Source of the DNA: an uncultured Planctomycetales bacterium
GTDB lineage: Bacteria; Omnitrophota; Gorgyraeia; Zapsychrales; JANLHA01
Assembly (NCBI GenBank): GCA_964374105.1
Contig: CAYJXI010000001.1
Coordinates: 71,743-135,742 of the forward strand
Reading direction: 5' to 3'
Length of the DNA stretch: 64,000 bases
In this document: positions 1-64,000 of the stretch, in pieces
How the letters are laid out: each line of letters opens with the position of its first letter
Numbering within the stretch: position 1 is the first letter of the stretch
The notes under the pieces: generated by a model
Seen by the model: the letters and a program-made list of their open reading frames with translations, nothing else
Database searches by the model: none
Told to the model about the DNA's origin: nothing
Position numbers and translations under genes: made by a program

Positions 1-3000
1 GTTGAACTAGGGGAGGTGAAGAAACGATACGATGAATTTTACAACCTCGTTTATTACGCGGTTAAGAATCAGGGAATCGCCTATCTCGATATAAAGAAAG
101 AAGAAGGAATCGTTTATTTGGTTGTGGAATGGACCAATTCTTTGATGGGGGTTAAAGAATCGGTATTCCGACTGGATCCCCAACACAGATTTAGCGAGAC
201 CTTAAAGAGACTTTGGAAAGAAACCATTATTAATATGGAAAAAGACGGTCAGATTGTCAAAGAAGTGCAGATGGAGTCCAATTATAAGACTTTAAGATTA
301 ACAAAGAATAAGAACGAAATGATTGCGGTTTTGAATGCCTTTTTGACCTACCTTGCTCAACACAAGATTGTCTTGGATGAATCAACCCAAATCCCAGAGT
401 TGGTTTATGGATTCTCGGAAAAATTGAAGAATACACTCCTTGGAGACTGGGGCGAGCCAACCTGGAAGGAGATCTGGTTATCGGAAGAAGAGTCGGCTCG
501 GTTTCACAAAAAAGTCACAAAAAAGAAAGGCAAGGAAACCCCTGAAAAGAAACCAGAAGAAACGAAACCCAAACGTCAGATTGATCCATTGACAGTTAAG
601 CTTAAAGGGATCTTCACCGAAGAGCTCACGAAATTAAGGAATCATAAACTTATTCGAGAGGTGTCATCCGTTAAAGTCTCGGATGAGGTTTTGGATGGAT
701 TACGCAAAATCGATGAGATCCTTGAAGGAATAGCTAAATTAAGTAAACACGCTTTCCCAACAAGATTCAAGAACTGGCTTGAGGAGTTAAGTGATTTAAG
801 CCATGGGGCCTTTAGATTATCATCGGGAATCGTATCAAGGCATATGATAACACATGATTTTGAAGGCTCAATAATCCATTTGAATTCCTATGCAGTATTA
901 GTGAACATGACCTATCAGGCCATCCGGGTGAGGAGCTTAAGGGCCGGCTTGGATGCAGGCACAAAAGAAGTCGAACTCGTGTTTGGCCCCTCCCAAGAAG
1001 GGTCTTACCAACAAACAGATAAGATTTGGCCTGTTTCCGATCCAGGGAAATATGAATCTGATTTTGAAGATTTGTTGAAGGCTTTGGAGGAATATTCAGA
1101 ACACTTCAAGAAAATAGCTGCCTTAGACCAAACCTACAATGTGATCTTGAAAGAATTGACAGAAGAAGGCCAAGTGCTTCTTAAGGATCGCGATGGGTTT
1201 ACTAAACCACTCACTGAAGGCAAGGTCGGTCTTACGCCAGAATATCAACTGAAATTCGAGGTGTTTGTAAACCGATTAGCCATCAAGATGTGGCTTACCC
1301 ATAATCTGGTTTGGACCGTAGAAAAGAAAGAGCAAGAACCTGCGATTTCCCATCGCTTTGAAATCCTGGGATTGATTCAGCAAAACCTGGTTGTCCTTCT
1401 TAAAACCCTGGGTATTCATAAAGTCAATGTGCAGAAACTCTTTGATAATGACTTTAGAATCTTTGTGGAACCAGAAAAAAGAAAGTCATCCTTTGACAAA
1501 GATGACGAACTCGTTGATGAGCACCGGCAACTCCTGTTGGAGATTTTAAGAGACTTTAAGCAAAGAGAAGAGATGAATGTTTATTTGGATATCTTCCAAT
1601 TCATGTTCAAACGAATTGTTGAACTCGGGTTGAACGCGAAAGGAGAGTTGGAGGAAGCGGAATTTGCGGTGACAGTGGCGGCTCAATTCCTGAAACATTT
1701 CTTTTCCATCCCGGCGATGTTCAACCAAAATCAAAGGATTGAGCTGGCCCTCAAAGAAGTCGCCAAAACCAGGAATGATCTGGCCATGATGCTGGCCATG
1801 GCTCAAGGAAGAAGTTGGGTGAATCAATTTGAAGGCCTCGTTCATTTGACAGAACTGGCCCTCTTGGCAGCCAATCCCCAGGCTTTAGAAATTCTTAATA
1901 AATTAGCCCGGGTGGCGGCTATTGACGATGCGAAAAGGCTGGATAATCCATCAGTAGTTTCTCAGCTTATCCAATTCCCATATAAGATCAATGATGATTC
2001 CACCATCAATGAAAAAGATTATGTGGATCTGGCAACGGGATATCAAGGGGTCTGGGCCTTGAGGGATTTAGAGACGGCCAAGAAGCGTAAGTTCATCTTT
2101 GTCGATTACAATCCGTTTGTTGCGGCTTATTTAGACAAGGCTGTCTCAGTCCGTGGACAGGAAGATCATATCAAAGTTATTGAAGCCAATGTCTTACTTT
2201 TAGACGAACACTTTGAGAAAGAAAGCATTGGGACGTTGCACTTAAGGGAGATCTTCCAGCACATTACGGAATTCCCGGCCGATTGGTATAAGAGATTAGC
2301 GGATTTGGTCACACCGGGTGGGGAAATTATTGTCGCTTATGAAGAGCCGGGGCTCGTCCAATCGGAGCCTCTTCAGTTAACGGCAATGGCGGGTAATAGA
2401 AAGTCTGGTGATGAGATTTTATTAGGCCTGCTTGATTTAGTTATCAAAGATCATTGGACAGTCAAATATGGTCACATCAATCCTCAAGGAGAATTCATCG
2501 AGAGGATGACCGGTTACCAAAGAGAAAATGCACCTTCCATCAATACTGTGTTTATCTTCACCAAACCCAAAACCCCAATGAAACCTCAGACGATTCAGTT
2601 TAAGAAGATCTTTACCGAAGAGCTGGAATGGTTCCTGCAACATGAGCTTATCGTTAGGTTATCAAAAGTTTCTGTGCCTCAAGAAGTCAAAGAGGGACTA
2701 GAGAAAGTCAAAGATATCTTGGCTCAGATCTCGCAGTTAGGCAAACATGCTTTCCCTGCCAGATATGAGAGTCTACTGGAAGAATTAAGCCAGCTGAGTG
2801 ACCGCGCCTTCCATCTGGCTTCCGAAACAGCGGTTTCACAATATACCAAACAAGTCATTGAATCAGAAGGCATCAGCATCGAAATGATCAATGATACCAA
2901 TACTTACGCAAGCCTTCTTACCATGACCTATCGTGCCATCAGGGTTAGGAGCATACGATTAGGTCTTAAGGTTGACTTGAAAGAGGTGGATCTCGTCTTT

Positions 3001-6000
3001 GGTCCTGCTGTATCTGGGGACTGGAAAATGAGAGAAGAGATTCTGCCACTAAAAGAAGTGGCGGACTATCAATCGAGCCTTAAGGAGCTTGAAGCTTCCA
3101 TTAACGCATTGATTGAATATTATCAAGCTACGGAAATGGCTTCGAATTTTACTCAGATCTTAAGAAATCTTGTTGAGGAGATTGAGGGTCTCTTGTTGGA
3201 CAAGGGAGGATATACAACGAGAATAAAAGAGGGTCAAAGCGGTTTAACAAAGGATTATCGGATTCGATTGGAAAGACTGGTCAATCGCTTATCCGGCATG
3301 ATGTGGGTGACACACAACTTGATGTGGTTTAGTAAGAAAACAAAAGACAAACCGGACCCGTCCAAACGCTACGACCTTCATGGATGGATTGAACAAAGTT
3401 TAGTACGCCTCTTAAATAACCTTGGGATCAAAGAAGTCAATATCCCGAAACTCTTTGATTACGATTACCGGGTCTTTGTCAGGGAAAACAATCGAAAACC
3501 GCCTCAAACCAAAGAAGATTATCTCATCGAGAAATTAAGGCAGTTGATAGGGGATATTTATCAATTCATGACAACGAGAGATGAACTCAAAGAATATCTC
3601 TTGCAGTTGAACAAAATCAAAGAGACCCTTCAGCAGACTGGGATGTTGCCTAAAGACGGCGAGTTAGAAGGGATGGACTTCCTGGTGAGTGTGGCGGCTA
3701 TCTTCATCAAACAATATTCTGAAACTCCCAAGACATCGAGTGAAAGAGTGCGTATAGAAATGGCCTTAGGAAAATTTCGTAACCAGATGGGCGAATTATC
3801 CTTTATAAGATTATTCCAGGACACAGGAGAGTTCACGGCCTTTAAGGGATTGGTCGATTTAGCTCATAAAGCTTCTCTTCAGATTGATCAAGAGGTTAAA
3901 GAGTTCATTGAAAAGCTTGCCCGTTACCAGGCGATCAAAGATACTTTTCAGCTTAAGAATCCTACGACGGCCTTAAGTTCCTTGCCTTATAAGACGATTC
4001 TTGATTTTGACAACCTTAACGTGAATCTATTCCCGTATGTGGATTTGGCACCGGGGTATCAGGGGATTTACTTCTTGCCTGATTTGAAACAACCGGAAGG
4101 CCGCCGGTTTGTTTTGGTGGACAAGGACCTTTTTGTAACAGCTTATTTGAAAAAGGCCATTGACATCCTGGATCGCCAAGATCATGTGGAAGTTTGGCAA
4201 AAAGATGTTTACGAACTGGATCAGGTTTTTGCTAAGGAAAGTATCGGGACCTTAAGGTTAAGGTCAGGGATCTTCAATTATATTGTTGAGGATGTGGCTC
4301 ATTGGCAGAAGCTGGATTGGCATAAGAAGCTGGCTGATTTGATTGTCCCCGGCGGTCAGATCATCCTGGCCGTCAAGATGAATTCGAAATCCTCCCAACC
4401 CTTGAGATTGAAAGATATATTTGAGCTGGGTGAAGGGAAAGAAAATTATGTGTTGGATATCAGATTTTTAAAATCTCTCTTTGAAGATCTGGTCAAAAGG
4501 CAGAACTGGGAATTGAAATCAGGGCATATCAATGCGCAAGGTGAATTCGTGGAAGGAATGACCGGTTATATCAAAGAGGACGGGACAAGTATCGATACCT
4601 TATTGATTTTCACCAAACCCCGGCCAAAAGTTATTAAGGAAGAAAGAGAGAAAGAAGCGCAAGAAAAGACACCCATCGATGAAAGTATCAATCCCATGGC
4701 CGTTAAGTTAAAGGCCATATTCTTGGAAGAATTAACTTCTATTTTTGAGCATGCGTTGATGAAACAAGGTGTTCCGGAAGGAAAGAAAATTCCTAAGGAA
4801 TTTGAGCAGGCTATCTACTCCGTCAATTCGATCATCAAGGACATTCAAAATATCAAGGTTAAAAATTATGATCCAGAGAAGTTTATCAACGCCCTTGAAG
4901 TTTTAAGATACTGGTCTGAAAGATTAATGAGTCATCTCATACAGTTAAAGGATCCTAATCTGCCCATAGGTTATCTCGATGGGGTTACCTTTTTGATAAA
5001 GCAGGCTTATCGGGTTATCACCGTAAGGGTTTTAAGGGCGGGACTTGTTATCCCCAACCCTGAGACGGAACCGGTTTTTGGACCTTCGCCCAATGGTTCT
5101 TTTGTATTGGCTGATGAAGTCAAACCGATTTCGGATGAGGCGGAATTTAAGAATCGATTAGAAGCCTTAAGCACGGCCTTGGGAGAATATGAACTTTTCT
5201 ATCGTCCCGGTTCTTTCGTGCAAGAAGTCGCCGGGGTATTTGAAGTAATCATCGTTGATCTTTTGAAGGAAGTTGACCCATTATTGTTGTCTACTGATGT
5301 TAAACGTTTGGGTGAGATAGGCTCCAAAGGTCAATTGGGGATGGATTTAGATTACCAATTTAAGCTTGAGATCGCCATTGAAAAGATCCTGACAACGATT
5401 ATCTATGGCAAGAAAATGTTCTGGCCGGGGAGACTCCAGTCAACCCAGGATTATTGGGAATTAATCGCTCATGTTCAAAAAGGGGTGGTGGATGTACTTT
5501 ACGCGGCCGGCCTAGACAATGTTAACGTTCTCAAACTCTTTGGTTTCGATTATCGCCATTATCTTGAACCCGAAGGCATGCCGCTTAAACAACATAAAGA
5601 CCGCCATCTCGTTGCGGAGAAAAGGGAATTGATCTTTACGATCAGTGAAGGTCTAATGAAAAGAACCGATTTAAAACCCTATGTGGCGTTTCTTGATCAG
5701 ATCGTAGATCGATTGCAGACCGTAGGCATCATAGGGAAATCTGAGATCCAAAGAGCGGAAACACATACAATATATTCCTCTCTATTCCTACTTTTCTATT
5801 TTGCCGCACCTCATCATGAAGATCGTAAGAAGAAAATTGAAGAAGCCTTTGAGGTTCTGGTGACAAGACGTGGAGAATTCAAAGGACTGGCTCCTTTATT
5901 GGGCAAAGATGCGAATTATTATATTAGACAATTTACTTTACTGATCGATTTAGTGGATAAGGTATCGCAAGATCCCAATGCTTCTTTACTGGTAGAGATG

Positions 6001-9000
6001 ATGGCGGAGTATATGGCCTTAGATGGGGTCATGGATCTTGAAGATCCAAAAACGCTTAATTTCCGATTGCCGTTGAGTGCAAAAAGGGATGAAAAGGATA
6101 TCTTCTCTTATGTTGAATCTTATCCTTATGTGGATTTGGCTACCGGACCTCGAGGGATTCTTTACTTGAAGGATCTCAGCGGATTTAAACACAGACAATT
6201 CATATTTGTTGATAATGAATCGTTTGTCGTGACTTATCTTAAGAACGCTATTGAGCTTCTAGGTGTAGGTACCCACGTCAAAGTTAATAACATCAATATT
6301 CGGGAAATGTCTAAACATTTTGAGAAAAAGAGCATAGGGACTCTGCATTTGAGGGAGGTCAGAGAGCATGTTGAGGATATCTGGAGTTATGTGCCGGAAG
6401 ATTGGGAATCCTTAGCCGACCTCATTGCGGATGACGGCCTCTTGATTGTGTCGGAACACATTTTGGCTTGGGAAAAATCAAGGGCTTTCAGTCTTGAAGA
6501 TTTCGCTAAGTCAAGCACGATGAGTGGTGATTTTGTATCAGAGTTCTATGAACATTTTGTCAAAACCGGTCGCTGGCAGGTCAAATTCGGACATTTCACT
6601 CCCCAAGGTCACTTTGTTGAAGGTTATTCCGGATATCATGTTAAAGAAAACGATCTTACTGTTGATACAGTGGCTATCTTTTACAAGCACCCCCAAGAAA
6701 CACCGAAGGAAGAAAGATCAGCCAAACCAGAAGATAAGGGGAAGGAAAAACCAACAGATGAAGGCGAAGAAGAAAGGGGTGAGTTCATCCTCATTGAACC
6801 AGATCTGATTGTCATTGATGCCAACAAATTAGCCGTCATTACCGTTGAGCCTTCAAGAACACAAGAGGTATTAAAGAATCTGACCAATCCACTCTTGGCT
6901 AACAGGCGTGTTAAGCCGGTGGTGATCAGAGTTGAGGCAGCCACTTTAGGACAAAAGGAGGCCTTAGAGACTGTTGGCCTCGTCCATGTTAAGGAGTTCC
7001 AAGAAAGCCAACAGCACCGCTTAAAGACATTGCAGAAACAAATCCGTTATGCCGTCAAGAATAATGAGATCAAAAGAATAGAGGTTAGAAGCAAAGATAA
7101 GGATTCTATTTTACTGACCGTGATTTGGCAAAAGGATTTGCGCGGGATCGCCAGTTCGATCTTCAGCTTCAATCTTAAACAAGAATACAGTGATGCCTTT
7201 GCCTCGCTCTGGGAGGTTAAAGATGACGGAACAGTTGAATCTAATTGGGGGGCCTTAACGAAAGCCCGGGGTGGAAAGGCCTTGCAGGATTCCCTCAAGG
7301 CCTTTGCAGAATATTATAGGGAAGGATCGTTAGAATTAGATGCCACAACCAAGATCCATAAATTTACCTTCGGATTCAGTGAGGCTATCCTGAAAGCTAA
7401 ATTCAGGGAATCGAAAGATAAGGACATCTGGTGGTCTGAGGAAACGTATGAAGATTATCTTAAGAAATCCCAAGATCCACGATATAAGATCAAGAAGATC
7501 GAAGACGAGCCCTCTGTACCGGAAGAAAAGAAACCTAAACTCAAGTACAAAGATCATCCATTGGCTATCAAGCTCATTACGATCTTTGAGGCAGAACTTA
7601 ATAAGATCGTTAAAGGCAAATTATTCTTAAATCTCAGCGAGACAATTAAGGAACCGGAATTTAAAGAATATCTTAAGGAATTGTTGGCCATCCAAGAGAG
7701 AATCGAAATACTTAAAACCTTAGATTATGAACCTCAAGATCACCTTAAGTGGATTAATTCCTTAGAGACATTGGCCAAACAGTTCAGGGGTTATTCTATT
7801 CATATTGAGAGGGTCGCAATGGTCATGGGCTTTAATGCCGATGTCAATAAAGCCAATACCTTAAGCCTGCAGATAGACATGGCCTTGATGACGATCCTCA
7901 TCCACAGTTTAAGATGGGGACTCCTCAAAAATTCTGATTTCATTCATCCTGTCTTTGGACCCAGCCCGGATGGTTTGTGGCTGCAGGGATCAACAGCATG
8001 GACTTTTGATCGATTGGATCAATTCCTTTTGCATCTTAAGGCCTTAAAAGAATATTTGGAAAGCATCGCCTCCTTCAATGCCCAATATGCCGAACTAAGC
8101 GAAACCTTAAACGAATTTTATCGAGAATTGATAGCAGAGATTGATCATTTCCTGTCCGATAAGAAACAATATGAAACAGCTACAGAGGCAGGTAAGGCGG
8201 CAAGTTTAACACCTGAATTTCAGCTGACACTGGAGGTCTTCTTTGAGAAACTCGCCCTTGTTTTACGGCACGATTATACAAGGGAATGGTTACTGGGCAA
8301 GCCGCAGATTCGTCATCGAAATCGCAGTTTGTTTGCTTTAGTTCAGAATGAAACTGCGCAAATCCTAGCCGATATGGGGATTGCCCCCGAACACATTCAC
8401 ATCCCAGCATTGTTCGGTTTTGAGGCCCGGATGTATTTGCTGGATACAAAGGGCTTCCAGCCCATCGATCAAGTCGGCCAGCTCTTAAAAGAAAGGCTTA
8501 AGCTCAGAGAAGAAATCAATCAATTGTTAGAAAAACGCAGAGAAAAGCTTCAGCCGTTGTTTGTTCTGCTGGAGCTCATTGAAGAAGCCAGCAGTGAGAT
8601 CCCAGAGATCAAATCTTTTATTCAAATACAACCTGATCTGAAGATTCAGTTAGCCTCCTTGATACTGAAATATTATCATCAGACTCCCACCACTCAAACC
8701 CTGGAGACCAGGATCACCGAAGCGATTAAGACCTTTAAACAAGAGCATCTGGAAATGAGATTATTGGATGTCCTCTTTAGTACAAAAGATCTATTTGAGG
8801 CGGCTTTGAGTTTAGTCAACTTAGCTGAAAACTATCCATCCGATGAAGTTTCTTCCTCGATCGTTGAGAGTCTGGCTTGGTATCAGGCGATTTTTGATAT
8901 TCTGGTTTTGGAAGAAAGAAAAATCACAAAGAAATTGGTGCCGCTTAAAGTACCCTCAACAGAAAATGGATCGAATAACCTTTCAGCTGGCAGTAATGGT

Positions 9001-12000
9001 CTTAAACCCTATGTCATATTGGCGGTTGGCTTAGAGGGCATATTATATCTTAAGGATCTTCAACAGACATATAATCGCCAGTTTATTTTCGTTGAGAACT
9101 CTTTTTATATTGCCTCTTATCTAGAAAAAGGAATTCAAATACATCATCTCAAAGACGTCCAGGTCATAAAAACGGATACGAGACGATTAGAACACGTTTT
9201 TGAAGGAGGGAGCATTGGAACATTAAAATTGCAGAATATGTCGAAATTCATTGAAGAGGTATCTTCCGATTGGCCAAAGGTCTTGACTAAACTCTTAACA
9301 CCGGGCGGCCAGATCATTATTACTCTTGAGCCCCGAGGGGAAAAGTCCGAAGCCTTTGAATTGGAGGAGATGCTCTTAGAGGAAGGCTCGCCTATCGAGG
9401 TTTCTTTAGAGTTACAGTTAGTTGACATCTTAGATCAGACCGGAGAATTCGAATTGACTTATGGCCATGAATCTCCCACCCGTGGATTTGTTCATGCCGA
9501 ATCGGGTTATCGGCAAAAGGGCAAGGCGGATATCGAAACACTTTTTGTCTTTACAAAACGGATGATCGATCAATTAGAGGAAGAGGCTAGGAAGGCCGAG
9601 GGAGTCATCGAAGAAGCAGAGTTGAGATTGAAACTCCGTCCGGAAGATATGACGTTAGAGGAAGAGTTGGCCAAGTTACAAAGTAAACTTCATATTCACT
9701 GGGGAGATGAGGTGGATGATTATGTGAGCCATCGCACCATCCGATATCTTATCAAAAGACTATCAGAGATCACCGGTATCCCAGTTTGGAATCTAGGCCA
9801 CAATGAGTTTTTAAACAAACATCCTGATATCAGCAATGAAGAAAGAAACCGCTCCTTATCAGGGTTATATTCTTATTATCATCGAAAGAAGTTGGAGGGC
9901 GATATAAAATACCGGGCCTTAGAAGTGATTTTGGCCCATATTGGCCTTTTAGGAGAACAAATCTATAAGAATTCTCAACCCCAAGAAGAGACAGCCTGGC
10001 AGAGATTAGAACATTTTGTTGAGATCCTTGGGGTCAAACGACTTTATGTGGATTTGGATGAAACCTTATTCTGGCCGCAAGGGTGGGTCGGATCAGAAGA
10101 CTGGTTGGCCACAAGATTCCAAGAGACCGAACAGCCTATGCACGAACTTGTTAAACACGAAGAACGGATGATCAAAGCAGGCCTGCCTGCCGGACAGGCA
10201 GGGTATATTGTTGCTACCGATCCACACGTCAAGGATGTGCTTGAACGATTGCAATCGAAAAATATTGAAGTGATTGGCTTGACCGCCAGAAGCATTCGTT
10301 CCAAACCCAGGGTAGAATCGATCTTAAAAGTTTTAAAGATTAACATCCCGGTGATTTACGTAGGAAGGCAAAGGGCCGTCCATAAAGTCATCAGGCTAGA
10401 GAGAGATTTAGCCAAAAATAGGGTGAAGAGCCTATTTGTAGATAACCGCCCAGATGTTATTGAGGCTGCTGAGAAAAAGAAGATCCCGGAATTGAAGGTA
10501 GCGATTTTTGAGGCCAATCGTCATCCTCAGTGGAAAAACCCATTCTGGTACGTTAAAGAGGCCTCTGCCCAAATCGAGAATAAGAATTACCTCATGGCTC
10601 AAGAAGATCTCATCAATGCCTTAGAACTTTCTTCTCGGGTCGAGATGTCTCAAGAGGCCCGGGTTAAGCTTTATAGTGAGATTATGACCCTTATTGAACG
10701 AATGAGGAAAGAAAATGCTATTGACTTGTTTACCTTACTGCATTCCTTGTTAAGGAGTATGGTTAATCTTTTGATCCTACGTAACCAGCAGGAAAGGCCT
10801 GAAACCTTAACGCCGGAATTTCGAAAGATGCTGGAGAAATTCTTCCTCATTTACTTCCCTGAAAACGGTCAGCATATGGTGCGTTATTATGAAGATGGTT
10901 TGATCCTCATAAGGAAGCGAAAGGCCCGCGCTCAGGGAGAAGAATACTATTTTGTTGTGGAGGAAATGAATCTCTTTGCTTACCTTGAACCGGTCTTGAA
11001 GATGATTCTAAAAGAAAAGCCAGATAAGATTATTTTTGTTGATACCGGGGCTCGTCCTTTAAGCTGGGCCGTGGATATCTTTATTAAGCAATTTAGGACG
11101 CTCTTAAGAAAAGATACCAGCATCCATCTTTTGCCTTTGAGTCTTAAGAATAGCGGGGATACCTTAAAGAGTACGCGCTACTGGTTAAAATTGGCTAAAG
11201 CCTATCAGGAAGGTAGCCTTAAAGTAGATCATCTGAAACCCGAAGAACGAAAAGCCGTGTTGGCTTTTGCAAAACTCCTGCCTTTAGAAAATCAGACAAT
11301 CCTTGTTGTGGACGACAATATGGTCTCCGGAGATACCCTAGATATTGCTTATCACAGTTTGGCGGAATTCAATATCAAGGAATTAATGGGGTCGGTCATC
11401 TTTAGCTACCGCGATGGCAAGATTAAACGCAAAGAAGTGACCTCAACCTATATTGTTCCCGGCCAATTCAATTGGTACCGTAAAGTCATGCCGGTTGGGA
11501 TGAGATCAATTTGGGAAGCGGATATTACCTTAAGAGGAATCAAAGAGAGAACCAAATACAGTGCCGATCCCATCTCAGAAGACTTGACTCCTCAAGACGA
11601 AGAATATGCAAGATACATGCGCTTTAAAGAAAGACTGCTCTCTACTTTCCGGGAACATCTTAACCGTTACCGGGAGTATCTTTTGGAAGAACCCGGTGTG
11701 CAAACAGCGCCCCGTATCTACAAAAAAGGCGATTATGATCTTAAAGATGATCTAGAAGAGAGACTCGCTAAGTATGATCACAAGCTTCTACAAACGGCAT
11801 TCCCTGAATTTACTTTGAACACCGCTCAGGCCGAGTGGCGATTCACCCCCGTGTGGACATCTAAAGAATTGCGAGAATATGTTAATCGGGAGGAGGCCAG
11901 ACCTTCTGAACACTTGGCGGATCAATTGCTTTATAAAGATCTGGTCATTTATAGGATTTATAAGAAAGAGACGAAGGCAGATATAAAGCAGAGAGCGAGT

Positions 12001-15000
12001 TATTTGGCGAAGTTCCTTGCCGCCCTCAAGCGTAAGCCTCCTGCTGCAGAGGAACCGGTGGGGGTTTTGGAGATTATTATGGGTAAGATGTCGAATCGAG
12101 GTGAAAATGCCCTCGTCATAGAATATATCGATTTACAGAGAGGTTTAGATATCGATTATGCCGAATTTCTATCGGCTTTGATTGAGAAACTCAAAGAAAT
12201 GGCCCATACTAAGGAAGCCACCTTTATTTTGAAGCCGGTCATGGCCTGGTCCCTTTATGGCTTACCGGAAATCGGCGAGGTTTTAGCGCGCGCCCCATTG
12301 TTTAAATATGCACCGCTTCTTTATGAGGTTGTTTATCCTCGGGAGGTGGAAGAAATGATGCTGGATCTTCAGGCCGGCAATACAAAGGTGGCAGAAGATG
12401 TTCACAGACGACTATCAAACTTTTTGGATCAGCCTCGTCAAGTCACTTATGCGGATGATGAGGTCTTAAGAAGATATCAAGAAGGATTGCAGGCCCTGGC
12501 CAAGACTGGGGTTGCCGATCCTCATTGGCCTAAACTCTTGCGTTATCGGTTCAATGCCCTCTCGCGGAATCGCTTTAAAGTCCTTCACCGAGATGTCCCA
12601 GAAGGTGTCAAACGCAACCTCGCCCCCTACCGAGAAAGACTTGAAGCCATCAAGCCTTTCTTAATCGATGAACATGAACGGGACATCGCCCTTTCCATGG
12701 AACGCTATCTTGAGGTGGGCTTAAAGCCGTTATTTGTCCATAAGATCTTTTTGGGAAGAATAGAAACCCGCCTGGAATTCGCACAGAATCCAAATTATGT
12801 ACCGGTTGATTGGCAAGTGCAGTTCTTTGATCGAAGAAGCACATTTGCCTCCTGGAACTTAAACGAAAAGTATGCTTATCAGGCCTTGGAGTTTTATCAT
12901 ATCAAATTGGAAATGAGTGATGAAGAAATCATACCTAAATATCCGCAAGGTTTCTTTAAGGCAGAGGCGGGTTTCATTCGCGGTTCTGCTATCATGAAAT
13001 ATGTTATTGAAACGAAATTGGGGATCATAGATCTAACCAAACTCAATCGCAATCTTTTCTATGAACACGAGATCCATATTCCTTGGGAGCGGGTGTTTGA
13101 GAGAGATATCTTTAAACTGGCGGAAGTGATCTATCCGGGTCAATATGAATTGGATGACAAAGGGAGATTGTCTCCTCGGGCTTTGACCGTAGATGAAATC
13201 ATCCGGTGGATCAATGGCAAATTGAAGCTTGTTCCTGGGCGAGTCTTGGCGGGACAATTTGAATTTGATGAAAATGTCTCAAAGATCATCCTCGAAAGTC
13301 AAAAGTGGGGATCTCAATTCTTAAATATTCCTAAGAAACATATCGAAAAAATTGAACTAGCAGGGATAGAAAAAGTTGTGATCGCCACCTTTGAAGATAT
13401 GAATCTTGGACTTCTGTTGGGGGTATTCCTTAAAGAAGATTGGGAGGAATTTCAAAAAGGTAACAACCGTTTAATGCCATTGAGTGTCTATGCTTATTCA
13501 CAGAAATTCGAGAAAGCTCTTCTTGTTAAACCCTTTATCTTTGATCTTTATAAATTGCAGCAAGGACAGAAAATTCAGGCAAGGTCTGAAGGTCATCCAT
13601 GGAGTTATCGCAGGGCAAAGATTTATTTAAGACCATCGACAACTGTTCTTTCAGACAAGGTCCATGCAAGGTTAGAATTTTACTCCTATGATTTTGGAAT
13701 TCGAGCGAGCTTGAATTTTGCCCTTGATCAAAAAGACGTGGATCGTCTGGTCTTAAAGAATGAGGGGCTAGTTTATGTTGCCATTCTTAACGATCAAAAT
13801 CATGGACCCATGGTTATGGTTTTAAGACAGGAAGACTTTAATCCTACCACCGCGAAAATTTTAAACAAACCCCTTGCGACATTCGTATATCTGGGTGAGG
13901 AGGATGGGAAATTCATGGAAGTGGATTTGGCCCTCTTGGATATCTTGGCCTTTGCACAAGGGAGAAAGGATCTCACGGATTTGAAGCGAGGTCTTACCGA
14001 GACTGTTACCGTAGAAGAGTCAGGCCAAGGATCCTTAAACTTAAATTTAAATGCCGGCAAATCTTTTGATAAGAAAGCGAACTTCGATTTTACTAAAGAA
14101 GAAGTTGATAATTTTGATTTGGCTCATCAACCGGTGATTCTCGAATTGAAATATGATATGGATTACGGCTCTTATATATCCATTTCCACTGAAACGAATG
14201 AACAAAGAAGTCTTTTGGGGACATACTTAAAGGTAGAGCATCGTTTAAAGAAAATTGTTCGGGTGAATTTCAACCGCGAGTCCCTGATTGATTATGTTCA
14301 CGGACGAAGGAATATCCGGGGAGAAGAAATAGAGCCTCGAATTTATGTGTATCGAAGAAAGATTGCGAAAGAAGGCGTCATTCAATTGAGAAGTCTTTAC
14401 AATTATGTAATTCGCATCCATGGACTGGAAAACTTAGAAGGCAAATCGGTTGTCTTTCTCCCAGAATACAATCTTCAGTATCGTTGGATATTTAAGGCCC
14501 ATGACCTTGAGGATTACGAAAGGGAACGTAAGAAATATGGAGAGATCAGAAGAAAACCAGATGTGATTCTCGTGAGAGACATGAATCGAAAGGCCCTTAT
14601 CCCCTTAACGGAATATCAGACCAGGATTATTACCGAAGAACAAAGGGAACGCTTCCGGCAGATGATCGAAGAGATGGGCTTAGAGAGGTTTTTAAGAAGT
14701 CAGGGAGGGCGCATTGACCCATCCCTTTATCGATATATCTTGGCCAAATACCCAGGTGAATTTGATTTAACCAAGATCATTATTCTTATCCAAGAATGGT
14801 TGCATCGGTTACCGAAATTAAAGAAACCTAAAGAGGAGGAGGGTCCAGGGGTTGATGTTATTCCGCCAGGGCCGACAAAACCGCCGGCCGGACCCAGGAA
14901 ACCTAAAGTCAAACCTGAAGAGAAAGAAGAGACCGCAGCAGAACACATTCGACAGGCCATTTTGGCTAAGTCCATTATGATCCGAAAGGACGCCTATCGT

Positions 15001-18000
15001 TCTTTGACTAAGGATGAAGTGGGGGCCTTGCAGAAACTTCTTAAGGAAGCCAAAAATAATCCTGATCCCGAGGACCAGGAGGCCTACCGCATTGTTTACG
15101 AATATTATGAGAAGATTTTACGCCAGCCTTTCCCAGGGATTAGACGAATGATTGAAACCGATAAGGGATCAATTCGCTTTGAACTTTATCAGATGGAAGG
15201 CGCTTTCTTTTTAGCCGATCGTCTCTATGCCATTTTGGCAGATGATCCAGGATTAGGAAAAACCGCCCAAGCCATAGCCGCGATTCTTTCAATTCTTCGA
15301 AAACGAACCGATCATCCCAATATTGCCCTGATTGTTGTTCCTGGATCTGCTAAAGAGGTCTGGAAAAATGAAATCAATAAATGGACAATTGGGGTTCATG
15401 ATATCCTGATCATTGATGATAGAGGTGGACGTGGGCGACTTTACCGTAAAGGAGAAAAGGTTCAGACAACGAATCTTAAAGATTGGTTTGAGTTATTTGA
15501 GAAATCGCCGCCGCAGGAAGTGCCGTTTGTCATTGTGACATATGATCGTCTGAAAGGAAACTTTAAACCGCTGTGGAGATATTTAAAGAAGATCACACCC
15601 CTATCCACACCGGAGATTGATCAGTTTAAGATGGAATATCAACGTTATGATAAACAATGGTCACAGGATAAGCTCTATACCACCCTCCTTGACTTAATCC
15701 CCGAAGAACAAAGAGATGAGTTTCAAAAAGAACTTTACATCAAGGTCAACCGGGCCTTTGGTACCTTTGAATCCATCAGAAACTTAAAGGCCGATGTTAT
15801 TATCTTGGATGAGGCCCACCGCTTACGAAATGATGAATCCATTCAATCAAAAGCTCTGCAGGATCTAGGGGATGAGGCCCGTAAGATCCTTGTTACGGCA
15901 ACCCCGCTGGTAGGACGACGGCCGGAACGAATCTGGCCGCTCCTCCATTGGCTTGATCCAAACAAATACAATTCGCTTGAGAAGTTTATGACCGAATTTC
16001 CTAATAACGTAAAGGGTAAATGGGACCTTTATCTCCATCTGCAAGACGTCTTGATCAGAAGAAAGAAATCCGAGGTTTTGGAGGGTGTTCTTCCTCCGAT
16101 CACACCTCTTGAACACCAGGTCAATTTTGATGACGATGAAGATGCCTTTACCTATTTACGGTTGGAGGAAGAGTTTGGCGAATGGTTAGAAGAAGTCAGA
16201 CATTTAACCGGAACATATCCCGGTGCCAATCATGTCTTTACTAGGCTATTAACTTTAGTTAGGTTTACTTCCGGATTACGTTTTGTTGACGGGCAGTGGA
16301 AATTAAAAGAGAATGCTCCAAAACTCAGAGAGTTGGATCAACTGATCGATTCGATCCGCAGTCAAGGAGAAAAGGTTGTTATCTTCACCAGATTTGTTGA
16401 AATCGCCAAGACCTTAAGGAAACGATTCAGCGAACGGTTTGGCGAAGAATCGGTGAGTTTCATGGATGGCAGCGTTCCTCAGAAGAAGCGAGATCAGGAA
16501 ATCAAACAATTCCAAAACAATCCGCAGCGCCGATTCTTCGTTGCCACCTATGGGACCGGAGGAGAGGCGATCACCTTAACTGCCGCCAATCATGTCATCC
16601 TCTATGATTTAGAGTGGGCTGAACCCGAACAACCGATCAATAGGGTTCATCGTCTCGGTCAAACCAAAAATGTTTATGTCCATTATCTTATAATGATCGA
16701 CACGATCGATCAATATATCCTTCAACTCCATTATGCCAAACGAACCACCTTCGAACAGGTATTGGAAGGGTGGCTGCCTCCGGAAGAATTCGAAGAAGAT
16801 ATTGCCGCGATGATCATTGAACATTACCGGTCTAGTGGTGAGGCATCCGAGGAAGGAGCACCCGGTGTGGGTGCTCCCTTTGCTATGTTGCCCAAATGGC
16901 GAAGGTGGTATAACCGTTTAGTCAAATTCAAACTCGGCTGGGTGATTACCCTTTTGGCAGCTCCGATTTGGGAAGAATACAAGCGCCGTAAGTACGGCAT
17001 CACCTTTGAGGAATTTGCCGAGATGCACGATATCATTTATTTGAAGAAAGAACGGCGCTGGGTGTCGGCAATGTATGAGCATCTTGAGGCGATTCGCCTC
17101 ATGGCCTTGCAGACCGATGGGATTTATCTTAAAGCAGCCCAGTCCGGCCGCTGGGTCGGTTTACTTGCCGCTATCTGGGAGCATATGAAGTATAACTTCA
17201 GTGTCTACCGCGGCCTCAACGATGTCTTTGCCATGGCCCAAGAAAAGAAGGAAGATCCAGATGAAAAGATGAAAGAAAAAATTAAGATGATTCTGATGGA
17301 GACCTTTAGAGGGAAGCAATTCGATCGGTTAAAATCGACCGTACAAAACAGGATCTTGGATGAATTAACTGAGAATTTATTCGCCTTCTTTAAGACCTAT
17401 ACCCCGGATGAGGAAGGAATGTACCGTGCAGCGTCTTATGTCTTGAAACCCAGGAAAGGCCCGGTGATGGGGATTGATTTAACCGAACAAAGTCGAGTGG
17501 CGGGTCAAGTCAGAAGAGAATTACGAAAAGTCATTAAGAGAAAGGAGATTGAGATTACTCCCACCCATGTTGATTTGATAACCAGAAAACTCCTGCATCT
17601 TTTTACCAAGCCGAGAAAAGAACTCAAGAAAGAACCTTCCCCGATTAATATAGAAGTTATTACCGCTGATAATTTAGCGGAAACACTTAAAGAGGTCTTG
17701 GGTCAATTAGAATCTGAAGAAGGGCCAGAGTTCAAGCAGGCCAAGGAAAAGCAGTCGAAGCTGGCGGATGAATTTTATAGATTACTGAAAGAGCATCCTG
17801 AAGAAATATCAGGATTCAAGGTCTTTGCGGAAGAGCTCCTTAGTGTTGAAAATCCCAAACCAGGAGTTAGAGAAGAGATCGAGGCCAGAATGAGATTTCT
17901 CTTGACCGACCTTGCTTCGGAATTCTTACGTTATTATCTATTTTCTTTCGGTAACGAAGATCAATTGGCGCGGGTCAGATATGCCATTGTCAAGATTTTT

Positions 18001-21000
18001 GAAAGGAAACCGCCTTTGGCTTTCATGTACATCAATAGCAAAGGTTCTAGGCTCTCGGATGAGAATAAGCAAGAACTTGAGGAAGTGTTTAGCGGGCTGG
18101 CTGAACTTCTTAATCGTGCCGAAAAAGGAGATGCAATTGCAGTCCCGCTCGTTATGATTTTAGCCAGATTCGTTGCTTACACGGATGCTTTAAGTCTTAG
18201 TCCTCAGCCGATTTTTTATCTTAATGTGTCAGAGGAGATCAGGGAAACGCGACGAAATCCCTTTGTTGTACTTATGGCGGGAGTCACAAGTCTTGCGTTT
18301 TTATCTTCCTTGGCGCAAAGAAAATCTAAACAACTCGGCCGCGACCTGATTATTGTTGATCGCTCGATGTTTGTTGTCGAGTATCTTAAGACTGTGGTCG
18401 AAGAATTGGGCCTGAAACGGGTTAAGGTCATCCGTGCCGAAGTCGCAGATCTGAAAAAATATCCAGAATTCCAAAAGGGAAAGATCGGGGTGATCCGAAT
18501 TAAAGAACCATTGATGAGAGGGGAAGATTACGAATGGTTTAAGACCTTGACGGATATGGTGACCCCGGGCGGGAAAATTATTATCTCAAAATTCCCAGAG
18601 ATTTCGATTAGATCCCCGGAATCTTTCGATATCGACTCGATTAGTTTGAGGAAACCTACCTTTATCTTTTTGGATGCTAATATCGTAGAAGGATTATATC
18701 TAGGGTTTGTTAAGGCAGAGGAACCCCGATGGATGCTAGAGAAATATGGATACTATGATAAGGATCATCAATTTGTAGAGAAGATGAGCGGATATTATGA
18801 TGAAGAAAAGCAAACCTATGTTGAGACTTTCTTTATCTTTACCAAGCTCACCAGAAAGGCAGAAAAGAAACAAGAGCTGAGAGAGGCGCCTCCAGCGCTG
18901 GCAGTTCAAACAGCTGAGACAACTGTTCCCCAAGGGGTTGAGGAAATCCCGGCTGTTCCTACCAAGAAAGAGTCTTACGAGTTATTACAAGAAGAGAAGC
19001 AAAAGCTAGCCGAAGATATTGAAGAGATATTGAGTCAATTGATCAAGGAATATGAATCCATCCGAGATTTAACGATCATAAGAGATTTAGGTAGGAAGGA
19101 AGGTGTTGTTTGGGTGGAATTATTAACACAGTCCTTATTTAGCTTTTATCAAGATCAACGCAATATTCGTCTGGCGATTGAACGATTGATCCGAAATAAT
19201 CCTTGGCTTAAGAGTTCCTTGGAAGATACCCAAGTAATAAAAATCTTTGAAGCCCTTATTGGATTGATCCAAAAATTACAGGATAAACCCAAAGTCAATC
19301 CTTCGACTTCGTTTAGAATTGGCCCTGAGCCCCATCTCGGCGGGGTCGAATGGGTCAAAGAATTATTGGAAAAATCAGCCCGGTATTCTGCGATTGATAA
19401 AGCCTGGGAATTAAAACAATCCGGTGTAATTCCCTATGTTGTTCCGATAAGAGAATCAGTCCACACTAAGGGATATCCTTATGTTGAATTCTTGACGAAT
19501 TTAAAAGATTTCCAGGGTCTGTCCTCCCTAAAAGAAGTTGAGCGAGAGGTGATCTTCCTTGTAGATTCTCTCTTTACCGCCGCCTTCCTCAATAAAGCCA
19601 GTGAGGTTCTGGGAATATCCAATGCCAAAGCCCTTGAGGTTAAGCAAAATCTCCTTCAGTCGGAGGAGTTAAGCCAGGGGATTGGGACATTGCACTTAAA
19701 CAATCTAGATCAATTGCAGTTCATTGATCAATATCAGGAATTGGGGGAAGATTGGTATCGAAATCTCATTGAACGGGTTGTGGAAGGGGGAGAGGTCCTA
19801 TTCAGTGAACCGGTCACTCAAGAGAAATCGAGGGACATAACCTCTGGGGATATTCAAAAGAAACTTAACCCATCCATTCCCACCCCCAATGACAAAATAT
19901 TTATTGAGCTTTCTCAGAGAAGCCAAGAAAAATCCGAATGGAATTTAGAAGTCGGGTATATCAATCTTAAGGGTAAATTCATGCGCAATAAAACCGGATA
20001 TGTCATGCGAGGCTCAACGCGAATGGATACGGTCTACATCTTTGTACGGACTCTGACTCAGGAAGCAAAAGTTGCTAAAGCCAAAACCAAGATGATCACT
20101 GTAAAACTCTCCAATCGATTAAAAATATTTAATAATAATGAGGCCGTTTTAAGGGTGGGGGGGCAGACTATCAGAGATGTTACAGGAAATTTTCCCAACG
20201 AATTACTTAAGAAGATTATTGCAAATAATCAGCTTTCCGATCGCATTTTGATCTATATCAATGATACGAGGAAGGTAAGGCCAACCGAGATGAATTCAAT
20301 TCTTCAAGATCAGGATCAGTTGGTCATCATTTTATTACCGTCTGCAGATAAGAAGAAGGAAGCGGTAGAGAAATTTGAAAACCGGCCTTGGCTTCCTTTC
20401 ACGATCCAATTCTCAAAGAACTTTTTAAGGGATGTCAAACGAAGCGGGAAATTGATTGATCCCCGATTCTGGAAGTGGCTCTATAGTTTCTTAGAATTTT
20501 ATCAACAATTTTATCAAGAACCCAGAGACAAAGCCGAGAAGCATTTCTTAAGGGCCCTCAAAGGCAAAGGTACTAAGGCTGATACCCGCGTCTATCCACA
20601 TGTGTGGCATGACGATAATTATCGGCTTTACTTTGACTTCTTGTTTAAGGTAGAGAATAAGATCAGTGTCATCGATGGAATCAGGCTCTTTGCCTTCCGG
20701 CTTAAAGACTTCAGCGAAGACAATCCGGTATTTTACAAGGCCTTGGAGAGCTATTCAGCCGACAGTGAAGTCATAACCAGGATCATTGATGTCGAGAATC
20801 TGCTTAACCGGCTTTATAACAATAAGAATATTCAGTTGATTGCTGACTTAAGTCAGGAAATGAATTTGGCGAGTTTAGAGCAGGAGTTCTTCACCCCCGT
20901 TAAGAAGGCTTCCTCCTTAAATGATTTATCTGCGGCCTTTGATCAACTGATTATCGAACGCACCAGCGACTATGATGTCCCCACCTTCCAAGGAGCAACG

Positions 21001-24000
21001 ACCAAGGCCGGTTTGATTGAGATGTTGGCGGAGTTAAGTCTTGATTTATTCTTGGAAGAACCGGGACTCAAAGACCAGGCCCTTTATGATTCTTCCTCCC
21101 ATATTCTTTATGAACGAATTGGCAATAACGATCCTCGTAAAGAGACAAATATTCGCCGAGTGATCGCCTCCTGGTTGTATGCAAAGGGGCGCATCATCGA
21201 GTTGATCAAGACTCAGTTTACTTTAGCCAATCTGGATATGGTAGGTTTAGGCCGGGTGATTGGTCAGTATGGATTCATCTTAAGTATCGAAGAGGTCAAA
21301 GAGGTAGCGAGCCGCGGAATCATAGAGTGGTTAAGATCCTTTGTGGGGATGGATAGTCTAGGAGATTTGCAAGAATGGGCTACCTACATCAAGGAGGAAT
21401 TAAGAACCGGATTGGTTGAGGTCATTGAGCATGCCTTGGATAATGTTGCTTTGGCGGCGGCCAACGAAGAGTTGCTAGCCAAGGCAAATTCCGAAAGCCT
21501 CTTCTTTAAAAATTTTATTATCTTAGAACTTTTGAGTATAGCTTCCTACCTTGAAAGACAAGCAGTACATGTGGCTCCGGGGGTCGAAGAATTATCACGA
21601 TTAGTGAAAACAATCCTCCTGGGAGAAGCAAGTCTTAAGGCGTGGGCAAAAGAAAGACTTATAGGCGTGGATAAGGCATTTTACAGCTTTATTAGAAGAT
21701 TATTAGAATTGTTAGTTTCCGTGAATCCCAATTGGCAGGAAGTGATTGACCTTCAATTGTTGTTCGAAGAAGAGAAAAAAGATCAAGATCGCGAAGGCAC
21801 CCCACCTAGCCCAGAACCCCCGGCCCTGATGGCAAAATGGAAGGAAAAATTACAACTCGCTATCAGGGAAGAAAGACTCGTAAGGTTCCTTGAAGAAGTT
21901 GCTCTGATTGAGGAAACCGAAAGGACAGTGCACTACACCCGCGCCCCACCTAGGGAATTTGTGAAAGCTCATGAGGAAGTTTATGATATTAAAGAAAACA
22001 TCTGGCGTAAACCAACCTCAGAAGAACTCCAAGCCCTCCGTCAATTGGCCCGCTTAACCGATCGTGCTTACTATTCCACATATGTGAAGGGTCGGGGAGT
22101 TTCTCCCCGACCCTTCATCCCGAGGAACGAAGTGACGAGGGATCTCATGAGATCCCTCAGCCCTTTGGGCTTCGGGATGACCAGTCGGGGAATAAAGCAA
22201 AAAACTCCCCGACTGGTCACATATGTAGATGTCTTATTGCAATCAATCCATGATTATCAAAAGGCCCGCTTGGCTGGGATTAAGGCAGCCGCTTTAATTC
22301 ATCATGAATACAACCTAAGAGTCCTTAAAGAAGGTGGGATCTTGGCTGCGATAGCAAATAGCGGATGGGAATCTTTATTTACCAATCTCGAAGGCAAGCC
22401 ACTCAAAGTTTTAGATAAGGATCGTAAAGAGGGGATGCAATCTTCGATTGAGGTCCATCGATTCAGATTAGAAAAATTGATTCGGAATGCCGACCTACTG
22501 AAAGAGAAAGAAGAACCCAAAGCTTATTATATGAGGGATATCCCGGGATTTGATTTTGTCTTCTATGCCCTGGAAGGCGATTTGATCATCCTTGAATTAA
22601 GGGAAGGACAGAAGGCTGCCATTTATTCTTCTGACCACTGGGATTGCCAGTCCTGTTCATTTACCGCAGAAACACAAGAGGGGAAAACTGTGATCGGCCA
22701 TGCTCATATCGTTCAGATGTCCCAGGAGGGTCATGATCAATATGAACAGTACCGGGCCCTTCTTAGGTTCCTTAAAGCTCAAGAAAATGGATTTAGGAAT
22801 ATAAGGATGTTTTCTGCTATGGATAATCGTTCGATTGAGGATGGGAAAGAACATTTTCTGTCACGACTTTTTAAGATCAGTGGATTCCCCAAGGGAATGA
22901 CAATACCACAATTAGAGAAGGAAATTCAACAGGAGGGAATAACAGTCCTTCCAACATTTATCCGTCAGGGATTAGAAGCCTCTCTCAGAGGAAAGGAATC
23001 AGAGACGGATACGCTTCTGACACCAGAAAGTGTTTATGTCAAAACCACATTTGAAGATTCCGAAGAAGAAGGCGAGGTCTTCAGGATGGATTGGGAAGGA
23101 TCCACAAGTGAGAGGGAAGAGTTCTATTTCAGTGACCTTAAACTCAAAGATAAACAGCAAGGGACTTCTCCCCATCAGGCCCTAACGTCCGCTATGTTAC
23201 CCAATTGGCACCGGGTACATACATTAATGTCCTTGGTTGGTTTGGATTGGATTGTTGAAGAATATTTTGCTCCACTGATTGAAGAGTTTAAGAAGTTGTA
23301 TTCTGGCATGTCAGCTGATGAATTCGCCTTATTGCATAAGAAGGTTTATGTCCCGAGGGAAAGACAATGGAGACAACCAACTTTAAGAGAGCTTAAACAA
23401 CTCGAAGATGTTGCTTTTGATGCTGACCGGGCATTCTCCGAGAATTATTTAAGTATTCTCAACCGTTTGACGCCGGTTACGATGGGAATGGCGGTTAAGA
23501 ACGGTCGATTGATTTCCGTTGCATTAAGAACGACCCGTCCGTTTGTGGAGGTATTGATAAAGTCAATCGCTTGGATTGTTGGCTGGTGGGCGGCCTTTAA
23601 GATTCATCGGGAGCACAATCGCCAAGTGGCTAGGGGCATCAAAGAGGGAGTCCTCGCCATGGCCGAAGGGATCAATGATATTGAGGATCTTAAGAAACGA
23701 ATTGAAGAGAAGATTAAAGACAAGAAACTCGAAGGGATAAGTAGCAAAGAACTGACCGAAGACCGACTGAAAGCCCTCAGTCAAGCTAAAACACTTGCGC
23801 AAAAAGATCTTCCTGGTAAAGTGCAGAGTATTTTCAAGAATCAACAGCTTGGGCCCACTGCTAAATTGACTACTAAACAAGCTGCTCCCATTGCCCAGGT
23901 CTTGATTGAATTGAAAATGATGGCCGAAAAGGCCAAACAGGCCAAGCAGGCATTACTCGTTGATCCTTTGAGTCCTTCTTTTGAACCTTTACGTTGGACT

Positions 24001-27000
24001 CAAGAGGTCTATTTCAAGGCCGTTAAGGAAATCGATCCGCCTTTCATTGCCGGAACGTTGAAGGGAAGAGAGATGACCGCATGGCTTAAGAAACTCTTTG
24101 ATCCCTTTGGCGTAGATTTGGGAATCGAAAATATCTTAAAGCCGGATGAGTTCGTAACCCCAGAATATAATAATGATATTCAGCGAATCTTAAGACTCAA
24201 GGCCTTTATTCCGAAGAATTTCATTATTGAGCAATCACCTTTTGCCCCGAATGAAGTCATTGTTGCTGAAATCATCCCACAATTGACTGAATATGTATCT
24301 TCCGATGGATCAGGGGTGAATCGGCAGATTCCGGTTTATACCATTCGTGTCCATCAAGGAAGAATGGAAGCTGGAATCGGCAGCAGGGATTATATCTTAT
24401 TAGGTGAAGATCAAAAAATTGATCTGGATCATGTCAAAAATGGTCAAGAATTTCGACGAAAATATCAACGAAGACAGTTCCCGCCCTTCAATGTATTAAG
24501 TCTTGAATTTATGACAACTTGGATTCTTGCTCATTCCTTAGGAGAAGATGATGTACCGGCAGGTTTAAAGAAGCTTCGCTTAGAGACGATTGTGGAGGAA
24601 ATCGGTCATTCCGACTCTCAATATTTCGCTGAGGAACGTCTAGGGTATTGGATCAGAAGAATTCATCCGCAAGAAGTCGTTGAATTGATGAGACTCCTCG
24701 TGAGGCCCGGCCAGGAGATTGCTAATATCTTGAATAAACAATATCCTGATCCCATTGACCTTTATTTGAGGGCAGAGGCCTTTGAAGAGTTTGAAGCCAA
24801 GTTAAGGGCAATGATTCTCTCCCCCTCACCTTCCTATACGGCTATTGAGTTTTTGACCGGAGGTCTGTATACACAACTTATCTCCTCATTTGGAGAACAA
24901 CCCCATTACCTCATTGCTTATGCACTTCTTTTGGCATCTTTCGCTAAAGAATTCATGGGTCGTGAGACAGTGAAACCCCAGGATTGGATTCCTTATTTAT
25001 CTGTTCAGTTGTTTGGAAATACAACGGGTCGAGTCTCGGATCTTCCTGATTGGGAAGGTGCCAGTGAGTTGATACAAAGATTTGATGCACTCTTAAGGCA
25101 GAAAGCCAAGGTGATTTATGATCGGGACTTCTTTACCAAAGAAGAACGCTTAAGGTTGTTAAGTTCCTCCCCAGCGGATCCTAAGCAAAACGAAGAACTA
25201 TCAACAAATCCCGCTGATCAAGCAAAGGATCATCATACAAAGGATGGCGGATATACCGATATGGATCGCAAAGAGGCCTTGAAACAACTTAAGCTTTATC
25301 AGAGCTTGGGGGCCATCCGGTCATTGAATGACTCCAGGGTGAAACATGCGCTTAAAGAGGCTTACCATTATGTCAAAGATACCCTCAAGGTCAATTTGAA
25401 ACGCGGTCCTCCCTCGATTTTTGTTATTAAAACAGACAAGATCACTTTTGGTGCTATCTATATAGAAAAAGACAATGAACTCTTCATCGAACGACCCCTC
25501 CTTAAAGAGAAACTCCGTGTCAAAGAATATCAAATCGCCCTGACCCGTGTCTTTGTGCACGAGCTTAATAACAAGACCCACCGCGAAAATGTTGAAGTTG
25601 AAACTTGGTATGAGATGGATAAACGATCCTCTGTTTTAGAAGAACATCTAATGAGGATCTTCAAAGTAGACTTCGAGGAAATGGCTCACTATGAAATCCT
25701 GGGAAGAACATGGCGATTTATTGTAACAAAATCCTTTGTCAGAATTGGGCGGTTCTTCTTTATCACTCATGATGATTACAAATCGCTAGGCAGAGAGATC
25801 AAGCAAAATTATTCCGATTTGTTAATTCAATATCATTTTGTCAGATCTCAAGGGAAAGTGTTGTCTGTCGGTTACCATCCCCACACCATGATAGCGATCA
25901 TGGCCTTACAATCTTTGGCTGGGATTATCAAAGGTCATACCATTCTCGATGGCGGGACCGGGGAAAATGCGGTATTAGCGATTGTGGCCTCGCGATTAGG
26001 GGCTCAAGAGGTGATAGCGGTAGATAATATTGATATCAATCTTGCGGGGGCCCAAGAGAATATTCGTCGTAATGGTATTAAAAATATCCGAGTCGTTCAT
26101 TCAGATTTATCAAAGGTTAAAGAAGAAGATTTTGAACTCATTGACATTGTCATGACGAATTTTCCTTGGGCCGGGAAAGTGGAGACCGAAGATGTTGAAT
26201 TCAATATAAATGATCTCTTGATGTCTCAATTGATAAACGCTAAACACTTCCTGTTTTTCGGTCTCCGTGATGATGTGTATGCGAAAGAACTGAAAGAAGA
26301 AATCCGCCGTTACCATCTGCCTCCAGGTTTAGAGAAAACTAGTGAAATTCGATTACCTGATCTCAAAGAGGGGCTACCGGATTACCTTGCCTTTATCGTT
26401 GAACGAGAAGTTTCACAACCCTTCCAAGCCCCGATGCGCCGGGATCATCCGCGTTATAAAGGATTTATCAGTTATCAGAGCATCATCACTCTCATTGATT
26501 ATTTAAAGAAGAATGGCCGGGCTCTCAAAGTCCTCGATTCCGACACAACCCTTCTGGCCGATCGAGAAATCCTCAAGGCCATCAGTTCTTTAGACTATCT
26601 TAAAGATTTGTTGAATCAGGCTCGTTCAGTTTTAGATCATTTGGATCGTAACTATGTCAATTCTTTAAAAGAAGTCCTTAGCGGGGTGCAAATTGCGGTT
26701 GGTTTATTGGATGGATCTGATTATCTTGTTGAGGTCTATAAAGGCGATGAGGAATACCTGGCCTTGATTGGGATTAACCGCTCCTTTGTTGAGGCCTTGC
26801 GGGATGGCTGGATTTTGCCTTTGACATTTGAAATCGCCTTGGCCGTATCTATCTTCCATGAATTGGGCCATCTTGTTAATGAAGAAGAGACAGAAGAAGA
26901 TCGAACGATCCGAGATCTGCTGTTGACCTTTGAATTATTTGAGATACGTTTGGCTGAGCAAAAGGCACGTGTCCACGCCATGAATGCTTATGTTGGCGAG

Positions 27001-30000
27001 CTTTCTGGCTTGGTAGAAAAAGAAGGATATCTTGACATTTATATTGAAGAATTGAAAAGAGCTAATATTTATCTCTACGACAGTTCTCTTGTCTCGGCAG
27101 GGTTTAGTTCCAGCATAAAACAGAAAGGGCTTAAACAGATTGAGAAACTTTGGGAAGGAAGGGTCGTGGAGATTGTTAAATACTTAAGATCGAACAGCCA
27201 GCAGTTTGGCAAAACCGCTTCCCAGAATTTTATCCGAGGATATTTAGGTGCCTACCGATATATTGAGAAACGTTATCCGGAATTTTATCACTTAGAAAAG
27301 TGGATCCGACTTGTCAAAGGGAACCGAAACCTCGTTGAATGGAGAATGTACAAGAGTCGGGTGATACTGACGATCGATGCGACTTTATTACAAACCCGAC
27401 CACTTTTGGAATTGGAAGTGGCTGAGGTCTTGCGTAAGGTAGCCAGCCGTGCGGTGTATGGCAAAGAATTTATCCCGGTCGTTGAGGCCATTGAAGAAGT
27501 TGAAACGGATCTTGAAAAGGTTGATTACTTCCGCAATATGCCGATTGAGGATCAAGCCGAGGTCTTGAGTGTACTTATGAATAAACGCAATGCCATGGAT
27601 ATTGCTGGGTTCCATGAAGTCTTAATCCGCAGCTATGTCCGTTCATCGGTGGATAAGCAAAAATTAGATTCGATTATCGATCTGTTAAGACAAAATTACC
27701 ACCATGTCATCAAGGAAGATCAGATTAGAAAATTATTGATCCTTATGACTCAACCTCAGGATGCCATTGAGGAGATTTATCAATACGGAAAGAAAGCAGG
27801 GGTTTACCGTGAATCCATTCATAGAGAATACGTTGTTGGGTTTGCACAAGAATTACGAAATCTTGGGTTTGGCGGTGTTGAGCGCCTGCCAGAGGAAATC
27901 GGGAATCTCCGGCACGCGATTATCCTGATGGTTAATTGGCTTAAACCAAGAGTCTTGACCAGAATGCAAGATCATAACCTTGCCCCCTTGCTTGTAGCTA
28001 TCAATGGAACTGCGGCCAGCGGCAAAACCTTTTTCAGTAAGGAAATCAAACGCAAACTCCTCGCTCAAGGGTTAGGTTTGCGGGAAGAAGATATTGAGAT
28101 TATTGAATTGGACGATTTCCTCTTACCCAAAGAGCAAAGAAAATCCGGAGATGTTTTAGATGCCTATGAACTGAGGAGATTTTACGAAACGATAAGATCT
28201 CTAGCCAGAGGCAAGTCTGTGTCAATCCCGCAATTCGATCAAGGGACTCGCAAGAGAAAGACAACCCCCGATGGGAAGGAATTGTTGCACGTTATTCCAT
28301 CGGGCAAGAAGGTTGTTATTGTGGAAGGGATTCTTATCTTATTGAACCGAGCCGTGAATAGGCGTTTCGATCTAAAAGTTTTCTTAGATGCTGATCCCGA
28401 TGAAAGGGTTCGCCGAGAACTTTATCGCAAATGGAATGAAGGCCGTTACGCCACGATCACCGATTGGGCTATGGCCGAACGTGCCCTGCAGAAGGAGCTC
28501 AACGAAAATCAACCTTATATTTACACCCTTAAAGAAGAGGCGGACATTTATGTCTTAAACAATGAATTGTGGTTCCACAAGGGTATTCAGAATGAGCCAG
28601 AAAAACTTGTAAAGGATCTTGAGGAATTGGTTCAAGAATTCAAATCATACATAGAACGCAGCAATGGCCGGGTGGTTTGGAGGGATTGGGAATTTATTCA
28701 AGGTATCGGTGTATACGAATTCAATGAGAGTATCGCCACACCTCTCTTACAACAATTGGTTTATAATCCAAACAAAGAGGTCAGAAGAGCCATTTACCTA
28801 TTTCTCTTGGATTATTACCGAAGAGATAGACTAGAGGAAGTTGGAACGATTATAACAAAGATCTTCCCCGAGGCCATCAGTATTATTGCTCAAGATGTGG
28901 TCAATGACTACAAGGCCCATATGGAAGAATCTGTTGTTAAAGCCCCCATTTTAGTGGGGGTGTCTGGGTTCTCCTATAGCGGGTATCTGACCTTTGCCTT
29001 AGGACTTAAGGACGAATTGGTTAAAAAGCATAAATTCAGTCCCGAAGCAATCGCTATTATGGAGCAGAAGGATTTTACTATTTCTAAGGGTGAACGCAAG
29101 CGAGGCAGTGTCCTTTATAAATTCAGATTACATGAATTCATTCGAGCAGCCCTTAGCCTCCTTTCCCGTAAGAGCAAACTTGTTTACAGGCCGTTTGATC
29201 TTAATAAGGGAAGACTAATTCCCAAGGCTTGGACTCGGTCAAGGATTACGATTGATCCCTATAAAGTCAAAATTGTGATTGTGGTGGGGAACTTGGCCCT
29301 TCACGATGAACGCTTAAGAAAGAATTATGTGGCGCGTGTTTACGTTGAGGCACCTCGCTATGAACGGTTAAGAAGAATTCTTCTGATGCATCAAAAGGGA
29401 GAGATTTACAGTTATATCAAAGATCCTCGGGACATGATCACCAAATTCAAGGCCTGGGAGAGGACCGAGGAATTGGATTATATTGTTAAACAAAAGGTTT
29501 ATGCCGAGCTTATTGCCGATAATACCGAAGGGGGCTTAAAAGAAGATCAAGTGAAAGGACCTTTTAGGTTTAAAGACACCAATGAGCTTGTTGCTTATTT
29601 ACAAGAGATCAAATTACCTCTTCGAGTTTATCGAAATGAACAAGGCGGGGTAACCGAGATTGAAATTGTGGGGGTCACCCCTGTCTTAGAAGAGGCTTCG
29701 GCTCGAATTCTCATTGAAGAATTGATGAATAATCCCAACGCTGATATTTGGAAGCACATTACCTCGGTCTTTGATCAAGTGGATGTCCGACCCCACAAGA
29801 AAGGAGCTAAACGCACCCCGCCCCAGGATGCATCCGCAAAAGGTAAGAGCCATAAGCAGATTATTAGAGAAGTCAACGAGCAAGGTGGGATTAAGGCGAT
29901 TATCCGGAATTTCGGCGGAGAAATCAGCCGTAGTGAAGTGATGAGGACTTATGGGATCAGCCCAAAGATGATTGATCGACTGGCCGAAAATGTTCGATTC

Positions 30001-33000
30001 ATCCGCGGCCCGCCTGAGATTGGAGTTGCCAATTATCTGGATGTTGAAGAAGGTATTATTTACATTCTTATCCCACCCGATCCCTCCCGTCAGAATGTCC
30101 GCCACGAAATCCGCGCGGTTAGCTATAGATGGATGCCGCACTTTGTGAATGTCATTTTGGATAAAATCCCAAGTTATTCCCACAAATGGATCAATGAGCT
30201 TAAGCTCATATACTTTAGTTTAAGGTTGGGTGTTTCACCAACGAGGTTAAAGAGAGCGGAAATCCTTGCTCTACAGCTTGCCGATCGTGCTGCCGAAAAA
30301 ATGCAGGAGATTAAACAAAAGGCAAACTGGGTTGATGGGGTGATGGTGCAGGCTGAGTTAAAAGCCGATGGAAGCTTTGTGACCCCTGCCGATGTTGAGA
30401 TTCAAAATAAAATTGTTTTACCCAGTATTCTCAGAGAATTCCCAACCCATTATGTCTTAGGAGAGGAAGAGATCTTCGATCAAAAATTGAAAACTCAAAA
30501 TGACGCCAATGCCAAATCCGATTGGGTATGGGTGGTGGATCCGTTGGATGGGACCAAGGCTTATCGAGGCGGGCATAAAGGCTATGCCTTCTCGTTAGCT
30601 CTCCTTTATAGAGGAAGGCCAATGATTGCCGTGACCTATGCCCCGGAAATGGAACTGGGCAATGAAATGGGAATCAAGATGCAGGGAAGTCTCTGGGCTG
30701 GGGCAGTTGTAAACGGACGTAGATTGAAGATGAACCGGATTTTGGATCAATCCCCTGTATGGCAGGTGATCGCATTCTATTACGATGTGGAATTGAAACA
30801 TGATCGTTATCGATTTGGCTGGCAGAAACATTATGGAAAAGAAAATGTCTTAATCGAGACAGAAGAAACAAATGCCTCAGTTACCAACAGCATGAGAGTG
30901 CTGTTGGAAGAAGTAGCCATGTATTCTACCTCGGATGCCCATATCTGGGATTGGGCGGCGATTGGGGCGATTGCCCAGTGGGTGCAGGCAAGTGTCCATC
31001 GTTATGATGGAAGAAGTGCCTTCCCGATCAGGAAAGAAGAAATCGAAAAGGCCAAAGAAATTTTAGAACCATTTATCTTAACCCGCGGTGGTGAGCATGA
31101 AGAAACAGCCCTTAGAACTGTGCGTGAAGATCAAAATAAAGAATTGCGGGTAGCCGTGATCGGCGCCTCGGGATATTTGGGTAAGAAGATCTACTCGATC
31201 TTTAAGAATGAGAAGATGCAGGTTATCGGAACTTATCTTAATAAACCCAAGGAAGGATTGCTTCTCTTGGATGTCACTGAGGAAGAGGCCATTAAACGAT
31301 TTATCGAAACCCACAAGGTCAATGTCATCATCTATGCGGCTGGTGAGGCCAGCCCAGAAAGAGCCGAAAAAGATCCTGCCCGCGCGGAAACTTTAAATGC
31401 GGGAGTGATTGATACTTTCGCGAAACATTTCCACGGCCACTTTATCTATGTCTCAAGTGATTATGTCTTTGATGGAACAAAACCGCCTTACCTTGCCAAT
31501 GCAAAGCGCAGTCCGTTGAACGCTTACGGCCGATCCAAGATGCACGGCGAACAAAAGGTGTTAGAAGAACACATCGATCAATTTGAGAAAGTAACCGTGG
31601 TGCGCTTAGGGGTGCTTTACGGTTTCAATGACCAGGACGACAAGAAACATTATGTTAAAGAAATTGTAGAAAAATTGGATCAAGGAGAAACACTTATCAA
31701 GACGGATCACCGGCAAGTCAGGCATCCAACCTTCCTCGATGATGTGGCCTTGCACTTATTGGATGTGGTTAAGACCGGCCGCACGGGGATGACTCACGTC
31801 AACGGCCTAGAGGATACAACCAAGTACCAGTGGACTCAAGTCATTGCCGAAGTTTACCAAGAAACATTTGGCCCGATTCCAGGTCTTAAGATTGAACCTG
31901 TGGAAACGGTTGATGTCACCACCAAACCCAAAGACGCCAAACTTGTATCCCTGACTTCGATTAAGATCACATCACTTAAAGAAGGCATTCGAAAGATTAT
32001 CCGTCAATTATCGAATCGACAGACCAAGAAGGAAGATAGACAATCACAATCGCCTCAGAACCCCATGACAGCGTCCCGAATCGATTTATCTGATTTCGTC
32101 AGACAATTGGAGCACCTACTAAAACATTTTAAGGTTGACTTCAAGGAAAAGATCAAGATCGATACGATTGTTCTGGACCTTGACCGAACTGCCACCGAGC
32201 ATCCACAGGTGGAACTCAAAGGCTTAAATCTTGAAGAGATTATCCGAGCCCTTCTGGCTGACAAAAGGGTGATTATTATCAGCGGCAGTGCTTATCATAA
32301 AAAATATCAGACTCGTTACGGAGAATTTGACTATACCAAGAATTCTATTCAGCGCAAGGTGACGGATGTACTCAAGCGCGATCCGCGTATTCAAAAAAAT
32401 ATCCATAAGTTAAAGAATCTGATCATCAAATATATTTCTGGTAAGGGAACCATTACCTTCAACAAGGAAGGGGAAGAAATTGATCAGGTGAATCAGGAGT
32501 ATATCATCTCTGAAGATATTGAGAAGGCTATGGCCAAAGCGTTAGTAGGGGCGTTCTATGCAGTTTATAAGGGATATCAATTTGAGGAATTCTTAAAAGA
32601 CTCTTTGTATGAGCAGATTCAATCGTTTGACAAGAATGACTCAAAGTACATAGCTAAATTAGAAGAACTGGCTAAGACCTCAACGGGATTGGAGGGTATC
32701 CATTTCGGGCTCTGGGGAAGCGAGACAGTCTTGGATTATGCCGATAATCGTTCACCGGATGGGACGCTAGTGATTGAATTTGCGGTAAGGTTGTTAGCCA
32801 GAGACATCGGTGAGGAAAATGTAAGAGGGAAATACTTCCTCTCTGGCGGTGGGAATTATGCCAAGTTTGCCTTAATTGATAAAAAAGATGTGATTGCCAA
32901 CGAACTTAAAAGTATTGATTCTGCCGGTGTCGTCCTTGCCTTGGGTGATTCGAGTGTCGATACCTTCCTGTTTCTTAAGCCAACAGAATATCTCTATGTG

Positions 33001-36000
33001 CCTATCTATTTAGGCCGCGGCAAAGATATCCAAAGTTATCCCAATGTTTTAATAGTTAAAAGAACCAATGGCGAGGATAACGTCCAATCGGAAGGATTTG
33101 GTCCGGTTGTTGAGATGTTTTCGGATGCTGAGGAAAGAAACTTAAGCTTTGAGGAATTGCTGAATCTCAATGAGAAGGGTGTCCAAGGAGATATCCTTAA
33201 GGATGCCTCGGCTGAAGGCAGGTCCCATCGAGATGACGCAAAAATAATAGGTAAAGAGGTCAAACGATTTGATTATGATGAGTTGGCATTGATTGCCGCT
33301 TGGGTGAGGAAAGACGTGTTTGACATGATCCGTAAAGCTAAGGCTGGTCATTTCGGCGCCTCAATGAGTGTGGCGGATATTCTGGTGACGCTGTACTTTG
33401 GCGGGCATTTGCGAATTGACGATTGGGAAAACCGCGACCGGTTGATTCTCTCCGAAGGCCATGCGGTGGCTACCCTGCATTCAATTCTTTCGATGCTTGG
33501 GTTCTTCAGCCGTGATGAGCTGGCTACGTTCCGGCAGGAGGGTTCGATCTTAAACGCCCATCCTACCGCTTACATGACTCCCGGCATTGATGCCTCAACG
33601 GGTTCGCTGGGGCAAGGGTTGGGACGTGGCATCGGCATGGCGTTGGCGGACAAGATGGATCAGAAATCTCGTCATACTTTTGTCATTCTGGGTGATGGCG
33701 AGGCCCAAGAAGGGCAGGTCAGTGAGTCTATGGCGATCGCACCAATGTTGGAATTGGATCATCTCATTGTGATTATGGACCGAAACAAGATCCAGCTCAG
33801 TACCGCTACTGAGAACGTAAACAATCAGATGAGCCAGGAGGCAGTCTGGAGGCTCAACGGCTGGAATGTGATCACCATAAACGGACATGATTTTGGGCAA
33901 CTTAACGAAGCCCTCAAGGTTGCCAAGACTCATCGCGGCAGGCCGACCTTAATCATCGCGGATACGATTATGGGCAGAGGCTTATCGTTTATGGAGAAAG
34001 ATTCTCAAGCGGGCAGCGCCCAGTGGCATCACGGACAGCCTAGTCAAGAACAATTTGAAATCGGTGAGAAGGAAATCAGAGAAAGGGTATTGGCTCTAGA
34101 AGAAAAAGCCAAGTTAAACTTTGAATTATTCTTGGCGAAGGTTCATAAGAAACGCTACGTGGAAGTAAGGAGACCTCAACCCGAGGTGCTTCCTGTATTC
34201 TTAGAGAGAGAAAGGAGTTTCTTTAATAATGCCGAGGAGTTCCCGAAGAATGTGACTCGTGCGTTTATTCTCTCATTAATTGAGTTCGCCAAAACTGATA
34301 AACGGATTGTCTTTTTGACCGCCGACCTAACCGGCTCTCATTCCTTGGGACCGAGTATATTTAAAGAGGCATTCCCCGATCGATATTTCGATGTTGGTAT
34401 CCGTGAACAATCCATGGCCAATATCGCGGCCGGTTTGGCTGATTCGGGCAAACGCCCGGTTGTGGTGGTCTATGATGCGATGGTCAATCTCATGGCCGAA
34501 CAAATTCGATTTATTGCTCAGGATAGTTTGCCGGTCATCATCTGGGGTGCGGTTGGTGGAGTGGGTTCAGCCATGGGTGGCCGTAGCCATCAATCTTCCG
34601 CCGAGTCAGCCCTCTACAAATACATCCCCGCCATGCATTATTTTGAACCGGCCGATGCCAACGAAACCTATGAACTTCTTAAAACCGCCCTTCATCTGGA
34701 TGGCCCAAGTTACTTCAGGACTTCTCGACTAGGAATTCCTTTATTAGATCGCGGACAGAATCCTCAGCCAGAGAAAGGGGCCTATGTTATCCGAGACAGT
34801 GAAACAAGGCCCGATGGGATCATCGTTGCCACCGGTTCCATTATGAGGAATGTGCTTAAGGTTTATGAGGAGTTGAGGAAACAAGGAATCAATGTGAGGG
34901 TGATTAATATTACACGGTTAGAAAAAGAATTATTATTGAAATATTTAAAACCGCTCTTGATTGATGAGGTCCCGATCGTAACGGTTTATGATGCGCAAAA
35001 GATGATTTTAGCCGATCTCGTCAGCGGCGTCATCACCTTAAGTCCAGCCACCCGAAATGATCTCTTGCCATTAGGAATAACCGGCTGGGGCGCGGCCAAT
35101 GCCGATAGAGATTTTGATGCAACCTTGAAGGACAGCGGATTAGATGAGGAGAGCCTTTTAAAACAAATCAGTGGATTCTTAAAGAAAGAAGGACAAGGGC
35201 AAGGCGGTGACAGTCCCATTAAAGAGAGAGATCGGCAAAATCCAAAATCAACATTGTCTGCCTTTGAACCCTTGACCTTGCTTGTGGTTAGTATTGCGAT
35301 TGCAGCTGTGGTATTGGGGCTTAGGAAAGAAAGGAAACGATTCGATCTGAATATTAGTAGTGATCAAGAAGGTGGAATGAAAACAAAAGGCGGCAGCCAC
35401 CTTGTGGTTCATCCTGGAATGCGTATAGTGCCGTCTTTCATAAGGATAATCAATCCTCGCAGTTCCGCTGATGGGAGAATGTCAAGGAGTCCCACAAAGG
35501 CACCGAGTATGACATCTTTATTCGGTGGATGGATATCAACAACGATGATATTAAATTCGGAAGGCGGGAACAAAAGGACATTAAAGAAATCTTTATCAAG
35601 GGAAATGAGGATACGGTCTTCGCGTTTGGCAAGCAGAGCATTACTCATGTCCGATGAAGAACGAGGGACCCCTACTACATCGTGGCCTAAAGCAGTTAAG
35701 GTTCTCATGAGTTTGATAGGAACATCTTCATCAATTAAAAATTTCATCTTTGAGGTTATTTCGATTTATGCAAATCGAGAAACTCTTGATTCTTGGCCAC
35801 TTGGGCAGCAAAATGCAAAGTGGCCTTTATATGATCAAGAGTCAGTTCGGGGTAGTAGTCTTGTCCAATTATCTCTTGGGGAGAAACACCGCCTTCCAAG
35901 AGTTCAAGGACAAGATAGATGGGGATCCGGGTTCCCTGGAAGCACACTTTTCCATGGCAAATTTGAGGATCAACGCTTAAATACTTTTGAAGATTCATCT

Positions 36001-39000
36001 TTTTCTCCGCAATTTTTTATTCTGCTATCTTCTTTTGTTTCAAGTCTATCATCGGCTTTAAATGTTGTCAACCCTTCGATTTCACTCCCCGCCGATTCGT
36101 CCCGCAGAAGTGCTGCGGGCCGGGCTGGGGAGCGGCGCCTCTTCTTTAAAGGGTTGGGCGCCATCGAATGGGTCAACTGGAGTGAGGAAGGAAAAGAAGG
36201 TGATAGTCACCTTCAAGATGGACATCGGCAAGATCCAAAATCAACATTGTCTGCCTTTGACCCATGGACCTTGTTTATGATTGGTGCTGCGGTGGGGATG
36301 GCTGTGATCGTTGGCGTATGGCAGGTAAGGAAATGGAGAAGGTCCTGGACTTCTCAAAAGCGCATTGAATTGATAGAAGAGTTTATCAAGCGATATCCGG
36401 ATAAAAATATTTTAGGTGTGGTGATTTTTGGAAGTGTGGCCTCTGGGAAGGCTACTTTAAAGAGCGACTTAGATTTTATGCTCATCGTGCAAAAAGGCGA
36501 GTCACTGCTAGCCTTTAACAATCAAGAATCTGAGTTTATTGATCAGTTAGGTCAACAATTTGATTTTATTGAACATCCTTCGGTCGGCAAGCTGATGCTC
36601 GAATCTTCCTTAGATACTAACCCCTATCAGGCCTTTGATGCGCAAATTGCTTTATTTTTTGTTCCGCCGCATCTGGTAGGAATCGAGGTTTTTGGCGCCA
36701 GACAACCGGGCCATCCTTTCATTGATCAATGGATTGTGGTAGCCAGGACCCCTGAATTAGAACAAAATTTGACGGCATTGATTAAAGAACGAATGAAAAT
36801 AGTGGTGAGTCGAACTGAAAAGAAAGAAGAAGACAGCCACCGCCTCGCTAGAGCCGAGGGCGAGGAAGACCAACTCTTTGGACTTAACCTAAGTGAAGAG
36901 AACCAGACTAAACTGGCAGAATTGTTAGAACACGCCTTGGAGAGCAAAAATAAGAGAGAAAAAGAGAAAGCCATAAGGCTCTTAAAGAAATTTTTATGGC
37001 GACAAGCCTTAAAAGAGGAAGATGAAAGGACCCTAACTCTCCTTAAACGGCAACCCAAAGACGTATTTGTTAATCAGCATGAACAGGTGCTGGCGGTTGA
37101 AAACGGTCAGTTGCTCTTAAAGAATCGTAAGGAAACACTTAAGTACAGTCAGATATTGCTTGATGTCACCAAGAAGGCCGATCGGGCCTATCATCGAAGC
37201 TTAAGGTCAGTCTTGATAAGAGGCATAAGGAAAATGATAAGTTCGGTTGAAGCCACAGCCACGACGAATGCTTTCCCAAGAACTGTTACGATACATTGGA
37301 CCAAGGATATGATAATGCTGCCTGGCTTTGATCTTGTTGAGCGAGCTTATAAACAGAGTATCAAAGCTGCCGCAGAAGTGCACTTTGAACATAATTTAAG
37401 ACAGATCCAGAAATTGCTTAAAGGCCGAGGCAGAGGTGTCCTGGCGATGGCCCTTCGAGAAGGCTCCCCGGCCAGCGAATCACCAAAGCCGGGGCGGGCA
37501 GGACAAGCAGAGGAGAATAATGGCGAACCTGCTCAAGAAGAAAAGATTAAAGAAGAGATTAGGGATATTATCTTGGAAAAGATCGGCAAGAGTCCATTTA
37601 AGAAATTTAGTGAACGAGCCCGTCAAAAGATTTTGACCGCCCTGGTTGAATCTATCTGGCGCGTATTTTCAAAAGAGTTGGGGGAAAGAAAGGAAGTGAG
37701 CCAGGCGCTTGAAAGGGCTGTTGGTCAGGGATTGAGGGGAGCGGTAACGATAGAGAGAAATCAGTTGAACGCCTTAGTCAGTAAATTGGTGAAATTGGAG
37801 GATAGAATTAACAAAACCAGTAGAAAAGAAGAATGGGCAAACCAAGTCGCAATTTCCTTGGATTGGTTTACTCATGTCATGCAAGAGTACGTGGATAAGA
37901 TTCCGGAATTTAGCAATCTGTGGGAGACCCTAAATGCCCTGATCAAGATTCTGGTACGCGATTCCAACAAATATGTACGGGAAGCGGAAGATGATGAGGC
38001 CAAAAAGGAATACCATATCCGCAGGTTGCGTGTTGAGATCGCTACCGTGAGTTTGCGGATTTATCACGATGTGCCTTGGATGCAAGGTCCTCCAGACAGG
38101 GTGAAGGCGACGGTGGAAAAATTCAATAAATACATACTGAATTATTATCCCTGGACCGAGTATGAGCAGAGCCAGGAATATCTTACTTCCATTAAACACA
38201 TGATGGAAGGGTTAGTGTATGTTTATCCGGCTTGGAGAGAGCGGCTGGACATGTCCAAATGGGAGGAAATTAAGGTCAAAGTACACCTTCCTGTTTCCTT
38301 GCGAAAGGCGGTTAAGGGCAAGAAAGAATTTATTGAAATCAGCGGAGCCATCGATGTGAAAGGGGTCTTTGAAAAATTATTTGACGAAGCACCGGCTTTG
38401 TATGGCGAGTTATTTAAGCGGGGTACTCGACGCAAATTTATCCATATCTTTAAGAACAAAGAAGAGTTACCGGAAAAATTCGAGCAGTACAGTGCCTTTG
38501 GAATCGAGGTGAATGATGAGATTTATATCTATACAGGTGGAGCCGGCCCGGTGAGACCAGCAACCAACGAAAGTCAAAACAGAGGAGGAAACCAAGGTAA
38601 CGCTGAGCTTAAGAAGGGACATCCAGGAAATAAGAAAGGACCCAAAGATGCCTCCGCTCAAGGGAAAGATCGAAAGACGATTATCAAAGAAGTAAGCGAG
38701 TTGGGTGGGATTAAGGCGATTATCCAAAACTTCGGCAGCTTGATTATTCATGAAGACGTGATGAGGACTTATGGCATCAGCCAAGAAATCACGGATCAAT
38801 TAGCCGACAATGTTTTCTTCGTCCGCGGGCCGCCATCAATTGGGGTGGCCAATCATATCGAAGGGAAAACGATCTACATTATTATTCCTGTCAGCAAGGG
38901 GACTGTCCCCTCTGGGGACAGTCCCCTTGCTGCCCTTGCTGCAAGCCGTCAAGACATCCGTCATGAGATCCGCGCGGTGATTTATCCTTGGTTACCTCAT

Positions 39001-42000
39001 CAAATCAATTTCCTCATTGATCAGATTCAATTTTTAATCTCAAAGATAATAAGACCGCTCAAAGGAACATTCAACCTCTTCCCACCGTGGCGGGACTGGT
39101 TGAGTGAAATTTCCCATCATTTAAGAGCGGTCTTGAATTTAAAGCAAGGGTTGCTGCCTGTCTCGTCGTTGTTTAGGGCGGGATCCATTTTCCAAACGAT
39201 GAGGCAGAAAGTGTTTGCCATCCAACCGTGGCTGGTGGTGAGCAAATTGCCTTCCTGGGCAGCAGCCCTTGGCAATAATCAAGAACACGCCATGTTTATG
39301 AACCGAGGCGGCCGCATGCCGCTCTTGCAGGAATTCTACAACCGACGCGAATCCGCGGTGATTCAGGCACCAAAGATCCATTGGTTGCCGTATCGCTTAA
39401 GGGTTCTATTAGGGTATATCATTGGTCAGGCGCTAACGCCGATGCGGTATGAATCCGGGGTGATCGCCGGTATCATTCTCATCTTCGGCATCATTTATCC
39501 TTTAAGTATGCCGCATGTCTTTGATTTCACAACCGTGGTTTCGATGTCTATGCCATTCTGGATAACTTTGGCGGTAGGCAAAATCCTTTGGCATCTTTTC
39601 CATATGATTACTCCAGAACAATTGCAAGGAGAATTGAATGAGGACGATACCGTTTGGATTAAAATCGGCAAGGCCTTTTATTTATTGCATACCAAAGAGA
39701 CTTGGGAAGCTTGGAAGAAAGTTATCAGCGGCGATTTACTTCTGATCACCGGCTTACAATTCCTCATGCTGGGATTATTTAAATGGTTTTTGGATCCAAC
39801 CGATGTGTACTTCTTCATCAGTCTTATTTTAGGTCTGTTGGTGCCGCATTTTGTCGTGGATCTTATTGTAACACCTTTGACCGGTTGGCTGATTCTCTTC
39901 AGAAAGGTTGAGGAGATCTCATCTGAAGAGGAAAAAGAAAAATTCTATCAGCAGATGAGTCGATACTTCAAAAGAATTGATCAGCACAGGTTAGTGAGGT
40001 TGTTAAGATCTAAAGACCAAAAGGTTAATCGAACCGCCATGAGGGTCATGGAATATATGGTTGGGGAGGTTCTTTGGCCATTCAGTCAAATCTTGGCGAA
40101 TTGGATAGAGGAACATCCCGATTTAAGAATTGAATTTGATCATCGAGGGATAATTGAATTCCAGGGAGTGGATTTGAATTTGGCCAATCTGGATATTATT
40201 TCGTTAATCAAGGTCTTAAGAGGATATGGATACGATTTAATTGGCAAAGTCACCGTGACTGGATATGAAATTGAGGAGGCCATCAAGTCGGATAAAAAGG
40301 CTCTGCAGGCCGTGGTTGAGAAAATTTTGAAACATATCGGTATTTTAACAAAGGGTGATTCACATAAACAAACACATCACAAAGAAGGAGATGTTAAAGA
40401 GCATCCCATCCGTCCATCCGCCATGTACCAGGCTGCCAAAGATTATGCTTATCGCTTAAAATACCGGGGATATGATGAGCCATACATCCCCGCCGGATTT
40501 GAGAAGTTGGGTGATATCCTCTTAAGGGTTGCCGTCTACGAATATTTAAAGAAGTCGGGTAAGATCAATGGACCGCCGGATTTAAGTCAGAAGTCAGATG
40601 TCATAAGTCAAAGGTCAACTGCGCGTGAGCAAGTTGAGCAGGTTATTGAGGACTACAAGCGCAGTGAGCCCGACAAACTCAAAGAATTCAAAGAAACCGA
40701 GATTACAACTTCGCGGACCTGGGACATCGGTAGAAACCGCCAGATCAGAAATATCTTAAAGAAACTCGATTACCCGCAGCATCTCATTGACTGGACTATT
40801 CAACATATTGATCTTCATGAAAAATCACCCACAGAATCCAAGGCCATTTCTCGACAAGCCAGGCAATTGAGACTCGAGTACCGCGCTACTTTAGGTGACT
40901 TTATCATCGCCTTAACCGACTGGAATTTTAGAATCTTTGCCTTAAGCTACGAACGAAAGTTAAACGCCAATCCACAACCTATCCTAGAAAAACTTGAACA
41001 ACTGCTCGTTGAGATCAAAGCTGTTCTACCGAGATTTAGAGATTTACAAATCCCGGTGGATCTTATTGAGCGAGTTGAGGCCATCTTTGAATTGTTAGAG
41101 AAGACCAAGGAAGGGGGTGTGCGTACACCCAACGAACCGGCGGCGAATATGATCCTCACCGCCACAATAGAAAAAGCCACGCAACAGAAAGAATCAATTC
41201 TTAGAGCCCGTTTGCGTCAGGAGAAGAATATAGCGCGGGTGAAGAAAGATGGAAAATATTTCGTGCGCGGCCAGCGCTATGAAACGATTGCCAAGGGATT
41301 AAGTCCGGTCTTAACGTATGGGAATCTTCTCTATTCAAGCCTCTTTGATGCCTTTGGGGCAGTAGATCATATGATTGATACCGAGCTTGATGAAGTCCTC
41401 TGGATTAAGGATTTCATTGGCCTATTGAATGAATTTAAACGAATGACTGTCGATGATAAACAACGGATTGAACAAATGATCGAGGAACGTCTTAGCAAAT
41501 TAAGCAGGGCCCTCGTTGAGGAAAAGAAACTTGCCCGTATCGTTCTTGAGCATACAAAGACCCTCCTCAATTTGGATGTCAACCTCTTAAAACAAATCAT
41601 CGGGCTCTTTAATGTCACGATTCGTCTATTGCAATTGAGGATCGAAGAAAGCCAGGCGATAGTAAGAGGCTTAAAAAATGCCCGCTTGAATCGATTAAGA
41701 AAAGAGGTCAACGAAAGAAATGCCGCCCTTAAGACAAGGGCCTTTAAGATCCTTCATTCTCTTCAATACGGCCATTATCGGTTGCCAAAGAAGATCCTTG
41801 AAGAAGATCTCCTCAATCCCAAACACGAGGCTTATCTCGATCCTAACGATCCGGAATTTACCCCGTTGAGCTCTGTCTTAAAGCATAAGATTTTACCCCT
41901 CTTAAGGAAAATCTATAAAACGAAGGAAGATCGCCAAACTATTCAAGAGGTCTTAGAATTCTTCAAGAACAAACTTCTTGTTTCCATGATCATCAACCGC

Positions 42001-45000
42001 TTCATGCAAAGCTATCGGGATCTTTATGTCACAAGCCAATTGGAAGAAGAGTTGGGTCTCAGCCGTGAAGAAGCCTTTGTGAAGACCTTTGGGGAATTTG
42101 CACAGAATCCTCGTTACAAGAATATCGCTCGCTTCCCGGATCTCTATTGGTCGATTTTCTATCAGGCCGCCTTTGTGGCCCGCTATATTAAGGAAGATGG
42201 AAAGAAGAAAGCCAATCCCGTCTTTATGGCCTTGTCGAATCGGATTCTGCAGACCCAGATTCGTTTAAGTCAAGCCGAGTTCTTAAAGAGATTGATACCG
42301 GCTCCGCAAGTTCGGCTAACCAAAGAACAAAGGCAGGAATTTGAAAAGGCGATTCGTGTAACGGATGTCTACCGTGTGGCTGGACAAGTACCAGCCGAGA
42401 TCGGGCAGGAGATCCGGCCGGGACGCTTTGTCTTAAAGGATGAGATTGCTTCCATCATCAATTTGATTTCCGGACAAGGCCATGAATTTTCCAGTGCGAT
42501 TTCTAAAGTTAATCCGGCTGAGAAAGATTACGATGATCAAGTCGCATCCGCCATTCATCAGGTGTTGAGCCGGTATGATTTGGATGATTTCGTAACAGCG
42601 TTTACCTTTGATAAGAATCCACCGGACATTCACGAATTCCTGATGGCGTATTTCCTTGTGCCCAACCTCATCAACCGTGAGATGCTCAAGCACATCACGA
42701 AGGTGGGTCATATTATTTTCTCACGCTCATTCCTAAAAGATAAGACCACCCAAGAGATTGAACTCAATTGGGCCCATGAAGAACACCATAAATTATGGAT
42801 TGAGGCCGAAGGCCAGAATCCTGCCACTATCCGTATGCTGATAGAGGTATTCAACCAGATGCTTGATTTTGGCAGAACCGTTCTTTTGGATAAAGACCAG
42901 CTAGATTCATTGGCAACAGCAGGAATCCATGCCCAAAATTACACTGAACTTCTTTTGGTGAATGTCAATCGCTTTTATGACGAGTTAACCCCATCAGAAT
43001 TTTGGATTCAGTTACTTGATGAACGGGAAGTATCGGATCAATCAATAGACGAGAAAGGCCAGGAATTGATATATGCCAGTGATTATATTCAGATGTTCTT
43101 TAAGGGATTGCTTAAGAAAGCGGGTCTTGACCATGATTCCTTAAAATTTTGGATGCTTCAGGCGCGGGCAGAGGTTGACAAACAGCGGGCGAAGGCTAAA
43201 GAAGAAGCAAAGAAGGATACGGAGGCCTTAAATAAAGCAGGGTTATTAGGGAAGAAGAAAGAGGCCGATGTCAACCACGTAGGTGGACATCAGAAGAAAG
43301 ATGATCCCGCCCGGCCAGTGCCGGGGTTGCCGATGCCAACTAAGAAAGACGTGGATCAGGAGATCGTAAGGAGACTCGCAGAAAGGGATAATGACATCAA
43401 TGCCTTTGTCAATGTGCAAGAGTTAGATACCCGTAGTGCCAACCAAGCCATCAACTGGTTATATCAGAACAAATATAAAGAGATGTCTGAATACCTGAAT
43501 TATCTGGTCAGAAAGGGATTGGTCCGCGCTGGACCGTTTACCGGATTCTTAGCGGCCGTTTATTCCCACCAAAATCAGGAATATATTCTCCTGTCCAATC
43601 GAGAAGAATATCAAGAATATTTAACGACAGAACAAATCATCGCCAGCCTCATCCATGAAATTGGCGCCATCAAGAAGTTCAACAAATCCCACCAAGAAAA
43701 TGAAAAAAGAGAGAATCAATATTGGGGTGTCGAGCAAGTATCAACTCCTGTGGAGACAAAACAAAGAGACCGCCAATTCATCTATCCCTTTAAAGAAGGT
43801 GATTTATTTATTCATGAAGGATTTGGTTTCATAAAGGTGATGCGTTATATAGCCGCGGAAGATGTGCTCGTTATCAAGCGGATAGAAGTTATAGGGACAC
43901 TGGGCGAGCTTAGTACTTCAGTAAGATCTGAACAAATCCAAGTTCCGAGAGGAGAAACAAAGATCTTGGGGGCGAGTGAGAGAAAATTGGCGCCTGTTTA
44001 CGAGCCTAAGACAAGAAGAATTACTCGAAAGGCATGGGAGATTATGCGTGAGCGGGCGCGAAAGCGTTTTAAAGAAGGATTTGTCTCATTACTCTTTGGA
44101 TTCGATGTTGTGACAACAAGAATTGAAGAAGAACAAAAACAAGGCAGAACGCGAGGTTATTTCACTACAATCTTCTCGCAAGGCCAAAAGGGATTAGGTA
44201 CGGATTGGACACTAGAAAGATTGTGGGGATATATCCATGATGCCAGATTTGATTTGAGAGTGCATCGTTTCTTTAAGGTACTTTTCAAGAAGATCTTTGC
44301 GGATACAGGGGAGGATGTTATTTTGACCTCTGTCTTAGACTCCTTCGGTCGACAGATGACAGCTCCCGAGACTCGGTTGGAGGCCTGGCCCCAGAGAATT
44401 TTTAGAACTTATTACGAGAGATATAGTAGACAGAAAATCCAGAGAGACATCTGGCCGTTATTTAAAGCTATCCCCACGGATATTGATATCTATTATCGCA
44501 CTCAGTTATTGAAAGGCTTGAAGGTGTTCAATGAGGAAAAACAAACCTTCCTCTCTGATGAAGAATATCAAGCCATCTGGGAGAAGTTTCACGTCTACTT
44601 GGCTTCGTATTACCGCAAGAAAGATGCCCGCCACCATCGAGACAGGTTTTCTCAGCTCATCCTTAAGCAGCGAAACAACTTCTCAATCTCAACCGAGCTG
44701 TACAGATTAGTGAGAGGACGAATGTTTGCGTTGTTGAAAGACAAGCTTCCGAAAATTGACGTTGTGGTTCCGGCACCTTCGATTTATCCATTAACAAATC
44801 AGACCATCTCCTTGGCAGATTTGGCTAATCAGGATATCAAAGGACAATTAAGTTTAACGGCCTTACAACAAGTTCGCAAAAGAACGAAGCAGAAGTTTGA
44901 GAGTAAGCTTTGGCGGAGGGCCTTGAATGCCGGAGGGGTCTTCAAAGGAAATCCGGAAGAATTAAAAGATAAGGTGGTGCTGATTGTCGATGACAATGAA

Positions 45001-48000
45001 ACAACCGGTTTCACGGCGGCGGGTCTACGAGCAGCAGCTTATGAAGCGGGAGCTCAACAAGTGTTTGCTTTGGCTTATGGAAAGTCCTTAAAGGGCAGGG
45101 CTGACCCTGAACTGGTTGGGCCGGAAATTTCTATGGAAATGACAACAGCTGAGATTCCTGAATTGTTGGGAACCCCATATGATAACGAGACCATCCAGCT
45201 TTTTGTGACAGGCGGGAGCTTTGTGAATTGTGTGTCCCGTACCATATCTCATGCGACACTTCATTCACTGCTTACTCTTAATAAGCCTCTTCGCGTGATC
45301 GTCTTTGAACCAGCTGTCTCTCCTTGGGGCAAACACGATTACGATGACTACATAAGCGCCTTTGTTCGAATAAATTCGATTCAATTTGCTGGCCTAATGC
45401 CATTAGATACAAAAGTAACATTAGACGGACATGTTATGGTTGATCAAAGACCGGTTGTTTACCCAGGTTATTCCGTACTTATTGAGATTTACACAACCAA
45501 AAAGCAATTCAAGGATAAATACCTTTATGAGAGCCGTGAACTTGATCTAAAAGGAGTTCAGAAAAAAAGATTCATCGATGTTCTTACCGAAAAACTAAAT
45601 TTAAAACAAGATGTAGCGCAACAAATACTGGAGCAGTTATTAGAGAAGAGTTCATTTCTGGCAGGTTGGGAGGGACAAGGTGAAGTCTTGTTCTTTGTCA
45701 TCGGCCTTTTAAAGATTTTGACCCTACCAGGTCTTGCCCAAAGCTTACAGGGGAACGAGGAGTTGACTAAAGAATTGGTAGATTCTCTTGGGTACTCTGT
45801 CAATCACCTTTTTAAAGAGAGGCTAGTCATTGCACGAAGAGCATTTATTTATACCGTGGAATTGTTAATGAGTTCTGCCGTGAGTAGGCTTCTAAAAGAT
45901 AAGAATGACGTAGAAGGCGTTATGGAAAGTATTCAATTTGTGTCTGGAAGAGCCAAAAATTTTCAAGAAAGGATTGTTGTTATTAATCGAGTTTTGAATT
46001 CGGGAAAACTAGCTCAAGAAATTACAGATTTAGATAATCTCCGTAGATATATAAAAGAAGTTTCTGAAGAGGTTTTAAAGAAGGCTCAAGTTGATCATCG
46101 TGGTTTTCTGGATGTTGAAAAGACGACCAGGACGATTCTAGAAGAGCTTAGTGGAAACAATTTTGGATTTCAAGAAGAGGGTGATTCTTACCGCAACATC
46201 ACCTCCTCCGCCTTTAAGGCCTATTTAGATCAGCATCGAGCAGAATTATTAAAGCAATTAGGCGAAGAAGGTGTGAGAAGATTAGAACGATATTTTGAAG
46301 CTTTAAGGATTCATGAAGAATTGACCAGCGCTAAAGGTTTGATTCGCGGGCAGCCTGCCCTGAGCGGAGTCGAAGGGCCATTCGAGGGAGCGGAAGTTGC
46401 CTCATTCGTCGCACCGAATCAGACCGGCCTCAATAAAGCCTTACGCGCCTCACTCGATCAACCTTGGGAATTATCCCCCGAAGCCATTCAAGTTTTGATC
46501 GACCAAGGATTTACTAAAGAAGAGATTACTGAATACCTCGCCTTCCTCAAAGAACATGAAGGGGAGCATCAAAGACTTTATAAGGAAAATCCTAACCATT
46601 CCGAAGACAGAATACTTGGAATTCAAGTAGACAACATAAGCCATGTGTCCTCACGTACGATAAAAACGCAAGCGGTTAGTTTGGGCGATAACCAAACTTC
46701 CACGCAATTTGTCAGCCGGAATTTCATTCAGAATATTTTTGATAATTTTGTACATCTTTTCTTTGGAGAGAAGATGGGTGCGCAAAACGATGATGCCGCA
46801 AGACTTTTGGGGAGGATAATGCAGGATGTTGCTAAAGTCGAGATCACGGGTAATCAAGACACGGCCTTCACGACGGGCAATGGCGAATATTTCCTCATCT
46901 TTAAGGGGGGTCTTGGAAATATCACGGACATCGACCACATCATAATCTTGGCTTTGAAGTTCATAAAGGAAAGAACGAGGGATATCCGCATCCAAAATGA
47001 GTTTGATCATTATCGAGTTGAAGATTTAAGGGGAATTTCTTCTTCCTTAGCCAGAAGGGCAGCAAACAGAAGCGATGCCTTGATGTCTTTATCGGACAGG
47101 GGAGGATATTCGGCTTTGATTTCTTCGGGGGTCATACCTAAAGAGAGAGCTTCTAAGACCACATATACCGGGGTGCGTGTTCCTTTAATACAAGGTTTAC
47201 CATGGTGGATATTAGGAGAAGTGACAATTCGTTCAAGCAGACTATTGATTTTAATCATATCAATACCTCCAACAGTTAAATTCAGTATAGTTACCTCTCG
47301 AGATAATGTCAACGAGAAAGTCCGCAACATCACCGCTGAGGCGCTGGAGAAATTTATCAATGCTAGAAATAACAGTAGCGAGCCGTTAACTGAAACCGTC
47401 ACCCAGCGGCTGCAGATGTTCGTGGCGATGTTGAGAATGCTGCAGGCAGAAACCGGTGGTGAACCTGTTGCGTACTACAATACTGCGACCGACCAAATCA
47501 TCTGGAATCTCACCGAAGAACAAATCCGCACCATCCTCAGTACCAAGAATAAAGAAGAAAACATCACCGTACTCATTGATTTCATTCGTAAACACGAAAA
47601 GAGACATCAACAACTATCTCGAAAGAAGATTAAACATTCCGAAGATAATATCTTTGAATATCAAATTAAAAAATGGAAAGCATCGGCTCCCAATAAGAAA
47701 TCAATCCGCGAGTTGTTGTTTAGCAAGCGACAGGGCGCTCCTCAGGGATTGCCAAAGGTTTTTGCCTTTAGATTCGAAAGGAATCAAAGGGTTAGGAGAA
47801 TTTCTGTTGCCAAAGACTTGCAACAAAGATTTTTCTCAGAAGCGTTTTTGGTAGAGACAGATGAACTTGGCGCCACTGTTATTGGAGATATTGAGCAGTG
47901 GGGTGGATTTAGAGAAGATCGGTGGAGACATAGTCATCTCATGGAGTTAGAGGATGAGGATATTGTCGAGATGGCCTGCAGTGATTGTGGCGCCATGATT

Positions 48001-51000
48001 ATCCACAATGCCCAGACAAAAGAAACCTTTTTTGCCCATTCTTTGGGATACGAATCATTTGAAACATGGCAACTTAGTCTTCAAGATGCTAAGAAGCGCT
48101 TTGCTGAGCAGGAAGATCAAGTTATCGTTTATGTTGGGGCGAATAATTTAGGATTTACTCTAGGAGATTATGATGATCATGGAGATTATAAGATCAATCT
48201 TGATAAAACACTAAAAACAATCAATTCAGCGTTAGAAGAAAGACAAAGGCTGATCAATCAAGCAATCGAGTTAGGCTACCGAGTCGTCCAAACCTTCCCG
48301 TATTATATTGGGATTTCATTAGATCATTATTTCAGCCCTCAACGCGGAATCCTCATCATTAGGGTAGATAAAACAAATTTTCCAGATTTTGTCAAAAGGA
48401 AAATGCCTAATCGACAATATTTGGATTTATTGAAGAAATTAACCAAAGAAAGAAAAGGCAGTGCTTATTTTGATGAAGGTGAAAACAGCGGGTTCCCGCG
48501 CCGCAACATCACCGCTGAGGCGCTGGAGAAATTTATCAATGCTAGAAATAACAGTAGCGAGCCGTTAACTGAAACCGTCACCCAGCGGCTGCAGATGTTC
48601 GTGGCGATGTTGCGTATATTAGAGGGGACAACTAACGGTGAACAAGTTGCGTATTATAACCCCGCCACCGACCAAATCGTCTGGAACTTGATCGAAAAAG
48701 ACATCCGTACGATCTTAAGCGCTCACCGTTTTACCACTGAAGAAATCACTGTCCTTATTGCTTTTATCCGCGAGCACGAAGAACATCATAAAAAATTTAA
48801 AAGGCGAATTTCTCATACAGAAGCTGATATCTTTGAAGATCAAATCAAACGAATAGCCCAGGAAACAAAATATTCTTTGCCTAAGCGAAAGGTTTATACT
48901 CGTAAGGTTATCAAACGCGGCGAACCTTGGCTTGATATCATTGAAAACATTTTCAAAATGCAACCATCCTTGCTGCAAAATCGAGCATTGGTCGTACTAT
49001 TTATGCTAAGCCTATTTGACCGATATTGGCGGTCTAAATCAGGGTCTATCGCGATATCTGCTGTCCGAGATTACATACCAGACTTTAATCTATTGCCTTC
49101 ACCTAAGTCAAGGAGACAAATCATTAACGAAATTAGCGGAATGTGGAGCCGTTATCAATTGGTGCATTGGCATGGGGCCTTTGAATTCTGGTTATACGTG
49201 GTTTCCATGGTGTCTATACTAAGACCAAATGTGCTCTTAAAAAGGCTTAAAGATTTCTTTTTGATATTTGGACCTTATTGGGATTTGATAGCCGTGTTGG
49301 TGAATGTATTGCATCTACGCGCCCTGCCGGGCCATGGTTTAGAAGAAGGGAAACTCATTGATCTTGGAATTATCAACTCCGCACTGTTACGCATTGTTGA
49401 ATACTTTATTGAAAATTTACAAAGTCGCACGATGGAACCACAGAGAGACGGCCACAAGATCAAGATCCCAGAACGAGCTGTTTATCTCTGGGCTATTGCC
49501 TCTGCTTTGGATCCCATTATATATTCCGACAGCGAAATAAGGCCAGAAACCCTTAAACAGTTAGCTCTTCTCAACCAAAAATGGAATGGCAAAGTGGAAC
49601 TCTTGATTGAAGAAATTTTAGGGACAAATTGGTTGAACTACAACCTCAAGAGTCCGGAGGTGGCCTATGATTCAATTCTTGGATATGATGATGAACCGAT
49701 TCCGTTCATTTTCGCCATCAAAGATACAAGGGTTCTTGAACAATGGGTCTTACCTGACGAAAAGCATGATGTTCTTGGTGATCCTTTGCTTTGGTTGATT
49801 ATGGTTAAGAATGATCAAGAGGAGATAACGTCATTTTTCAAGGGACAGGATTTTTATAGGACACAGGAAGAAAGGAATCGCTTGCGAGGGAAGAGAATGT
49901 CTCTTGAAAAGAGAAGAAAATTATTTAAAAGGACATTGCGGGAAGATTTAAGATTTTTGAAAGAGCAGGAGAAGGGACGGCAAGAACAAAAAGCCAAGTT
50001 ACACAACCTCCTTGATCAATTTGAACATCTTCATGAGACTGTCAAAAAAGAGGGGAGTCGAATTGTTGATTATGAGGATAAGCGGTTTGTGATCGTGGTT
50101 TATAAAGAATATGAGAGCACTTCTCAATCTATACCTCGTTTAACAACGAGAACTGTTTTAGGGACAGCCGAATGTTTTGATTGTCAAGGGGTGCTGGGAG
50201 TTGGCTTTGTCTCAAGGAAGGCCAAGACAGGCTTTGTGCTCCATCAATTTATGAGATTAGAAGAGTACTTCCCGGATTTTGATTTAAAGATTCGAAACGA
50301 TCATCTTAGATACGAGTGGGAAGAGCTGATGGCCAAGATGAGGGGTGCTCAGGAAATCATCATTGTGTCTTCTTATCGATCAGAACGAGAAGAGTCTGTC
50401 TTAGAAATTGTTAAGAATTTGCCAGAAGCTCCTCATGTGCGCGGTTTATTAATTAAACGAGATGAATATGTTGATAACGAATCGACCATGATGGCCATCG
50501 CTCAGGGAATGGCAATTCGTACCCATAATCTTCCCAGAAATTATCGTAGAGAGGTTATCTTAACCTGGGATGAGGTGAGAGAATTACTGAGAGGTGATTT
50601 TACTTGGATTACTATGGAAGAATTAGAAAGAAGGAAAGGTGGGGACAGCAGTAGTTTTGACAAACCTCAGCCCCCACCGAAGCACCGCAACATCACCGCC
50701 GATGCTTTGGCGGAGTTTATTGCAAACAATATCGGTCGAATAAGTAAAAGAGTCGCAAATCGTTTGAAACGATTTGTCGAGATGCTGCGTATCTTAGAGG
50801 AGCACGTCAAAGAAAATTGGAAGATTCTGACACCACCGGCCGTTGCTTATTATGACACGACCAATGACCAGATTATCTGGAACAGGAATCTATCTAAAGA
50901 GGATATCCTCATCACCCTTAAAACTCACCGTTTTACAACAAAAGAAGTCGTCGAGCTTATCATCTTTATCCGCGAGCACGAAAAGCTCCATCGGCTACTC

Positions 51001-54000
51001 TACAAAAGAAATCCCGCTCACAGCGAAGAGGATGTCTTCCAAAAGCAAATTAAATTGTGGAAAGAAAAAGTTGTTACTCCCACTTTATCCATCATCGATT
51101 TGGTCGGGGCAGATCCTGTTCCAGAAACAATCGAGCAGACCTTTAATTTAGAAGAGACAGAGAAGCTTTTTGCGGCCTTGGATGAAGAGCGAAAGATTGA
51201 TTTACGGAAAAGTAAACCTCACATTCTATTGATTGGAGCAGGCGCTGAAGATGTAAGATTCATCGCCCAACGTTATCCGAAGGGTCAGATGGCCGTGGTC
51301 AGTTTAGGGATAGGACATCTTGTGAAGATCAAAGAGACCTTTGAACAAGATGCCCACGTCAATAGACGGCTCAAACTTTTTTATGCCGATGCCGCCCATT
51401 TGAACCGCAAAAAGTTCCCCAATCAATCATTTGATTTTATTTATATCAAGGGAATTGATCCGACCGCCTTCGGTGATTTGAAAGAAGGTGACACAATTGT
51501 TCAAGGAATTGCCGAGGTGGCCATGCGCCTCATAGGGCCTGGCGGCATCATCTATCATCAGTATTTCCCGCATTTCCGGGTTCGGATATTCTATTCGGCT
51601 TCTGCACATTACATCACGGGACAGGATTTGAGAGAAATTGAAATCCCATCAAAATGGGAATCTCAATGGGTCGTATTTTTAAGAAAGGCACAACAACGAC
51701 CTCGGCAAGAAAAGCGCCATATTGTCGATGCCCATGAGCCTCAAACAACGCCTAAACTGACTCTCGAAGAAGAACTTAAGCTTTTGAGACGTATTGTTTA
51801 TGAAAGCCGGGCGTATATTTTTGAGTTGTTCCGTTTCCATAAGTGGCCGGTTCCGGAACCATTAGCGCAGGTAACATTAGGCGGGTGTTGTCAGGATGCC
51901 GCTCAGGATATTCTGTCCGTTGTTGAACTGCTAAAGAAAGAAGACAGGAGAGGTCTCTCAGCAAAAATATACCAAGCTCATACCTTGTTCTCAAAAGGAG
52001 TTCGAACAACAAATATTCTTGCCCATGTCTTTGCCGTTGTTTCTTTTGAAGATTCCAAACAGCATTATCTGGTTGATACGACCTTTAATCAGCACATGGT
52101 CGATAATTGGGAGGAGCTTGGCTTACGCGATACCTTAGAGATTGCTGCTGATTTGCGGGGTGTGGATTTTGTTTTTGAACTTATTCACGATGGCTATAGT
52201 CCGCTAACCGATGAAAATTCCAACGTCTATGGCAATATCCTGCGAAGATCTGATTTACAAGAATTTTCAACCAAAGACATTGTTGAGGGGCCAATGGCCC
52301 CCTTGACAGAACTTGACGTTGAACGGGAAGGGTTTTATGTCGGTGATGAGTCAGTCAAAGAGAAGATCGATAGACAAATCAGAAAATTCTTAATCTCGCT
52401 TGCCCCAAGATTTAAACGGCACGGGTTTGATGTAGAAAGAAAAGGTGACAGTCACCATCAAAAGGGAGAGGCACCCAAGGATGCCCGCCAAGCCTTTGGC
52501 TGGAAACCCTACCGCGCCCAACTCAAATCCGAATTCGGCCAAGAAGGAATCCGTCACCTCAAACGCGAAGACCGCTGGATCGTGTTTGCGATTGTGTTGT
52601 ATTGGTTTATCCGTGCGGTCACGCTGGGCTTCTGGGCACCACCAGTGCCTACGGGCTTTAAGTTCTTCCAAATCGCCTCACCGACCGCCGAACATCCGGC
52701 CATGCGGTTTATTTCTGCCAAGTATCAGCAATCCATCCGCACACATGAACAAGATCATCCAGAAGAAGAATTCGAAGCCTACCGAAATGCATTGAAGGAA
52801 CATCAATCTTCACTTCGAATTCGATATTTATCACGATCGACAATAACAAGAGATTTAGACAGCTCAGAGGCAGGAACTTCTTTGAGGACTCTCACTAGGA
52901 CGGTATGGACAGCCTCCATGGCTCCCAATGTATCCAAACGAGGTCGCAGGAGAATAACTCCACAATGGGATTTGGTAGGATATAAATTGAGATTGCCAAA
53001 ATCAAGATCGGTAGTAATGATGGTTGCCTTCTCTTTATTGGCAATATTGATTACTGTGCCGTTTGTTGCGGAAGCCTTCCCCAACTCTTGGATTGTCACA
53101 ACGGAAAATCCACTTTGGCGCAGTATCTTCGCGGTTTGGACGAGTACGCATTCATCAATCAATAACTTCATTTTAGCGGGACTTCAGATTTTCGAAGAAA
53201 TGTACTTCTTCATTGCGGACCAATTGGTTGGCATACGCAATGCAGGCGTAAATATCTTCCGGGGAGAGTTGGGGAAAATAATCTTCGCCAGTGATTTCTT
53301 GGGGAGAGAGACCGGCGCTCAGCAAATCCAGAATTTGCCAGACCATAATGCGATGGCCCTTTATGCATGGCTTGCCGTGGCATATCTTTGGATTTACCGA
53401 AATGCGTTTAAGAAGCTTTTGGGTATCATTCAATTTAATAGTCGGTTTAATCATTTTTTGAATCTCCAAAATAACAATAGAACTGTAGCATCTCCAAAAG
53501 GTCATGTCAAGGAGGCAGAAAGGAAACAATGGTTGGAGGAAATTCATGAAATCCAGCGCCGCGAAGCCTTTGGCTGGGAAGCTTACCGCGCCCAACTCAA
53601 ATCCGAATTCGGCCAAGAAGGAATCCGTCACCTCAAACGCGAAGACCGCTGGATTGTGTTTGCGATTGTGATGTACTGGCTAATTCATGCTATGACGCTC
53701 GGGTTCTGGGGGCCGCCAGCGAAGGTGACAGTCACCAAAGGTGACAGTCACCTTCGCCAATTTGCCCGATGGCAAATTGCCTCACCAGAAGCCGAACATC
53801 CGGCTTTGACGGCGAAGATTTTCGGATTGATTCCCTTAATGCCTGCTAAATACAGACAATCCATCAGACAACACGAGTTTTATCATATTTACCGAACCGA
53901 TGAATATGGTGTTTATCGAGATCAGTTGATTTGGGTACTGGATGTTTTAAGTCCGTCTCACCAATTGGCGCAAAAGATCAATGAAAGTTTAAACGGGCAA

Positions 54001-57000
54001 CCTTTAGAGGTCTACGCTGATCCTTTGATCATTAACGACCAAAAGGTTTTCTATACAACTACGGAAGGTACTAGGTCCCAGGCAACGGGTAGCGAGAGGA
54101 CATTGCCTCGTGTTTTAAGGATTGGACCGGATATTTTTGTCCTCATCAACGAATACGGACCTCAGCCGGAAAGAATCACCTCGCAAATAAAAGGAATGAA
54201 ACAAAGATTAGGTAAGTTATACACCAAGAACACCGGGCGTATTCACTTTGTCCCGTATTCATTTTATAGTCGAGGGGATATCGAACAGACCGGTATCCCA
54301 TTGAGTCGAGACGCGGTTGTCGCGGTTGCCTCAATCGGTACGTTTATCAAAGAGAACGATACCGGTTTCGGGTTGGATTTAGGAACCGGTGAGGATGCGC
54401 TCTTAGGAAAGGTCATGATGAAACGCGGCCTTAAAGTTGTCTTGGTAGAAAAAGAGGCAGATTTGATTCCAAGAATCAGGACATATTTGGCCCATGAGGC
54501 CTCCCAAGAAAGTCAATGGGATTGGAACAAAGAATCCCACGAGTGGCAAAGAGGCGAGAGAGGTGATGGCGATTATGTCCTCCTTCAGGGGGATCTTTCC
54601 GATCAAGATTTCTTAAACAAACTCATGGAACATCCTTGGGTCAAACAAGCGAAGATCCTCACCGCTAATATCGGACCTTGGGGTTTCTATGGCAGTAAGG
54701 ACAAAAGCCAAATTCATCCCAATGAGGCTTCTGTTGGGATGGCGGTTGGCTTGCCTAACGTTAGATTCTTTATTAACAGCGGATACTATTTATCTTACCA
54801 AAGATCCTTCGAAGAAGGGCATCACGGGCAAGTTCTAAGCGCTAATAAACAATTCTTCAAAGACCAAGGATTTGAAGTAGATGTTTTGAAGATGAGTTCA
54901 AAATACAGTTCTGCCGCAACCTTAATAGCTTACCGGCAGCATAACAAGGGGACACTCAAAACAGGATTCCTTGGGCCTTATGAGGTGCTTGAGCCGGTGT
55001 CTTATGATCTTAAAGAAAACAAATTATCCGGGCAATTGAGAAACACCTCGACCAAAGAGGTAGTTGATCTGGCCTATACAACATATATTGAACGAGCCCC
55101 GCCGGCGGCGATTCGGGAAATGCTTATCGATGTGAAGAGGCTTGCTAGAAATCGGATCGTTACAAAAATTATTAGAAGATATTTAAGAAGTTTTGCTGGC
55201 CAAACCTTTATTATTGAACACCCTGCCGACATCACTTTAAGTTTTGCTAAAAAGAATCTCGTTGCGATTTCTCGGTATCTGATGAATACCCCCCTCGCTG
55301 TCTTCCACGAGATTGCACATGCCGTTCTCATCCGATCGGAAAATGAAAAACTCCTAAGGCAGTTTGATTCCTATTTACAAAAGGAAGCTTCCACTTTGAG
55401 ATTAGTGGAACTGAACAAGACCGGTGATTATCCTACCCTTCCCGACATTATCCATCGATTGATTATTGCCTTACAGAAATTTGCAATGCCTGAACTGAAT
55501 AAACAGCTCATCGGCAAACTCTATTATCTTGAAAAACTTCAAAGAGAACTTAAAGCAACCGATAAAGAAATCATAAGGAATGAATTAGATCATGTGGTGG
55601 TGATGAATAAAGAAAAAGGCATCGTGAGCGCTAACTGGTCAACAACCGAGGCATTCGCTAAAGAAAAGTTACCTAAAGAATATCGATATTTAACGCATAT
55701 TGGGCGATTAGATAAAAAGACAACTGGACTCTTATTATTCGGGAAGAAAGGATTCTTAGGAGTGACCCTGATTAATCCAACCCTTCATCCTGAACATAAG
55801 GTTAAGAAGGTCTATGAAGCGGTTGTTCAAGGCATACCTCAAGAAGAAGATTTACTGCGTTTAAAAGAAGGTATCGTGATTCGGTTTACCAAGATATCCC
55901 AGAAGGGCAAGAAGAGAGATAAGGTTGAGTATCTTGCCAAGGCGGTTGAGGCTAGATTGATTGAAGCTGATAGGAAAACAGCTGGAGTCCAAGTGGTCTT
56001 GACTGAAGGCAAAAACCGCCAAGTCCGTCGGATGCTGGCCAAGATCGGATTCCCTGCCCTTCGACTTAAACGCATTCAAATAGGTGAAGTTAAACTCGGC
56101 GATTTAAAACCTGGCAGAATAAGAAGATTAACCGATGAAGAAAAACAATGGATGTTAGGAGTTTATCGCCAGGGCCTGCGGCACATCTTGAATAAAGAAC
56201 TAAAGCCTTATCAAAGAATGAAAGGGCCGCTACGAACGAAGCTCAGTCACCTTCCGTGGCGGGTGGCGAGCAAAATAAGTCGTGCGTTCGTAGCGGCCTT
56301 GAAGATTATTAGACACTTAAGGAGATTGTTGGGGCATCGAAGCGTTGATTCAGAAGAACAAAAAGATTTGCCGGGATCTCACCAAGAAAAACGTGAGGTC
56401 CTTGGCTGGTGGAGGTATCGAAAAGAGCTTCGTCAAGAATTCGGCTGGCGCGGGATTTGGTATTTGGTGAAGGAAGATTGGAATATCATCCTGGCTTTCA
56501 TCAAGGAGTATGGTTGGATCCGCGGGGCGCCGATGGCGTTCACAACGCCGATCGCCACTCCAACCGCCTATATCCGGGCCTTCTATCGATTACCGCCGAT
56601 GTATCAAAATTCTATCTATGAACATGAAGAAATCCATAGGGAGGTGAAATCCGAATGGGAAGCTTATCAAGGGCAGTTACAGAAGATTCTCTTGGATAGA
56701 AAGATCGGAGATCTCAAGAGGTGGTTTAAGGAATCTTACCAACTGATAAAAGAGTTCTATTCACCTAAAGGAAAACATACGCCCAGCAGTGTAGTAACCA
56801 GTAGAACTGATGTAGAGATCGCAAAAGAATTGGAAGAAGATATTTATAAACAGATTTTTGAAGTGTTGGAAGAGATTAGCCAGCATATAGAGCGAGGGAG
56901 AATACGGCCGGATGTGAGACTGAGGGTATCTGAAAGAGAGGTACCAGGGTATATACCTAAAGATATGGGACGGCCGGTGCGCGCGGCGTTTCTACCAATG

Positions 57001-60000
57001 AAAGGGGATCCTTGGCAAATAGGGCATCTATTTGTGATTCTTAAAGGTATAGCCAGCCGACAGTTTGATAAAGTCATCGTTATGGTCGATAACAGTGATC
57101 CTGTCCGTAAACCCAATTTAAGATCATTAACCATTCGGGAAGCGATCAGCAGGATAATATTAAAGGAGTTAGGATCGCTAGTGCAGTATACGCCGGTTCC
57201 CAAAGAAGAGGAGGCCCTTTTCGCCGCCGATGGAGAAACGGTCTTGTTTAGACTGATTGAATTAAATAAAGATACCCCAATGGAAATAGATTACCTAGTT
57301 GGGTCGGATCATCGGTACTGGGAGATCACCAGGATTCATCCTGAGAGCAAGAAAGAAATTAAGTTGCCTGACACTACCAAGAAACTTTTTGATCATCAAG
57401 ATAGGCACCTGTACGGATATGAACGAGGCAAGAGTCCTAGAGTCAATATTTTGTTTTTTGAACGCATTGGGGAGCTTTTGACAGAAGAGGTGAGGAGAGA
57501 TTTAGAGAATAAATCTGGCATAAGGATAAATAAGATTTTCCATCGAATGGATTTATCATCGACACGGGTCAGGAAAGAAAGGCATTACTGGACGGTTCCC
57601 TGGATGATTTATGAACTTGCGAAAGCATTTAAACTTTGGGGATTTGAGGAACAACCCATTGGGGAAGGACAATCGGAGACTTGGGATCAACAACAAAAGA
57701 ATATAGCTGAGGGTTTAATGAGAATAGTTGAAAGGATGTTGATAAGTATTTTCAAAGATTATGAATCGGTCAAAGAGGAATTTAAGCGTGAATTAAGAAA
57801 AGCTTATGGACCGGCGATGGATATTTTGGACATGGGTATTATGAAGAGATTATTCCAGGCAGCCGATCCCCAGAAATCAAGAATGGCTCCGGAGGTTGTT
57901 ATACAAAGAGAACGACTAGAAGAGATCCGTGAATTGATCTTTGAACGAGGAGAAGAGATCGTCAGAGAGACATTATCAAGCAAGGCATTGGAGCGTCGGG
58001 TTCTGGGCTGGTGGCCGTATCGAAAAGCGCTTCGCCAAGAATTCGGTCTGCGCGGGATTTGGCATTTAATCAAGGAAGATTTCCATATCATCCGCGCCTT
58101 TATTAAGGAATACGGCCTTATTCGGGGAGCGCCAATGGCCTTCACCCAGCCGATTGCCACACCATCCGCCTATAACCTCGCCTTCCGTCATCTAGCCTTA
58201 TCTTATCAGCAATCTATCAACTTCCATGAAAGCGTCCATCGAGAGGGTGAAGATGAATTGAGAGCCTACGCTGAACAGTTAAGAGGGATTCAGAAAATGG
58301 TGTCTGTCCCCATTTCCATTTCTATGTCTCGTAGAGAAATGCTGAAAGTATCTTTAACAGGACTAGGGGCTGCCGCGCTAGCAAGTTGTCTGGGATGTGC
58401 CCTACCGAATTCGCCACAACCGGCATGGCTTACCAGAAATTCCAAAGATTATGTGGTTAAGCCGCTTGACTGGTCAACAATTATTGGTCAGGCAAGGGTG
58501 GTCTTTGTTGGAGAAACTGACCACGATACTCAAGATGATAAATACTTTGTGGCAAGGTCGCTTAAGGAATTAAAAGCCATCGGTATTACTCATCTGGCTT
58601 TGGAAAATTATGAGGCCCATACGCAGAGTCTTATTGATTTGTTCTTGCAAGGCGCAATCACCATGGTCGAGCTGGAAGAGAAGATCAGCAAAGCCCGGCC
58701 GCAAGGTGCCCGGTTGCCCAAGTTGTCGCCAGATTTTAGAGCCATCCTTGAAGCGGCCAAAGAAGCGCAGATAAAAATTATTGCCCTGGATAGCCCCCGA
58801 TATGCGCTGGGGACTGCGGGCGAACGTAATATTAAATGGGCAGGACTGATGCTGCCTGTTCTTAAGGATGACAAGATAAAGATTTTGGTTGTGGATGGAG
58901 CAGATCATTCGATCTACAAATACCGATATCTGAAGAGGCCCGGTGCCAGGATTCAGGATGATATAGGGTTACTTCCGGTTATTTCAGAGTTAATCATGAA
59001 GTATTACCCGGTTGTTGTAACTCAAATAGTCAGCACAGATCAACCTACCTTATGGTATACGAAAACTTTTGTTATCAACGCCATAAACGAAGGGGCTGAT
59101 CATAATGAAAGTGTTAATCTTGAGCAACCGCAGATGATTTACGCTCGTGAGGGTATTATCGATGAAGATAGCGACTACTACATTTATGCCCCTGAAATTT
59201 TATTGAACGATTTAGAGGATAAACTTAAGCAAGAACAGAAACGCCAAGTACTCGGCTGGTGGCCGTATCGAAAACAACTTATCAAAGAATTCGGTCTGCG
59301 CGGGATTTGGCATTTAATCAAGGAAGATTTCCATATCATCCGCGCCTTTATTAAGGAATACGGCCTTATTCGGGGAGCGCCAATGGCCTTCATTAACCCC
59401 ATCGCCTATTTCGATCTCAAGACACAACTGATCCATTATAATCTCGTCTTTCGGCATCTGCCCAAGAACATTAAAGAAACAATCGAAATTCATGAAGATG
59501 CACATATTGATGGTTTGGATGAGTTAGGTGCTTATTGGAAAGAATTATCGGAATTCACTTACCACATTTATCCTCGCTTGCAACGAGCAAAGCGCGCCTA
59601 CAACGTCAAATTACAACAGATATCCTCGAATGAATGGTTGGCGATCAGTTCCAAAGGGATATATCGATATCAATTGATTCAAATTGATGAAAGCAATGTC
59701 AAGAATTACAAAGAGCAAATAATGGGTCTCTTTGAGAATGATTCAGAATGGCTTAAGGAAGATGTCGTGGGTTACTATAAACGCATTCATTATGATGTCA
59801 AAGACCATAACATAGTTGGTTTATTTATAAATAACCGTATGGTTGGAATTTATGATCTCTTGAGTGAAGAATTTGCTTTCCATATGTATGTTAACCCGCA
59901 ATATCGGGGAACAGGTGCTGTTGATGTCTTATTTGAAGATTGGTTGTTACGATTCTTAAAAGGTGATGTTACGAAGCCCGTGACAGGTCAAATTAGGCGT

Positions 60001-63000
60001 AGTCCTAAAAAGAGCAAATTATCTTTTGAGGACGGGACGATTTATGAATTAAAAGATGCATTAGGTATTATTAGCAAGGTCGAAGTCGAATATTTAGGTG
60101 AACGAGGGAAATCTGCCCGCCGCGCCGATGGCGGGGCCCGCCGCGCCTTTGGCTGGTTAAGGTTTGCGTGGAAACTCTACAAAGAATTCAAGCTACACGG
60201 CATCTGGCATCTTCTTAAAGAAGACTTGGCGATCATCCGGGCCTTTATTAAAGAATACGGCCTGATCCGCGGGGCGCCGATGGCACTGAGAGAACCAATC
60301 GCCACACTGGCCGCTTACAATCTTGCCTTCCGGCACTTAAAATTAGAGTATCAACTTTCGATTAATATTCATGAAAATGCGCATCAGGAATGGGAAAATG
60401 AATTGCAAGCTTATCGAGAAGAACTACCGTGGGTTAAGGCAGTGAGGCAGGGTTTAGTTGGTCAAAGCAATCCCTTCCACCGTTATCGACTTAAAGGCAC
60501 TTTTGTCACCCAAACGTTTGATCGCATCGAGGATTTCGATACCGGCCAGTTTACCTTCGCTGTCATAGTCGGCAGCAATACCATCAGCGATATTCTCAGT
60601 CGTGACCGTAGTATTTTCTTTGAACATTATGTAGAGGGCATCAACTTTAGGATCGTAGGTAATGCGCATGAGACCTCCTTATTAGAAATAGTAAACGTAA
60701 ACAGTAACGACAATTATTTTCTTCTCTTCCTCGACAAAAATGGGCCTAACTTGTTTAGTCCTGCAATGCTTGCCATTCCACGTGCTGTTAAAAGGGAAAT
60801 CTTTACGGCATTCCCATTTGTTCAACTGCGACTTCTGCCATGGGATGGTATTAATGACTTCCGCAATCTCCGATTCGTTCGTGCCTCTCATCGTACAACG
60901 CATTTTAGCATGGGCACTCAAAAGGATCGTTCTAGCAATCATGCGTTTGATAGTACAATACCCAAGAAAGAAAGTCAACAGGCATTTCATTTGCGTCATC
61001 AATATCAACGTCGGGTTTTGGGCTGGCGGCCGTATCGAAAAGCGCTTCGCCAAGAACTCGGTCTGCGCGGGATTTGGCATTTAATCAAGGAAGATTTCCA
61101 CATCATCCGCGCCTTTATTAAGGAATACGGCCTGATCCGTGGATCTCCATTAAAGACACTCTATCGAGTGCCTTATGCCATTTGGCTTAGCTTGACTCAA
61201 CCCATCGCTACAGCTATCTCCTATAATGAGGCTTTCCAACATTTACCTCCCCAATACCAATTATCGATAAGATTTCATGAATATGCACACCTGGAAGGAC
61301 AAGATGAATTTGAAGCTTATCAATATGAGTTGCGCTTCATTCTTAAGAGGAGATCATTCTTAGAAAGAGCTTTTATTGAAATCCGAAAGGCTTATATGTT
61401 AATGATCGAGCACTCTCTAGATCGTGGCAGAATTATCCTGGATGGTATTTATTTCACAAACCAAGAAGAGAATCGGGAAGGAGCCGAGAAAGAGACGGAT
61501 TATTTGCGACAACTAGACATGAGGTTTAGAGATTTTTATGAGCATTTATCAGAAACTTCAGAAATCAATAAAGCAGCTGAGCATTTGCTTTCGCAGATTG
61601 ATAAGTCGGAAGGTTTCTTGAGAGATCATCAAACTGATTACTACCTTATTGCAGCAATCATGTTTAAAGAAGTCATTCAATTGTTAACGAGATTGGGGAA
61701 TGATCGTGAGGAGAGTATCGAAGTTGATGCGGCTATTCAGATGATTGGACTTGCTGTGGCTACTATGGATCGTTGGGTTTGGGAGATTAAAGCCGGAAAT
61801 TCAATTCAGTTAATCACTCAAATTGCACCAGATGCAAGGAAAATCAAAGTCAAGAAACAAACTATTATTTATAGCGTTTTAGGTGTGATGATTTATTTGT
61901 TTGCTTCTGTCAAATCTTTTCAGCAAAGGAAGCTTATTGGGAACATTGTCAGCAAGGATGATCAGGAATTGGAACTCAAATTCAAGATTGAACCGGCGCC
62001 GGAGCTGTGGGATTCGAACAAAAGATTGATAGACACAAAAGATTTACTTTCATCGGTTAAAGAAATATTACGAGTTGCGGGGGGATCTTTAGAACAAGAG
62101 GAGGGTGTTTCTACAGATTTTGTCATTCGATTGCCTCTACATAAAGGCGAAAAAGGTGACAGACACCACTTTAAAGTCGCTGTTTTGCCTGATGAAAGCT
62201 TTGAGGTGAGGATGACCGAAGGCGTGTTGGACCGTCAGAATACTCTGATCGCTGAGCAAATCGGCAGCAAGAAGGTGTTCTTCGTGGTGGACGATGGGGT
62301 AGGCAGTGGGACTGTCAGTGAGATTAAGGATTACATCCAGCATCATCGGCTTAAGGCCGAGGTGATGGTGGTCAAAGGCGGAGAACCGGTCAAGGACGGA
62401 TTGTCGCAGGCCCTGCAGGTCATTGACGAAGCAGAAAAATTCGGTATTGACCGCAAGGAAATTATGATTTTTGTCGGTGGAGGAGCGGTATTGGATATGG
62501 CCGGGTTTGCGGCCACTATCTTCCACCGGGGCGTTGAGCATATCCGGATTCCCACGACCCTCCTTTCCCAGATTGATGCCGGGGTGGGTGTTAAAAACGC
62601 GGTGAATTATCTGGGGCAGAAGAATTTCTTAGGTGCCTTCCAGCCGCCCAAGATGGTGATTGTGGATCCTAAGCTTTTGGCAACATTGGATGCCCGTCAA
62701 ATGAGTTCTGGCATGGCTGAGGCAGTGAAGGTGGCGTTGATTAAGAACAGAGAATTGTTTGAAATGATTGAACAGCATTATCAGGATGTCGCTAGGAAAG
62801 ATTTATCCGGCACCAGCCGCATGAAGGACATCATGTGGCTGACCATCGTCGCTCATCTTGAACAGATCTACACCGATCCGTACGAACGAAAGCTGGCTCG
62901 GCCATTGGATTTTGGCCATGAATGGGGACATCGTTTGGAGGTTGTGACCAAACACCGCCTGACCCACGGCGAAGGGGTCTCGATCGGCATGGCGATAGAT

Positions 63001-64000
63001 AGTTATATATCTTACAAGAGAGGTTATATCACTTCAGAAGATTTAGAGAGGATCCTTACTGTCTTAGAAAACATAGGCCTCCCACTCTATGACGAGGCCG
63101 CAACAGTCCAAGCCATCTGGCCCGGTCTGGAGAGCTTCCGTCGTCACCTGGGTGGTGAGCTGACCATTTCTCTGCTGAAGTCCATCGGTGAAAAGATTGA
63201 TGTTCATGAAATGAATCCTTCGCAGGTTGAGGAGGCGATTACCTATCTGAAGGATCGAAGAAAGGAAAAAGAAGATAGTGCCCGTAAGGCTAACAGTCTC
63301 TTAGGACTTGTGCCGGTTGCCAGCAAACGCCGTTCTCGTCTGGTTGACAATGTCTCAGCCGAGCGGATTGAGCGGATTAAGGAAATTTTCAAACGGATTG
63401 CTCCGCAATACATGAGTCATCTGCGGGAATTTACGGAGGTGACTTATCAAAAGAACATGGCAAGCTTTGCCGCGGTAGAAGTGGAAGGAAGTAACGCCTA
63501 TCTCAATCTTGAGGCCATGCTGATGAATGAGCCAACGGAACCGGAACTCAAAGAGGCCCGGGAAATTTTACAGGCGATACTGTATTTACATGAGACAATC
63601 CACTTCCGGCTGACCATTAAGGATACCACCAAAGCGGATTTGACCGAGGAGTTGTTTGTCTTTGTCATGGTGGATGCGGTTGTGTACGACGGTTTGAGTG
63701 CCCAACAGAAAGAGACATTAAGAAAATTGGCCGAAGAATTCGATCGGCAGGAATCGCTGGCAACGGGTGAGGCCATCACCCGTCTTTCGGATTCCTTGAA
63801 GATTTTTGCAGAGTTTGCCAAGGAGATCTTAAAGAGTAGAGATAAAACATTGATCGAAAAATTGGCGGCCCGGCTGAAAGAAAAGTACGAAGTCTTCCGG
63901 AATCAGGAATTGGATTGGAAGCGGTGGAATGAGCTTAAAGAAACACTTGAGCCGGTGAGCCCCATGACTAAGCTAGTTGAGGTGGCAGGAACCTTGCCTC
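1..64000 (+). CDS. Giant multidomain ORF, partial at both ends; frame +1 is stop-free across all 64,000 nt (at least 21,333 codons)
   Basis: Read in frame line by line (each 60-nt line starts a frame-1 codon); no in-frame TAA/TAG/TGA found anywhere. Coherent protein motifs run along the whole length. All ORF-track + strand ORFs are in frame 2 (one in frame 3) and short. The frame stays open even across the antisense of four minus-strand gene pairs. Confidence 0.85.
590..9560 (+). repeat. Four tandem ~2-2.9 kb protein-level repeat modules: helical region plus degenerate class-I methyltransferase/Rossmann-like core
   Basis: Recurrent motifs. 'KLK(G/A)IF(T/L)EEL' near 598, 2596, 4699 and 7561. 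'YVDLA(T/P)G(Y/P)(Q/R)G', 'F(I/V)(F/L)VD..F V.(A/T)YL.KA(V/I)', 'SIGTL(H/R/K)L(R/Q)', 'L(V/I).PGG(E/Q)II' and 'GHINPQGEF(I/V)E.MTGY...(F/L)IFTKP' near 1990-2580, 4030-4620, 6130-6700 and 9000-9560. Confidence 0.7.
10040..10520 (+). other. HAD-superfamily hydrolase-like domain
   Basis: Motif I 'YVDLDETLF' at ~10050 and motif IV-like 'LFVDNRPDVIEAA' at ~10430. Confidence 0.5.
11020..11370 (+). other. Phosphoribosyltransferase (type I PRTase) domain
   Basis: 'IIFVDTGARPL' and PRPP-binding-loop-like 'ILVVDDNMVSGDTL'. Confidence 0.55.
15160..16790 (+). other. SNF2-family helicase ATPase domain (N lobe plus helicase C)
   Basis: 'DDPGLGKTAQAIAAI' (motif I), 'ILDEAHRLRN' (DEAH box, ~15805), 'LVTATPL' (motif III), and C lobe 'VVIFTRF...FMDGSVPQKKRDQEI..FQ...FFVATYGTGGEAITLTAANHVILYDLEWAEPEQPINRVHRLGQTKNVYVHYL'. 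Confidence 0.8.
18250..20050 (+). repeat. Two further copies of the degenerate methyltransferase-like module
   Basis: 'LIIVDRSMFVVEYLKTVVEELG...KIGVIRIKE...MVTPGGKIIISKF...ETFFIFTK' (18.25-18.85 kb) and 'IFLVDSLFTAAFLNKASEVLG...IGTLHLNNL...KGKFMRNKTGY...TVYIFVRT' (19.44-20.05 kb). Confidence 0.6.
20380..20700 (+). other. RelE/ParE-like toxin-fold domain embedded in the sense strand
   Basis: 'WLPFTIQFSKNFLRDVKRSGK...WKWLYSFLEF...LKGKGTKADTRVYPHVWHDDNYRLYFDFLFKVENKISVIDGIRLFAFR' resembles RelE/ParE family architecture. Confidence 0.4.
22078..22226. mobile_element. 149-bp GC-rich palindromic MITE-like element inserted in frame
   Basis: 22-nt terminal inverted repeats, 'acatatgtgaagggtcggggag' (22078-22099) and 'ctccccgactggtcacatatgt' (22205-22226), matching 19/22. 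Three internal hairpins: gggtcggggag-ttt-ctccccgaccc, the perfect palindrome gagggatctcatgagatccctc, and gaccagtcgggga...tccccgactggtc. Flanked by atat/atat. Locally GC-rich; encodes the R/G/P-rich stretch 'VKGRGVSPRPFIPRNEVTRDLMRSLSPLGFGMTSRGIKQKTPRLVTY' with no stop. Confidence 0.5.
25860..26200 (+). other. PrmA/PrmC-like protein (Lys/Gln) N-methyltransferase domain
   Basis: 'ILDGGTGENAVLAIVASRLGAQEVIAVDNIDINLAGAQENIRRNGI...IDIVMTNFPW' (SAM motif I plus an NPPY-like 'TNFPW'). Confidence 0.55.
27985..28600 (+). other. Uridine kinase/phosphoribulokinase-family P-loop kinase domain
   Basis: Walker A 'INGTAASGKTFF'. 'IIELDDFL..KEQR', 'VSIPQFDQGTRKR', 'KVVIVEGILILLNRAVNRRFDLKVFLDADPDERVRRELYRKWNEGRY' (Udk-like layout). 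A second, degenerate copy lies at ~28940-29400. Confidence 0.7.
30330..31080 (+). other. Inositol monophosphatase/CysQ-family (FIG) phosphatase-like domain
   Basis: 'DGSFVTPADVEIQNKIV...WVWVVDPLDGTKAYRGGHKGYAFSLALL' (DPxDGT motif) and a downstream 'W(D)WAA..A' region. Confidence 0.6.
31150..31870 (+). other. RmlD-like dTDP-4-dehydrorhamnose reductase / NAD(P)-binding SDR domain
   Basis: 'LRVAVIGASGYLGKKI' (GxxGxxG), 'VIIYAAGEASPERAEKDPARAETLNAGV', '[35 protein letters not shown]' (YxxxK). Confidence 0.75.
32160..33010 (+). other. HAD-IIB-like hydrolase domain
   Basis: Motif I 'IVLDLDRTAT' at ~32170. 'IIISGSAY'. Motif IV 'LALGDSSVD' at ~32940. Confidence 0.55.
33290..34100 (+). other. Transketolase N-terminal (thiamine-diphosphate-binding) domain
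   Basis: 'GHFGASMSVADILVTLYF', 'ILSEGHAVATLHSIL', 'TGSLGQGLGRGIGMALA', 'FVILGDGEAQEGQVSESM...LDHLIVIMDRNKIQL'. Confidence 0.85.
34240..35190 (+). other. Transketolase C-terminal section (pyrimidine-binding plus C-terminal domains)
   Basis: 'RIVFLTADLTGS', 'FPDRYFDVGIREQSMANIAAGLADSGKRPVVVVYDAMVNLMAEQIRFIAQ', 'GAVGGVGSAMGGRSHQSSAESALYKYIPAMHYFEPADANETYELL', 'GIIVATGSIMRNVLKVYEELRKQGINVRVINI'. Confidence 0.85.
35231..35280. repeat. ~50-bp direct repeat flanking TA pair 1 (partner copy at 36224-36273; each encodes a hydrophobic TM-like segment)
   Basis: 'atcggcaaaatccaaaatcaacattgtctgcctttgaacccttgaccttg' versus 'atcggcaagatccaaaatcaacattgtctgcctttgacccatggaccttg'. Both are preceded by a GGTGA(C/T)AGTC motif. 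Confidence 0.8.
35409..35747 (-). CDS. DUF5615 family protein (PIN/Mut7-C-like putative toxin), pair 1
   Basis: 112 aa beginning 'MKFLIDEDVPIKL...ILISLDKDF...IIVVD', typical of DUF5615 partners of DUF433. Immediately downstream of the DUF433 gene on the same strand. Confidence 0.75.
   Translation of the reverse strand: MKFLIDEDVPIKLMRTLTALGHDVVGVPRSSSDMSNALLAKREDRILISLDKDFFNVLLFPPSEFNIIVVDIHPPNKDVILGAFVGLLDILPSAELRGLIILMKDGTIRIPG
35756..35998 (-). CDS. DUF433 family protein (antitoxin-like partner of DUF5615), pair 1
   Basis: Hallmark N-terminal motif 'PQICHGKVCFQGTRIPIYLVLELLEGGVSPQEII'. RBS GGAGAAAAAG before the ATG at 35998. Stop TAA at 35758-35756, 8 nt before the DUF5615 start. Confidence 0.8.
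   Translation of the reverse strand: MNLQKYLSVDPQICHGKVCFQGTRIPIYLVLELLEGGVSPQEIIGQDYYPELTLDHIKATLHFAAQVAKNQEFLDLHKSK
36350..36720 (+). other. Minimal nucleotidyltransferase (MNT/pol-beta superfamily) domain
   Basis: 'ILGVVIFGSVASGKATLKSDLDFMLIV' (GS-x9-13-DxD motif). Confidence 0.6.
38898..38926. repeat. 29-nt 13-3-13 perfect inverted repeat GGGGACTGTCCCC-tct-GGGGACAGTCCCC
   Basis: Direct reading; in frame it encodes 'GTVPSGDSP'. Related to the recurrent GGTGACAGTCACC 13-mers at 36197, 52444, 53724, 53740 and 62155, which encode 'GDSH'. Confidence 0.7.
39390..39900 (+). other. Block of ~4 predicted transmembrane helices
   Basis: Hydrophobic stretches 'GVIAGIILIFGIIYPL', 'MPFWITLAVGKILWHLF', 'LLITGLQFLMLGLF', 'VYFFISLILGLLVPHFVVDLIVTPLTGWLILF'. 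Confidence 0.45.
44940..45110 (+). other. Second phosphoribosyltransferase-type motif region
   Basis: 'KVVLIVDDNETTGFTAAGLRAAAYEAGAQQVFALAYGKS'. Confidence 0.5.
46190..46620 (+). repeat. 'RNIT' linker module copy 1 of 4 (others at 47322-47700, 48501-48900, 50690-51070)
   Basis: Shared pattern 'RNIT(A/S)(E/D/S)A(L/F)..(F/Y)...........AYY(N/D)..TDQI(I/V)WN.....I...L......FTT.E(I/V)..LI.FIREHE..H......NP.HSE.D(I/V)F..QIK'. Each copy contains HExxH (HEGEH, HEKRH, HEEHH, HEKLH). Confidence 0.75.
46651..47010 (-). CDS. DUF5615 family protein, pair 2
   Basis: 119 aa 'MIKLILDADIPRSFLYELQSQDYDVVDV...VLITRDLDF...GIIVLR', homologous to the other DUF5615 copies. Start codon overlaps the DUF433 stop by 1 nt (translational coupling). 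Confidence 0.75.
   Translation of the reverse strand: MIKLILDADIPRSFLYELQSQDYDVVDVRDISKTPLKDEEIFAIARREGRVLITRDLDFSNILHYPPQKSCGIIVLRTHLLSKEKMYKIIKNILNEIPADKLRGSLVIAQTNRLRFYRT
47010..47258 (-). CDS. DUF433 family protein, pair 2 (start trimmed from the ORF-track call to the internal ATG at 47258)
   Basis: '[47 protein letters not shown]'. Strong RBS GGAGGTATTGAT before the ATG at 47258-47256. The stop TAA overlaps the next gene's ATG (TAATG) at 47010. Confidence 0.8.
   Translation of the reverse strand: [82 protein letters not shown]
47322..47433. repeat. 112-nt perfect direct repeat (second copy at 48501-48612)
   Basis: 'ccgcaacatcaccgctgaggcgctggagaaatttatcaatgctagaaataacagtagcgagccgttaactgaaaccgtcacccagcggctgcagatgttcgtggcgatgttg' is identical at both sites (start of RNIT linker copies 2 and 3). 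Confidence 0.85.
51220..51560 (+). other. Class I SAM-dependent methyltransferase-like domain
   Basis: 'ILLIGAGAEDVRFIAQRYPKGQMAVVSLG...FDFIYIKG...AMRLIGPGGIIY'. Confidence 0.5.
52490..52800 (+). repeat. 'GW' linker module copy 1 of 7 (others at 53566-53880, 56398-56660, 58000-58260, 59250-59520, 60150-60410, 61008-61300)
   Basis: Shared pattern '(V/A)(L/F)GW..YR..L..EFG..GIWHL.KED..II.AFIKEYG.IRGAPMAF..PIAT..AY..AF.HL...YQ.SI..HExxH.E....E(L/F).AY'. HExxH is present in all seven copies (HEQDH, HEFYH, HEEIH, HESVH, HEDAH, HENAH, HEYAH). Copies 1 and 2 (52486-52650 vs 53562-53726) are about 90% identical at the DNA level and flank TA pair 3. Copies 4 and 5 share about 105 identical nt (58039-58143 vs 59288-59392). 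Confidence 0.8.
52803..53171 (-). CDS. DUF5615 family protein, pair 3
   Basis: 122 aa 'MKLLIDECVLVQTAKILRQSGFSVVTIQELGK...IITTDLDF...GVILLR'. Starts 1 nt after the DUF433 stop. Confidence 0.75.
   Translation of the reverse strand: MKLLIDECVLVQTAKILRQSGFSVVTIQELGKASATNGTVINIANKEKATIITTDLDFGNLNLYPTKSHCGVILLRPRLDTLGAMEAVHTVLVRVLKEVPASELSKSLVIVDRDKYRIRSED
53173..53454 (-). CDS. DUF433 family protein, pair 3 (start trimmed to the ATG at 53454)
   Basis: '[54 protein letters not shown]'. RBS GGAGATTCAAAAA before the ATG. The longer ORF-track call (to 53631) adds an implausible N-terminal extension that is antisense to a conserved + strand linker module. Confidence 0.8.
   Translation of the reverse strand: [93 protein letters not shown]
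54300..54700 (+). other. Methyltransferase-like Rossmann domain
   Basis: Motif I-like 'GFGLDLGTGEDALLGKVMMKRGLKVVLVEKEADLIP'. Confidence 0.4.
55590..56150 (+). other. RsuA/RluB-type pseudouridine synthase domain
   Basis: 'VVVMNKEKGIVSA...YRYLTHIGRLDKKTTGLLLFGKKG...KVYEAVVQG...KEGIVI...[52 protein letters not shown]' (catalytic Asp in 'GRLDKKTTGLL', and 'GKNRQVRRM'). Confidence 0.8.
56980..57330 (+). other. NadD/cytidylyltransferase-like nucleotidyltransferase domain
   Basis: 'AFLPMKGDPWQIGHLFVILKGIASRQFDKVIVMVDNSDPVRKPNLRSLTIREAISRIIL', HxGH-like 'QIGHL'. Confidence 0.45.
58324..58410 (+). other. Internal twin-arginine (Tat) signal peptide with lipobox-like cysteines
   Basis: 'MSRREMLKVSLTGLGAAALASCLGCALP' begins at an in-frame ATG, immediately after GW linker copy 4. 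Confidence 0.6.
58440..58960 (+). other. ChaN/Tiki/TraB-like (DUF399-type) domain
   Basis: 'ARVVFVGETDHDTQDDKYFVARSLKELKAIGITHLALENYEAH...IKIIALDSP'. Confidence 0.35.
59690..60000 (+). other. GNAT N-acetyltransferase-like domain
   Basis: 'IVGLFINNRMVGIYDLLSEEFAFHMYVNPQYRGTGAVDVLFEDWLLRF' (GNAT motif A-like Q/RxxGxG). Confidence 0.5.
60454..60669 (-). CDS. DUF2283 family protein (putative antitoxin partner of DUF4258), pair 4
   Basis: 'MRITYDPKVDALYIMFKENTTV...DYDSEGKLAGIEILDA' matches the DUF2283 'YDxExDALYI...GxxxGIEIL' pattern. RBS AAGGAGGTCTC before the ATG at 60669, 12 nt after the DUF4258 stop. Confidence 0.75.
   Translation of the reverse strand: MRITYDPKVDALYIMFKENTTVTTENIADGIAADYDSEGKLAGIEILDAIKRLGDKSAFKSITVEGIALTN
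60682..60942 (-). CDS. DUF4258 family protein (putative toxin), pair 4; start uncertain (alternative ATGs at 60990, 60999, 61080)
   Basis: 'MIARTILLSAHAKMRCTMRGTNESEIAEVIN...KHCRTKQVRPIFVEEEKKIIVVTVYVYYF' fits the DUF4258 pattern (HA..RM.eRgI...ei.evl ... iiVvTvY). No clear Shine-Dalgarno before any candidate start. Stop TAA at 60684-60682. Confidence 0.6.
   Translation of the reverse strand: MIARTILLSAHAKMRCTMRGTNESEIAEVINTIPWQKSQLNKWECRKDFPFNSTWNGKHCRTKQVRPIFVEEEKKIIVVTVYVYYF
62200..63120 (+). other. 3-dehydroquinate synthase / sugar-phosphate-cyclase-like domain
   Basis: '[73 protein letters not shown]', '...DFGHEWGHRLEVVTKHRLTHGEGVSIGMAID' (AroB-family nucleotide- and metal-binding motifs). 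Confidence 0.75.

Follow-up and report, generated by a model that had tools for sequence, protein, structure and literature searches.

Predicted antisense toxin-antitoxin operons nested in the stop-free frame of a giant multi-enzyme gene of Omnitrophota type

The 64,000-nt stretch of DNA analyzed here (the window) lies inside a single genuine protein-coding gene that exceeds 64 kb and has at least 21,333 codons, and whose frame also runs without a stop over four intact two-gene toxin-antitoxin (TA) cassettes on the opposite strand. Taken as a whole, the window is very probably best explained as part of a giant multi-enzyme gene that is read through four antisense TA operons, and this antisense read-through is its most unusual feature. 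Bacterial genes of giant size were discovered only recently and are little understood, and whether their predicted translation takes place is still under debate. It is difficult to account for a frame that stays stop-free over foreign antisense genes if ribosomes do not have to pass through; the nested operons offer an internal test and sequence-level evidence suggesting that giant ORFs are read as one unit.

A six-frame scan for TAA, TAG, and TGA recovered no stop in frame +1, in contrast to 1,301, 1,648, 1,430, 896, and 999 stops in the remaining five frames, and the longest open stretch outside frame +1 measures 534 nt. The earlier note, made from the letters alone, had described a single stop-free frame maintained by selection, in a gene longer than 64 kb; all of this is borne out, with the frame open at both ends of the window. 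Its estimate of about 1,000 chance stops was of the right order, the base counts giving about 0.062 stops per codon and about 1,300 in total. That the frame is kept open by selection is supported by the stop count, the even composition (GC of 0.40 to 0.49, with a positive GC skew), the codon-usage score (0.29 ± 0.08 along the window, with four short places as exceptions), and the Pfam domain matches, all of which fall in frame +1. Stop-codon reassignment was ruled out: the eight small minus-strand genes terminate with TAA or TGA, and since they use standard stops, the open frame is not a recoding artifact. Rfam and tRNA scans of the window detected no noncoding RNA, and no marker gene, tRNA, or rRNA is present.

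In the product, enzyme domains follow one another along a single polypeptide, linked by repeat modules (A, E, and F) that are specific to this gene family (Table 1). Sixteen Pfam domain instances in the window score above the gathering threshold and represent about 14 distinct enzyme families; they cover about 12% of the product, or about 17% when the methyltransferase-fold modules are added. The inventory includes an SNF2 ATPase, two P-loop kinases (which form an internal repeat at 28% identity), an inositol monophosphatase (IMPase), an RmlD-like reductase, a full transketolase, a nucleotidyltransferase, a pseudouridine synthase, a ChaN lipoprotein, a sugar-phosphate cyclase resembling 2-epi-5-epi-valiolone synthase (EEVS), and at least eight methyltransferase folds, the commonest fold in the product. 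A previous count of more than 25 recognizable domains holds only roughly, the tally being 16 Pfam instances, six methyltransferase-fold modules recognized by structure prediction, and a few sub-threshold matches. The ChaN cargo retains its own twin-arginine and lipobox signal (MSRREMLKVSLTGLGAAALASC, nt 58354 to 58398, with the lipobox at aa 19463), and 2 of the 11 cysteines in the whole product lie in or beside this lipobox. Relaxed Pfam thresholds applied to the dark cargo segments gave no more than sub-threshold hints of GNAT, PRTase, and methyltransferase domains. A transglutaminase-like cysteine protease considered around a GGCCQD motif had no Pfam support even at relaxed thresholds.

The A module combines a helical part with a C-terminal class I methyltransferase fold; its AF2 model has a pLDDT of 79, and the top Foldseek matches are all SAM methyltransferases (E = 1e-9). 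The F module is a unit of about 110 aa with four helices and an invariant HExxH..E..Y signature (AF2 pLDDT of 81), and its seven copies separate cargo units over positions 52438 to 61365. As a candidate zincin protease, the F module received no support from fold or sequence, and the mixed alpha/beta zincin fold with HExxH on a helix was not found in the F/E junction modules. At the nucleotide level, the sole recurrent palindrome of the window, AAGGTGACNGTCACCTT, is a simple 17-nt hairpin that frame +1 reads as a (K/E)GDSH peptide.

Table 1. Coordinates of the giant frame, its domains and modules, and the nested cassettes in the 64,000-nt window
Feature	Position (nt)	Strand	Evidence or remark
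Giant ORF, internal fragment	1–64000	+	0 stops; even GC and codon usage; Pfam matches all in frame +1
N-terminal domain (~160 aa), repeated	~49–540, ~7042–7470	+	
A modules, four tandem copies (~690 aa)	562–2565, 2560–4638, 4636–6765, 7420–9600	+	Self-BLASTP, 25–41% identity
DUF2608 (HAD-like)	10048–10347	+	PF11019, 38.8 bits
SNF2-family ATPase (SNF2-rel_dom; Helicase_C)	15187–16659 (15187–16143; 16321–16659)	+	Pfam E 1.7e-31, 1.7e-15; PDB 1Z63, E 5e-39
Partial A modules (methyltransferase-fold half), two	17854–18894, 19243–20172	+	Self-BLASTP, alignment
PrmA-like SAM methyltransferase	25585–26160	+	PF06325, E 3e-14; PDB 3GRZ
PRK/uridine-kinase-like P-loop kinases, two	27994–28440, ~28942–29760	+	PF00485, E 8.8e-12
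Inositol-monophosphatase-family domain	30271–31053	+	Pfam E 2.1e-25
RmlD/epimerase-type NAD(P) reductase, after IMPase domain	31147–31944	+	Pfam E 1.6e-41
Complete transketolase (N; Pyr; C)	33298–35100 (33298–34005; 34252–34731; 34777–35100)	+	Pfam E 2.8e-49, 5.1e-29, 4.2e-11
Direct repeat D5, around C1	35195–35298, 36188–36291	+	80% identity
Palindrome AAGGTGACNGTCACCTT	35387, 36197, 38896, 52442, 53722, 53738, 62153		7 matches vs 0.16 expected
Cassette C1 (DUF5615 PIN-like toxin gene; DUF433 antitoxin gene)	35387–36071 (35409–35747; 35756–35998)	-	Pfam 51.9, 67.6 bits
C1 signals (terminator-like hairpin; promoter-like site)	35403–35387; 36071–36043	-	TTGACA-17-(TG)TAGACT; GGAG 6 nt before DUF433 ATG
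Pol-beta-type nucleotidyltransferase	36373–36576	+	PF18765, E 7.5e-8
E modules ending in HExxH, four	46126–46680, 47278–47700, 48448–48900, 50602–51075	+	Self-BLASTP, 25–67% identity
Cassette C2 (DUF5615; DUF433)	46651–47312 (46651–47010; 47010–47258)	-	Pfam 82.1, 73.5 bits; ATGA overlap
C2 promoter-like site	47312–47284	-	TTGACA-17-TATACT, 11/12; GGAGG before DUF433 ATG
F modules 1–4 of seven	52438–52830, 53512–53970, 56338–56715, 57943–58320	+	Alignments
Direct repeat D4, around C3	52485–52645, 53559–53719		88% identity
Cassette C3 (DUF5615; DUF433)	52803–53510 (52803–53171; 53173–53454)	-	Pfam 79.6, 82.9 bits
C3 promoter-like site	53510–53482	-	TTGACA-17-(TG)TACAGT; GGAG before DUF433 ATG
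RluA/RsuA-type pseudouridine synthase	55591–56043	+	PF00849, E 7.8e-17; PDB 2OML
ChaN/Tiki-family cargo (ChaN domain)	58354–58818 (58489–58818)	+	PF04187, E 2.3e-11
F modules 5–7 of seven	59188–59580, 60088–60450, 60958–61365	+	Alignments
Repeat D1 (F-module copies), around C4	60145–60303, 61015–61173		
Cassette C4 (DUF2283 gene; DUF4258-like gene)	60454–60978 (60454–60669; 60682–60942)	-	DUF2283, 69.1 bits
C4 promoter-like site	60978–60950	-	TTGACT-17-TACTAT; AGGAGG before DUF2283 ATG
Sugar-phosphate cyclase, dehydroquinate-synthase superfamily	62365–63090	+	Pfam E 1.2e-36, 9.2e-28; closest solved structure ValA 2-epi-5-epi-valiolone synthase 4P53, E 3.8e-56; next 5TPR (deposited as "3-dehydroquinate synthase"), E 2.4e-50

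Three of the four minus-strand cassettes (C1 to C3) pair a DUF433 with a DUF5615 gene, and the fourth (C4) pairs a DUF4258-like with a DUF2283 gene; together they take up about 4% of frame +1, in four stretches of 175 to 237 codons (aa 11803 to 12024, 15551 to 15771, 17601 to 17837, and 20152 to 20326 of the product). In C1 to C3, the antitoxin gene lies upstream and both domains score above the gathering threshold in adjacent small genes; these domains and DUF2283 reach 52 to 83 bits against cutoffs of about 23 (about 23.7 for DUF433 and DUF5615). The DUF4258-like gene has no Pfam match, shares 44% identity (E = 4e-21) with the ORF at the same position in a related contig (L018), and is weakly similar to the Pfam-confirmed DUF4258 of two others (L002 and L005). 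The two genes of each cassette abut, overlap, or lie at most 12 nt apart. Ahead of the first gene, at a distance of 8 to 45 nt, all four cassettes have a candidate sigma-70-like promoter (26 to 45 nt in C1 to C3, where GGAG or GGAGG stands 6 to 10 nt before the ATG, by consensus match only), and a predicted Shine-Dalgarno sequence precedes four of the eight nested genes. Promoter-like matches are not enriched across the window (27 versus 30.7 expected), and only their positions are telling. On these sequence features, the cassettes are shown to have the makeup of complete TA transcription units on the strand opposite the giant ORF. The four cassettes had been overlooked when the window was originally read. 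No Pfam match was obtained for the 74 other off-frame ORFs in the window that encode 52 aa or more, no recognizable off-frame gene underlies the codon-score dips at 45181 to 45480, 48871 to 49320, and 58171 to 58620, and NCBIfam holds no models for the nested proteins.

Across the cassettes, the giant frame avoids stops well beyond chance. With random synonymous recoding of the window cassettes, about 21 stops would be expected in frame +1, where none is present (P = 3e-13 with host codon usage, 1e-11 with uniform usage, and 9e-10 with the cassettes' own usage). In related contigs, the corresponding P values are 1e-7 (L002), 9e-5 (L005), and 3e-3 (L007), and in L018, with 15 antisense genes, 31 stops are expected and none is seen (P ~ 1e-16). 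The two remaining plus-strand frames across each cassette contain 5 to 16 stops (13 and 12 across C1). As a control, free-standing phage-borne DUF433 loci carry 2 to 7 stops in every opposite frame, in a tiny set of four loci, of which two are nearly identical and two have a DUF5615 partner. A comparison of two related contigs (17 sites, a small sample) found 12 synonymous versus 5 nonsynonymous changes in the antisense genes; in the giant frame, the same changes are 3 synonymous versus 14 nonsynonymous, the frame stays open, and the sole indel is of 9 nt. In these substitutions, the protein-level constraint lies on the antisense genes, and the giant frame there changes freely but stays open. 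In antiparallel gene overlap in bacteria, both strands of one DNA segment carry a gene; to our knowledge, the reported cases are mostly single, short, and debated. Unlike these, the present ones are whole two-gene operons of recognized Pfam families, nested repeatedly and in several lineages, with measurable stop avoidance. They may rank among the clearest bacterial examples of antiparallel overlapping protein-coding genes, both partners being recognizable and constraint being measurable at the codon level.

The earlier note had pointed to Omnitrophota, and the relatives with a named source do come mostly from that phylum. A profile of the F module recovered only 29 matches among 1.84 billion (1.84e9) representative proteins, mostly in proteins of 1,000 to 6,200 aa. 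The ten that we looked up are annotated as "partial," and seven of the nine with a named source are from Candidatus Omnitrophota/Omnitrophica MAGs; the contigs of these relatives stay open in one frame over their full length. A scan of GTDB genomes with the F-module pattern returned no match. The only match to a 1,700-aa query was an unrelated 2,328-aa high-GC protein (P0001/L001), an ordinary gene. The C3 antitoxin has 147 homologs at E ≤ 1e-8, the best of them 70 to 89% identical, and those with a named source are mostly from Omnitrophica. Where C3-like antitoxins lie on long contigs, all three are nested in stop-free opposite-strand ORFs (5.9, 17.4, and >20.2 kb), and nesting was found in every related Omnitrophota giant ORF in which a TA pair was detected. 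In one of these (L007), the cassette has no flanking repeats, and the best promoter-like site found by scanning 3 kb stands 52 nt ahead of its first gene.

Judged from its sequence, the most probable placement of the gene is in the "multi-enzyme metabolic cluster" class of Omnitrophota giants (Nielsen & Lui 2026, bioRxiv 10.64898/2026.06.07.730766), contrary to the view that its architecture matches nothing known, and the giant gene itself fits as a further member of this recently described class. The two share a very long ORF (at least 21,333 codons, where the class is defined by at least 10,000), many distinct enzyme Pfams that tile one polypeptide with none dominant, a set of methyltransferase, HAD, kinase, and sugar-metabolism domains, internal repeats that have diverged and include no recent nucleotide tandems, and relatives in Omnitrophota. 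That paper, which covers 5,761 Omnitrophota ORFs of at least 10 kAA, is silent on opposite-strand genes, nested-operon read-through, F/E junction modules, and cysteine depletion. It reports many TM helices for the class; few are seen in the window fragment, which leaves out the N terminus. The archaeovorin-type giants, typified by Velamenicoccus archaeovorus (West-Roberts et al. 2023, bioRxiv 10.1101/2023.11.21.568195), are likewise methyltransferase-rich enzyme mosaics from Omnitrophota with mostly unannotated sequence. Of the archaeovorin domain set, however, only methyltransferases were found in these 64 kb: by Pfam, the window is without SecA-DEAD, glycosyl transferase/hydrolase, NUDIX, and peptidase domains (the N terminus, where archaeovorins have a C39 or S8 peptidase near a signal peptide, lying outside it), and it has instead an SNF2 ATPase/Helicase_C and enzymes of a central-metabolism type.

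The DUF433/COG2442 antitoxin and its partner, a PIN-like toxin of the Mut7-C group (COG4634, PIN_10/DUF5615), have been predicted (PMC2701414) and classified (PMC5499597), and a canonical PIN-COG2442 pair was validated as vapBC10 in Synechocystis (PMC3834315). Like these type II pairs, the window pairs consist of two small abutting genes with the antitoxin first and their own predicted promoter; the known pairs are free-standing, whereas those in the window are wholly nested in antisense with one opposite frame stop-free. We found no report of nested TA operons in giant ORFs in the literature. Promoter-bearing TA cassettes in sedentary chromosomal integron arrays are reported to penalize cassette loss (Richard et al. 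2024, PMC13108822), a role comparable to the one proposed below. Both there and here, promoter-bearing TA units stand among cargo units separated by repeated junctions. The window has no integrase domain or attC sites, and its "array" is a single ORF with protein-coding junctions; the comparison is one of analogy rather than membership.

From these features we derive a possible mechanism. Ribosomes would continue along the giant mRNA across the cassettes without interruption, yielding spacer peptides of about 175 to 237 aa whose sole constraint would be the absence of a stop. Antisense would be the only orientation that allows an independent gene inside a continuous ORF, because the stops and terminator of a cassette so placed should have no effect on the host frame or transcript. 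The cassettes would be addiction modules or selfish passengers, retained only in stop-free form because any variant with a stop would disrupt the giant gene. Every window cassette is flanked by direct copies of a sense-strand module (D5, around C1, encodes PKSTLSAF(E/D)P.. and a hydrophobic helix), and an in-frame shortening recombination between module copies would delete the antitoxin gene and thereby free the toxin. By analogy with the integron arrays, the cassettes would thus probably protect the repeat-rich giant gene against deletion. Weighing against this role are the repeat-free surroundings of the L007 cassette, the apparent loss of the toxin in L020, and the relatives in which no nested genes were found. 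We tentatively propose, as a generalization somewhat less likely than not, that Omnitrophota giant genes serve as landing pads for antisense TA operons, which in return guard them against in-frame deletions.

It is also possible, if somewhat doubtful, that the cassettes are purely selfish passengers that bring the host no benefit, giant genes being simply the largest target in small, gene-dense genomes and the survivors being those insertions that are, or soon become, stop-free. The packing of eight TA pairs from at least four families into 11 kb of L018 is consistent with this, as are an eroded, apparently toxin-less cassette in L020 and the fact that otherwise unrelated giant ORFs resemble each other only in the cassettes, with nucleotide similarity stopping at the TA gene borders. 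Such passengers would, however, leave unexplained both the position of every window cassette between duplicated sense modules and the relatives that lack cassettes (no nested genes were found in L008 to L010, L012, L013, and the coding part of L011), and selfish origins are compatible with a stabilizing effect. Regulation of the giant gene by the operons is a decidedly less probable account. Head-on transcription or antisense RNA would throttle the 64-kb-plus transcript or, conversely, strong giant-gene transcription would silence the antitoxin promoters and trigger the PIN-like RNases. Each cassette's promoter-like site does face giant-gene transcription, and of the seven copies of the palindrome, three (35387, 36197, and 52442) scored as terminator-like on the minus strand (hairpin plus T-run) and lie on the edges of C1 and C3 or close to them. 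Regulation would nevertheless make intact TA genes conserved at the protein level needless, and the TA families differ between loci.

Two further explanations concern the giant frame itself. We consider it unlikely that the ORF encodes a polyprotein from which separate enzymes are released by self-processing metalloproteases at the junctions, a part that the E and F modules with their HExxH motifs would play. Sixteen HExxH motifs occur where 1.0 is expected, 11 of them at the C-terminal end of E and F modules directly before the next cargo; the N-terminal Tat/lipobox signal of ChaN would be workable only after cleavage or as an internal anchor; and cleavage by C39/S8 domains was raised as a possibility by West-Roberts et al. 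(bioRxiv 10.1101/2023.11.21.568195). That the stop-free frame is an artifact of assembly or data (collapsed repeats, a chimera of loci, or concatenated coding sequences) is barely credible. The gene does contain repeat modules, and the earlier note had worried about repeat-driven misassembly, but no nucleotide repeat exceeds 221 nt or 91% identity, which rules out repeat collapse and leaves that worry without support. Composition and codon usage are uniform, a concatenation would not contain antisense promoters, genes, and terminators, and the same architecture recurs in independent NCBI, JGI, ENA, and Logan assemblies.

If Omnitrophota giant genes do act as landing pads guarded by their operons, nested operons would be a normal functional part of giant genes that current annotation pipelines hide, and each would represent long-range antiparallel dual coding that holds hundreds of host codons open. 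Prevention of deletion by the cassettes would help to explain how repeat-filled genes of 60 to 400 kb stay intact. Because gene callers output the giant ORF or the small genes but not the two together, the TA content of Omnitrophota and the integrity of their giant genes are probably misannotated. A crude hydropathy scan of the window fragment identified seven strong hydrophobic segments in the product, two of them inside the read-through spacers.

Frame +1 is one continuous frame under selection: a computed six-frame scan bore out the description of the whole window in the earlier note as a single stop-free frame with open ends, finding no TAA, TAG, or TGA in 64,000 nt (21,333 codons; ~1,300 stops expected by chance from base counts). 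The other five frames carry 896 to 1,648 stops, and their longest open stretch is 534 nt. Because both ends are open, the gene extends beyond the window. GC content (0.40 to 0.49) and GC skew are uniform along the window, and frame +1 is the top-scoring frame except at a few short places, with a codon-usage log-odds of 0.29 ± 0.08 by a score trained on frame +1 itself. Self-comparison recovered diverged repeat modules (six copies of A, four of E, seven of F, and several two-copy modules). The C-terminal ~200 aa of the A module is predicted to adopt the class I SAM methyltransferase fold (AF2 pLDDT 79; all Foldseek matches are methyltransferases), and the F module (~110 aa) has an invariant HExxH..E..Y signature. 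Since module copies are 25 to 67% identical in protein sequence and nucleotide repeats stay within 221 nt and 91% identity, the duplications are old, and the repeat collapse in assembly against which the earlier note had cautioned is unlikely.

Scanned against Pfam in overlapping pieces of 1,000 aa, the window gave matches in frame +1 only, and the domains (Table) account for only ~12% of the product. The architecture had been taken for one unlike any known; instead, it matches the "multi-enzyme metabolic cluster" class of Omnitrophota giants, which reach 147,155 aa (Nielsen & Lui, bioRxiv 10.64898/2026.06.07.730766), and the giant gene itself therefore belongs to an already known kind. The "Archaeovorin" type (West-Roberts et al., bioRxiv 10.1101/2023.11.21.568195) is a poorer match, because Pfam scans found no SecA-DEAD, glycosyl-transferase, or NUDIX domain in the window fragment. 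An F-module profile recovered only 29 proteins among 1.84 billion representative proteins, most of them 1,000 to 6,200 aa long; all 10 that were looked up are annotated "partial," their contigs are a single open frame from end to end, and seven of the nine with a named source are labeled Candidatus Omnitrophota/Omnitrophica. The best solved relatives of the encoded cyclase are ValA 2-epi-5-epi-valiolone synthase (4P53, the top PDB match) and 5TPR (deposited as "3-dehydroquinate synthase"). This EEVS-type cyclase shares one polypeptide with a complete transketolase; transketolase yields sedoheptulose 7-phosphate, the substrate of EEVS-type cyclases, and the pairing may hint at cyclitol biosynthesis.

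Table. Features of the window and of related loci (contigs with L numbers)
Feature	Position	Strand or frame	Basis
Codon-score collapse	~35,250–36,150; ~46,560–47,460; ~52,710–53,250	frame +1	codon score
Codon-score dip	~60,540–60,960	frame +1	codon score
Cassette C1	DUF433 35756–35998; DUF5615 35409–35747	minus	Pfam
Cassette C2	DUF433 47010–47258; DUF5615 46651–47010	minus	Pfam
C2 promoter-like site	47312–47284	minus	TTGACA-17-TATACT
Cassette C3	DUF433 53173–53454; DUF5615 52803–53171	minus	Pfam
Cassette C4	DUF4258-like 60682–60942; DUF2283 60454–60669	minus	DUF2283 by Pfam
AAGGTGACNGTCACCTT, called terminator-like on minus strand	35387, 36197, 52442		
AAGGTGACNGTCACCTT, other copies	38896, 53722, 53738, 62153		
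DUF2608/HAD-like domain		frame +1	Pfam
SNF2 ATPase + Helicase_C		frame +1	Pfam; also PDB 1Z63
PrmA-like methyltransferase		frame +1	Pfam
PRK/uridine-kinase-like domains (two)		frame +1	Pfam
Inositol monophosphatase		frame +1	Pfam
RmlD/epimerase-type reductase		frame +1	Pfam
Complete transketolase (N, Pyr, C)	33298–35100	frame +1	Pfam
Pol-beta nucleotidyltransferase		frame +1	Pfam
Pseudouridine synthase		frame +1	Pfam
ChaN domain		frame +1	Pfam
Dehydroquinate-synthase-superfamily cyclase	62365–63090	frame +1	Pfam
Signal of ChaN cargo	58354–58398 (aa 19452–19466)	frame +1	
GGCCQD segment	51850–52120 (aa ~17290–17370)	frame +1	by eye
Imperfect palindrome	22104–22191		
L002 in-frame TAA	1361		
L005 64-aa ORF	342–536	minus	
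L018 TA island	2108–12781		
L020 locus with DUF433 antitoxin	10001–10310		
L011 PilZ gene(s)	11838–12187		
L019 PilZ gene(s)	3892–4781		

At the places where its codon score collapses or dips, the product of frame +1 is acid-poor and partly Ser/Arg/Leu-rich, unlike the remainder. Exactly there lie small minus-strand gene pairs, with ATG starts and TAA or TGA stops, nested antisense in the giant ORF as four cassettes (C1 to C4). Seven of the eight nested genes match a Pfam family (52 to 83 bits, versus cutoffs of ~23), and the eighth, the DUF4258-like gene of C4, is 44% identical to the ORF at the same position in a related locus; as a negative control, the 74 other off-frame ORFs of ≥52 aa gave no Pfam family match. 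DUF433 (COG2442) has been predicted to form a type II toxin-antitoxin (TA) pairing with a PIN-like partner of the Mut7-C group (COG4634, PIN_10/DUF5615) (PMC5499597), and there is experimental validation for a canonical PIN–COG2442 pair (PMC3834315). All four cassettes have the appearance of complete transcription units. In each, the first gene is preceded on the minus strand, at a distance of 8 to 45 nt, by a sigma-70-like promoter (an 11/12 match in C2 and the best match of the surrounding 5-kb region in C1); GGAG, GGAGG, or AGGAGG stands 5 to 10 nt before four start codons; the genes of a pair abut, overlap, or lie ≤12 nt apart; and a terminator-like hairpin occurs 6 nt past the C1 toxin stop. 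Promoter-like sites show no overall enrichment (27 versus 30.7 expected), and it is their position that tells, not their number, with an estimated ~0.05 sites expected per 60-nt upstream window. Judged by their sequence features, the antisense TA operons are intact. A 17-nt palindrome, AAGGTGACNGTCACCTT, is present in seven copies (0.16 expected) and accounts for a recurrent "(K/E)GDSH" peptide motif; copies bracket C1, and others lie a few hundred nucleotides to either side of C3. It is a candidate terminator, REP-like element, or recombination site.

When the protein sequences of the eight nested genes were kept and their synonymous codons resampled, ~21 stops were predicted in frame +1, where none is present; the probability of this outcome is 3e-13 if codons are drawn by host usage, 1e-11 if they are drawn uniformly, and still 9e-10 under the usage of the nested genes themselves, itself already biased. 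In the two remaining plus-strand frames, 8 to 16 stops occur across each window cassette and 5 to 16 across related cassettes. Every opposite-strand frame carries 2 to 7 stops in a small control set from phage contigs, where four DUF433 loci (a DUF5615 partner accompanies two of them) are free-standing. To judge from these counts, the giant frame is held open through the cassettes by selection, with stop avoidance at the codon level, and as C1 to C3 are read in different registers, the stop-free state was reached more than once.

Recurrence of the nesting rests on contigs reached through F-module and C3-antitoxin searches rather than on a systematic survey. The F module led to one lineage of 31 to 35% GC (ENA contig L002 and JGI contigs L003 to L006, L005 being 11.6 kb of a 50.6-kb contig) and to L007, an NCBI Omnitrophota MAG contig of 47.6% GC. 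Each has one open frame with DUF433+DUF5615 and/or DUF4258+DUF2283 on the opposite strand, except for a single TAA in the otherwise open 3.4-kb frame of L002, which is possibly an error, a variant, or a true end, since its position lacks an aligned counterpart in L005 or other related contigs. Recoding probabilities are 1e-7 for L002, 9e-5 for L005, and 3e-3 for L007. Across the nested genes L002 and L005 are 94% identical; read in the antisense frame, their substitutions are 12 synonymous to 5 nonsynonymous (DUF2283: 7 to 0), versus 3 to 14 in the giant frame, and the sole indel is 9 nt. On this evidence, protein-level constraint acts on the small genes and the giant frame is merely kept open. 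A further 64-aa ORF of L005, with a hydrophobic C-terminal half and no Pfam match, adjoins the nested DUF4258/DUF2283 pair; it is a possible third nested gene.

For the C3 antitoxin, 147 homologs were found at E ≤ 1e-8, the best being 70 to 89% identical, and all three on long contigs lie inside a stop-free opposite-strand frame (>20.2, 5.9, and 17.4 kb). An Omnitrophica MAG contig (L018; GCA_016235185.1, JACRLT010000040.1) carries a "TA island" of 15 genes, with eight TA pairs of at least four families (PIN, HicAB ×2, PIN_3 ×3, DUF433/DUF5615, and DUF4258/DUF2283), on one strand within 11 kb and entirely enclosed by an opposite-strand ORF of >20 kb that is free of stops; the recoding test predicts 31 stops and none is present (P ~1e-16). 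The gene table consulted for this contig lists the small genes and omits the giant ORF. Between the antitoxin-found giant ORFs and that of the window, the one resemblance is the read-through of the cassette they share, which is in the same register; nucleotide similarity ends at the TA gene borders. In L020 the antitoxin is kept and the toxin seems to have been lost, as similarity ends ~45 nt past the former. No nested genes were found in related contigs L008 to L010, L012, and L013 or in the coding part of L011. Among the contigs compared, the nesting recurs in several Omnitrophota lineages.

We propose that ribosomes translate through each cassette to give a spacer peptide. Antisense would be the only possible orientation for an independent gene inside a continuous ORF; it would work because the nested genes' stop codons become sense codons on the opposite strand and because, on the giant mRNA, the U-run of a cassette terminator would precede the hairpin instead of following it. 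The cassettes would persist as addiction modules. All four in the window are flanked by direct copies of a sense-strand module (direct repeats D5 [80%] at C1, D4 [88%] at C3, and D1 at C4, and E modules), and if such copies recombined in frame, the result would be a shorter gene from which an antitoxin gene had been deleted. In chromosomal integron arrays, promoter-bearing TA cassettes reportedly penalize the loss of cassettes (PMC13108822), which is the role proposed here: the cassettes might protect the giant gene against deletion, a reading we hold tentatively and at rather less than an even chance. Pure selfishness has about the same likelihood as protection; regulation is less likely than either. 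The flanking duplications could, as a speculation, record single-crossover insertion of a circle that bore a copy of the module. With the giant gene being of a known kind, the novelty lies in the nested, dual-coded TA operons. Opposite-strand genes, overlap, polyproteins, and cysteine content go unmentioned in both bioRxiv reports (10.64898/2026.06.07.730766 and 10.1101/2023.11.21.568195), and full-text literature searches for antisense or antitoxin together with Omnitrophota or V. archaeovorus returned nothing relevant.

The ChaN cargo begins with a twin-arginine and lipobox signal (SRREMLK...LASC) that is internal, 19,000 residues into the polypeptide, suggesting capture of a whole lipoprotein gene and possibly cleavage there by signal peptidase II. 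Frame +1 is extremely depleted in cysteine, with 11 Cys among 21,333 residues (0.05%); the remaining two plus frames have many TGY triplets (433 and 853), and related giant ORFs have 0.13 to 1.5% Cys. Eight of the 11 residues form CxxC pairs, those at aa 7549/7552, 15993/15996, and 16725/16728 having loosely similar contexts and that at aa 19463/19466 consisting of the ChaN lipobox Cys and a Cys three residues on. By eye, Cys frequency is ordinary in the nested antisense proteins. Some 50 residues past the only "CC" of the product, in GGCCQD, stands "ILAHVFAVV...YLVDTTF"; to the eye the segment looks like a transglutaminase-like Cys-His-Asp protease core, for which Pfam gave no support at E ≤ 1. 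The sole inverted repeat reported in the window is an imperfect 88-nt palindrome in the coding frame, with overlapping 47-nt arms that are 79% complementary. Directly 3' of the giant ORF end in two relatives (L011 and L019) lie one or two small PilZ-domain genes, followed in L019 by an ABC sugar-transporter operon; this placement of PilZ genes may be a conserved synteny.

What the first reader, a model, noticed from the sequence alone, without database searches (positions are those of the whole stretch)
22078..22226. In-frame 149-bp GC-rich palindromic MITE-like element inside the ORF
A locally GC-rich segment with 22-nt terminal inverted repeats (19/22), three consecutive stable hairpins including a 22-nt perfect palindrome, and an atat/atat flank that looks like a target-site duplication. 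It adds about 50 R/G/P-rich codons without a stop or frameshift. It resembles REP, Correia or MITE-type elements that are tolerated inside coding regions, or it could be a structured RNA element embedded in the mRNA.
Basis: seen in the sequence. Interest (0 to 1): 0.6.

Follow-up and report, generated by a model that had tools for sequence, protein, structure and literature searches.

The report
Mobile palindromic repeat inside giant gene
A 135-base mobile palindromic repeat (a MITE-like element, otherwise found between genes, mainly in Omnitrophota genomes) has landed inside a giant gene of more than 21,000 codons without breaking the reading frame, adding 47 amino acids; this phenomenon is known from Rickettsia and Coxiella and is seen here in a new lineage with an apparently undescribed repeat family.

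Summary
Window 22085-22219 is a 135-bp element made of three perfect hairpins. It is flanked by a perfect 6-bp direct repeat, CATATG. Its RNA fold is -102.5 kcal/mol (z = -13). Element plus one repeat copy is 141 nt, or 47 codons, read through in frame inside an ORF that fills the whole 64-kb window.

The MITE-like interpretation is supported and made sharper.
- Related elements occur in public genomes and metagenomes. They share the TG...CA termini (TGAGGGGTCGGGGAGTTT), terminal hairpins and a GGATCTC...GAGATCC core.
The closest copy is 84% identical.
- About half of the complete copies carry perfect 6-bp duplications centred on TA.
- All 22 other complete copies examined appear intergenic.
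- Two distant homologues of the giant protein align on both sides of the site and lack the 47 residues. The segment is therefore an insertion, not ancestral protein.

Three things are unresolved: the mobilising transposase (no autonomous partner found), the copy number in the source genome (source not found), and whether the insert is translated, tolerated or has an RNA-level effect.

The kind is known: in-frame MITE or RPE-type insertion. The family and the host gene are new examples. Interest is moderate.

The parts
1..63999 (+). Host gene. One uninterrupted reading frame (frame 1, 21,333 codons) that runs off both ends of the window. It is a multi-enzyme giant protein carrying SNF2/Helicase_C, a PrmA-like methyltransferase, PRK, inositol monophosphatase, RmlD/epimerase, transketolase, a nucleotidyltransferase, pseudouridine synthase and ChaN domains.
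   Evidence: Stop-free stretch. Pfam hits.
22079..22084 (.). Left copy of the 6-bp target-site duplication, CATATG.
   Evidence: Direct repeat. Boundary set by family comparison.
22085..22219 (.). The element proper: 135 bp with TG...CA termini, 84% identical to metagenome copy L121.
22085..22117 (.). Left terminal hairpin. The outer arm plus T-run, TGAAGGGTCGGGGAGTTT (22085-22102), is the left terminal inverted repeat. The inner arm is CTCCCCGACCCTTCA.
   Evidence: Inverted repeat I3, 15/15. Covarying stem across the family (helices 1-2).
22118..22177 (.). Central palindromic module. An outer stem TCCCGAGG.../...CTTCGGGA encloses the perfect 22-nt palindrome GAGGGATCTCATGAGATCCCTC (22137-22158, two GATC sites) and the mini-hairpin GCCCTTTGGGC.
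   Evidence: The module is shared with L121, L132, L137, L043, L138 and others.
22178..22219 (.). Right terminal hairpin. The inner arm is TGACCAGTCGGGGA. The outer arm, AAAAAACTCCCCGACTGGTCA (22199-22219), is the right terminal inverted repeat.
   Evidence: Inverted repeat I4, 14/14. Five stem positions with compensatory changes across the family (helix 5).
22220..22225 (.). Right copy of the 6-bp target-site duplication, CATATG.
22084..22224 (+). The 47 extra codons as translated: VKGRGVSPRPFIPRNEVTRDLMRSLSPLGFGMTSRGIKQKTPRLVTY. They are absent from homologues P0005 and P0014.

Best explanation
This is a non-autonomous DNA transposon of the MITE type. It belongs to a modular palindromic repeat family found mostly in Omnitrophota genomes in the genome scan made here.

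**Family layout.** The ends are 5'-TGAGGGGTCGGGGAGTTT...AAACTCCCCGACCCCTCA-3'. Each end is followed by its own complement, which forms a terminal hairpin. A palindromic core built around GGATCTC...GAGATCC sits in the middle.

**The insertion event.**
- *Inferred:* a transposase supplied in trans made a 6-bp staggered cut at a TA-centred site, CATATG. That site lay across the codons ACA-TAT-GTA (Thr-Tyr-Val) of the giant gene. Gap repair then duplicated the six bases.
- *Shown:* 135 + 6 = 141 nt is a multiple of three, and the frame hit is one of four stop-free frames out of six. The reading frame therefore continues for at least 13,900 more codons.
- *Inferred:* the element is translated as a 47-residue Arg/Gly/Pro-rich insertion between two conserved helical segments. 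The copy persists because it does not destroy the protein. It need not have any function of its own.

**Transposase.** Its type is not identified. The TG...CA ends and the 6-bp TA-centred duplication resemble IS481/IS3-type DDE elements.
For: 1. **Anatomy.** Terminal inverted repeats, three perfect hairpins and a perfect 6-bp flanking duplication.
2. **Family.** The terminus pattern found more than 119 genome loci.
   - 14 of them show the terminal-hairpin layout. Eleven of those 14 are from five Omnitrophota MAGs, often about 100-140 nt from contig ends, as expected for assembly-breaking repeats.
   - A subfamily pattern found 27 metagenome loci.
   - The closest copy, L121, is 84% identical over its full length.
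3. **Transposition signature.** Perfect 6/6 flanking duplications occur in 11 of the 23 paired-end copies of 100-350 bp (one of them seen on two contigs), and 5/6 in two more. They are almost all centred on TA: ATTAAG, ACTAAG, ATTAAT, ATTAAC, GTTAGG, CTTAGT, CATAAT, AATAAG, ATTATT.
4. **Insertion, not ancestral sequence.** Homologues P0005 and P0014 conserve RAPPxEFVxAHxxVYD...WRK upstream and KAAxxxHxExN...GG downstream but lack the 47 residues. The W-to-N distance is 58 and 53 residues, against 57 in the window without the insert and 104 with it. The BLASTP gap opens right after the shared '..TY'.
5. **Other copies are intergenic.** For the 22 other complete copies, the best frame spanning each stays open for at most 55 codons beyond it on either side. 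L121 lies between two ORFs.
6. **Frame tolerance.** Four of the six frames of the 141 nt are stop-free.
7. **Precedents.** In-frame MITE and RPE insertions are documented (PMC10969869; PMC5896051). IS481-family elements have TG-initial inverted repeats and duplicate a 6-bp NCTAGN site (PMC2516522).
Against: - No autonomous element with these termini was found in about 1.07 Mb of fetched loci, so the mobilising enzyme is unknown.
- Copy number in the source genome could not be measured.
- No strain-level empty site was found. The homologues lacking the insert are distant (32-52% identity) and are not strict orthologues.
- The stems covary. That points to a structural constraint, which a simple sequence-specific DDE transposase model does not explain.
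- About half of the complete copies lack a recognisable duplication.
Confidence: 0.85

Rival explanations
1. A REP, REPIN or BIME-type element. In this reading the hairpin units are recognised as single-stranded DNA structures and spread by a RAYT (IS200/IS605-like HUH) transposase. The 135-bp unit would be a mosaic of two inverted REP hairpins around a spacer.
For: - Solo terminal hairpins occur on their own (L022, L025, L028, L002/L040).
- The family is a mosaic: different cores sit between the same ends (L091/L112, L024/L047 and the MAG040 copies).
- The stems covary, so structure rather than sequence is conserved.
Against: - Perfect 6-bp target duplications flank about half of the complete copies. 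By established knowledge, HUH/RAYT-type single-strand transposition makes no duplication.
- The termini are TG...CA, not the REP-type GTAG head.
- No RAYT gene could be looked for in the source genome.
Confidence: 0.07
2. A functional structured RNA embedded in the giant mRNA. Candidates are an RNase III processing site, a ribosome-pausing or co-translational folding signal, or an mRNA stabiliser. In this reading the element is kept for that role, not merely tolerated.
For: - The predicted structure is very stable (-102.5 kcal/mol, z = -13).
- All three hairpins are still perfect.
- 84.8% of cells are paired across 11 family members, against 40-60% when the partners are slid. Thirteen pairs show compensatory changes.
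Against: - No Rfam family matches, even at E <= 1.
- The same element type lies in unrelated intergenic contexts.
- It carries the hallmarks of transposition.
- Covariation is equally expected for DNA hairpins.
- It contains no terminator-like or promoter-like site.
- Perfect stems are also what a recent insertion would show.
Confidence: 0.05
3. Ancestral coding sequence that happens to be palindromic, or a low-complexity linker. No mobile element would be involved.
For: The segment is in frame and stop-free.
Against: - Two homologues lack it.
- An 84%-identical copy and dozens of related copies lie in non-coding DNA of other organisms.
- It has a perfect 6-bp flanking duplication.
- Its composition is an outlier for the window.
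Confidence: 0.01
4. An assembly or sequencing artefact, in which a repeat was chimerically inserted into the contig.
For: In other assemblies, family members often sit at contig ends, so they do disturb assembly.
Against: - The junctions carry a perfect 6-bp duplication of the kind seen in the family.
- The insertion preserves the frame exactly.
- A chimeric join would not create a target-site duplication.
Confidence: 0.02

Closest known systems
Rickettsia palindromic elements (RPEs; Ogata et al. 2000, as summarised in PMC10969869)
   Same: A palindromic repeat of about 100-150 bp is inserted in frame in a protein-coding gene. It is read through as an extra peptide segment that homologues lack.
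   Different: - RPEs are found in ORFs at unusually high frequency. Here none of the 22 other complete copies lies in a long ORF.
- Only a third of copies have a length, with the duplication, divisible by three.
- The lineage differs (the family is seen mainly in Omnitrophota here; the source itself is unidentified), and no sequence relationship was tested or is claimed.
- This family shows clear 6-bp target duplications.
Bacterial MITEs with intragenic in-frame copies (QMITE1/2 of Coxiella burnetii, PMC5896051; intragenic ERIC; Anabaena MITEs, PMC10969869)
   Same: Small, non-coding, with terminal inverted repeats and flanking direct repeats. They are multi-copy, mostly intergenic, and occasionally fused in frame to host ORFs, adding basic peptides.
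   Different: - Different termini and a different duplication length.
- Each end here is its own hairpin, and the stems covary.
- The host gene is a giant ORF of more than 64 kb.
IS481-family insertion sequences (for example ISLxc2, PMC2516522) as a candidate source of the transposase
   Same: Inverted repeats that begin with TG, and a 6-bp duplication of a site with a palindromic centre (NCTAGN there, NNTANN here).
   Different: - No IS481-like, or any other, transposase gene with these ends was found.
- The target core is TA rather than CTAG.
- By my own knowledge of IS family tables, IS1634, IS982 and IS21 also give 5-6-bp duplications.
Correia elements (CREE/NEMIS) of Neisseria and pneumococcal BOX elements
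   Same: Repeats of about 100-160 bp with inverted ends that fold into long hairpins when transcribed. BOX elements have a modular build, and this family is a comparable mosaic.
   Different: - By established knowledge, Correia elements duplicate TA only and carry IHF sites and promoters.
- BOX elements have no inverted-repeat or duplication signature.
- The Rfam search found no family here; whether Rfam holds models of Correia or BOX elements was not checked.
REP / REPIN / BIME elements
   Same: Short GC-rich hairpin units occur singly or as inverted pairs around a spacer. They have a mosaic organisation and structure-conserving substitutions.
   Different: This family has 6-bp target duplications and TG...CA ends. 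It has no GTAG head, and no RAYT association is known.

Membership tests
MITE (miniature inverted-repeat transposable element) | Small size with no capacity to encode a transposase | tested here: met
   135 bp. It consists entirely of three hairpins.
MITE (miniature inverted-repeat transposable element) | Terminal inverted repeats | tested here: met
   Arms 22075-22102 and 22202-22229 are 86% complementary over 28 nt. The family consensus is TGAGGGGTCGGGGAGTTT at both ends.
MITE (miniature inverted-repeat transposable element) | Target-site duplication of fixed length flanking the copies | tested here: met
   CATATG is present on both sides of the window copy. Perfect 6-bp repeats that differ in sequence flank 11 of the 23 paired-end copies of 100-350 bp (one seen on two contigs), and two more match 5/6.
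MITE (miniature inverted-repeat transposable element) | Multiple dispersed copies within one genome | tested here: inconclusive
   Met in other genomes: Omnitrophota BS750m-G21 on 4 contigs, RIFCSPLOWO2_01_FULL_45_10b on 3, and NC_groundwater_1336 on 2. The source genome of this window was not found, and the window holds a single copy.
MITE (miniature inverted-repeat transposable element) | A cognate autonomous IS with the same inverted repeats | tested here: inconclusive
   No pair of termini 400-6000 bp apart with matching flanks that looks like an IS, and none 600-3500 bp apart at all, was found in about 1.07 Mb of loci. Whole genomes could not be scanned.
Rickettsia palindromic elements (RPE) | In-frame insertion in ORFs as the predominant location of family copies | tested here: not met
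   This copy is in frame, but 0 of 22 other complete copies lie in a long ORF.
Rickettsia palindromic elements (RPE) | Sequence similarity to an RPE family or a Rickettsia host | not tested
   No RPE sequences were available to compare. The related copies found here are from Omnitrophota, Sumerlaeota and Planctomycetota MAGs.
REP / REPIN (RAYT-mobilised) | No target-site duplication; insertion by single-strand HUH transposition | tested here: not met
   Perfect 6-bp duplications flank about half of the complete copies.
REP / REPIN (RAYT-mobilised) | Conserved GTAG-type head on the hairpin and an associated RAYT gene | tested here: inconclusive
   The termini read (G)TGAG..., not GTAG. Presence of a RAYT gene cannot be tested without the genome.
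Correia element (Neisseria) | 26-nt inverted repeats with a TA duplication | tested here: not met
   The duplication is 6 bp. The termini are unrelated to Correia termini by inspection. The Rfam search found no family at this locus; whether Rfam holds a Correia model was not checked.
IS481-family-derived element | TG-initial inverted repeats and a 6-bp duplication of a palindrome-centred target | tested here: met
   TG...CA ends and 6-bp NNTANN duplications. The defining features are taken from PMC2516522. This is a resemblance only.
IS481-family-derived element | Similarity of the inverted repeats to a known IS481-family member, or linkage to its DDE transposase | not testable with these tools
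   No ISfinder-type library is available, and no transposase was found next to copies.
Curated structured RNA family (Rfam) | Match to a covariance model | tested here: not met
   No match at E <= 1 in 21500-22800 on either strand.

The most novel reading that the evidence does not exclude
The insertion acts as a programmed translational bypass ('hop') element. The target-site duplication gives identical take-off and landing codons (ACA-TAT-G...ACA-TAT-G) on either side of a hairpin cluster of about -100 kcal/mol. Some ribosomes could skip the 141 nt and make the insert-free protein, as in T4 gene 60 or the GC-rich 'byp' insertions of Magnusiomyces mitochondria (recalled from my own knowledge, not checked in a paper). 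More broadly, giant genes of Omnitrophota might act as sinks in which such palindromic insertions are neutralised or recruited as linkers. Nothing here tests this reading. The in-frame, stop-free state makes bypass unnecessary.
Probability: 0.02. Interest if true: 0.85.

Novelty: new member of a known kind. Interest (0 to 1): 0.35.

Why it matters
- **A new host for a known phenomenon.** Selfish palindromic repeats becoming part of proteins, known from Rickettsia and Coxiella, also occurs in the largest bacterial genes known. The host here is probably an Omnitrophota-type giant protein.
- **A repeat family I could not find described.** It is modular and mobile, has structure-conserving hairpin ends, and spans several little-studied phyla. 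It breaks MAG assemblies at contig ends, which bears on the known fragmentation of giant genes.
- **Practical uses.** The family consensus can be used to mask or flag such insertions when annotating giant ORFs. The perfect duplication and intact stems mark a datable, probably recent event, useful for strain-level comparisons.
- **Limit.** It does not reveal a new mechanism.

Tried and rejected
1. **Rfam** search of 21500-22800 at E <= 1 gave nothing.
2. **Viral contigs.** Three patterns gave only one chance match, in a high-GC phage. The plasmid collection (blastn, distant mode) gave no match.
3. **Word-indexed protein search** of the flanks (21478-22828) gave no homologue. The exhaustive HMMER search was needed to find P0005 and P0014.
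4. **Empty-site search in metagenomes**, using a codon-degenerate pattern for AYYSTYVDVLLQ, gave 0 hits.
5. **Peptide searches**, with the 47-residue insert and with a peptide from the commonest subfamily, shared no words with anything in the database. In-frame copies in other annotated proteins could therefore not be surveyed this way.
6. **Search for an autonomous partner** (paired termini 400-6000 bp apart) found nothing.
7. **AlphaFold2** single-sequence model of residues encoded by 21901-22420 had mean pLDDT 47.9, too poor to say whether the insert is a surface loop.
8. **Terminator and promoter scan** found nothing inside the element.
9. **A second terminus-like match** at 27157 is a chance 14/18 match with no hairpin.
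10. **Readings considered and rejected.** A 4-bp ATAT or 5-bp CATAT duplication was rejected because the first and last bases of family members are not complementary but are directly repeated, so the duplication is 6 bp. IS200/IS605-type insertion was rejected because of the duplications. An intron or intein was rejected because the element is too small and has no matching structure.
Full report
**1. What is there**

The whole 64,000-base window is a single reading frame. Frame 1 is stop-free from 1 to 63999 (21,333 codons) and runs off both ends.

The ORF encodes a chain of unrelated enzyme domains:
- SNF2 and Helicase_C
- a PrmA-like methyltransferase
- phosphoribulokinase/uridine kinase (PRK)
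- DUF2608
- inositol monophosphatase
- RmlD/epimerase
- a complete transketolase
- a Pol-beta-type nucleotidyltransferase
- pseudouridine synthase
- ChaN

This is the make-up reported for the giant 'Archaeovorin'-type proteins of Omnitrophota (bioRxiv 10.1101/2023.11.21.568195). Neither that paper nor a 2026 preprint on complete Omnitrophota genomes mentions palindromic repeats or MITEs inside giant genes.

**2.

- **Three perfect hairpins lie at 22085-22219**. They are 22085-22117 (15-nt arms), the 22-nt perfect palindrome at 22137-22158 nested in a longer imperfect stem, and 22178-22219 (14-nt arms).
- **The two ends are inverted repeats of each other**, 86% over 28 nt.
- **A 9-nt direct repeat** occurs at 22077 and 22218, spaced 141 nt.
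- **The RNA fold** is -102.5 kcal/mol against -50.1 +/- 4 for shuffles (z = -13.1).
- **GC content** is 53.7% against a window mean of 43.5%.
- **The segment is translated in frame** as VKGRGVSPRPFIPRNEVTRDLMRSLSPLGFGMTSRGIKQKTPRLVTY.
- **The window holds one copy only**. A weak second terminus match at 27157 is chance.
- **No Rfam family matches**.
- **The element contains no terminator-like or promoter-like site**.

**3. It belongs to a repeat family**

*Genome scan.* I scanned one genome per species for the shared end motif GTGANNNGTCGGGGAGTTT.
- Most are chance matches in GC-rich genomes.
- In 14 loci the motif is followed within 45 nt by its own complement, as in the window.
- Eleven of these 14 come from five Omnitrophota MAGs. 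The other three come from Sumerlaeota and Planctomycetia MAGs.
- Several matches sit about 100-140 nt from contig ends, as expected for repeats that break assemblies.

*Metagenome scan.* A scan for a core motif (TCAGCCCTTTGGGCTTCRGGATGA) gave 27 more loci.

*Shared layout.* Complete copies follow one plan:
- a TG-initial end, TGAGGGGTCGGGGAGTTT;
- its complement, forming a hairpin;
- a core CATCCTGAG...GGATCTC...GAGATCC...CTCAGGATGA;
- a second hairpin ending ...AAACTCCCCGACCCCTCA.

*Closest copy.* L121 (Ga0114945_10013295) is 84% identical over 133 versus 135 nt. It lies between two ORFs.

*Mosaic build.* The same ends enclose quite different cores in other genomes (L091/L112, L024/L047 and the Thermodesulfobacteriota MAG040 copies). 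Solo end-hairpins also occur.

**4. It moves by transposition**

- I took the element as TG...CA and compared the six bases on either side. Eleven of the 23 paired-end copies of 100-350 bp have a perfect 6/6 direct repeat (one of these is the same locus seen on two contigs), and two more match 5/6. A second, partly overlapping set gave 7 of 15.
- The hexamers differ from copy to copy: ATTAAG, ACTAAG, ATTAAT, ATTAAC, GTTAGG, CTTAGT, CATAAT, AATAAG, ATTATT, GTTATT, CTTATT.
- Almost all have TA at positions 3-4.
- The first and last flanking bases are directly repeated, not complementary.
- The window copy fits exactly. CATATG sits at 22079-22084 and at 22220-22225, around a 135-bp element.

**5. 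It is an insertion into the gene, not ancestral protein**

- The word-indexed protein search found no homologue of the flanks.
- An exhaustive HMMER search of 1.84 billion representatives found 15 weak homologues. Two of them span the site:
  - P0005 (2,098 aa) fills an entire 6.3-kb contig of GCA_021735345.1 and is evidently a fragment of another giant gene.
  - P0014 (565 aa) sits next to a 5,620-aa gene in GCA_018812705.1.
- Both conserve RAPPxEFVxAHxxVYD...WRK upstream and KAAxxxHxExN...GG downstream, and both lack the 47 residues.
- The distance from the conserved W to the conserved N is 58 residues in P0005 and 53 in P0014. In the window it is 57 without the insert and 104 with it. The BLASTP gap opens immediately after a shared '...TY'.
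- These are distant homologues (32-52% identity), not strict orthologues.
- A codon-degenerate search for an exact empty site in metagenomes found nothing.

**6. Why the gene survives**

- 135 + 6 = 141 nt is 47 codons, and four of the six frames of the 141 nt are stop-free.
- The family as a whole is not built for this:
  - Element plus duplication is divisible by three in only 5 of the 14 other subfamily copies checked.
  - Most copies have stops in most frames.
  - None of the 22 other complete copies lies in a long ORF.
- The simplest reading is survivorship. A giant ORF is a large target, and only an insertion that keeps the frame open is seen in an intact gene.
- The reconstructed pre-insertion sequence is ...TCC ACA TAT GTA GAT... 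(S-T-Y-V-D). After insertion the protein reads S-T-Y-[V...L-V-T-Y]-V-D.
- The perfect duplication and the three perfect stems suggest a recent event, or a constraint on the structure.

**7. What remains open**

- **The transposase.** No pair of termini 400-6000 bp apart that looks like an IS was found in about 1.07 Mb of loci.
  - TG...CA ends with a 6-bp palindrome-centred duplication resemble IS481-family elements. One example has TGTG... inverted repeats and duplicates NCTAGN (PMC2516522). This is a lead, not a test.
- **The covarying stems.** Across 11 family members, 84.8% of cells pair, against 40-60% for slid controls. Thirteen pairs carry changes on both sides, concentrated in the variable part of the two terminal hairpins.
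  - This points to a hairpin that matters as a structure, in DNA or RNA. It keeps alive a REP/RAYT-like rival and an RNA-function rival.
  - The duplications argue against the REP/RAYT rival. The diverse intergenic contexts argue against the RNA-function rival.
- **The protein structure.** The single-sequence AlphaFold model was too poor (mean pLDDT 47.9) to say where the 47 residues sit.

**8. Comparison and verdict**

- It works like the known in-frame MITE and RPE insertions (PMC10969869; PMC5896051).
- It meets the structural definition of a MITE: small size, inverted repeats, a duplication, and multiple copies in other genomes.
- It is not an RPE, Correia or REP family member on the features tested.
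- I could not find the family described. A full-text search for the core motif returned nothing, and the literature held here is incomplete.
- I rate it a new member of a known kind and of moderate interest. It is a well-supported case of a selfish palindromic repeat written into one of the largest bacterial genes, and a repeat family relevant to the assembly and annotation of Omnitrophota genomes.

Noticed in passing
window 1-63999: The entire 64-kb window is one stop-free reading frame (21,333 codons) open at both ends. It fuses many unrelated enzyme domains: SNF2 helicase, methyltransferase, PRK, inositol monophosphatase, RmlD, transketolase, nucleotidyltransferase, pseudouridine synthase and ChaN. 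Cysteine makes up only about 0.1% of residues. GC skew is positive in every 2-kb bin.
   Followed up: partly
window 38892-38941: A perfect 19-nt-arm hairpin, CAGCAAGGGGACTGTCCCC-TCT-GGGGACAGTCCCCTTGCTG, is read through in frame. It is followed by a direct repeat, CCCTTGCTG|CCCTTGCTG, that could be a target duplication. This may be a second small palindromic insertion in the same ORF. Only one loosely similar sequence (a terminator-like AAAAGGGGACAGTCCCCTTTT in L120) was seen in the fetched loci.
   Followed up: partly
window 53719-53780: Two adjacent hairpins sit inside the ORF. The first is GCGAAGGTGACAGTCACC-AAA-GGTGACAGTCACCTTCGC (18-nt arms, 94%). The second is CAATTTGCC-CGAT-GGCAAATTG. 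No copies were found in the fetched loci.
   Followed up: partly
window 56225-56298 and 7272-7308: Further inverted repeats lie inside the ORF. One has 14-nt perfect arms, GGCCGCTACGAACG/CGTTCGTAGCGGCC, 46 nt apart. The other has 18-nt arms at 83%.
   Followed up: no
window, whole: GATC occurs 452 times, against 365 +/- 18 in dinucleotide-preserving shuffles, none of which reached 452. The element's conserved core carries two GATC sites (22141, 22151). The cyanobacterial HIP1 octamer GCGATCGC occurs only once.
   Followed up: partly
L091 5556-5685; L112 679-808; L130: The same terminal hairpin ends enclose a quite different core, GTCATTCC(C/T)GCGAA(G/A)GC(G/A)GGAATCCAG... The family is therefore a mosaic in which widespread palindromic modules are exchanged between identical ends.
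   Followed up: partly
L122 ~4540-4650, L123, L134 (metagenome contigs Ga0208325_1000721, Ga0265592_1000240, Ga0268285_1000392): In these copies the left half of the element is replaced by tandem and inverted copies of a 19-nt unit, CTACCAACCTCGTAGGTTA. The unit abuts the conserved right half.
   Followed up: no
L149 1-4698 (JAHJCZ010000056.1, GCA_018812705.1): The homologue P0014 (565 aa, Lysine_decarbox domain) starts 64 nt inside the end of a 5,620-aa gene call. The two may be one giant gene split by a frameshift or by a gene-calling break.
   Followed up: no
L043, L057, L025, L074, L014, L049, L045, L027 (matches 88-141 nt from contig ends): The terminus motif repeatedly lies about 100-140 nt from the ends of MAG contigs. 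The repeat family therefore seems to be a frequent cause of assembly breaks in these genomes.
   Followed up: partly

Follow-up and report, generated by a model that had tools for sequence, protein, structure and literature searches.

Divergent kinase, phosphatase, SDR and transketolase modules fused within a giant open reading frame

The window, a stretch of DNA of 64,000 nt, contains at positions 27985-35190 a block of what its sequence supports as genuine enzyme modules of full length, most of them retaining their catalytic residues, joined in one giant open reading frame (ORF). In order, these are a Udk/PRK-like kinase, a degenerate second copy of it, an IMPase-like phosphatase, an RmlD/MAT2B-like SDR and a transketolase-like module, with a candidate HAD stretch before the transketolase. 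A preliminary description had placed an enzyme block in one frame here, and this was confirmed: all Pfam matches lie in the stop-free frame +1, and the limits of the block fit aa 9329, where the first kinase begins, and aa 11730, where the transketolase ends. The nearest relatives of each module lie in other very large multidomain proteins (1,400-7,248 aa), and those carrying names belong to Candidatus Omnitrophota. The block is regarded, with somewhat more confidence than doubt, as part of a giant "multi-enzyme" protein, membrane-associated and of Omnitrophota type.

The giant reading frame

Frame +1 is open across positions 1-63999 (+ strand), with 21,333 codons and 0 stops, compared with 896-1648 stops (a density of 4-8%) in each of the other five frames. 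Both of its ends are open at the limits of the window, giving a protein of >21,333 aa and a gene of >64 kb. Pfam domains and internal repeats show the ORF to be a mosaic, with repeated spacers and sparse hydrophobic helices among its enzyme modules, and no Shine-Dalgarno sequence with an ATG was found at any module start. Cysteine makes up 0.05% of the giant frame (11 residues in 21,333 aa, mostly in CxxC pairs) against 2-4% in the other frames, and is avoided uniformly along its length.

Outside the block, the same chain contains an AroB domain of equivalog grade further along, SNF2 helicase and RNA-modifying domains, and a ChaN domain that keeps a signal-peptide-like N-terminus. HExxH mini-modules are abundant there (16 observed, about 1.0 expected) and are repeated with invariant H, E, H, E and Y residues; their predicted model is all-helical, and no peptidase fold among PDB structures matched it. 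A Tat-plus-lipobox-like signal follows one of these mini-modules by about 30 aa, immediately before the ChaN domain. A hydrophobic helix at 35260..35322 (+; Kyte-Doolittle score 2.34, one charged residue), of which a near-repeat occurs at aa 12079-12115, closes a TM-free stretch of ~5,650 aa that contains the block, the preceding strong helix being at aa 6087. Positive-inside counts at the flanking helices were ambiguous as to the membrane side of the block.

The real surprise is that three toxin-antitoxin (TA) pairs lie reversed inside the giant gene without breaking its frame. These DUF433/DUF5615 operons are intact and antisense to the ORF, and direct repeats border the cassettes. The one just past the block (35409..35998, - strand) consists of a DUF433 antitoxin (35998..35756, Pfam E 8e-19) and a DUF5615 PIN-like toxin (35747..35409, E 8e-14), bordered by a 104-bp direct repeat of 80% identity. 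Read in the giant frame the operons become S/R/G-rich filler, and the frame is free of both stops and cysteine across all three, which was counted in favour of translation through the whole ORF. The same antisense arrangement recurs on other metagenomic contigs.

Enzyme modules of the block

Profile searches with domain boundaries gave significant matches for the first kinase, the IMPase-like, the RmlD-like and the transketolase-like modules, and none for the HAD-IIB-like region; catalytic and cofactor residues were mostly intact outside the second kinase copy, and two substrate-binding residues of the transketolase are replaced. The NCBIfam equivalog cut-off was reached by none of the domains (udk 77 bits against 180, CysQ 50 against 229, rmlD [TIGR01214] 132 against 224, transketolase 358 against 488), and they are therefore divergent relatives rather than standard copies. 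The preliminary description was thus right to see full-length enzyme modules and overstated the case in calling them housekeeping enzymes.

Kinase module 1 (27985..28575, +) belongs to the Udk/PRK family (Pfam PRK/uridine kinase, aa 9332-9480, E 9e-12), and has a PDB match to uridine kinase 3w8r (E 2e-13); its Walker A motif is intact (GTAASGKT at aa 9336), and the LDDF, FD, VEG and RRELYR motifs are retained. Its proposed identity as a uridine-kinase-like P-loop kinase holds. The helical C-terminal extension that follows (28576..28941, +) co-occurs with the kinase in P0121, which covers both (query 1-281, 37% identity), and was duplicated with it. The expected degenerate second copy was found as module 2 plus extension (28942..29760, +), a paralogue recognized by self-BLAST (aa 9328-9598 against aa 9648-9920, 28% identity, E 3e-11). 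It retains a uridine-kinase (udk) match at E 4e-7 and has no Pfam match; its P-loop reads SGFSYSGYLT, without the lysine, its VEG motif has become VVGN, and it is judged dead.

A "DASA" spacer module (29797..30204, +) follows, marked by KDASA.GK, an HTH-like stretch and RFIRGPPEIGVANY. A second copy at nt 38611-39063 is 50% identical to the first, and the module shares 46% identity with the Omnitrophota proteins P0126, P0236 and P0278. A truncated DASA motif, KDASAEGRSHRDDAKIIGKEV (33196..33246, +), lies directly 5' of the start of transketolase homology. The pattern KDASA.G[KR] occurs twice in the block and 3 times in the whole 21,333 aa, and no other recurring junction motif was found in the block.

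The IMPase/CysQ-like phosphatase at 30223..31116 (+) was recovered as predicted (Pfam Inositol_P, aa 10091-10351, E 2e-25). Its metal-site motifs are retained (EE 10155-6, DPLDGT 10180, WD 10316), as are 25/25 conserved columns, and it is 38% identical to a domain within the 6,092-aa P0122. The extended SDR module at 31147..31944 (+) had been described as an RmlD-like dTDP-sugar reductase. The family stands (RmlD_sub_bind, aa 10383-10648, E 1e-41), with GASGYLG at 10388, S10485 and Y10509xxxK10513 in place and 20/20 retained among the columns at least 90% conserved in 146 homologues. The specific function is less secure, MAT2B being the best PDB match (106 bits, against 63 bits for solved RmlD structures) and the score lying below the rmlD cut-off. 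The module shares the extended SDR signature (GxxGxxG, Ser, YxxxK) with both MAT2B (methionine adenosyltransferase regulatory subunit) and RmlD (dTDP-4-dehydrorhamnose reductase); it differs from RmlD also in being without Rml pathway partners, and from both in that its family recurs in many giant proteins beside unrelated kinases.

The candidate HAD-IIB-like region (32158..33000, +; aa ~10720-11000) is marked by motifs whose order and spacing fit HAD-IIB (DLDRT 10726, IISGS 10759, KK 10961-2, GDSSVD 10982). Pfam returned nothing at E<5 save the HAD-family PGP_phosphatase (E 0.07), NCBIfam no match, a word-indexed search of 5.8 billion proteins 0 homologues and the PDB no sequence match at E<10, and a single-sequence AlphaFold model had a pLDDT of 33. 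The HAD-IIB phosphatase of the preliminary description was accordingly not upheld by profile, homologue, PDB or fold.

The transketolase-like module (33247..35232, +; Pfam, NCBIfam, PDB) is complete and of the short or split-chain type, as had been proposed, with PP, Pyr and C domains (Transketolase_N, aa 11100-11335, E 3e-49; Transket_pyr, aa 11418-11577, E 6e-29; Transketolase_C, aa 11593-11700, E 4e-11). A conserved-column check found the ThDP-binding and catalytic residues retained, and the best PDB match is the split-chain N-terminal subunit 6yak (E 4e-56). The module is 65% identical to that of L001 and 56-57% to P0002, a free-standing protein of 675 aa with which homology runs nearly end to end; homology with L001 and L002 starts at aa 11083-11100. 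Most of its 17 deviations are common to the free-standing sister P0002, and the equivalents of yeast His469 and Asp477, canonical substrate-binding residues, are replaced throughout the clade of the window module, P0001 and P0002. With dN at 0.29-0.37 and dS saturated, the module is, on the sequence record, under purifying selection. Like the split-chain and short single-chain transketolases (Carboxydothermus hydrogenoformans PDB 6YAK/6YAJ; ~656-aa "transketolase C-terminal domain-containing" proteins), it has three domains, the GDG...N ThDP motif, the cofactor-activating Glu and the catalytic His residues; it differs in being a single fused chain inside a giant ORF, in the His469/Asp477 replacements and longer interdomain linker of its clade, and in scoring below the NCBIfam cut-off.

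Origin and function of the block

In an exhaustive search every match covered one module only, and the domain order of the block is not conserved in relatives: the RmlD-like domain stands beside APH, PfkB, ROK, GNAT or GFO domains in other proteins, and the transketolase module of L001 is preceded by a HATPase_c domain. The modules are shuffled between giant proteins, and probably form an assortment of nucleotide and sugar-phosphate enzymes with no fixed pathway. Since neighbours vary and the reactions do not follow one another in any single pathway, the channelling megacomplex of the preliminary description is not supported.

Under the favoured reading, a multi-enzyme giant protein, whole enzyme genes would have been fused end to end into one very long frame with spacer modules between them, as the near end-to-end homology of the transketolase with P0002 suggests. 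The captured genes would be those of a Udk-like kinase, an IMPase-like phosphatase, a MAT2B/RmlD-like NAD(P)-binding SDR, a possible HAD phosphatase and a short-type transketolase, the kinase being later duplicated with one copy now dead. The ORF, having 0 stops and no internal start signals, would be translated as a single chain whose modules fold independently as beads on a string, most keeping working active sites. A cytoplasmic position of the block is most likely, since its stretch is TM-free and every module depends on ATP, NAD(P)H, ThDP or Mg2+. As uridine kinase, IMPase and transketolase ordinarily act as obligate oligomers, activity would require either that two giant chains pair side by side or that the modules are released later. 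Counted against this reading are the scores below the equivalog cut-offs, the two substrate-binding residues absent in the transketolase clade, the dead kinase, the orphan HAD region, the ambiguous positive-inside counts and the extracellular position that West-Roberts 2023 predicted for similar enzyme domains, and the extreme Cys depletion is more in keeping with an exported than with a cytoplasmic protein.

Release of modules is central to a less probable, though serious, alternative in which the ORF encodes a polyprotein, cut at module junctions to free enzymes that are normally oligomeric, and serves to express or deliver many proteins. The whole-gene size of the modules, the homo-oligomers known from established enzymology, the excess of HExxH mini-modules with invariant residues and the Tat-plus-lipobox-like signal past one of them fit such cutting, as do protein-specific recurring pentapeptides in related large proteins (RSELR x8, GARLA x6, KDGG x8, <=0.13 expected). 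To our knowledge, cleavage has been demonstrated for no such giant protein; it has likewise been proposed by West-Roberts 2023 (10.1101/2023.11.21.568195). Against cutting, the block itself is free of protease domains, HExxH modules included (the nearest HELGH lies at aa 8953), KDASA.G[KR] has just 3 occurrences in the whole chain, and the all-helical HExxH model resembles no peptidase among PDB structures. It is improbable that the block is mostly passenger DNA with little selected function, its genes captured because frame-preserving insertions survive in an ORF that tolerates them. The antisense TA operons read through as filler, the repeats bordering their cassettes, the dead kinase copy, the orphan HAD-like stretch, the variable neighbours and the signal-peptide-like N-terminus of ChaN would all be expected of such accretion; opposed to it are strong purifying selection on the transketolase, retention of all conserved residues in the SDR and IMPase modules, and recurrence of the same module families, at 40-65% identity, among many giants, a pattern that speaks for function having been kept.

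Near-absence of Cys is typical of proteins that cross membranes unfolded, and here Cys is purged even from antisense-coded filler. Export of the chain or its pieces, either to the outside of the cell or into a host or prey whose nucleotide and sugar-phosphate pools the enzymes would rewire, would account for this and has only a slight probability. Omnitrophota are reported to be host-dependent or predatory, with giant-ORF peptides rising in attached cells (as relayed in PMC10066038), and glycolytic domains were predicted to be extracellular (West-Roberts 2023, 10.1101/2023.11.21.568195). Against export, the window showed neither a secretion signal nor a secretion-system domain, the required cofactors are absent outside cells, the SNF2 helicase and RNA-modifying domains suggest a cytoplasmic location, and Cys is also low in relatives of ordinary size context (0.02% in P0188). 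Least credible is an artefact of chimeric assembly or gene calling that joined separate genes. Frame changes break the related locus L001 into many ORFs on the same strand, which illustrates that gene calls can vary with the quality of an assembly; a run of 21,333 sense codons is nevertheless impossible by chance at the stop density seen elsewhere, module boundaries lack start signals and Cys avoidance is uniform. The stop-free frame +1 over the whole window refutes this explanation.

Comparison with known systems

Like viral and other polyproteins, the block has many whole-protein-sized modules in one ORF without internal starts; it differs in having no identified protease and no cleavage-site consensus at its junctions. 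Eukaryotic AROM/Aro1, CAD and type I FAS/PKS also carry several complete enzymes per polypeptide, whereas theirs catalyse consecutive pathway steps in conserved order, and the reactions here are unrelated and their order is not conserved. The closest likeness is to the Omnitrophota giant proteins named "Archaeovorins" (West-Roberts et al. 2023, 10.1101/2023.11.21.568195) and to a "multi-enzyme metabolic cluster" class with ~1 TM helix per several hundred residues (West-Roberts 2023; Nielsen & Lui 2026, 10.64898/2026.06.07.730766); peptides of a giant ORF were detected in V. archaeovorus (as cited in PMC10066038). Shared features are an ORF of >10 kaa, many tiled enzyme Pfam families with none dominant, sparse TM helices, methyltransferase, HAD, kinase and sugar-phosphate enzyme content, and poor sequence conservation between giants that have domain types in common, and the named relatives of the modules are likewise from Omnitrophota. 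The set of two Udk-like modules with IMPase-like, MAT2B/RmlD-like and transketolase modules is unnamed in the texts of West-Roberts 2023 and Nielsen & Lui 2026, which also do not mention antisense TA cassettes, HExxH mini-modules or a Cys purge. As giant multi-enzyme genes have already been described in Omnitrophota, the block is a further example of a known oddity.

The giant open reading frame

The enzyme block (window positions 27985-35190) comprises, in order, a uridine-kinase-like module with a helical extension, a second copy of both, a DASA spacer, an inositol monophosphatase (IMPase)-like module, an RmlD/MAT2B-like short-chain dehydrogenase (SDR), a HAD-like stretch and a transketolase. 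Frame +1, in which these modules lie, contains no stop codon in 64,000 nt (21,333 codons) compared with 896 to 1,648 stops in the remaining five frames. The open reading frame (ORF) thus exceeds 64 kb and continues past both window ends. The product, at more than 21,333 amino acids (aa), is of the size (at least 10,000 aa) that defines the class 1 multi-enzyme giants of Nielsen & Lui 2026. Pfam recognises at least 14 families along it, including SNF2, PrmA-like methyltransferase, PRK, Inositol_P, RmlD and transketolase, with NTase, PseudoU synthase, ChaN and DHQS among the further families, and this tiling by distinct families, none of them dominant by copy number, agrees with the second defining feature of that class. 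Repeated spacer modules are present along the ORF. The window opens with four to five copies of a ~680-aa unit unmatched in Pfam (49-9600; copies 26-39 % identical), with partial copies at ~17760-18900 (aa 5920-6300) and ~19245-20160 (aa 6415-6720). Cysteine is extremely depleted (11 residues in 21,333 aa, 0.05 %) and occurs almost entirely in CxxC or CC pairs (aa 7549/7552, 15993/15996, 16725/16728, 17296/17297 and 19463/19466); comparable depletion (0-0.2 %) is seen in several related large proteins.

Hydrophobic helices appear sparse along the ORF. A hydropathy scan singled out ~10 that are credible (those at aa 6087, 11754 and 12091 among them), some of the peaks being antisense-coded filler, and the block sits within a helix-free stretch of ~5,650 aa between aa 6087 and aa 11754. 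Positive-inside counts at the flanking helices are ambiguous as to membrane side; the cofactors required by all of the block modules are cytoplasmic, and a cytoplasmic location is therefore the most economical reading. Internal translation starts were rejected because no Shine-Dalgarno sequence with an ATG was found at the start of any module, which argues that the modules are made within the long chain.

Enzyme modules of the block

The kinase, IMPase-like, RmlD-like and transketolase modules all gave significant Pfam matches in frame +1, as the preliminary description had proposed. The PRK/uridine kinase match covers aa 9332-9480 (E 9e-12), and this copy keeps the Walker A motif GTAASGKT and the Udk motifs LDDF, FD, VEG and DADPDERVRR, its best solved relatives in the PDB being uridine kinases. 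Kinase and extension are duplicated (aa 9328-9598 and aa 9648-9920; 28 % identity, E 3e-11). The second copy matches uridine kinase in NCBIfam at E 4e-7 and had been described as degenerate, which its P-loop bears out: it reads SGFSYSGYLT, fails the Walker A test and has no lysine, so the copy is regarded as dead. Against the NCBIfam Udk equivalog the copies score 77 and 30 bits, below the cut-off of 180. The IMPase-like module (Inositol_P, aa 10091-10351, E 2e-25) contains the metal-binding motifs E10155/E10156, DPLDGT at 10180 and WDWAA at 10316, and retains every one of the 25 columns showing 80 % conservation or more across eight homologues; its sub-family is undefined because it scores under every NCBIfam equivalog cut-off.

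The SDR module (RmlD_sub_bind, aa 10383-10648, E 1e-41) keeps the GxxGxxG motif (GASGYLG at 10388), the serine S10485 and the YxxxK pair Y10509/K10513, as well as each of the 20 columns with 90 % or more conservation across 146 homologues. The RmlD equivalog TIGR01214 is matched at 132 bits against a cut-off of 224, and MAT2B is the closer PDB relative (106 bits, against only 63 for RmlD). The HAD-IIB phosphatase is the only proposed element left unconfirmed. HAD motifs I to IV occur in order and at plausible spacing (DLDRT at 10726, IISGS at 10759, KK at 10961-2 and GDSSVD at 10982), but such short motifs are not decisive alone; neither Pfam nor NCBIfam recognises the stretch (the nearest profile, with Pfam searched to E<5, being the HAD-family PGP_phosphatase at E 0.07), it has no homologue among 5.8 billion proteins and no PDB sequence match, and its single-sequence AlphaFold model (pLDDT 33) is unusable.

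The transketolase is covered by Transketolase_N (aa 11100-11335, E 3e-49), Transket_pyr (aa 11418-11577, E 6e-29) and Transketolase_C (aa 11593-11700, E 4e-11). All of the ThDP/Mg and catalytic residues are present (H11117, H11154, H11187, G11231-D-G, E11237, N11262, H11343, E11469, H11530 in SHQ, and R11573). Of 82 columns conserved to 93 % or more across 115 short transketolases, the module keeps 65, among them the catalytic histidines, the cofactor-activating Glu and the GDG...N motif for ThDP. Its free-standing sister protein, P0002, deviates likewise at most of the other 17. At the substrate-binding equivalents of yeast His469 and Asp477, the region reads GAVGGVGSAMGGRSHQ in place of the canonical HxG...DG.(S/T)HQ; this replacement is clade-wide, occurring also in P0002 and in a further relative, P0001. 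The NCBIfam equivalog NF004559 is matched at 358 bits, below its cut-off of 488. The module has no cysteine where P0002 has four.

The nearest relative of the transketolase (65 % identity) is a module downstream of a HATPase_c domain on the ENA contig L001, whose same-strand ORF run, broken by frame changes, looks like a fragmented giant gene; the transketolase is the only module that this contig shares with the window, the flanks being unrelated. The second relative, 56-57 % identical, is a free-standing 675-aa gene on the contig L002 with its own start, its own stop and a divergent upstream gene, and the third-best match falls to 35 % identity. Comparison with the two closest relatives gave dN of 0.29 and 0.37 with saturated synonymous sites, which points to purifying selection. 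When a clade-specific alignment was searched against GTDB genomes, the relatives found were at most 42 % identical and came from unrelated phyla, with none from Omnitrophota.

The block enzymes had been described as normally free-standing housekeeping enzymes. None of the block domains reaches an NCBIfam equivalog cut-off, and they are thus divergent family members rather than standard housekeeping copies; the fused enzymes are real and probably active.

A search with the whole 2,402-aa block returned no match among 5.8 billion proteins, the word-candidate list having probably been saturated, and no close relative of the entire block was found in GTDB representative genomes or JGI metagenome contigs. 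In an exhaustive HMMER search with aa 9329-10528 as the query, modules were matched separately, one stretch per protein: kinase and extension were 37 % identical to the protein P0121, the spacer at aa 9925-10051 was 46 % identical to P0126 and P0236, the IMPase-like module was 38 % identical to a domain within the 6,092-aa P0122, and the RmlD-like module was 40-55 % identical to domains of many proteins of 1,400-5,400 aa, in which the SDR domain adjoins APH, PfkB, ROK, GNAT or GFO domains. For the RmlD-like and DASA modules, the relatives with source names come from Candidatus Omnitrophota, except one labelled Elusimicrobiota; this is indirect support for an Omnitrophota origin of the window. 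The modules are common to giant proteins; their order is not.

Spacers, repeated modules and antisense toxin-antitoxin cassettes

The DASA spacer (KDASA.GK..., a helix-turn-helix-like stretch, RFIRGPPEIGVANY and VRHEI.AV) is located at 29797-30204 and 38611-39063, and is ~46 % identical to Candidatus Omnitrophota proteins, P0278 as well as P0126 and P0236. A truncated start of the spacer, the bare motif at 33202, lies directly upstream of the transketolase module. Motifs of the form HExxH occur 16 times in the ORF against 1.0 expected, mostly in two repeated families of mini-modules within aa 15361-17020 and aa 17480-20470 (nt ~46081-61410), with single sites at aa 8953, 14259, 18436 and 21197. 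The first family (~110 aa, seven copies) has an invariant HExxHxxGxxE...Y pattern (H, E, H, E, Y) and flanks the PseudoU synthase, ChaN and DHQS domains; the second (~130 aa, four or five copies) has the pattern HExxH...HSE. The residues encoded at ~58306-58404 (aa 19436-19468), SMSRREMLKVSLTGLGAAALASCLGCAL, resemble a twin-arginine signal and lipobox placed inside the chain. They follow an HExxH module by ~30 aa and immediately precede ChaN, the domain of a haem-uptake lipoprotein, which gives the impression that a complete gene was taken up in frame together with its signal peptide. The DHQS domain (62200-63330) scores 381 bits against the 333-bit cut-off of NCBIfam NF004852 and, unlike all of the block domains, is above the equivalog level, so a housekeeping-grade AroB is fused into the ORF.

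Three toxin-antitoxin (TA) cassettes, each a DUF433 (antitoxin) and DUF5615 (PIN-like toxin) gene pair, were identified with Pfam on the opposite strand, at 35998..35409 (just past the block), 47255..46651 and 53454..52803, the second and third also being delimited more widely as 46651-47402 and 52803-53631. The operons are intact (E 8e-14 to 1e-23, full profile coverage) and mutually divergent (antitoxins ~46 % and toxins ~30 % identical), and two of the three lie between direct repeats (104 bp and 161 bp). The 104-bp repeat corresponds to a transmembrane-helix module ([ND]PKSTLSAF[ED]P.TL, a hydrophobic helix and an RK-rich tail) found on either side of the first cassette, at 35242-35340 and 36235-36345 (aa 11748-11780 and 12079-12115); an analogous 52-bp repeat surrounds the cassette on the metagenomic contig L117. 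After the first cassette, a Pol-beta-type nucleotidyltransferase is encoded in sense at 36373-36576 (aa ~12125-12192), with the MntA antitoxin family as its best match (E 8e-7, below cut-off), so that a TA-type domain may also have been fused in sense orientation.

The giant frame passes through all three cassettes without a stop, whereas in 66 ordinary homologous TA loci only one of 198 antisense frames is stop-free across 570 nt. The 616 giant-frame codons over the cassettes include no cysteine, against an average of 2.8 % in the antisense frames of ordinary loci and 2-4 % in the other frames of the window. Across the cassettes, the chance of a stop-free frame is ~1 in 10 million and that of a cysteine-free one ~3 in 100 million. 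The long frame is therefore under protein-level selection even there. Another 22 long off-frame ORFs had no match in Pfam; the same screen showed five of the six TA genes, the sixth being the 80-aa DUF433 gene of the first cassette. Antisense embedding is seen again in the 80 nearest DUF433 loci of JGI metagenomes, on at least four other contigs and in the same relative antisense frame each time: L092 (10004-11435; two TA pairs, the whole 20,240-nt locus open antisense), L117 (10001-10575; 10,182 nt open), L146 (5073-5647; 5,836 nt open) and L084 (2683-3295; 4,582 nt open). The short contigs L159 and L107 are open end to end as well. HATPase_c, signal-peptidase-II and metallo-beta-lactamase domains were recognised in the host ORFs. 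No TA cassettes were found in L001 or L083.

Organization of the block and relation to known giant proteins

The reading given a little better than an even chance sees the block as beads on a string, with modules that fold independently and are mostly active; whole genes would have been captured in frame and then shuffled among giant proteins. Transketolase, IMPase and Udk are normally oligomers, so activity would need the in-register pairing of two chains or the later release of modules. The preliminary description had suggested a metabolic megacomplex with channelling. The features expected of an AROM- or CAD-like system, consecutive reactions and a conserved domain order, were not found, the neighbouring domains differing among relatives, and no known pathway links all of the block activities. 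With unrelated reactions and a variable order, channelling is not supported, and the free-standing transketolase sister and the shuffling of modules likewise argue against a designed pathway. A route through sedoheptulose-7-phosphate, from transketolase to heptose or C7-cyclitol enzymes (HAD, SDR, NTase and DHQS-like), was rejected on three grounds: the DHQS is an equivalog-grade AroB, it lies at a distance of 9,000 aa, and domain order varies among relatives.

Cutting of the giant chain with release of its modules is rather unlikely but is the strongest rival. The excess of HExxH motifs speaks for it, but no HExxH module lies inside the block, and the first mini-module was dropped as a candidate zincin protease since its alignment-based AlphaFold model, confident at pLDDT 77, consists of helices alone and has no counterpart among PDB folds at E<1. 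Cutting is also favoured by protein-specific recurring pentapeptides in the related large proteins P0188, P0147 and P0212 (RSELR eight times, GARLA six times and KDGG eight times, ~500-1,000 aa apart, with at most 0.13 expected from shuffles). They may mark junctions or sites of cleavage, and KDGG is similar to the site of a double-glycine peptidase. The motif KDASA.G[KR] occurs only three times in the window, once directly before the transketolase. That the block is mainly passenger DNA is improbable, that it is an exported effector array is very improbable, and an artefact is hardly credible.

Beyond the array of active beads, a wider reading is offered tentatively and is on balance doubtful: the ORF would be a platform for in-frame gene accretion with the enzyme block as cargo, acquiring whole genes in sense between repeated spacers and TA genes in antisense, under a sole universal selection on the frame for no stop codon and no cysteine. 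The DUF433/DUF5615 cassettes would be a lineage adapted to dual-coding life in giant ORFs and may act as addiction modules against recombinational deletion of a repeat-rich gene, the captured enzymes being active as beads on a membrane-tethered string. The cassettes provide internal evidence for translation of the whole frame, stops and cysteines being purged even over opposite-strand genes, and together with this purge they deserve follow-up. If confirmed, the backward placement of TA operons within giant genes would represent a new type of gene overlap, and it might offer very long repetitive genes a new means of stabilisation. The arrangement is unmentioned in West-Roberts et al. 2023 and Nielsen & Lui 2026.

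The block is a well-resolved example of the unexplained multi-enzyme giants of Omnitrophota, with boundaries and residue integrity defined for each module. West-Roberts et al. 2023 (10.1101/2023.11.21.568195) described 'Archaeovorins' with glycolytic enzyme, HAD, NUDIX and kinase domains and posed the question of their cleavage, stating that the cleavage points are unknown; the ORF supplies sequence handles, in its candidate junction motifs and metal-site mini-modules, on whether such proteins work as a single chain or are cleaved. Seymour et al. 2023 (PMC10066038) mention the detection of peptides from such an ORF in V. archaeovorus, and Nielsen & Lui 2026 (10.64898/2026.06.07.730766), who defined the 'multi-enzyme metabolic cluster' class, reported transmembrane helices or signal peptides in 94 % of long proteins. 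The window shares the architecture of the published Omnitrophota giant proteins in its many Pfam families, repeated spacers and apparently sparse hydrophobic helices, and the block is a further example of that already published architecture.

Follow-up and report, generated by a model that had tools for sequence, protein, structure and literature searches.

Repeated HExxH-bearing modules between the enzyme domains of a giant Omnitrophota-type reading frame: candidate self-processing units

The giant reading frame and its modules

The 64-kb stretch of DNA analysed here (the window) belongs to a giant multi-enzyme gene like those described from Omnitrophota, in which eleven conserved modules, each with an HExxH motif, alternate with unrelated payload domains and may represent minimal zinc peptidase-like domains that cut the polyprotein into separate enzymes. 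Frame +1 is open across nt 1-63999 (+ strand; 21,333 aa), running off both window ends, and is the sole open stretch of at least 300 aa in any frame of the window. Pfam domains along this enzyme mosaic include SNF2 helicase, PrmA methyltransferase, PRK/uridine kinase, inositol monophosphatase, RmlD, transketolase, Pol-beta nucleotidyltransferase, pseudouridine synthase, ChaN and DHQ synthase. Self-BLAST and HMM searches located exactly four modules of family A (RNIT) and seven of family B (GW) between nt 46183 and 61344, precisely the numbers given in a preliminary description of this DNA, and no twelfth copy elsewhere in the window. The alternation of linkers and payloads in a single frame from about 46 kb onward, also noted in that description, was borne out: the payloads measure 190-815 aa, each of them over these 15 kb is preceded by one module, and the between-linker sequences display no mutual similarity by self-BLAST. 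The first 46 kb of the frame contain many enzyme junctions without A or B modules (Pfam, HMM search).

All modules lie on the + strand. Family A comprises A1 (46183..46644, aa 15395-15548, HExxH at nt 46555; alignment and HMM), which diverges most and has an insertion of 25 aa; A2 (47314..47682, aa 15772-15894, HExxH at nt 47593); A3 (48493..48861, aa 16165-16287, HExxH at nt 48775); and A4 (50677..51066, aa 16893-17022, HExxH at nt 50977). Family B comprises B1 (52477..52806, aa 17493-17602, HExxH at nt 52744), with a TM-like hydrophobic stretch in its N-half; B2 (53551..53940, aa 17851-17980, HExxH at nt 53872), which carries insertions; B3 (56383..56691, aa 18795-18897, HExxH at nt 56623); B4 (57985..58293, aa 19329-19431, HExxH at nt 58225), the copy modelled below, which reads HExxHxxGxxE..AY; B5 (59233..59559, aa 19745-19853, HExxH at nt 59491); B6 (60130..60438, aa 20044-20146, HExxH at nt 60370); and B7 (61000..61344, aa 20334-20448, HExxH at nt 61276). 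A family-C-like pair in the same reading frame carries a degenerate HEIRA.

The reading frame holds 16 HExxH motifs against 1.04 expected from composition, and 11 of these 16 fall within linkers, one per linker. The presence of the motif in every linker, as first reported, thus compares with about one chance occurrence in the whole frame. Alignment of the copies retained H-E-x-x-H throughout; residues invariant within family B are G-W, H-E-x-x-H, a downstream Glu and a Tyr, and those within family A are RNIT, HExxH, a downstream H-x-E and a Gln. The GW signature had been written E(L/F)xAY: its Glu and Tyr hold, and the exact pattern needs to be relaxed to E-[LFWY]-x-[AV]-Y. Families A and B are colinear through the HExxH helix (hhalign, Prob 77%, E 2e-5). 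These results support the view that the linkers are real conserved domains rather than spacers, and the sequences are best explained if A and B are two divergent branches of one undescribed family of minimal domains (100-130 aa), putatively zinc peptidase-like.

Conservation of family B

Family B is a rare undescribed domain, with 26 matches among 1.84 billion representative proteins, nearly all of them in other multi-enzyme giant-protein fragments resembling those reported from Omnitrophota; no relatives were found in the phage, plasmid and viral-contig collections searched. Most of the homologous giant fragments feature just one or two modules amid many payloads, A-like and B-like modules occur together in two of them (P0008, P0010), and one relative (L005) also has a SecA-DEAD domain. 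In an alignment of 26 B domains, taken from this protein and from others (31-71% identity, mean column identity 30%), invariance is confined to columns A38, H81, E82, H85 and E91, with A94 and Y95 near-invariant. HExxH and the distal Glu pointed out in the preliminary description are thus the most conserved feature of these homologues, down to 31% identity. H, E, H and the downstream E account for four of the five invariant columns, which suggests a catalytic metal site instead of a passive linker; the fact that the motif Glu is kept speaks for catalysis over mere metal binding.

The motif is kept in 29 of 34 instances; 22 of these 29 have Glu at +6 from the second His, and 15 have Gly at +3. 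Of the five others, three match the N-half only, namely P0016, which ends there at its own C-terminus, and P0023 and P0024, which run on into TM segments; two are degenerate (P0014, HESTPH; P0026, HVPAH), and HESYP also occurs among the relatives. The N-terminal boundary motif R-R-x-[LF]-G-W is sharply conserved (R 23/23, W 23/23, G 21/23), and the polar sequence upstream of it is not.

Predicted structure

An AF2 model of B4 (pLDDT 97.6) is nearly all-helical and includes a 45-residue helix. HExxH lies on a helix spanning residues 72-86, followed by a 4-residue turn and by a second helix (residues 91-102) bearing E91 and Y95, an order of elements in agreement with the zincin core as PMC5512222 describes it. 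The model displays isolated beta-bridges only, compared to the three-stranded sheet of zincins, and a fold search with it returned no significant match to zincins or to any other fold, despite the high confidence of the prediction. The best PDB match of the family A profile was selecase MJ1213 (E=0.5), in an alignment colinear over the strands, HExxH and the downstream His/Glu. Marginal Pfam matches were obtained to MPTase-PolyVal (0.018), DUF3810 (0.017) and DUF922 (0.013), which we take to be zincin-type families, and equally weak matches to unrelated Pfam families stand beside them; every sequence or profile link to known peptidases is non-significant (E 0.013-0.5). The zincin-type metal site suggested earlier gains from the conservation of HExxH and Glu and from the placement of the helices, the Pfam and PDB matches being marginal; the assignment stays at the level of motif and topology, with predicted ligands.

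Payloads between the modules

The payloads (all on the + strand) include an RluE-like pseudouridine synthase (55579..56136; Pfam 6e-17, PDB 1e-14), a ChaN/Tiki-superfamily domain (Cofac_haem_bdg; 58489..58818; Pfam 3e-12) and a DHQ-synthase-fold, sugar-phosphate cyclase-like domain (62164..63261; 3e-56) closest to the sugar-phosphate cyclases ValA (PDB 4p53) and DDGS (5tpr), all three as called previously. Two further calls are weak, a NadD/CoaD-like nucleotidyltransferase (57007..57648; E 0.007-0.04, far below curated cut-offs) and a GNAT acetyltransferase (59797..59967; E 0.0039, 17.6 bits against a Pfam cut-off of 23.6). The methyltransferases also called there did not hold: Pfam and PDB profile searches detected none within 46-61 kb, the sole clear methyltransferase by Pfam being PrmA-like and located upstream at aa 8617-8720.

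The ChaN-like payload opens, 10 aa past B4, with an embedded Tat-type lipoprotein signal, MSRREMLK...LASC (58324..58389, + strand; TAT_signal E 0.099, motif read from the sequence). In known Tat and lipoprotein export the signal is N-terminal, and one embedded in the reading frame would presumably require a free N-terminus in order to function. The payload after B1 opens with Met and a basic stretch, followed by a TM segment.

Possible roles of the modules

We tentatively propose, as the leading explanation though one somewhat short of probable, that the modules cut the giant polyprotein into separate enzymes by metal-dependent hydrolysis of peptide bonds. In both families, an N-terminal helix would be followed, in the same order, by a short strand region (VAYY..IIWN in A, PIAT..AF in B), the HExxH helix, a turn (in B, HExxHxxGxxE) and a further helix with the putative third ligand, Glu in B and the His or Glu of H-S-E in A. 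Each module would hydrolyse a peptide bond at or near itself, a candidate site being its N-terminal boundary, where the sharply conserved R-R-x-[LF]-G-W (B) or R-N-I-T (A) follows polar spacers that are not conserved; cuts at these boundaries would then free the individual enzymes. Zinc binding, peptidase activity and cleavage at the junctions, in cis or in trans, are what we infer from these features. Since the modules are sparse in relatives and absent from the first 46 kb, they cannot be a general processing device, and the degenerate motif copies in relatives and in this reading frame also count against self-processing. The novelty earlier attached to the self-processing idea was overstated, there being precedents (PMC5512222; bioRxiv 10.1101/2023.11.21.568195), and the earlier interpretation as a whole is partly supported.

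Alternatively, and in our estimation unlikely, the modules may be non-proteolytic organisers, i.e. helical domains, stabilised by metal, through which the successive enzymes of an uncleaved giant protein are spaced, docked or tethered to the membrane, with a structural or non-peptidase role for HExxH..E. The almost all-helical B4 model with its long helix and its lack of a zincin sheet or fold match would agree with this, as would the hydrophobic or TM-like N-half of B1, B2 and several homologues, the N-halves that lead into TM segments in place of the HExxH half in P0023 and P0024, and published topology surveys in which such giants are viewed as membrane-anchored arrays. However, a purely structural site would need no motif Glu beside the first His, yet this Glu is invariant (26/26); the Tat-lipoprotein signal past B4 would be hard to use without a free N-terminus; and the C-half is conserved as protein despite diverged codons.

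It is rather improbable that the modules are active mini-metallopeptidases which cut other substrates in trans, for example surface proteins of prey or host, or other cellular proteins, and are themselves payloads. The same motif evidence would apply as for self-processing (conservation, the B4 model, the selecase match), MPTase domains of conflict systems can serve as effectors, besides being releasing peptidases (PMC5512222), and most relatives carry one or two copies per fragment. Nevertheless, neither a strict alternation of one module per payload over 15 kb nor a conserved boundary motif set against unconserved spacers is expected of an effector, and a domain of about 100 aa displays no visible parts for specificity or targeting.

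A mosaic of DNA identity suggests a further role, which we hold to be quite improbable, in which the modules matter mainly as blocks of homology through which intragenic recombination or gene conversion shuffles or inserts payload cassettes. The N-halves of B4, B5 and B7 are 84-90% identical in nucleotides (B5 89% and B7 90% to B4), with 33-40 of 40-44 identical residues sharing codons; the B1 and B2 N-halves are 86% identical, and those of A2 and A3 84%, their first 90 nt being 100% identical. Identity drops to 53-64% in the C-halves and to random level in the flanks. The recombination alternative raised earlier accordingly finds direct support in the N-halves of some copies; B3, B6, A1 and A4 are not homogenised. 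Gene conversion is, however, an expected by-product of repeats that requires no selected function, H, E, H and E are invariant in proteins of unrelated contigs whose DNA homology is long lost, and neither a consensus RNA structure nor an Rfam match was found. The C-half (HExxH..E..AY), kept as protein with diverged codons, indicates selection on the protein motif, and the repeated N-halves are best explained as sequences on which intragenic gene conversion or recombination acts, whatever the function of the module.

Piecewise expression from internal promoters, ribosome-binding sites or mRNA processing at linkers, giving separate enzymes without proteolysis, is very improbable: an SD-like AAGAGGG 9 nt ahead of an in-frame ATG (nt 58297), followed by the intact Tat signal, and the Met, basic stretch and TM segment after B1 would fit it, but SD-like ATGs occur at three linkers only, five of the eleven have no Met within 60 aa downstream, so that internal starts of translation offer no general alternative, the 64 kb contain no stop codon, and no conserved RNA structure or family is apparent.

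Comparison with known systems

The closest precedent for self-processing is found in the polyvalent proteins of phages and conjugative elements, in which zincin-like MPTase domains are interspersed and autoproteolytic release of domains was predicted, not shown (Iyer et al. 2017, PMC5512222), as here. In both cases several small domains with HExxH and a distal Glu lie between unrelated enzyme domains of one very long polypeptide, the elements follow in the same order, from N-terminal helix through strands and HExxH helix to Glu helix, and one B copy marginally matches PF18818 (MPTase-PolyVal, E 0.018). In contrast, there is no significant sequence or fold similarity to the linkers, which also lack relatives in phage, plasmid and viral-contig collections; beta-sheet is nearly absent in the B4 model; the linker Glu lies just 6 residues past the second His; and the host is a chromosomal-type giant reading frame of >21,000 aa with housekeeping-like enzymes, rather than an early-injected phage or plasmid protein.

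Family B shares with the metzincin motif HExxHxxGxx(H/D) the equal spacing of HExxHxxGxxE and a helix that ends just ahead of the Gly position (residue 88, model numbering), followed by a third putative ligand. Unlike metzincins, it has Glu as third residue, Gly in 15/29 only, no Met-turn, no metzincin fold match and half the size. MARTX toxins have a single inositol-hexakisphosphate-activated cysteine protease domain and RTX repeats, neither of which was found in the reading frame by Pfam. As in these and in polymorphic toxins with releasing peptidases, where a built-in protease frees effector domains strung together in a single polypeptide, the payloads form such an array, but they look metabolic or housekeeping rather than toxic. 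The minigluzincins selecase MJ1213 (PDB 4qhf), proabylysin and projannalysin, the smallest known active metallopeptidases, have the same size (~110 aa) and the same layout of strand-turn-strand, helix, HExxH helix and downstream His/Glu, and selecase tops the PDB matches of the family A profile in a colinear alignment. That match is not significant (E=0.5), and the minigluzincins are free-standing archaeal and bacterial proteins as opposed to repeated internal modules.

The reading frame itself resembles the Omnitrophota giants described as 'Archaeovorin-type' (West-Roberts et al. [quoted passage not shown] Neither report mentions linker modules, zinc or HExxH. Post-translational cleavage of these giants has already been hypothesised, with C39 and S8 peptidases proposed as cutters and the cleavage points stated to be unknown (same two reports). 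If self-processing is true, it would be the modules described here that divide such giant proteins into functional parts.

The reading frame and its enzymes

Frame +1 is free of stop codons over nt 1-63999 (+ strand), corresponding to at least 21,333 aa, and continues beyond both ends of the window; the other frames are nowhere open for 300 aa or more. Both GC skew and purine skew are even throughout the window, as is expected of one coding strand, and two minus-strand ORFs lying inside the + frame (29686-30183 and 53173-53631) are presumably spurious. With at least 10 kaa, many enzyme Pfams (at least 11 distinct enzyme families) and no dominating repeat, the ORF has the features of Omnitrophota-type giants, and this likeness suggests an Omnitrophota-type assignment for the gene. 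An exact 50-mer had no counterpart in GTDB genomes or JGI metagenomes, and the window carries no marker gene. A crude Kyte-Doolittle scan gave 18 TM-like hydrophobic peaks. TM segments and a SecA-DEAD-like domain are frequent but not universal in Omnitrophota giant multi-enzyme proteins, and one report describes the SecA-DEAD domain as typical of giant genes in Omnitrophota (bioRxiv 10.1101/2023.11.21.568195). SecA_DEAD was absent from the window in Pfam searches, SNF2 being present instead. The N-terminal 3,200 aa (nt 49-9600, +) are made up of large diverged repeats, with stretches of several hundred residues at 25-42% identity. Related pieces recur at aa 5920-6724 (about nt 17760-20170, +), and the sole Pfam match among these repeats is DUF2608 (aa 3350-3449).

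Enzymes recognised by Pfam in the upstream part of the ORF include an SNF2 helicase, a PrmA-like methyltransferase, a uridine-kinase/PRK, an inositol monophosphatase, RmlD, a full transketolase and a Pol-beta nucleotidyltransferase. The uridine-kinase/PRK-like payload is internally duplicated (aa 9328-9598 and 9648-9920, 28% identity; nt 27982-29760, +), and a module consisting of a KSTLSAF[E/D]P motif and a TM helix occurs twice between the transketolase and Pol-beta payloads (aa 11732-11779 and 12063-12111, 47% identical; nt 35194-35337 and 36187-36333, +). Among the payloads further downstream, where linkers separate the enzymes, three of the assignments made in the preliminary description were borne out: an RluE-like pseudouridine synthase (aa 18527-18712, +; Pfam 6e-17, PDB 1e-14), a ChaN/Tiki-type domain (aa 19497-19606, +; 3e-12) and a complete enzyme of the DHQ-synthase fold (aa 20722-21087, nt 62164-63261, +), for which ValA and DDGS are the nearest solved structures. 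By sequence, this last payload is nearer to the sugar-phosphate cyclases (ValA/EEVS 4p53, 3e-56; DDGS 5tpr, 2e-50) than to AroB-type DHQ synthases (E of 1e-40 or weaker). The GNAT (E 0.004, under the cut-off) and NadD/CoaD-like nucleotidyltransferase (E 0.007) assignments gave weak signals only, and the methyltransferases proposed among the linker-flanked payloads at 46-54 kb found no match in Pfam, NCBIfam or PDB sequences, at the level of sequence rather than fold. Five payloads (aa 15549-17850) likewise had no match in Pfam, NCBIfam or PDB sequences.

Two families of linker modules

Tiled self-BLAST and HMM searches confirmed the architecture of two linker families alternating with payloads, coordinates included, and recovered the exact counts of four “RNIT” linkers (family A; aa 15395-15548, 15772-15894, 16165-16287 and 16893-17022, +) and seven “GW” linkers (family B; aa 17493-17602, 17851-17980, 18795-18897, 19329-19431, 19745-19853, 20044-20146 and 20334-20448, +), here numbered A1-A4 and B1-B7. 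Self-BLAST and HMM searches found no extra copies of either family elsewhere in the window, and in HMM searches no linkers between the enzymes of the first 46 kb. The segments between linkers (190-815 aa) show no mutual similarity by self-BLAST. Across 15 kb, each payload has one module before it. The ORF contains 16 HExxH motifs, against 1.04 expected from composition, and 11 of these lie in the linkers, one in each, as had been described. Alignment shows R, G-W, K/R-E-D, P-I-A, H-E-x-x-H, E and Y to be invariant in family B, and R-N-I-T, V-A, W, H-E-x-x-H, H-x-E and Q in family A; H-E-x-x-H is thus kept in all 11 copies, together with a downstream E in B and, 9 residues after the motif, H-x-E in A. 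Family A, with its layout of VAYYN-x4-QIIWN (suggestive of a hairpin), helix, F-I-x-x-HExxH, 8-9 residues and H-S-E, looks the more classical of the two in sequence. The families align colinearly (hhalign Prob 77%, E 2e-5) and are therefore probably two branches of one family.

Several related elements lie outside these copies. A third pair of sequences resembling linkers (aa 9933-10068 and 12871-13021; nt 29797-30204 and 38611-39063, +; 50% identical) has the IRG(A/P)P ... (V/I)A.Y layout common to A and B, and reads IRGPP..GVANY..RHEIRAV, that is, HExxA with the second His lost; its first copy directly precedes the inositol-monophosphatase payload. Two non-linker HExxH motifs stand in a hydrophobic context resembling that of classical zincins, VFHEIAHAVL (aa 18436, nt 55306), upstream of the pseudouridine synthase, and IFHELGHLV (aa 8953, nt 26857), and Pfam found a peptidase family at neither. 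The motif (K/E)GDSH occurs four times (0.075 expected; aa 12067, 13452, 17482 and 17914; nt 36199, 40354, 52444 and 53740), mostly in polar spacers, with one copy 14 aa upstream of B1 and one within an insertion in B2. A related motif, GGDS(S/P), precedes A4 and a TM module. (K/E)GDSH may serve as a short linear motif or as a motif for cleavage.

A rare domain of giant proteins

When 1.84 billion representative proteins were searched in full by HMMER, the seven B cores serving as query, only 26 matches were returned, nearly all within protein fragments of 1-6 kaa. In one of these (P0004) the order is GH77, esterase, B module, ROK, NUDIX, aminotransferase and guanylate kinase, and two others (P0008 and P0010) carry A-like and B copies together. 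A back-translated AFIKEYGLIRG pattern matched three metagenome loci. One of them, L005, lies on a 70-kb contig and is open over 4,225 aa, running from DnaJ to a CheD-like domain, a B module and then SecA-DEAD. In both L005 (aa 3329-3566) and L003 (aa 170-437), metagenome loci unrelated to each other, a CheD/NTAN1-like deamidase domain stands immediately before the B module. Degenerate scans found no relatives in GTDB representative genomes or IMG/VR, and tblastn found no module in 50,697 phage records and 72,556 plasmids. Word-indexed protein searches gave no match with the seven B copies of the window or with the A-like alignment, and only two short ORFs with the 26 sequences. These are probably pieces of longer genes rather than free-standing module proteins, since the same-strand genes of both host contigs seem to be broken up (low coverage, a split ribonucleotide reductase). 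On present evidence the B module is a very rare domain confined to such giant proteins.

A putative metal site

Seven B domains of the window and 19 of other proteins, 26 in all, were aligned; they are 31-71% identical to the reference, with a mean column identity of 30%. Only five columns are invariant, A38, H81, E82, H85 and E91 in model numbering, with I35, I57, A58, I78, A94 and Y95 nearly so. HExxH is kept in 29 of 34 instances. Two of the remainder are degenerate (HESTPH in P0014, HVPAH in P0026), and three match the N-half of the module only, either ending at the protein's own C-terminus (P0016) or running into TM segments (P0023 and P0024). In the last two, a B N-half (RKFFGW...AYIKKYGLIRP; P0023 aa 1327-1380, P0024 aa 1006-1059) is followed by TM segments in place of the HExxH half, suggesting that the module may be bipartite, with two separable parts. 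Among the 29 HExxH-bearing instances, the extended motif HExxHxxGxxE..AY has its E at fixed spacing in 22 and its G in 15.

In zincins the Glu beside the first His is the general base, and a structural metal site does not need it. The invariance of this Glu, dispensable to a structural site, is the strongest argument for a catalytic one, and the reading of the linkers as a metal site is well supported at the level of the motif. A di-iron, ferritin-like reading of ExxH was rejected, as conservation of the upstream acidic pair E31/D32 does not extend beyond the window.

Predicted structure and comparison with zincins

Seven sequences with flanks gave an AF2 model of pLDDT 56, and a confident model (pLDDT 97.6, pTM 0.88; copy B4) was obtained only from the 26-sequence alignment. 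It predicts a helix at 10-54, isolated beta-bridges at 4, 58 and 63, a short helix at 65-69, and helices at 72-86 and 91-102 separated by a four-residue turn. HExxH, present in 11 of 11 copies, is placed on a helix, as in zincins, with H81, E82 and H85 on 72-86, and the invariant E91, a putative third ligand just 6 residues past the second His, would open helix 91-102. The zincin core runs from an N-terminal helix through a strand region to the HExxH helix and the Glu helix (PMC5512222), and the predicted order is the same, with the sheet essentially missing: DSSP finds only the isolated bridges at 4, 58 and 63 where a three-stranded sheet would precede the active-site helix. Structure prediction and fold search, which the preliminary description had put forward as a check, did not bear out a zincin fold, as Foldseek of the B model against PDB and BFVD gave no match. 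Pfam scans of all copies gave single marginal matches to MPTase-PolyVal (0.018), DUF3810 (0.017) and DUF922 (0.013), which we take to be zincin-type families, and unrelated families match the linkers equally weakly. The B profile found nothing meaningful among PDB sequences. The top PDB match of the A profile was selecase MJ1213 (4qhf), at E=0.5; strands, HExxH and the His/Glu that follows align colinearly.

No significant sequence, profile or fold similarity of the modules to any known zincin was found. In motif, size and predicted element order they are like a minimal zincin, and they are best called candidate zincins; the modelled B fold may be new. In size and layout they are closest to minigluzincins such as selecase, an active metallopeptidase of 110 aa. 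Metzincins share the HExxHxxGxx(H/D) spacing with family B, but the putative third ligand of B is Glu; with G in 15 of 29 only, no Met-turn in the alignment and no fold match, membership was rejected.

Mosaicism of the modules at the DNA level

The N-halves of B4, B5 and B7 are 84-90% identical in DNA, with the same codon at 33-40 of 40-44 identical residues; B1 and B2 share 86%, and A2 and A3 84%, with 100% over the first 90 nt. The HExxH-bearing C-halves reach 53-64% identity and share codons far less often, and the flanks are at random level. This contrast indicates recent gene conversion or recombination limited to the N-halves and to subsets of copies. The alternative that the linkers are recombination modules is therefore partly supported, as a process, and leaves the protein-level invariance of the metal motif in distant relatives unexplained. 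A conserved RNA element is an unlikely cause of the N-half identity, the consensus fold being weak (-9.5 kcal/mol over 165 columns) and without an Rfam match, and only subsets of copies being homogenised.

Possible processing of the polyprotein

The B domain begins abruptly at an invariant Arg, in the motif R-R-x-[LF]-G-W (R 23/23, W 23/23, G 21/23), preceded by an unconserved polar spacer. In the model, residue 4 of the boundary-motif strand bridges to the P-I-A region ahead of the active-site helix, which could represent substrate-like docking. Two payloads open with sequences of N-terminal type. A complete Tat-lipoprotein signal, MSRREMLKVSLTGLGAAALASC (aa 19442-19463, nt 58324-58389, +), begins the ChaN-like payload 10 residues after B4. 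The signal has more than 19,000 residues of the ORF ahead of it; an in-frame ATG precedes it at nt 58297, with an SD-like AAGAGGG 9 nt further upstream, and the arrangement gives the impression of an entire gene taken up in frame together with its ribosome-binding site. The payload after B1 (nt 52918-53067, +) starts with Met, a basic stretch KRGRRR and a hydrophobic segment (aa 17671-17689) stronger than any other in the region, and in sequence resembles an embedded N-terminal signal anchor. In known export pathways, Tat-lipoprotein and anchor-type signals sit at the N-terminus.

The modules are candidate cutters of their own polyprotein, and self-processing is, tentatively, the best explanation of the array. 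One module per payload, the sharp boundary motif and the embedded N-terminal-type signals count in its favour, as does the finding that internal translation starts are no general substitute, 5 of the 11 linkers having no Met within 60 aa downstream. Counting against it are the relatives, most of which combine many payloads with just one or two modules, the absence of A and B modules from the ORF's first 46 kb, and the degenerate copies, including the HExxA pair in this ORF. A fuller proposal, which we consider rather improbable as a whole, would make each module a cis-acting minimal metalloprotease, possibly of new fold, that cuts at its own boundary (R-R|x-[LF]-G-W or R-N-I-T) and turns this bacterial gene of more than 64 kb into a true polyprotein. 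Such an “operon in one reading frame” would yield stoichiometric enzyme sets, cleavage would restore a usable N-terminal export signal to some payloads, such as the Tat-lipoprotein ChaN-like one, and the homogenised N-halves would double as recombination sites for the swapping of enzyme cassettes.

The giants of ultra-small predatory or episymbiotic bacteria, from tens of thousands to 147,000 aa, pose the question of whether they act as single molecules or as cut pieces. For this the modules are concrete candidates, as domains some 100 aa long that carry an invariant H-E-x-x-H...E and a sharp boundary, and the natural array offers 11 junctions, one ahead of an intact Tat-lipoprotein signal, so that whether giant proteins are cut, and where, becomes directly testable. 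If active, the modules would count with the smallest known metallopeptidases, and the processing of polyproteins would be established as a strategy of gene expression in bacteria; if inactive, they would still be a new and very rare family marking domain borders in otherwise unannotatable giants.

Comparison with known systems

The closest concept to the linkers is that of the zincin-like MPTases of polyvalent proteins, which are often interspersed among disparate enzymatic domains and for which autoproteolytic release has been predicted (PMC5512222). The architecture is analogous, and the modules are putative MPTase-type domains. A polyvalent protein of a phage or conjugative element was rejected as an identity for the window ORF, the phage, plasmid and IMG/VR sets containing no module and the payloads being housekeeping-type enzymes. 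Among host proteins, the closest are the Omnitrophota giants: the ORF fits the Omnitrophota proteins of at least 10 kaa classed as “multi-enzyme metabolic cluster” (Nielsen & Lui 2026, bioRxiv 10.64898/2026.06.07.730766) and also the “Archaeovorin-type” giants, which are rich in enzymes (West-Roberts et al. 2023, bioRxiv 10.1101/2023.11.21.568195). Cleavage of Omnitrophota giants by C39/S8 peptidases was proposed in the latter study, where the cleavage points are stated to be unknown and their absence to block further analysis. The idea of self-processing, presented as novel in the preliminary description, thus has precedents in both the MPTases and the C39/S8 proposal. Neither West-Roberts et al. 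2023 nor Nielsen & Lui 2026 mentions linkers, zinc or HExxH, and a full-text literature search for Omnitrophota with HEXXH found nothing. What is new here, relative to these systems, is a rare family of mini HExxH domains arrayed in a giant multi-enzyme protein.

Follow-up and report, generated by a model that had tools for sequence, protein, structure and literature searches.

A giant open reading frame and its linker modules

Frame 1 of the window, i.e., of the whole 64-kb stretch of DNA that was analyzed, is open on the plus strand from position 1 to 63999 without a stop codon, and a scan of all frames of the window identified it as the sole open frame, with no other frame open for 250 aa or more. 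The open reading frame (ORF) fills 21,333 codons (21,333 aa) of the window and is open at both window ends, so that it comprises at least 21,333 codons. It is a single reading frame tiled with enzyme domains, of which Pfam recognized at least 12 distinct families, including a SNF2 helicase, a PrmA-like methyltransferase, uridine kinase, inositol monophosphatase, RmlD and transketolase, as well as a Pol-beta nucleotidyltransferase, pseudouridine synthase, ChaN/Tiki, GNAT and 3-dehydroquinate synthase. The strand opposite the features described below contains only short ORFs of 88–112 aa, which were regarded as spurious.

A profile scan (E 1e-40 to 2e-53) supported by alignment identified seven copies of a linker module of ~100 aa each, all on the plus strand: copy 1 at aa 17500–17604 (52498..52812), in which the long helix is hydrophobic; copy 2 at aa 17858–17983 (53572..53949); copy 3 at aa 18801–18899 (56401..56697); copy 4 at aa 19332–19432 (57994..58296), which opens with R-x-V-L-G-W; copy 5 at aa 19748–19855 (59242..59565), which closes the ChaN/Tiki cassette described below and carries HEDAH at nt 59491–59505; copy 6 at aa 20051–20149 (60151..60447); and copy 7 at aa 20340–20451 (61018..61353). 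The residues R, G, W, E, ED, H-E-x-x-H, E and Y of the linker are invariant (alignments A1 and A2, which include copy 4). HExxH together with a Glu six residues past the second His is found in all seven copies and in the sole outside homologue, P0001; in copy 4 these are HESVH (nt 58225–58239) and the Glu at nt 58255–58257. The earlier note on this DNA does not mention the HExxH...E motif.

The giant ORF contains 16 HE..H motifs, compared to 1.06 expected, among them those of a second repeated HExxH module family; in all, the window has no fewer than 11 copies of HExxH junction modules, from two or more families. Homology of linker types A and B was not established (hhalign probability 38%). 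These modules are rare. A search of 5.8 billion proteins returned P0001 as the single match to the linker profile and no match to the second family. No loci related to the linker profile were found in GTDB genomes, IMG/VR or JGI metagenomes, genomes searched with the transketolase module gave no match either, no match to the linker was found among plasmids and phages, and the ORFs of contig L001 other than P0001 had no significant similarity to the giant protein. Searches of Pfam (E up to 10) and of PDB sequences with the linker gave no match beyond noise, as did six other HExxH-containing segments searched against Pfam at lenient E-values.

The AlphaFold2 model of the linker (pLDDT 82.7) consists of four helices, with HExxH on helix 74–88, and contains neither the beta-sheet nor the fold of zincins; it had no structural match to any peptidase. 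Given this all-helical fold, cleavage at the linker is something that we infer. Single-sequence AlphaFold2 prediction of linker plus following module was unusable (pLDDT 32.7).

In the C-terminal halves of the linker copies, nucleotide identity is 47–65% and codons for conserved residues differ synonymously in many places, which points to purifying selection on the linker peptide. Judging from this divergence, these halves are old and separated anciently, and the modular array is by the same token old. Tracts of ~106–125 nt are, in turn, identical among copies 4, 5 and 7, and the N-terminal half of copy 5 is perfectly identical to that of copy 4 over ~106 nt with abrupt edges, a sign that linkers have recently recombined or undergone gene conversion. 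The sole conserved junction motif, R-x-[VAL]-[LF]-G-W, is located at the N-terminal (upstream) edge of the linker and not beside the start of the module that follows copy 4 (Met19442); in the linker junction alignment, no conserved motif was found between linker and Met. The stand-alone homologue P0001 has R-x-[VAL]-[LF]-G-W as well, so that this motif may have a structural role instead of marking a cleavage site.

A lipoprotein precursor between two linker copies

The mature ChaN/Tiki/RRSP-type domain, delimited by Pfam, HMMER homologues and a full-length alignment, occupies aa 19464–19747 (58390..59241, plus strand) and spans from a GETDH motif (nt 58510–58524) to a C-terminal DYYIYAPE motif (nt 59173–59196). 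PF04187 (Cofac_haem_bdg/ChaN, Tiki superfamily) matched aa 19497–19606 over model positions 7–113 of 213 with 47.3 bits against a threshold of 27.7 (E 3.3e-12), which bears out the ChaN/Tiki-like domain that the earlier note had placed downstream of the signal. An exhaustive HMMER search identified 89 homologues of the module, nearly all of them stand-alone proteins and mostly of 240–430 aa, and the nearest among 1.84 billion representatives was 42% identical; a word-indexed homologue search with the Tat+ChaN module returned no match. The columns G, H, E, R and H that are invariant or nearly so in the family (alignment A3) are all kept in the window (GETDH, ALE, ERN, GADH). Among solved structures, the family profile matched best the RRSP/DUF5 effector domain (6a8j/5w6l; E 7e-13) of MARTX toxins such as RtxA1 of Vibrio vulnificus; ChaN (2g5g; E 0.003) and structures of the C1 region of Pasteurella multocida toxin (2ebf) and of HopBA1 (5t09) were also matched.

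Translation from aa 19442 (nt 58324, an ATG in frame 1) reads MSRREMLKVSLTGLGAAALASCLGCALP. The Tat-type lipoprotein signal peptide MSRREMLKVSLTGLGAAALAS covers aa 19442–19462 (58324..58386, plus strand), with its twin arginines at nt 58330–58335. S-R-R-E-M-L-K matches the Tat consensus S/T-R-R-x-F-L-K at six of the seven positions, with M replacing F, and the signal core VSLTGLGAAALAS has 13 residues, none of which is charged, with Kyte-Doolittle values of 1.4–1.8. The lipobox L-A-S-C fits [LVI][ASTVI][GAS]C. Its +1 Cys, assigned from the sequence and from the aligned position in the homologues P0041 and P0025, is aa 19463 (58387..58389, plus strand), 22 residues from Met19442; Cys19463 is the predicted site of lipidation and of cleavage by signal peptidase II, and the P/S/Q-rich tether ALPNSPQPA follows directly after it. 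The earlier note had described a Tat signal with a lipobox in mid-ORF at 58324, directly after linker copy 4 and at an in-frame ATG. The sequence is exactly as described, except that the nine-residue spacer MVSVPISIS (58297..58323, plus strand), which itself opens with a second in-frame ATG, was found in between, so that the signal starts nine residues past the end of linker copy 4 and 33 residues past its HExxH.

The signal is aligned residue for residue with those of stand-alone relatives of the domain that follows it. A crude test found an N-terminal signal-like core in 46 of the 89 homologues, and a strict scan flagged Tat-type motifs in five, four of them clear (SRRDFIK, SRRTFLK, SRRKFLR and PRRDFLA); inspection of homologue N-termini added SRREALK in P0071. 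A Tat motif and a lipobox occur together in two homologues, P0025 (...FLSGC) and P0041 (...GLASC), and their LSGC and LASC occupy the position aligned with the LASC of the window. In the MAFFT alignment, SRREMLK...LASC of the window falls in register with the Tat signals at the N-termini of P0025, P0041, P0071, P0011 and P0020.

That the segment is a chance resemblance, or a transmembrane helix of the giant protein preceded by positive residues, is thus extremely improbable, and the homology evidence had already told against chance. A crude hydropathy scan found 18 hydrophobic segments in the giant ORF, and Pfam TAT_signal (PF10518), which was the best match of the 40-aa signal segment and was covered over its full model, stayed below its gathering score (E 0.012; 16 bits vs. 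22.7); an NCBIfam search with the same segment gave no match. However, the combined pattern of Met, RR motif, uncharged core and lipobox occurs once in 21,333 aa, at aa 19442, and in none of 300 residue shuffles, and the register with the homologues likewise speaks against this reading. Homology to stand-alone relatives, beyond the pattern alone, shows the segment to be a genuine lipoprotein signal of the Tat type, native to the N-terminus of a ChaN/Tiki-family gene product, and the sequence case for descent of signal and module from an N-terminal Tat lipoprotein family is strong. Given that the module matches the whole length of the family, with the alignment reaching the C-terminal '..IHLPQ' motif, the comparison shows a whole preprotein gene, from putative initiator Met to C-terminal motif, placed in-frame between two linker copies.

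A second signal-like segment follows a linker at aa 17640–17690 (52918..53070, plus strand). Identified by the hydropathy scan, it runs from M through KSRSVVMMVAFSLLAILITVPFVAEA to a boundary before FP; it contains the most hydrophobic stretch of the ORF, which is followed by A-E-A. Because further hydrophobic stretches come downstream, it may serve a small membrane module as a signal-anchor and not be cleaved off. Among the seven modules that follow linkers, one clearly has such a signal and at most two do, and the enrichment of hydrophobic segments after linkers (two of seven vs. ~0.6 expected) was not significant.

Proposed release and export of the embedded precursor

The signal is located at codon 19442 of an uninterrupted ORF and not at a polypeptide N-terminus; it would be N-terminal only following cleavage or internal initiation. 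The earlier note had taken such a signal to be functional only at a free N-terminus. This is not strict for Tat, since dual Sec/Tat membrane proteins are known to have twin-arginine signal-anchors at internal positions (PMC3471235, PMC5449189).

Tentatively, we favor a reading in which the giant chain would be a polyprotein that is cut at or near its junction modules, with the HExxH module as a candidate metal-dependent processing element that would act on its own chain or on neighboring chains. The cut would separate cytoplasmic enzymes (e.g., the nucleotidyltransferase, GNAT and dehydroquinate synthase modules) from one exported module. The released precursor, folded in the cytoplasm, would be recognized by Tat via SRREMLK and the h-region and transported, Cys19463 would be lipidated, and signal peptidase II would trim the precursor, leaving a ~32-kDa membrane-tethered Tiki/RRSP-like hydrolase outside the cytoplasm. 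An exact N-terminus at Met19442 would not be required; since the homologues tolerate 20–33 residues before RR, a cut anywhere in the linker tail or the spacer should suffice. There are signs that the signal is maintained, in that all canonical features are intact though the nearest homologue is 42% identical, and in that the composition of the module is that of the rest of the ORF. The topology also speaks for this reading, in that enzymes of cytoplasmic type lie on both sides of the exported module and no hydrophobic stop-transfer segment comes for ~1,150 aa downstream. Of the two routes offered in the earlier note, cleavage at the linker gained a candidate catalyst in the invariant HExxH...E, and lost ground to the all-helical predicted fold that matches no peptidase.

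The main rival to this reading, and the plainest alternative, was not considered in the earlier note. A whole stand-alone lipoprotein gene may have been joined into the ORF, e.g., via recombination between linker repeats, and its signal, unused, may not yet have decayed, so that the ChaN module would be cytoplasmic within the giant chain. We regard such a fusion relic as somewhat less likely than the polyprotein reading, and several observations fit it. Homology to N-terminal signals explains the presence of the signal without requiring that it function, and the cassette is flanked by the direct repeats of perfect identity described above, from which it follows that it could be recently placed; the recent recombination among linkers thus weakens the argument that the signal is maintained by selection. 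That a clear signal is found in the ChaN module only, that the linker fold matches no protease and that internal initiation has no sequence support (see below) also fit a relic. Against it, the signal is flawless in its Met, SRRxxLK, uncharged core, LASC and P/S-rich tether, while the domain is at most 42% identical to sampled homologues. In GC, GC3 and codon usage, the module cannot be told apart from the remaining ORF, so that its composition gave no sign of a recent foreign origin. The probable age of the modular array likewise speaks against a relic, and an intact Tat/lipobox signal is likely to attract TatBC or SRP when exposed in a chain that stays cytoplasmic, which makes selective neutrality unlikely.

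Alternatively, the signal might work internally without a prior cut. The signal would then insert as an N-in/C-out hairpin, in the manner of the internal signal-anchors of dual Sec/Tat proteins or of internal signals in flavivirus polyproteins, and signal peptidase II, cutting between LAS and C, would sever the chain on the upstream side. This is unlikely. The documented internal Tat signals and a lipobox that amounts to a built-in cleavage site are in its favor, and extensive membrane association has been predicted for giant proteins of the Omnitrophota type (bioRxiv 10.64898/2026.06.07.730766). However, known dual Sec/Tat proteins end with the exported domain, and no helix follows the Tat-dependent one, whereas cytoplasmic-type enzymes flank the ChaN module and it is followed by >1,800 aa with two more linkers and GNAT- and dehydroquinate-synthase-type enzymes. 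No hydrophobic stop-transfer segment was found until ~aa 20622, and a second, downstream cut would still be required.

The other route offered in the earlier note, internal translation initiation, would make the precursor a separate protein of a nested gene, translated from ATG 58297 or ATG 58324 of either the giant mRNA or a transcript that starts internally. The two in-frame ATGs are exactly at the start expected for the family, and GAGG precedes ATG 58297 by 9 nt. Nevertheless, an equally good Shine-Dalgarno-like 4-mer precedes 13.7% of the 379 in-frame ATGs, and ATG 58324 has no such motif. Promoter-like sites number 18, compared to 18.1 expected from shuffling, with none just upstream on the plus strand, and mRNA folding at both ATGs is average (percentiles 0.37 and 0.54). 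With Shine-Dalgarno motif, promoter and mRNA folding all lending it no sequence support, and with a product that would extend into the remaining giant ORF for lack of its own stop codon, a nested gene appears very unlikely.

A broader form of the polyprotein reading goes beyond the one cassette and is correspondingly doubtful. Here the HExxH helical module, previously undescribed, would cut at each junction and free complete proteins, one of them exported as a Tat lipoprotein, and the near-identical DNA tracts would double as recombination sites for in-frame whole-gene cassettes. The following observations were counted against the polyprotein reading: the all-helical model of a linker that neither Pfam nor PDB recognizes, the lack of a motif between linker and Met, the one or two of seven linker-following modules with a signal, the recent linker recombination, and the outcome of the searches for relatives. 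Searches of homologues, GTDB, IMG/VR, JGI metagenomes and the 5.8 billion proteins with the Tat+ChaN, linker and HExxH modules found no orthologous giant gene against which conservation of the signal could be gauged.

Homology thus shows one internal signal of a giant ORF to be a real and complete Tat-lipoprotein signal beside a conserved metal-motif module, and HExxH modules that are found almost nowhere else flank both a complete export and lipid-anchor signal and a whole enzyme. The question of one giant protein or many products is thereby turned into specific predictions: a ~32 kDa lipoprotein starting at Cys19463, a neo-N-terminus near aa 19420–19442, and a requirement for the HExxH motif, Tat and signal peptidase II. 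If the polyprotein reading is true, polyprotein processing and protein sorting would be combined in a cellular organism, and the locus would define junction modules of a new family and show how giant genes can be built from whole-gene cassettes. If the signal is a relic, it would still record the growth of a giant gene by in-frame capture of entire preprotein genes.

Comparison with known systems

The closest counterparts of the embedded precursor are the stand-alone PF04187 Tat lipoproteins (P0025, P0041; C. jejuni ChaN, PDB 2g5g, 'putative lipoprotein'), with which it shares the domain family and its conserved G..H/E/R/H columns, as well as the same layout of RR motif, h-region, lipobox Cys, tether, domain and C-terminal 'IHLPQ'-like motif. 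They are, however, products of separate genes of 260–430 aa, whereas the precursor of the window starts at codon 19442 of an ORF without a stop and is at most 42% identical to them.

In MARTX toxins, which are very large chains of several effectors, an internal protease frees the modules and recombination swaps them. The protease is a single cysteine protease domain that becomes active in the host cell, while the window has an HExxH module at each junction; MARTX effectors are not known to carry Tat or lipobox signals, and the cargo of the window consists mostly of housekeeping-type enzymes. Internal signal sequences of flavivirus and pestivirus polyproteins are cut by host signal peptidase, direct translocation and mark processing sites. 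Like the window, these polyproteins contain complete signal sequences, but they are eukaryotic and viral and are translocated co-translationally by Sec61, whereas the window is bacterial; we know of no bacterial chromosomal equivalent.

Zincins with a short spacing to the third ligand include the metzincins (HExxHxxGxxH) and the WLM/SprT proteins (HExxHx5H). The linker shares HExxH with them and has its invariant acidic residue six past the second His. It differs from them in having four predicted helices, no beta-sheet and no structural or sequence match to any peptidase. In copy 4 the sequence HESVHREGEDE corresponds to HExxHxxGxxE.

The giant multi-enzyme proteins of Omnitrophota resemble the ORF of the window in having >20,000 codons, many enzyme Pfams and scattered hydrophobic segments (bioRxiv 10.1101/2023.11.21.568195; 10.64898/2026.06.07.730766). 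The cleavage of giant bacterial proteins into several products is explicitly treated as an open question (bioRxiv 10.1101/2023.11.21.568195), and internal signal-peptide calls in the Omnitrophota giants were discarded as artefacts (bioRxiv 10.1101/2023.11.21.568195; 10.64898/2026.06.07.730766). Keyword searches of these two reports found neither HExxH junction modules nor an embedded complete Tat-lipoprotein precursor; the cleavage candidates proposed for the Omnitrophota giants are C39 and S8 peptidase domains, in contrast to the HExxH junction modules of the window.

Dual Sec/Tat proteins, i.e., actinobacterial Rieske proteins and others, have a functional twin-arginine signal that, like the one in the window, is away from the N-terminus (PMC3471235, PMC5449189). 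Sec-inserted helices come before their Tat-dependent helix, at a distance of a few hundred residues at most, and that helix is uncleaved and without a lipobox. In the window, the signal is preceded by ~19,400 aa and followed by >1,800 aa.

A Tat-lipoprotein precursor within a giant reading frame

Frame 1 of the + strand ran without a stop across bases 1-63999 (21,333 codons), and no other frame contained an open stretch of at least 250 codons anywhere in the window. Thus, the window falls inside a single giant gene; its ORF is without an obvious start. Complete-looking, housekeeping-type enzymes tiled this ORF (window 1-63999, + strand): SNF2 helicase, PrmA-like methyltransferase, uridine kinase, inositol monophosphatase, RmlD, transketolase, nucleotidyltransferases including Pol-beta, pseudouridine synthase, GNAT and 3-dehydroquinate synthase. 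The tiling is like that of the "multi-enzyme" class of giant Omnitrophota proteins, and giant multi-enzyme ORFs have been described (bioRxiv 10.1101/2023.11.21.568195; bioRxiv 10.64898/2026.06.07.730766). No orthologue of the giant gene was found in protein, GTDB genome, IMG/VR and JGI metagenome searches.

The ORF also contained at least five copies of a large repeat of ~700 aa with 25-40% identity (window 1-9600 and 18000-20100; aa 1-3200 and 6000-6700), for which Pfam gave no match; the first part of the window is built of these repeats. Elsewhere were the repeat pairs aa 9933-10050/12871-13003 and aa 11732-11779/12063-12111, one of which (53% identity) had "IRGPP.IGVANY...RHEIRA", recalling "IRGAPMAF" of the linker, and the other (47% identity) contained a transmembrane-like helix.

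The earlier note had placed a Tat signal peptide with a lipobox in the middle of the ORF, followed by a ChaN/Tiki-like domain, and both observations were borne out. The ATG at 58324 is in frame 1 of the + strand, and the translation from aa 19442, MSRREMLKVSLTGLGAAALASCLGCALPNSPQPAWL..., was the same as noted. SRREMLK follows the twin-arginine consensus, a Met standing where the consensus has Phe; the signal core of 13 residues carries no charge (Kyte-Doolittle 1.4-1.8), and the lipobox L-A-S-C is canonical, with its Cys 22 residues from the Met and a Pro/Ser/Gln-rich tether of the kind typical of lipoproteins behind it. Pfam TAT_signal was the top match for this segment, yet sub-threshold (16 bits vs 22.7), while the domain after it matched PF04187 (ChaN/Tiki superfamily) above the Pfam threshold (47.3 bits). 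A regular expression combining the signal features matched once in the ORF, at aa 19442, and never in 300 shuffles; a chance resemblance, which we regard as wholly implausible, is excluded by these shuffles together with the alignments of homologues.

A word-indexed protein search returned no match for the ChaN module; when 1.84 billion representatives were searched exhaustively with HMMER, 89 homologues emerged, the best being 42% identical. Nearly all were stand-alone proteins of 240-430 aa whose domain starts 25-120 residues from the N-terminus, and by a crude test 46 of them had a signal-like core in that N-terminus. Clear Tat motifs included SRRDFIK, SRRTFLK, SRRKFLR, PRRDFLA and SRREALK, and two homologues, P0025 (...FLSGC) and P0041 (...GLASC), had both a Tat motif and a lipobox. 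In multiple alignments, SRREMLK and LASC of the window were in register with the N-terminal signals of the homologues. The conserved G..H/E/R/H columns were intact in the embedded module, which reached the C-terminal motif of the family (DYYIYAPE vs ADYxIHLPQ) 15 residues short of the next linker. Given the signal in register and the module reaching the C-terminal motif, what is embedded in-frame is, as judged by alignment, a complete precursor gene with start codon, signal, lipobox, mature domain and C-terminus, and homology shows that the signal originated from a stand-alone Tat-lipoprotein gene.

Against solved structures, the best match of the family profile was the RRSP (DUF5) effector of MARTX toxins (E 7e-13), followed by Pasteurella toxin C1, HopBA1 and ChaN itself (E 0.003). 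RRSP, a Ras/Rap1-specific endopeptidase, thus fits the family profile of window 58297-59244 far better than ChaN does, so that the module, instead of binding haem, may be a protease of the Tiki type.

Internal translation initiation, which the earlier note had offered as one source of an exported subunit, would make a separate precursor from ATG 58297 or 58324. This is very unlikely, since ATG 58324 has no Shine-Dalgarno-like motif, the GAGG ahead of ATG 58297 was equalled at 13.7% of in-frame ATGs, promoter-like sites were at expectation, local mRNA structure was average and the product would have no stop codon of its own.

Linker modules and their DNA

The linker of ~100 aa occurred in seven copies across aa 17500-20451. 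All copies and the only outside homologue kept R-x-[VAL]-[LF]-G-W at the start, several acidic residues, HExxH, a Glu six residues later and then a Tyr. A confident AlphaFold2 model built from these eight sequences had four helices (pLDDT 82.7), and Pfam and PDB sequence searches with the linker gave nothing. The long first helix of copies 1 and 2 (window 52573-52632 and 53647-53706; aa 17526-17544 and 17884-17902) was hydrophobic enough to score as transmembrane (WIVFAIVLYWFIRAVTLGF); in copies 3-7 it was amphipathic.

Among 5.8 billion proteins, the sole relative of the linker was a stand-alone 184-aa protein, 56% identical, encoded at 809-1363 of a 3.5-kb metagenome contig (L001; ENA ERZ27247235, contig k141_493230) and flanked by two toxin-antitoxin-like pairs, DUF5615/DUF433 and DUF2283/DUF4258. 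Searches of GTDB genomes, IMG/VR, JGI metagenomes, plasmids and phages yielded no relative. A truncated ORF on the same contig (2357-3454) had another zincin-like stretch (GANFIQNNTLYILID...LFHELNQEDH).

The ORF contained 16 HE..H motifs vs 1.06 expected from shuffles (aa 8953, 14259, 15519, 15865, 16259, 16993, 17582, 17958, 18436, 18875, 19409, 19831, 20124, 20426, 20973 and 21197), and Pfam recognised none of them. Many had a strand-like "xAxYxxxxxxIxxN" stretch in front, as in minimal zincins. Four of them sat in a second repeated module family (window 46186-51075, aa 15400-17025), whose four copies were 27-67% identical and shared the signature RNIT...VAYY..TDQIIWN...F(I/L)(R/K)(E/K)HExxH...HSE. 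This family had no homologue among 5.8 billion proteins, and its relation to the seven-copy linker was not demonstrable (hhalign probability 38%). A lone zincin-like HEIAH (window 55306-55320, aa 18436-18440), preceded by "TFIIEHPADITLSFAKKNLVAISRYLMNTPLAVF", lay outside both families, within the module that precedes the pseudouridine-synthase domain.

As DNA, the linker copies were 47-65% identical over their C-terminal halves, where many synonymous differences fell in the codons of conserved residues. These halves are, on sequence divergence, old, and the synonymous differences point to purifying selection on the linker peptide. Copies 4, 5 and 7 had, in their N-terminal halves, perfectly or almost perfectly identical tracts of ~106-125 nt (approximately window 58090-58196, 59338-59444 and 61105-61211) with abrupt edges, which indicates recent recombination or gene conversion among linkers; copies 1 and 2 were likewise 95% identical. 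Two of the identical tracts, 1,248 nt apart, bracket the ChaN cassette and would permit its in-frame deletion or exchange.

Possible use of the embedded signal

The embedded signal may still be in use, and we tentatively favor, at somewhat less than an even chance, a processed polyprotein whose released ChaN precursor is exported by Tat and lipidated. Cleavage of the chain would occur at, or close to, the junction modules, for which the HExxH module is the candidate catalyst; Tat would then export the freed, folded precursor, which would receive its lipid at Cys19463 and be shortened by signal peptidase II. In favor of this reading, the signal is flawless even though every sampled homologue is at least 58% divergent, the composition of signal and module is that of the host ORF, a conserved, selected metal-type motif is found at every junction, and a single exported module among cytoplasmic-type enzymes is topologically awkward. 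Downstream, no stop-transfer segment occurs for ~1,150 aa. The reading also accords with the literature, which explicitly leaves open whether giant proteins are cleaved (bioRxiv 10.1101/2023.11.21.568195). It is weakened by the predicted linker fold, which is unlike any peptidase; by the position of the only conserved junction motif, upstream in the linker and not beside the Met; and by the finding of a signal-like start only at the ChaN module, perhaps also at the module behind linker 1. The cleavage proposed in the earlier note is thus partly supported, and we retain it as a hypothesis.

Recent linker recombination also leaves room for a recent fusion, an alternative overlooked in that note, in which the signal is an unused leftover of the fused gene. 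Such a relic agrees fully with the homology evidence and with the recombination tracts; we nevertheless think it somewhat less likely than processing, because the signal is in a perfect state and an exposed Tat/lipobox signal is likely not neutral.

Signal sequences inside polyproteins are known from other contexts. The embedded signal might work internally with no earlier cleavage, the upstream cut then being made by signal peptidase II, with two models at hand: the internal twin-arginine signal-anchors of dual Sec/Tat membrane proteins (PMC3471235, PMC5449189) and flavivirus polyproteins. Since internal Tat signals are thus known, the premise that a signal peptide needs a free N-terminus was too strict. 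Internal function is nonetheless improbable, given that >1,800 aa of mostly cytoplasmic-type modules come after the signal.

For giant multi-enzyme ORFs, C39 and S8 peptidase domains have been put forward as candidate processing enzymes (bioRxiv 10.1101/2023.11.21.568195), and one study of them deliberately suppressed internal signal-peptide calls as artefacts (bioRxiv 10.64898/2026.06.07.730766). What appears to be new here is an entire Tat-lipoprotein precursor embedded mid-ORF, the repeated HExxH helical junction modules essentially without relatives in public data, and the identical DNA tracts within these modules that could mediate in-frame cassette exchange.

After linker copy 1 (window 52918-53070, aa 17640-17690), a Met is followed by a basic stretch (KRGRRR...KSRS), the hydrophobic VVMMVAFSLLAILITVPFV, which is the most hydrophobic segment in the ORF, and A-E-A. 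The segment may serve as a Sec-type signal, or as signal-anchor for a small membrane module that has more hydrophobic stretches.
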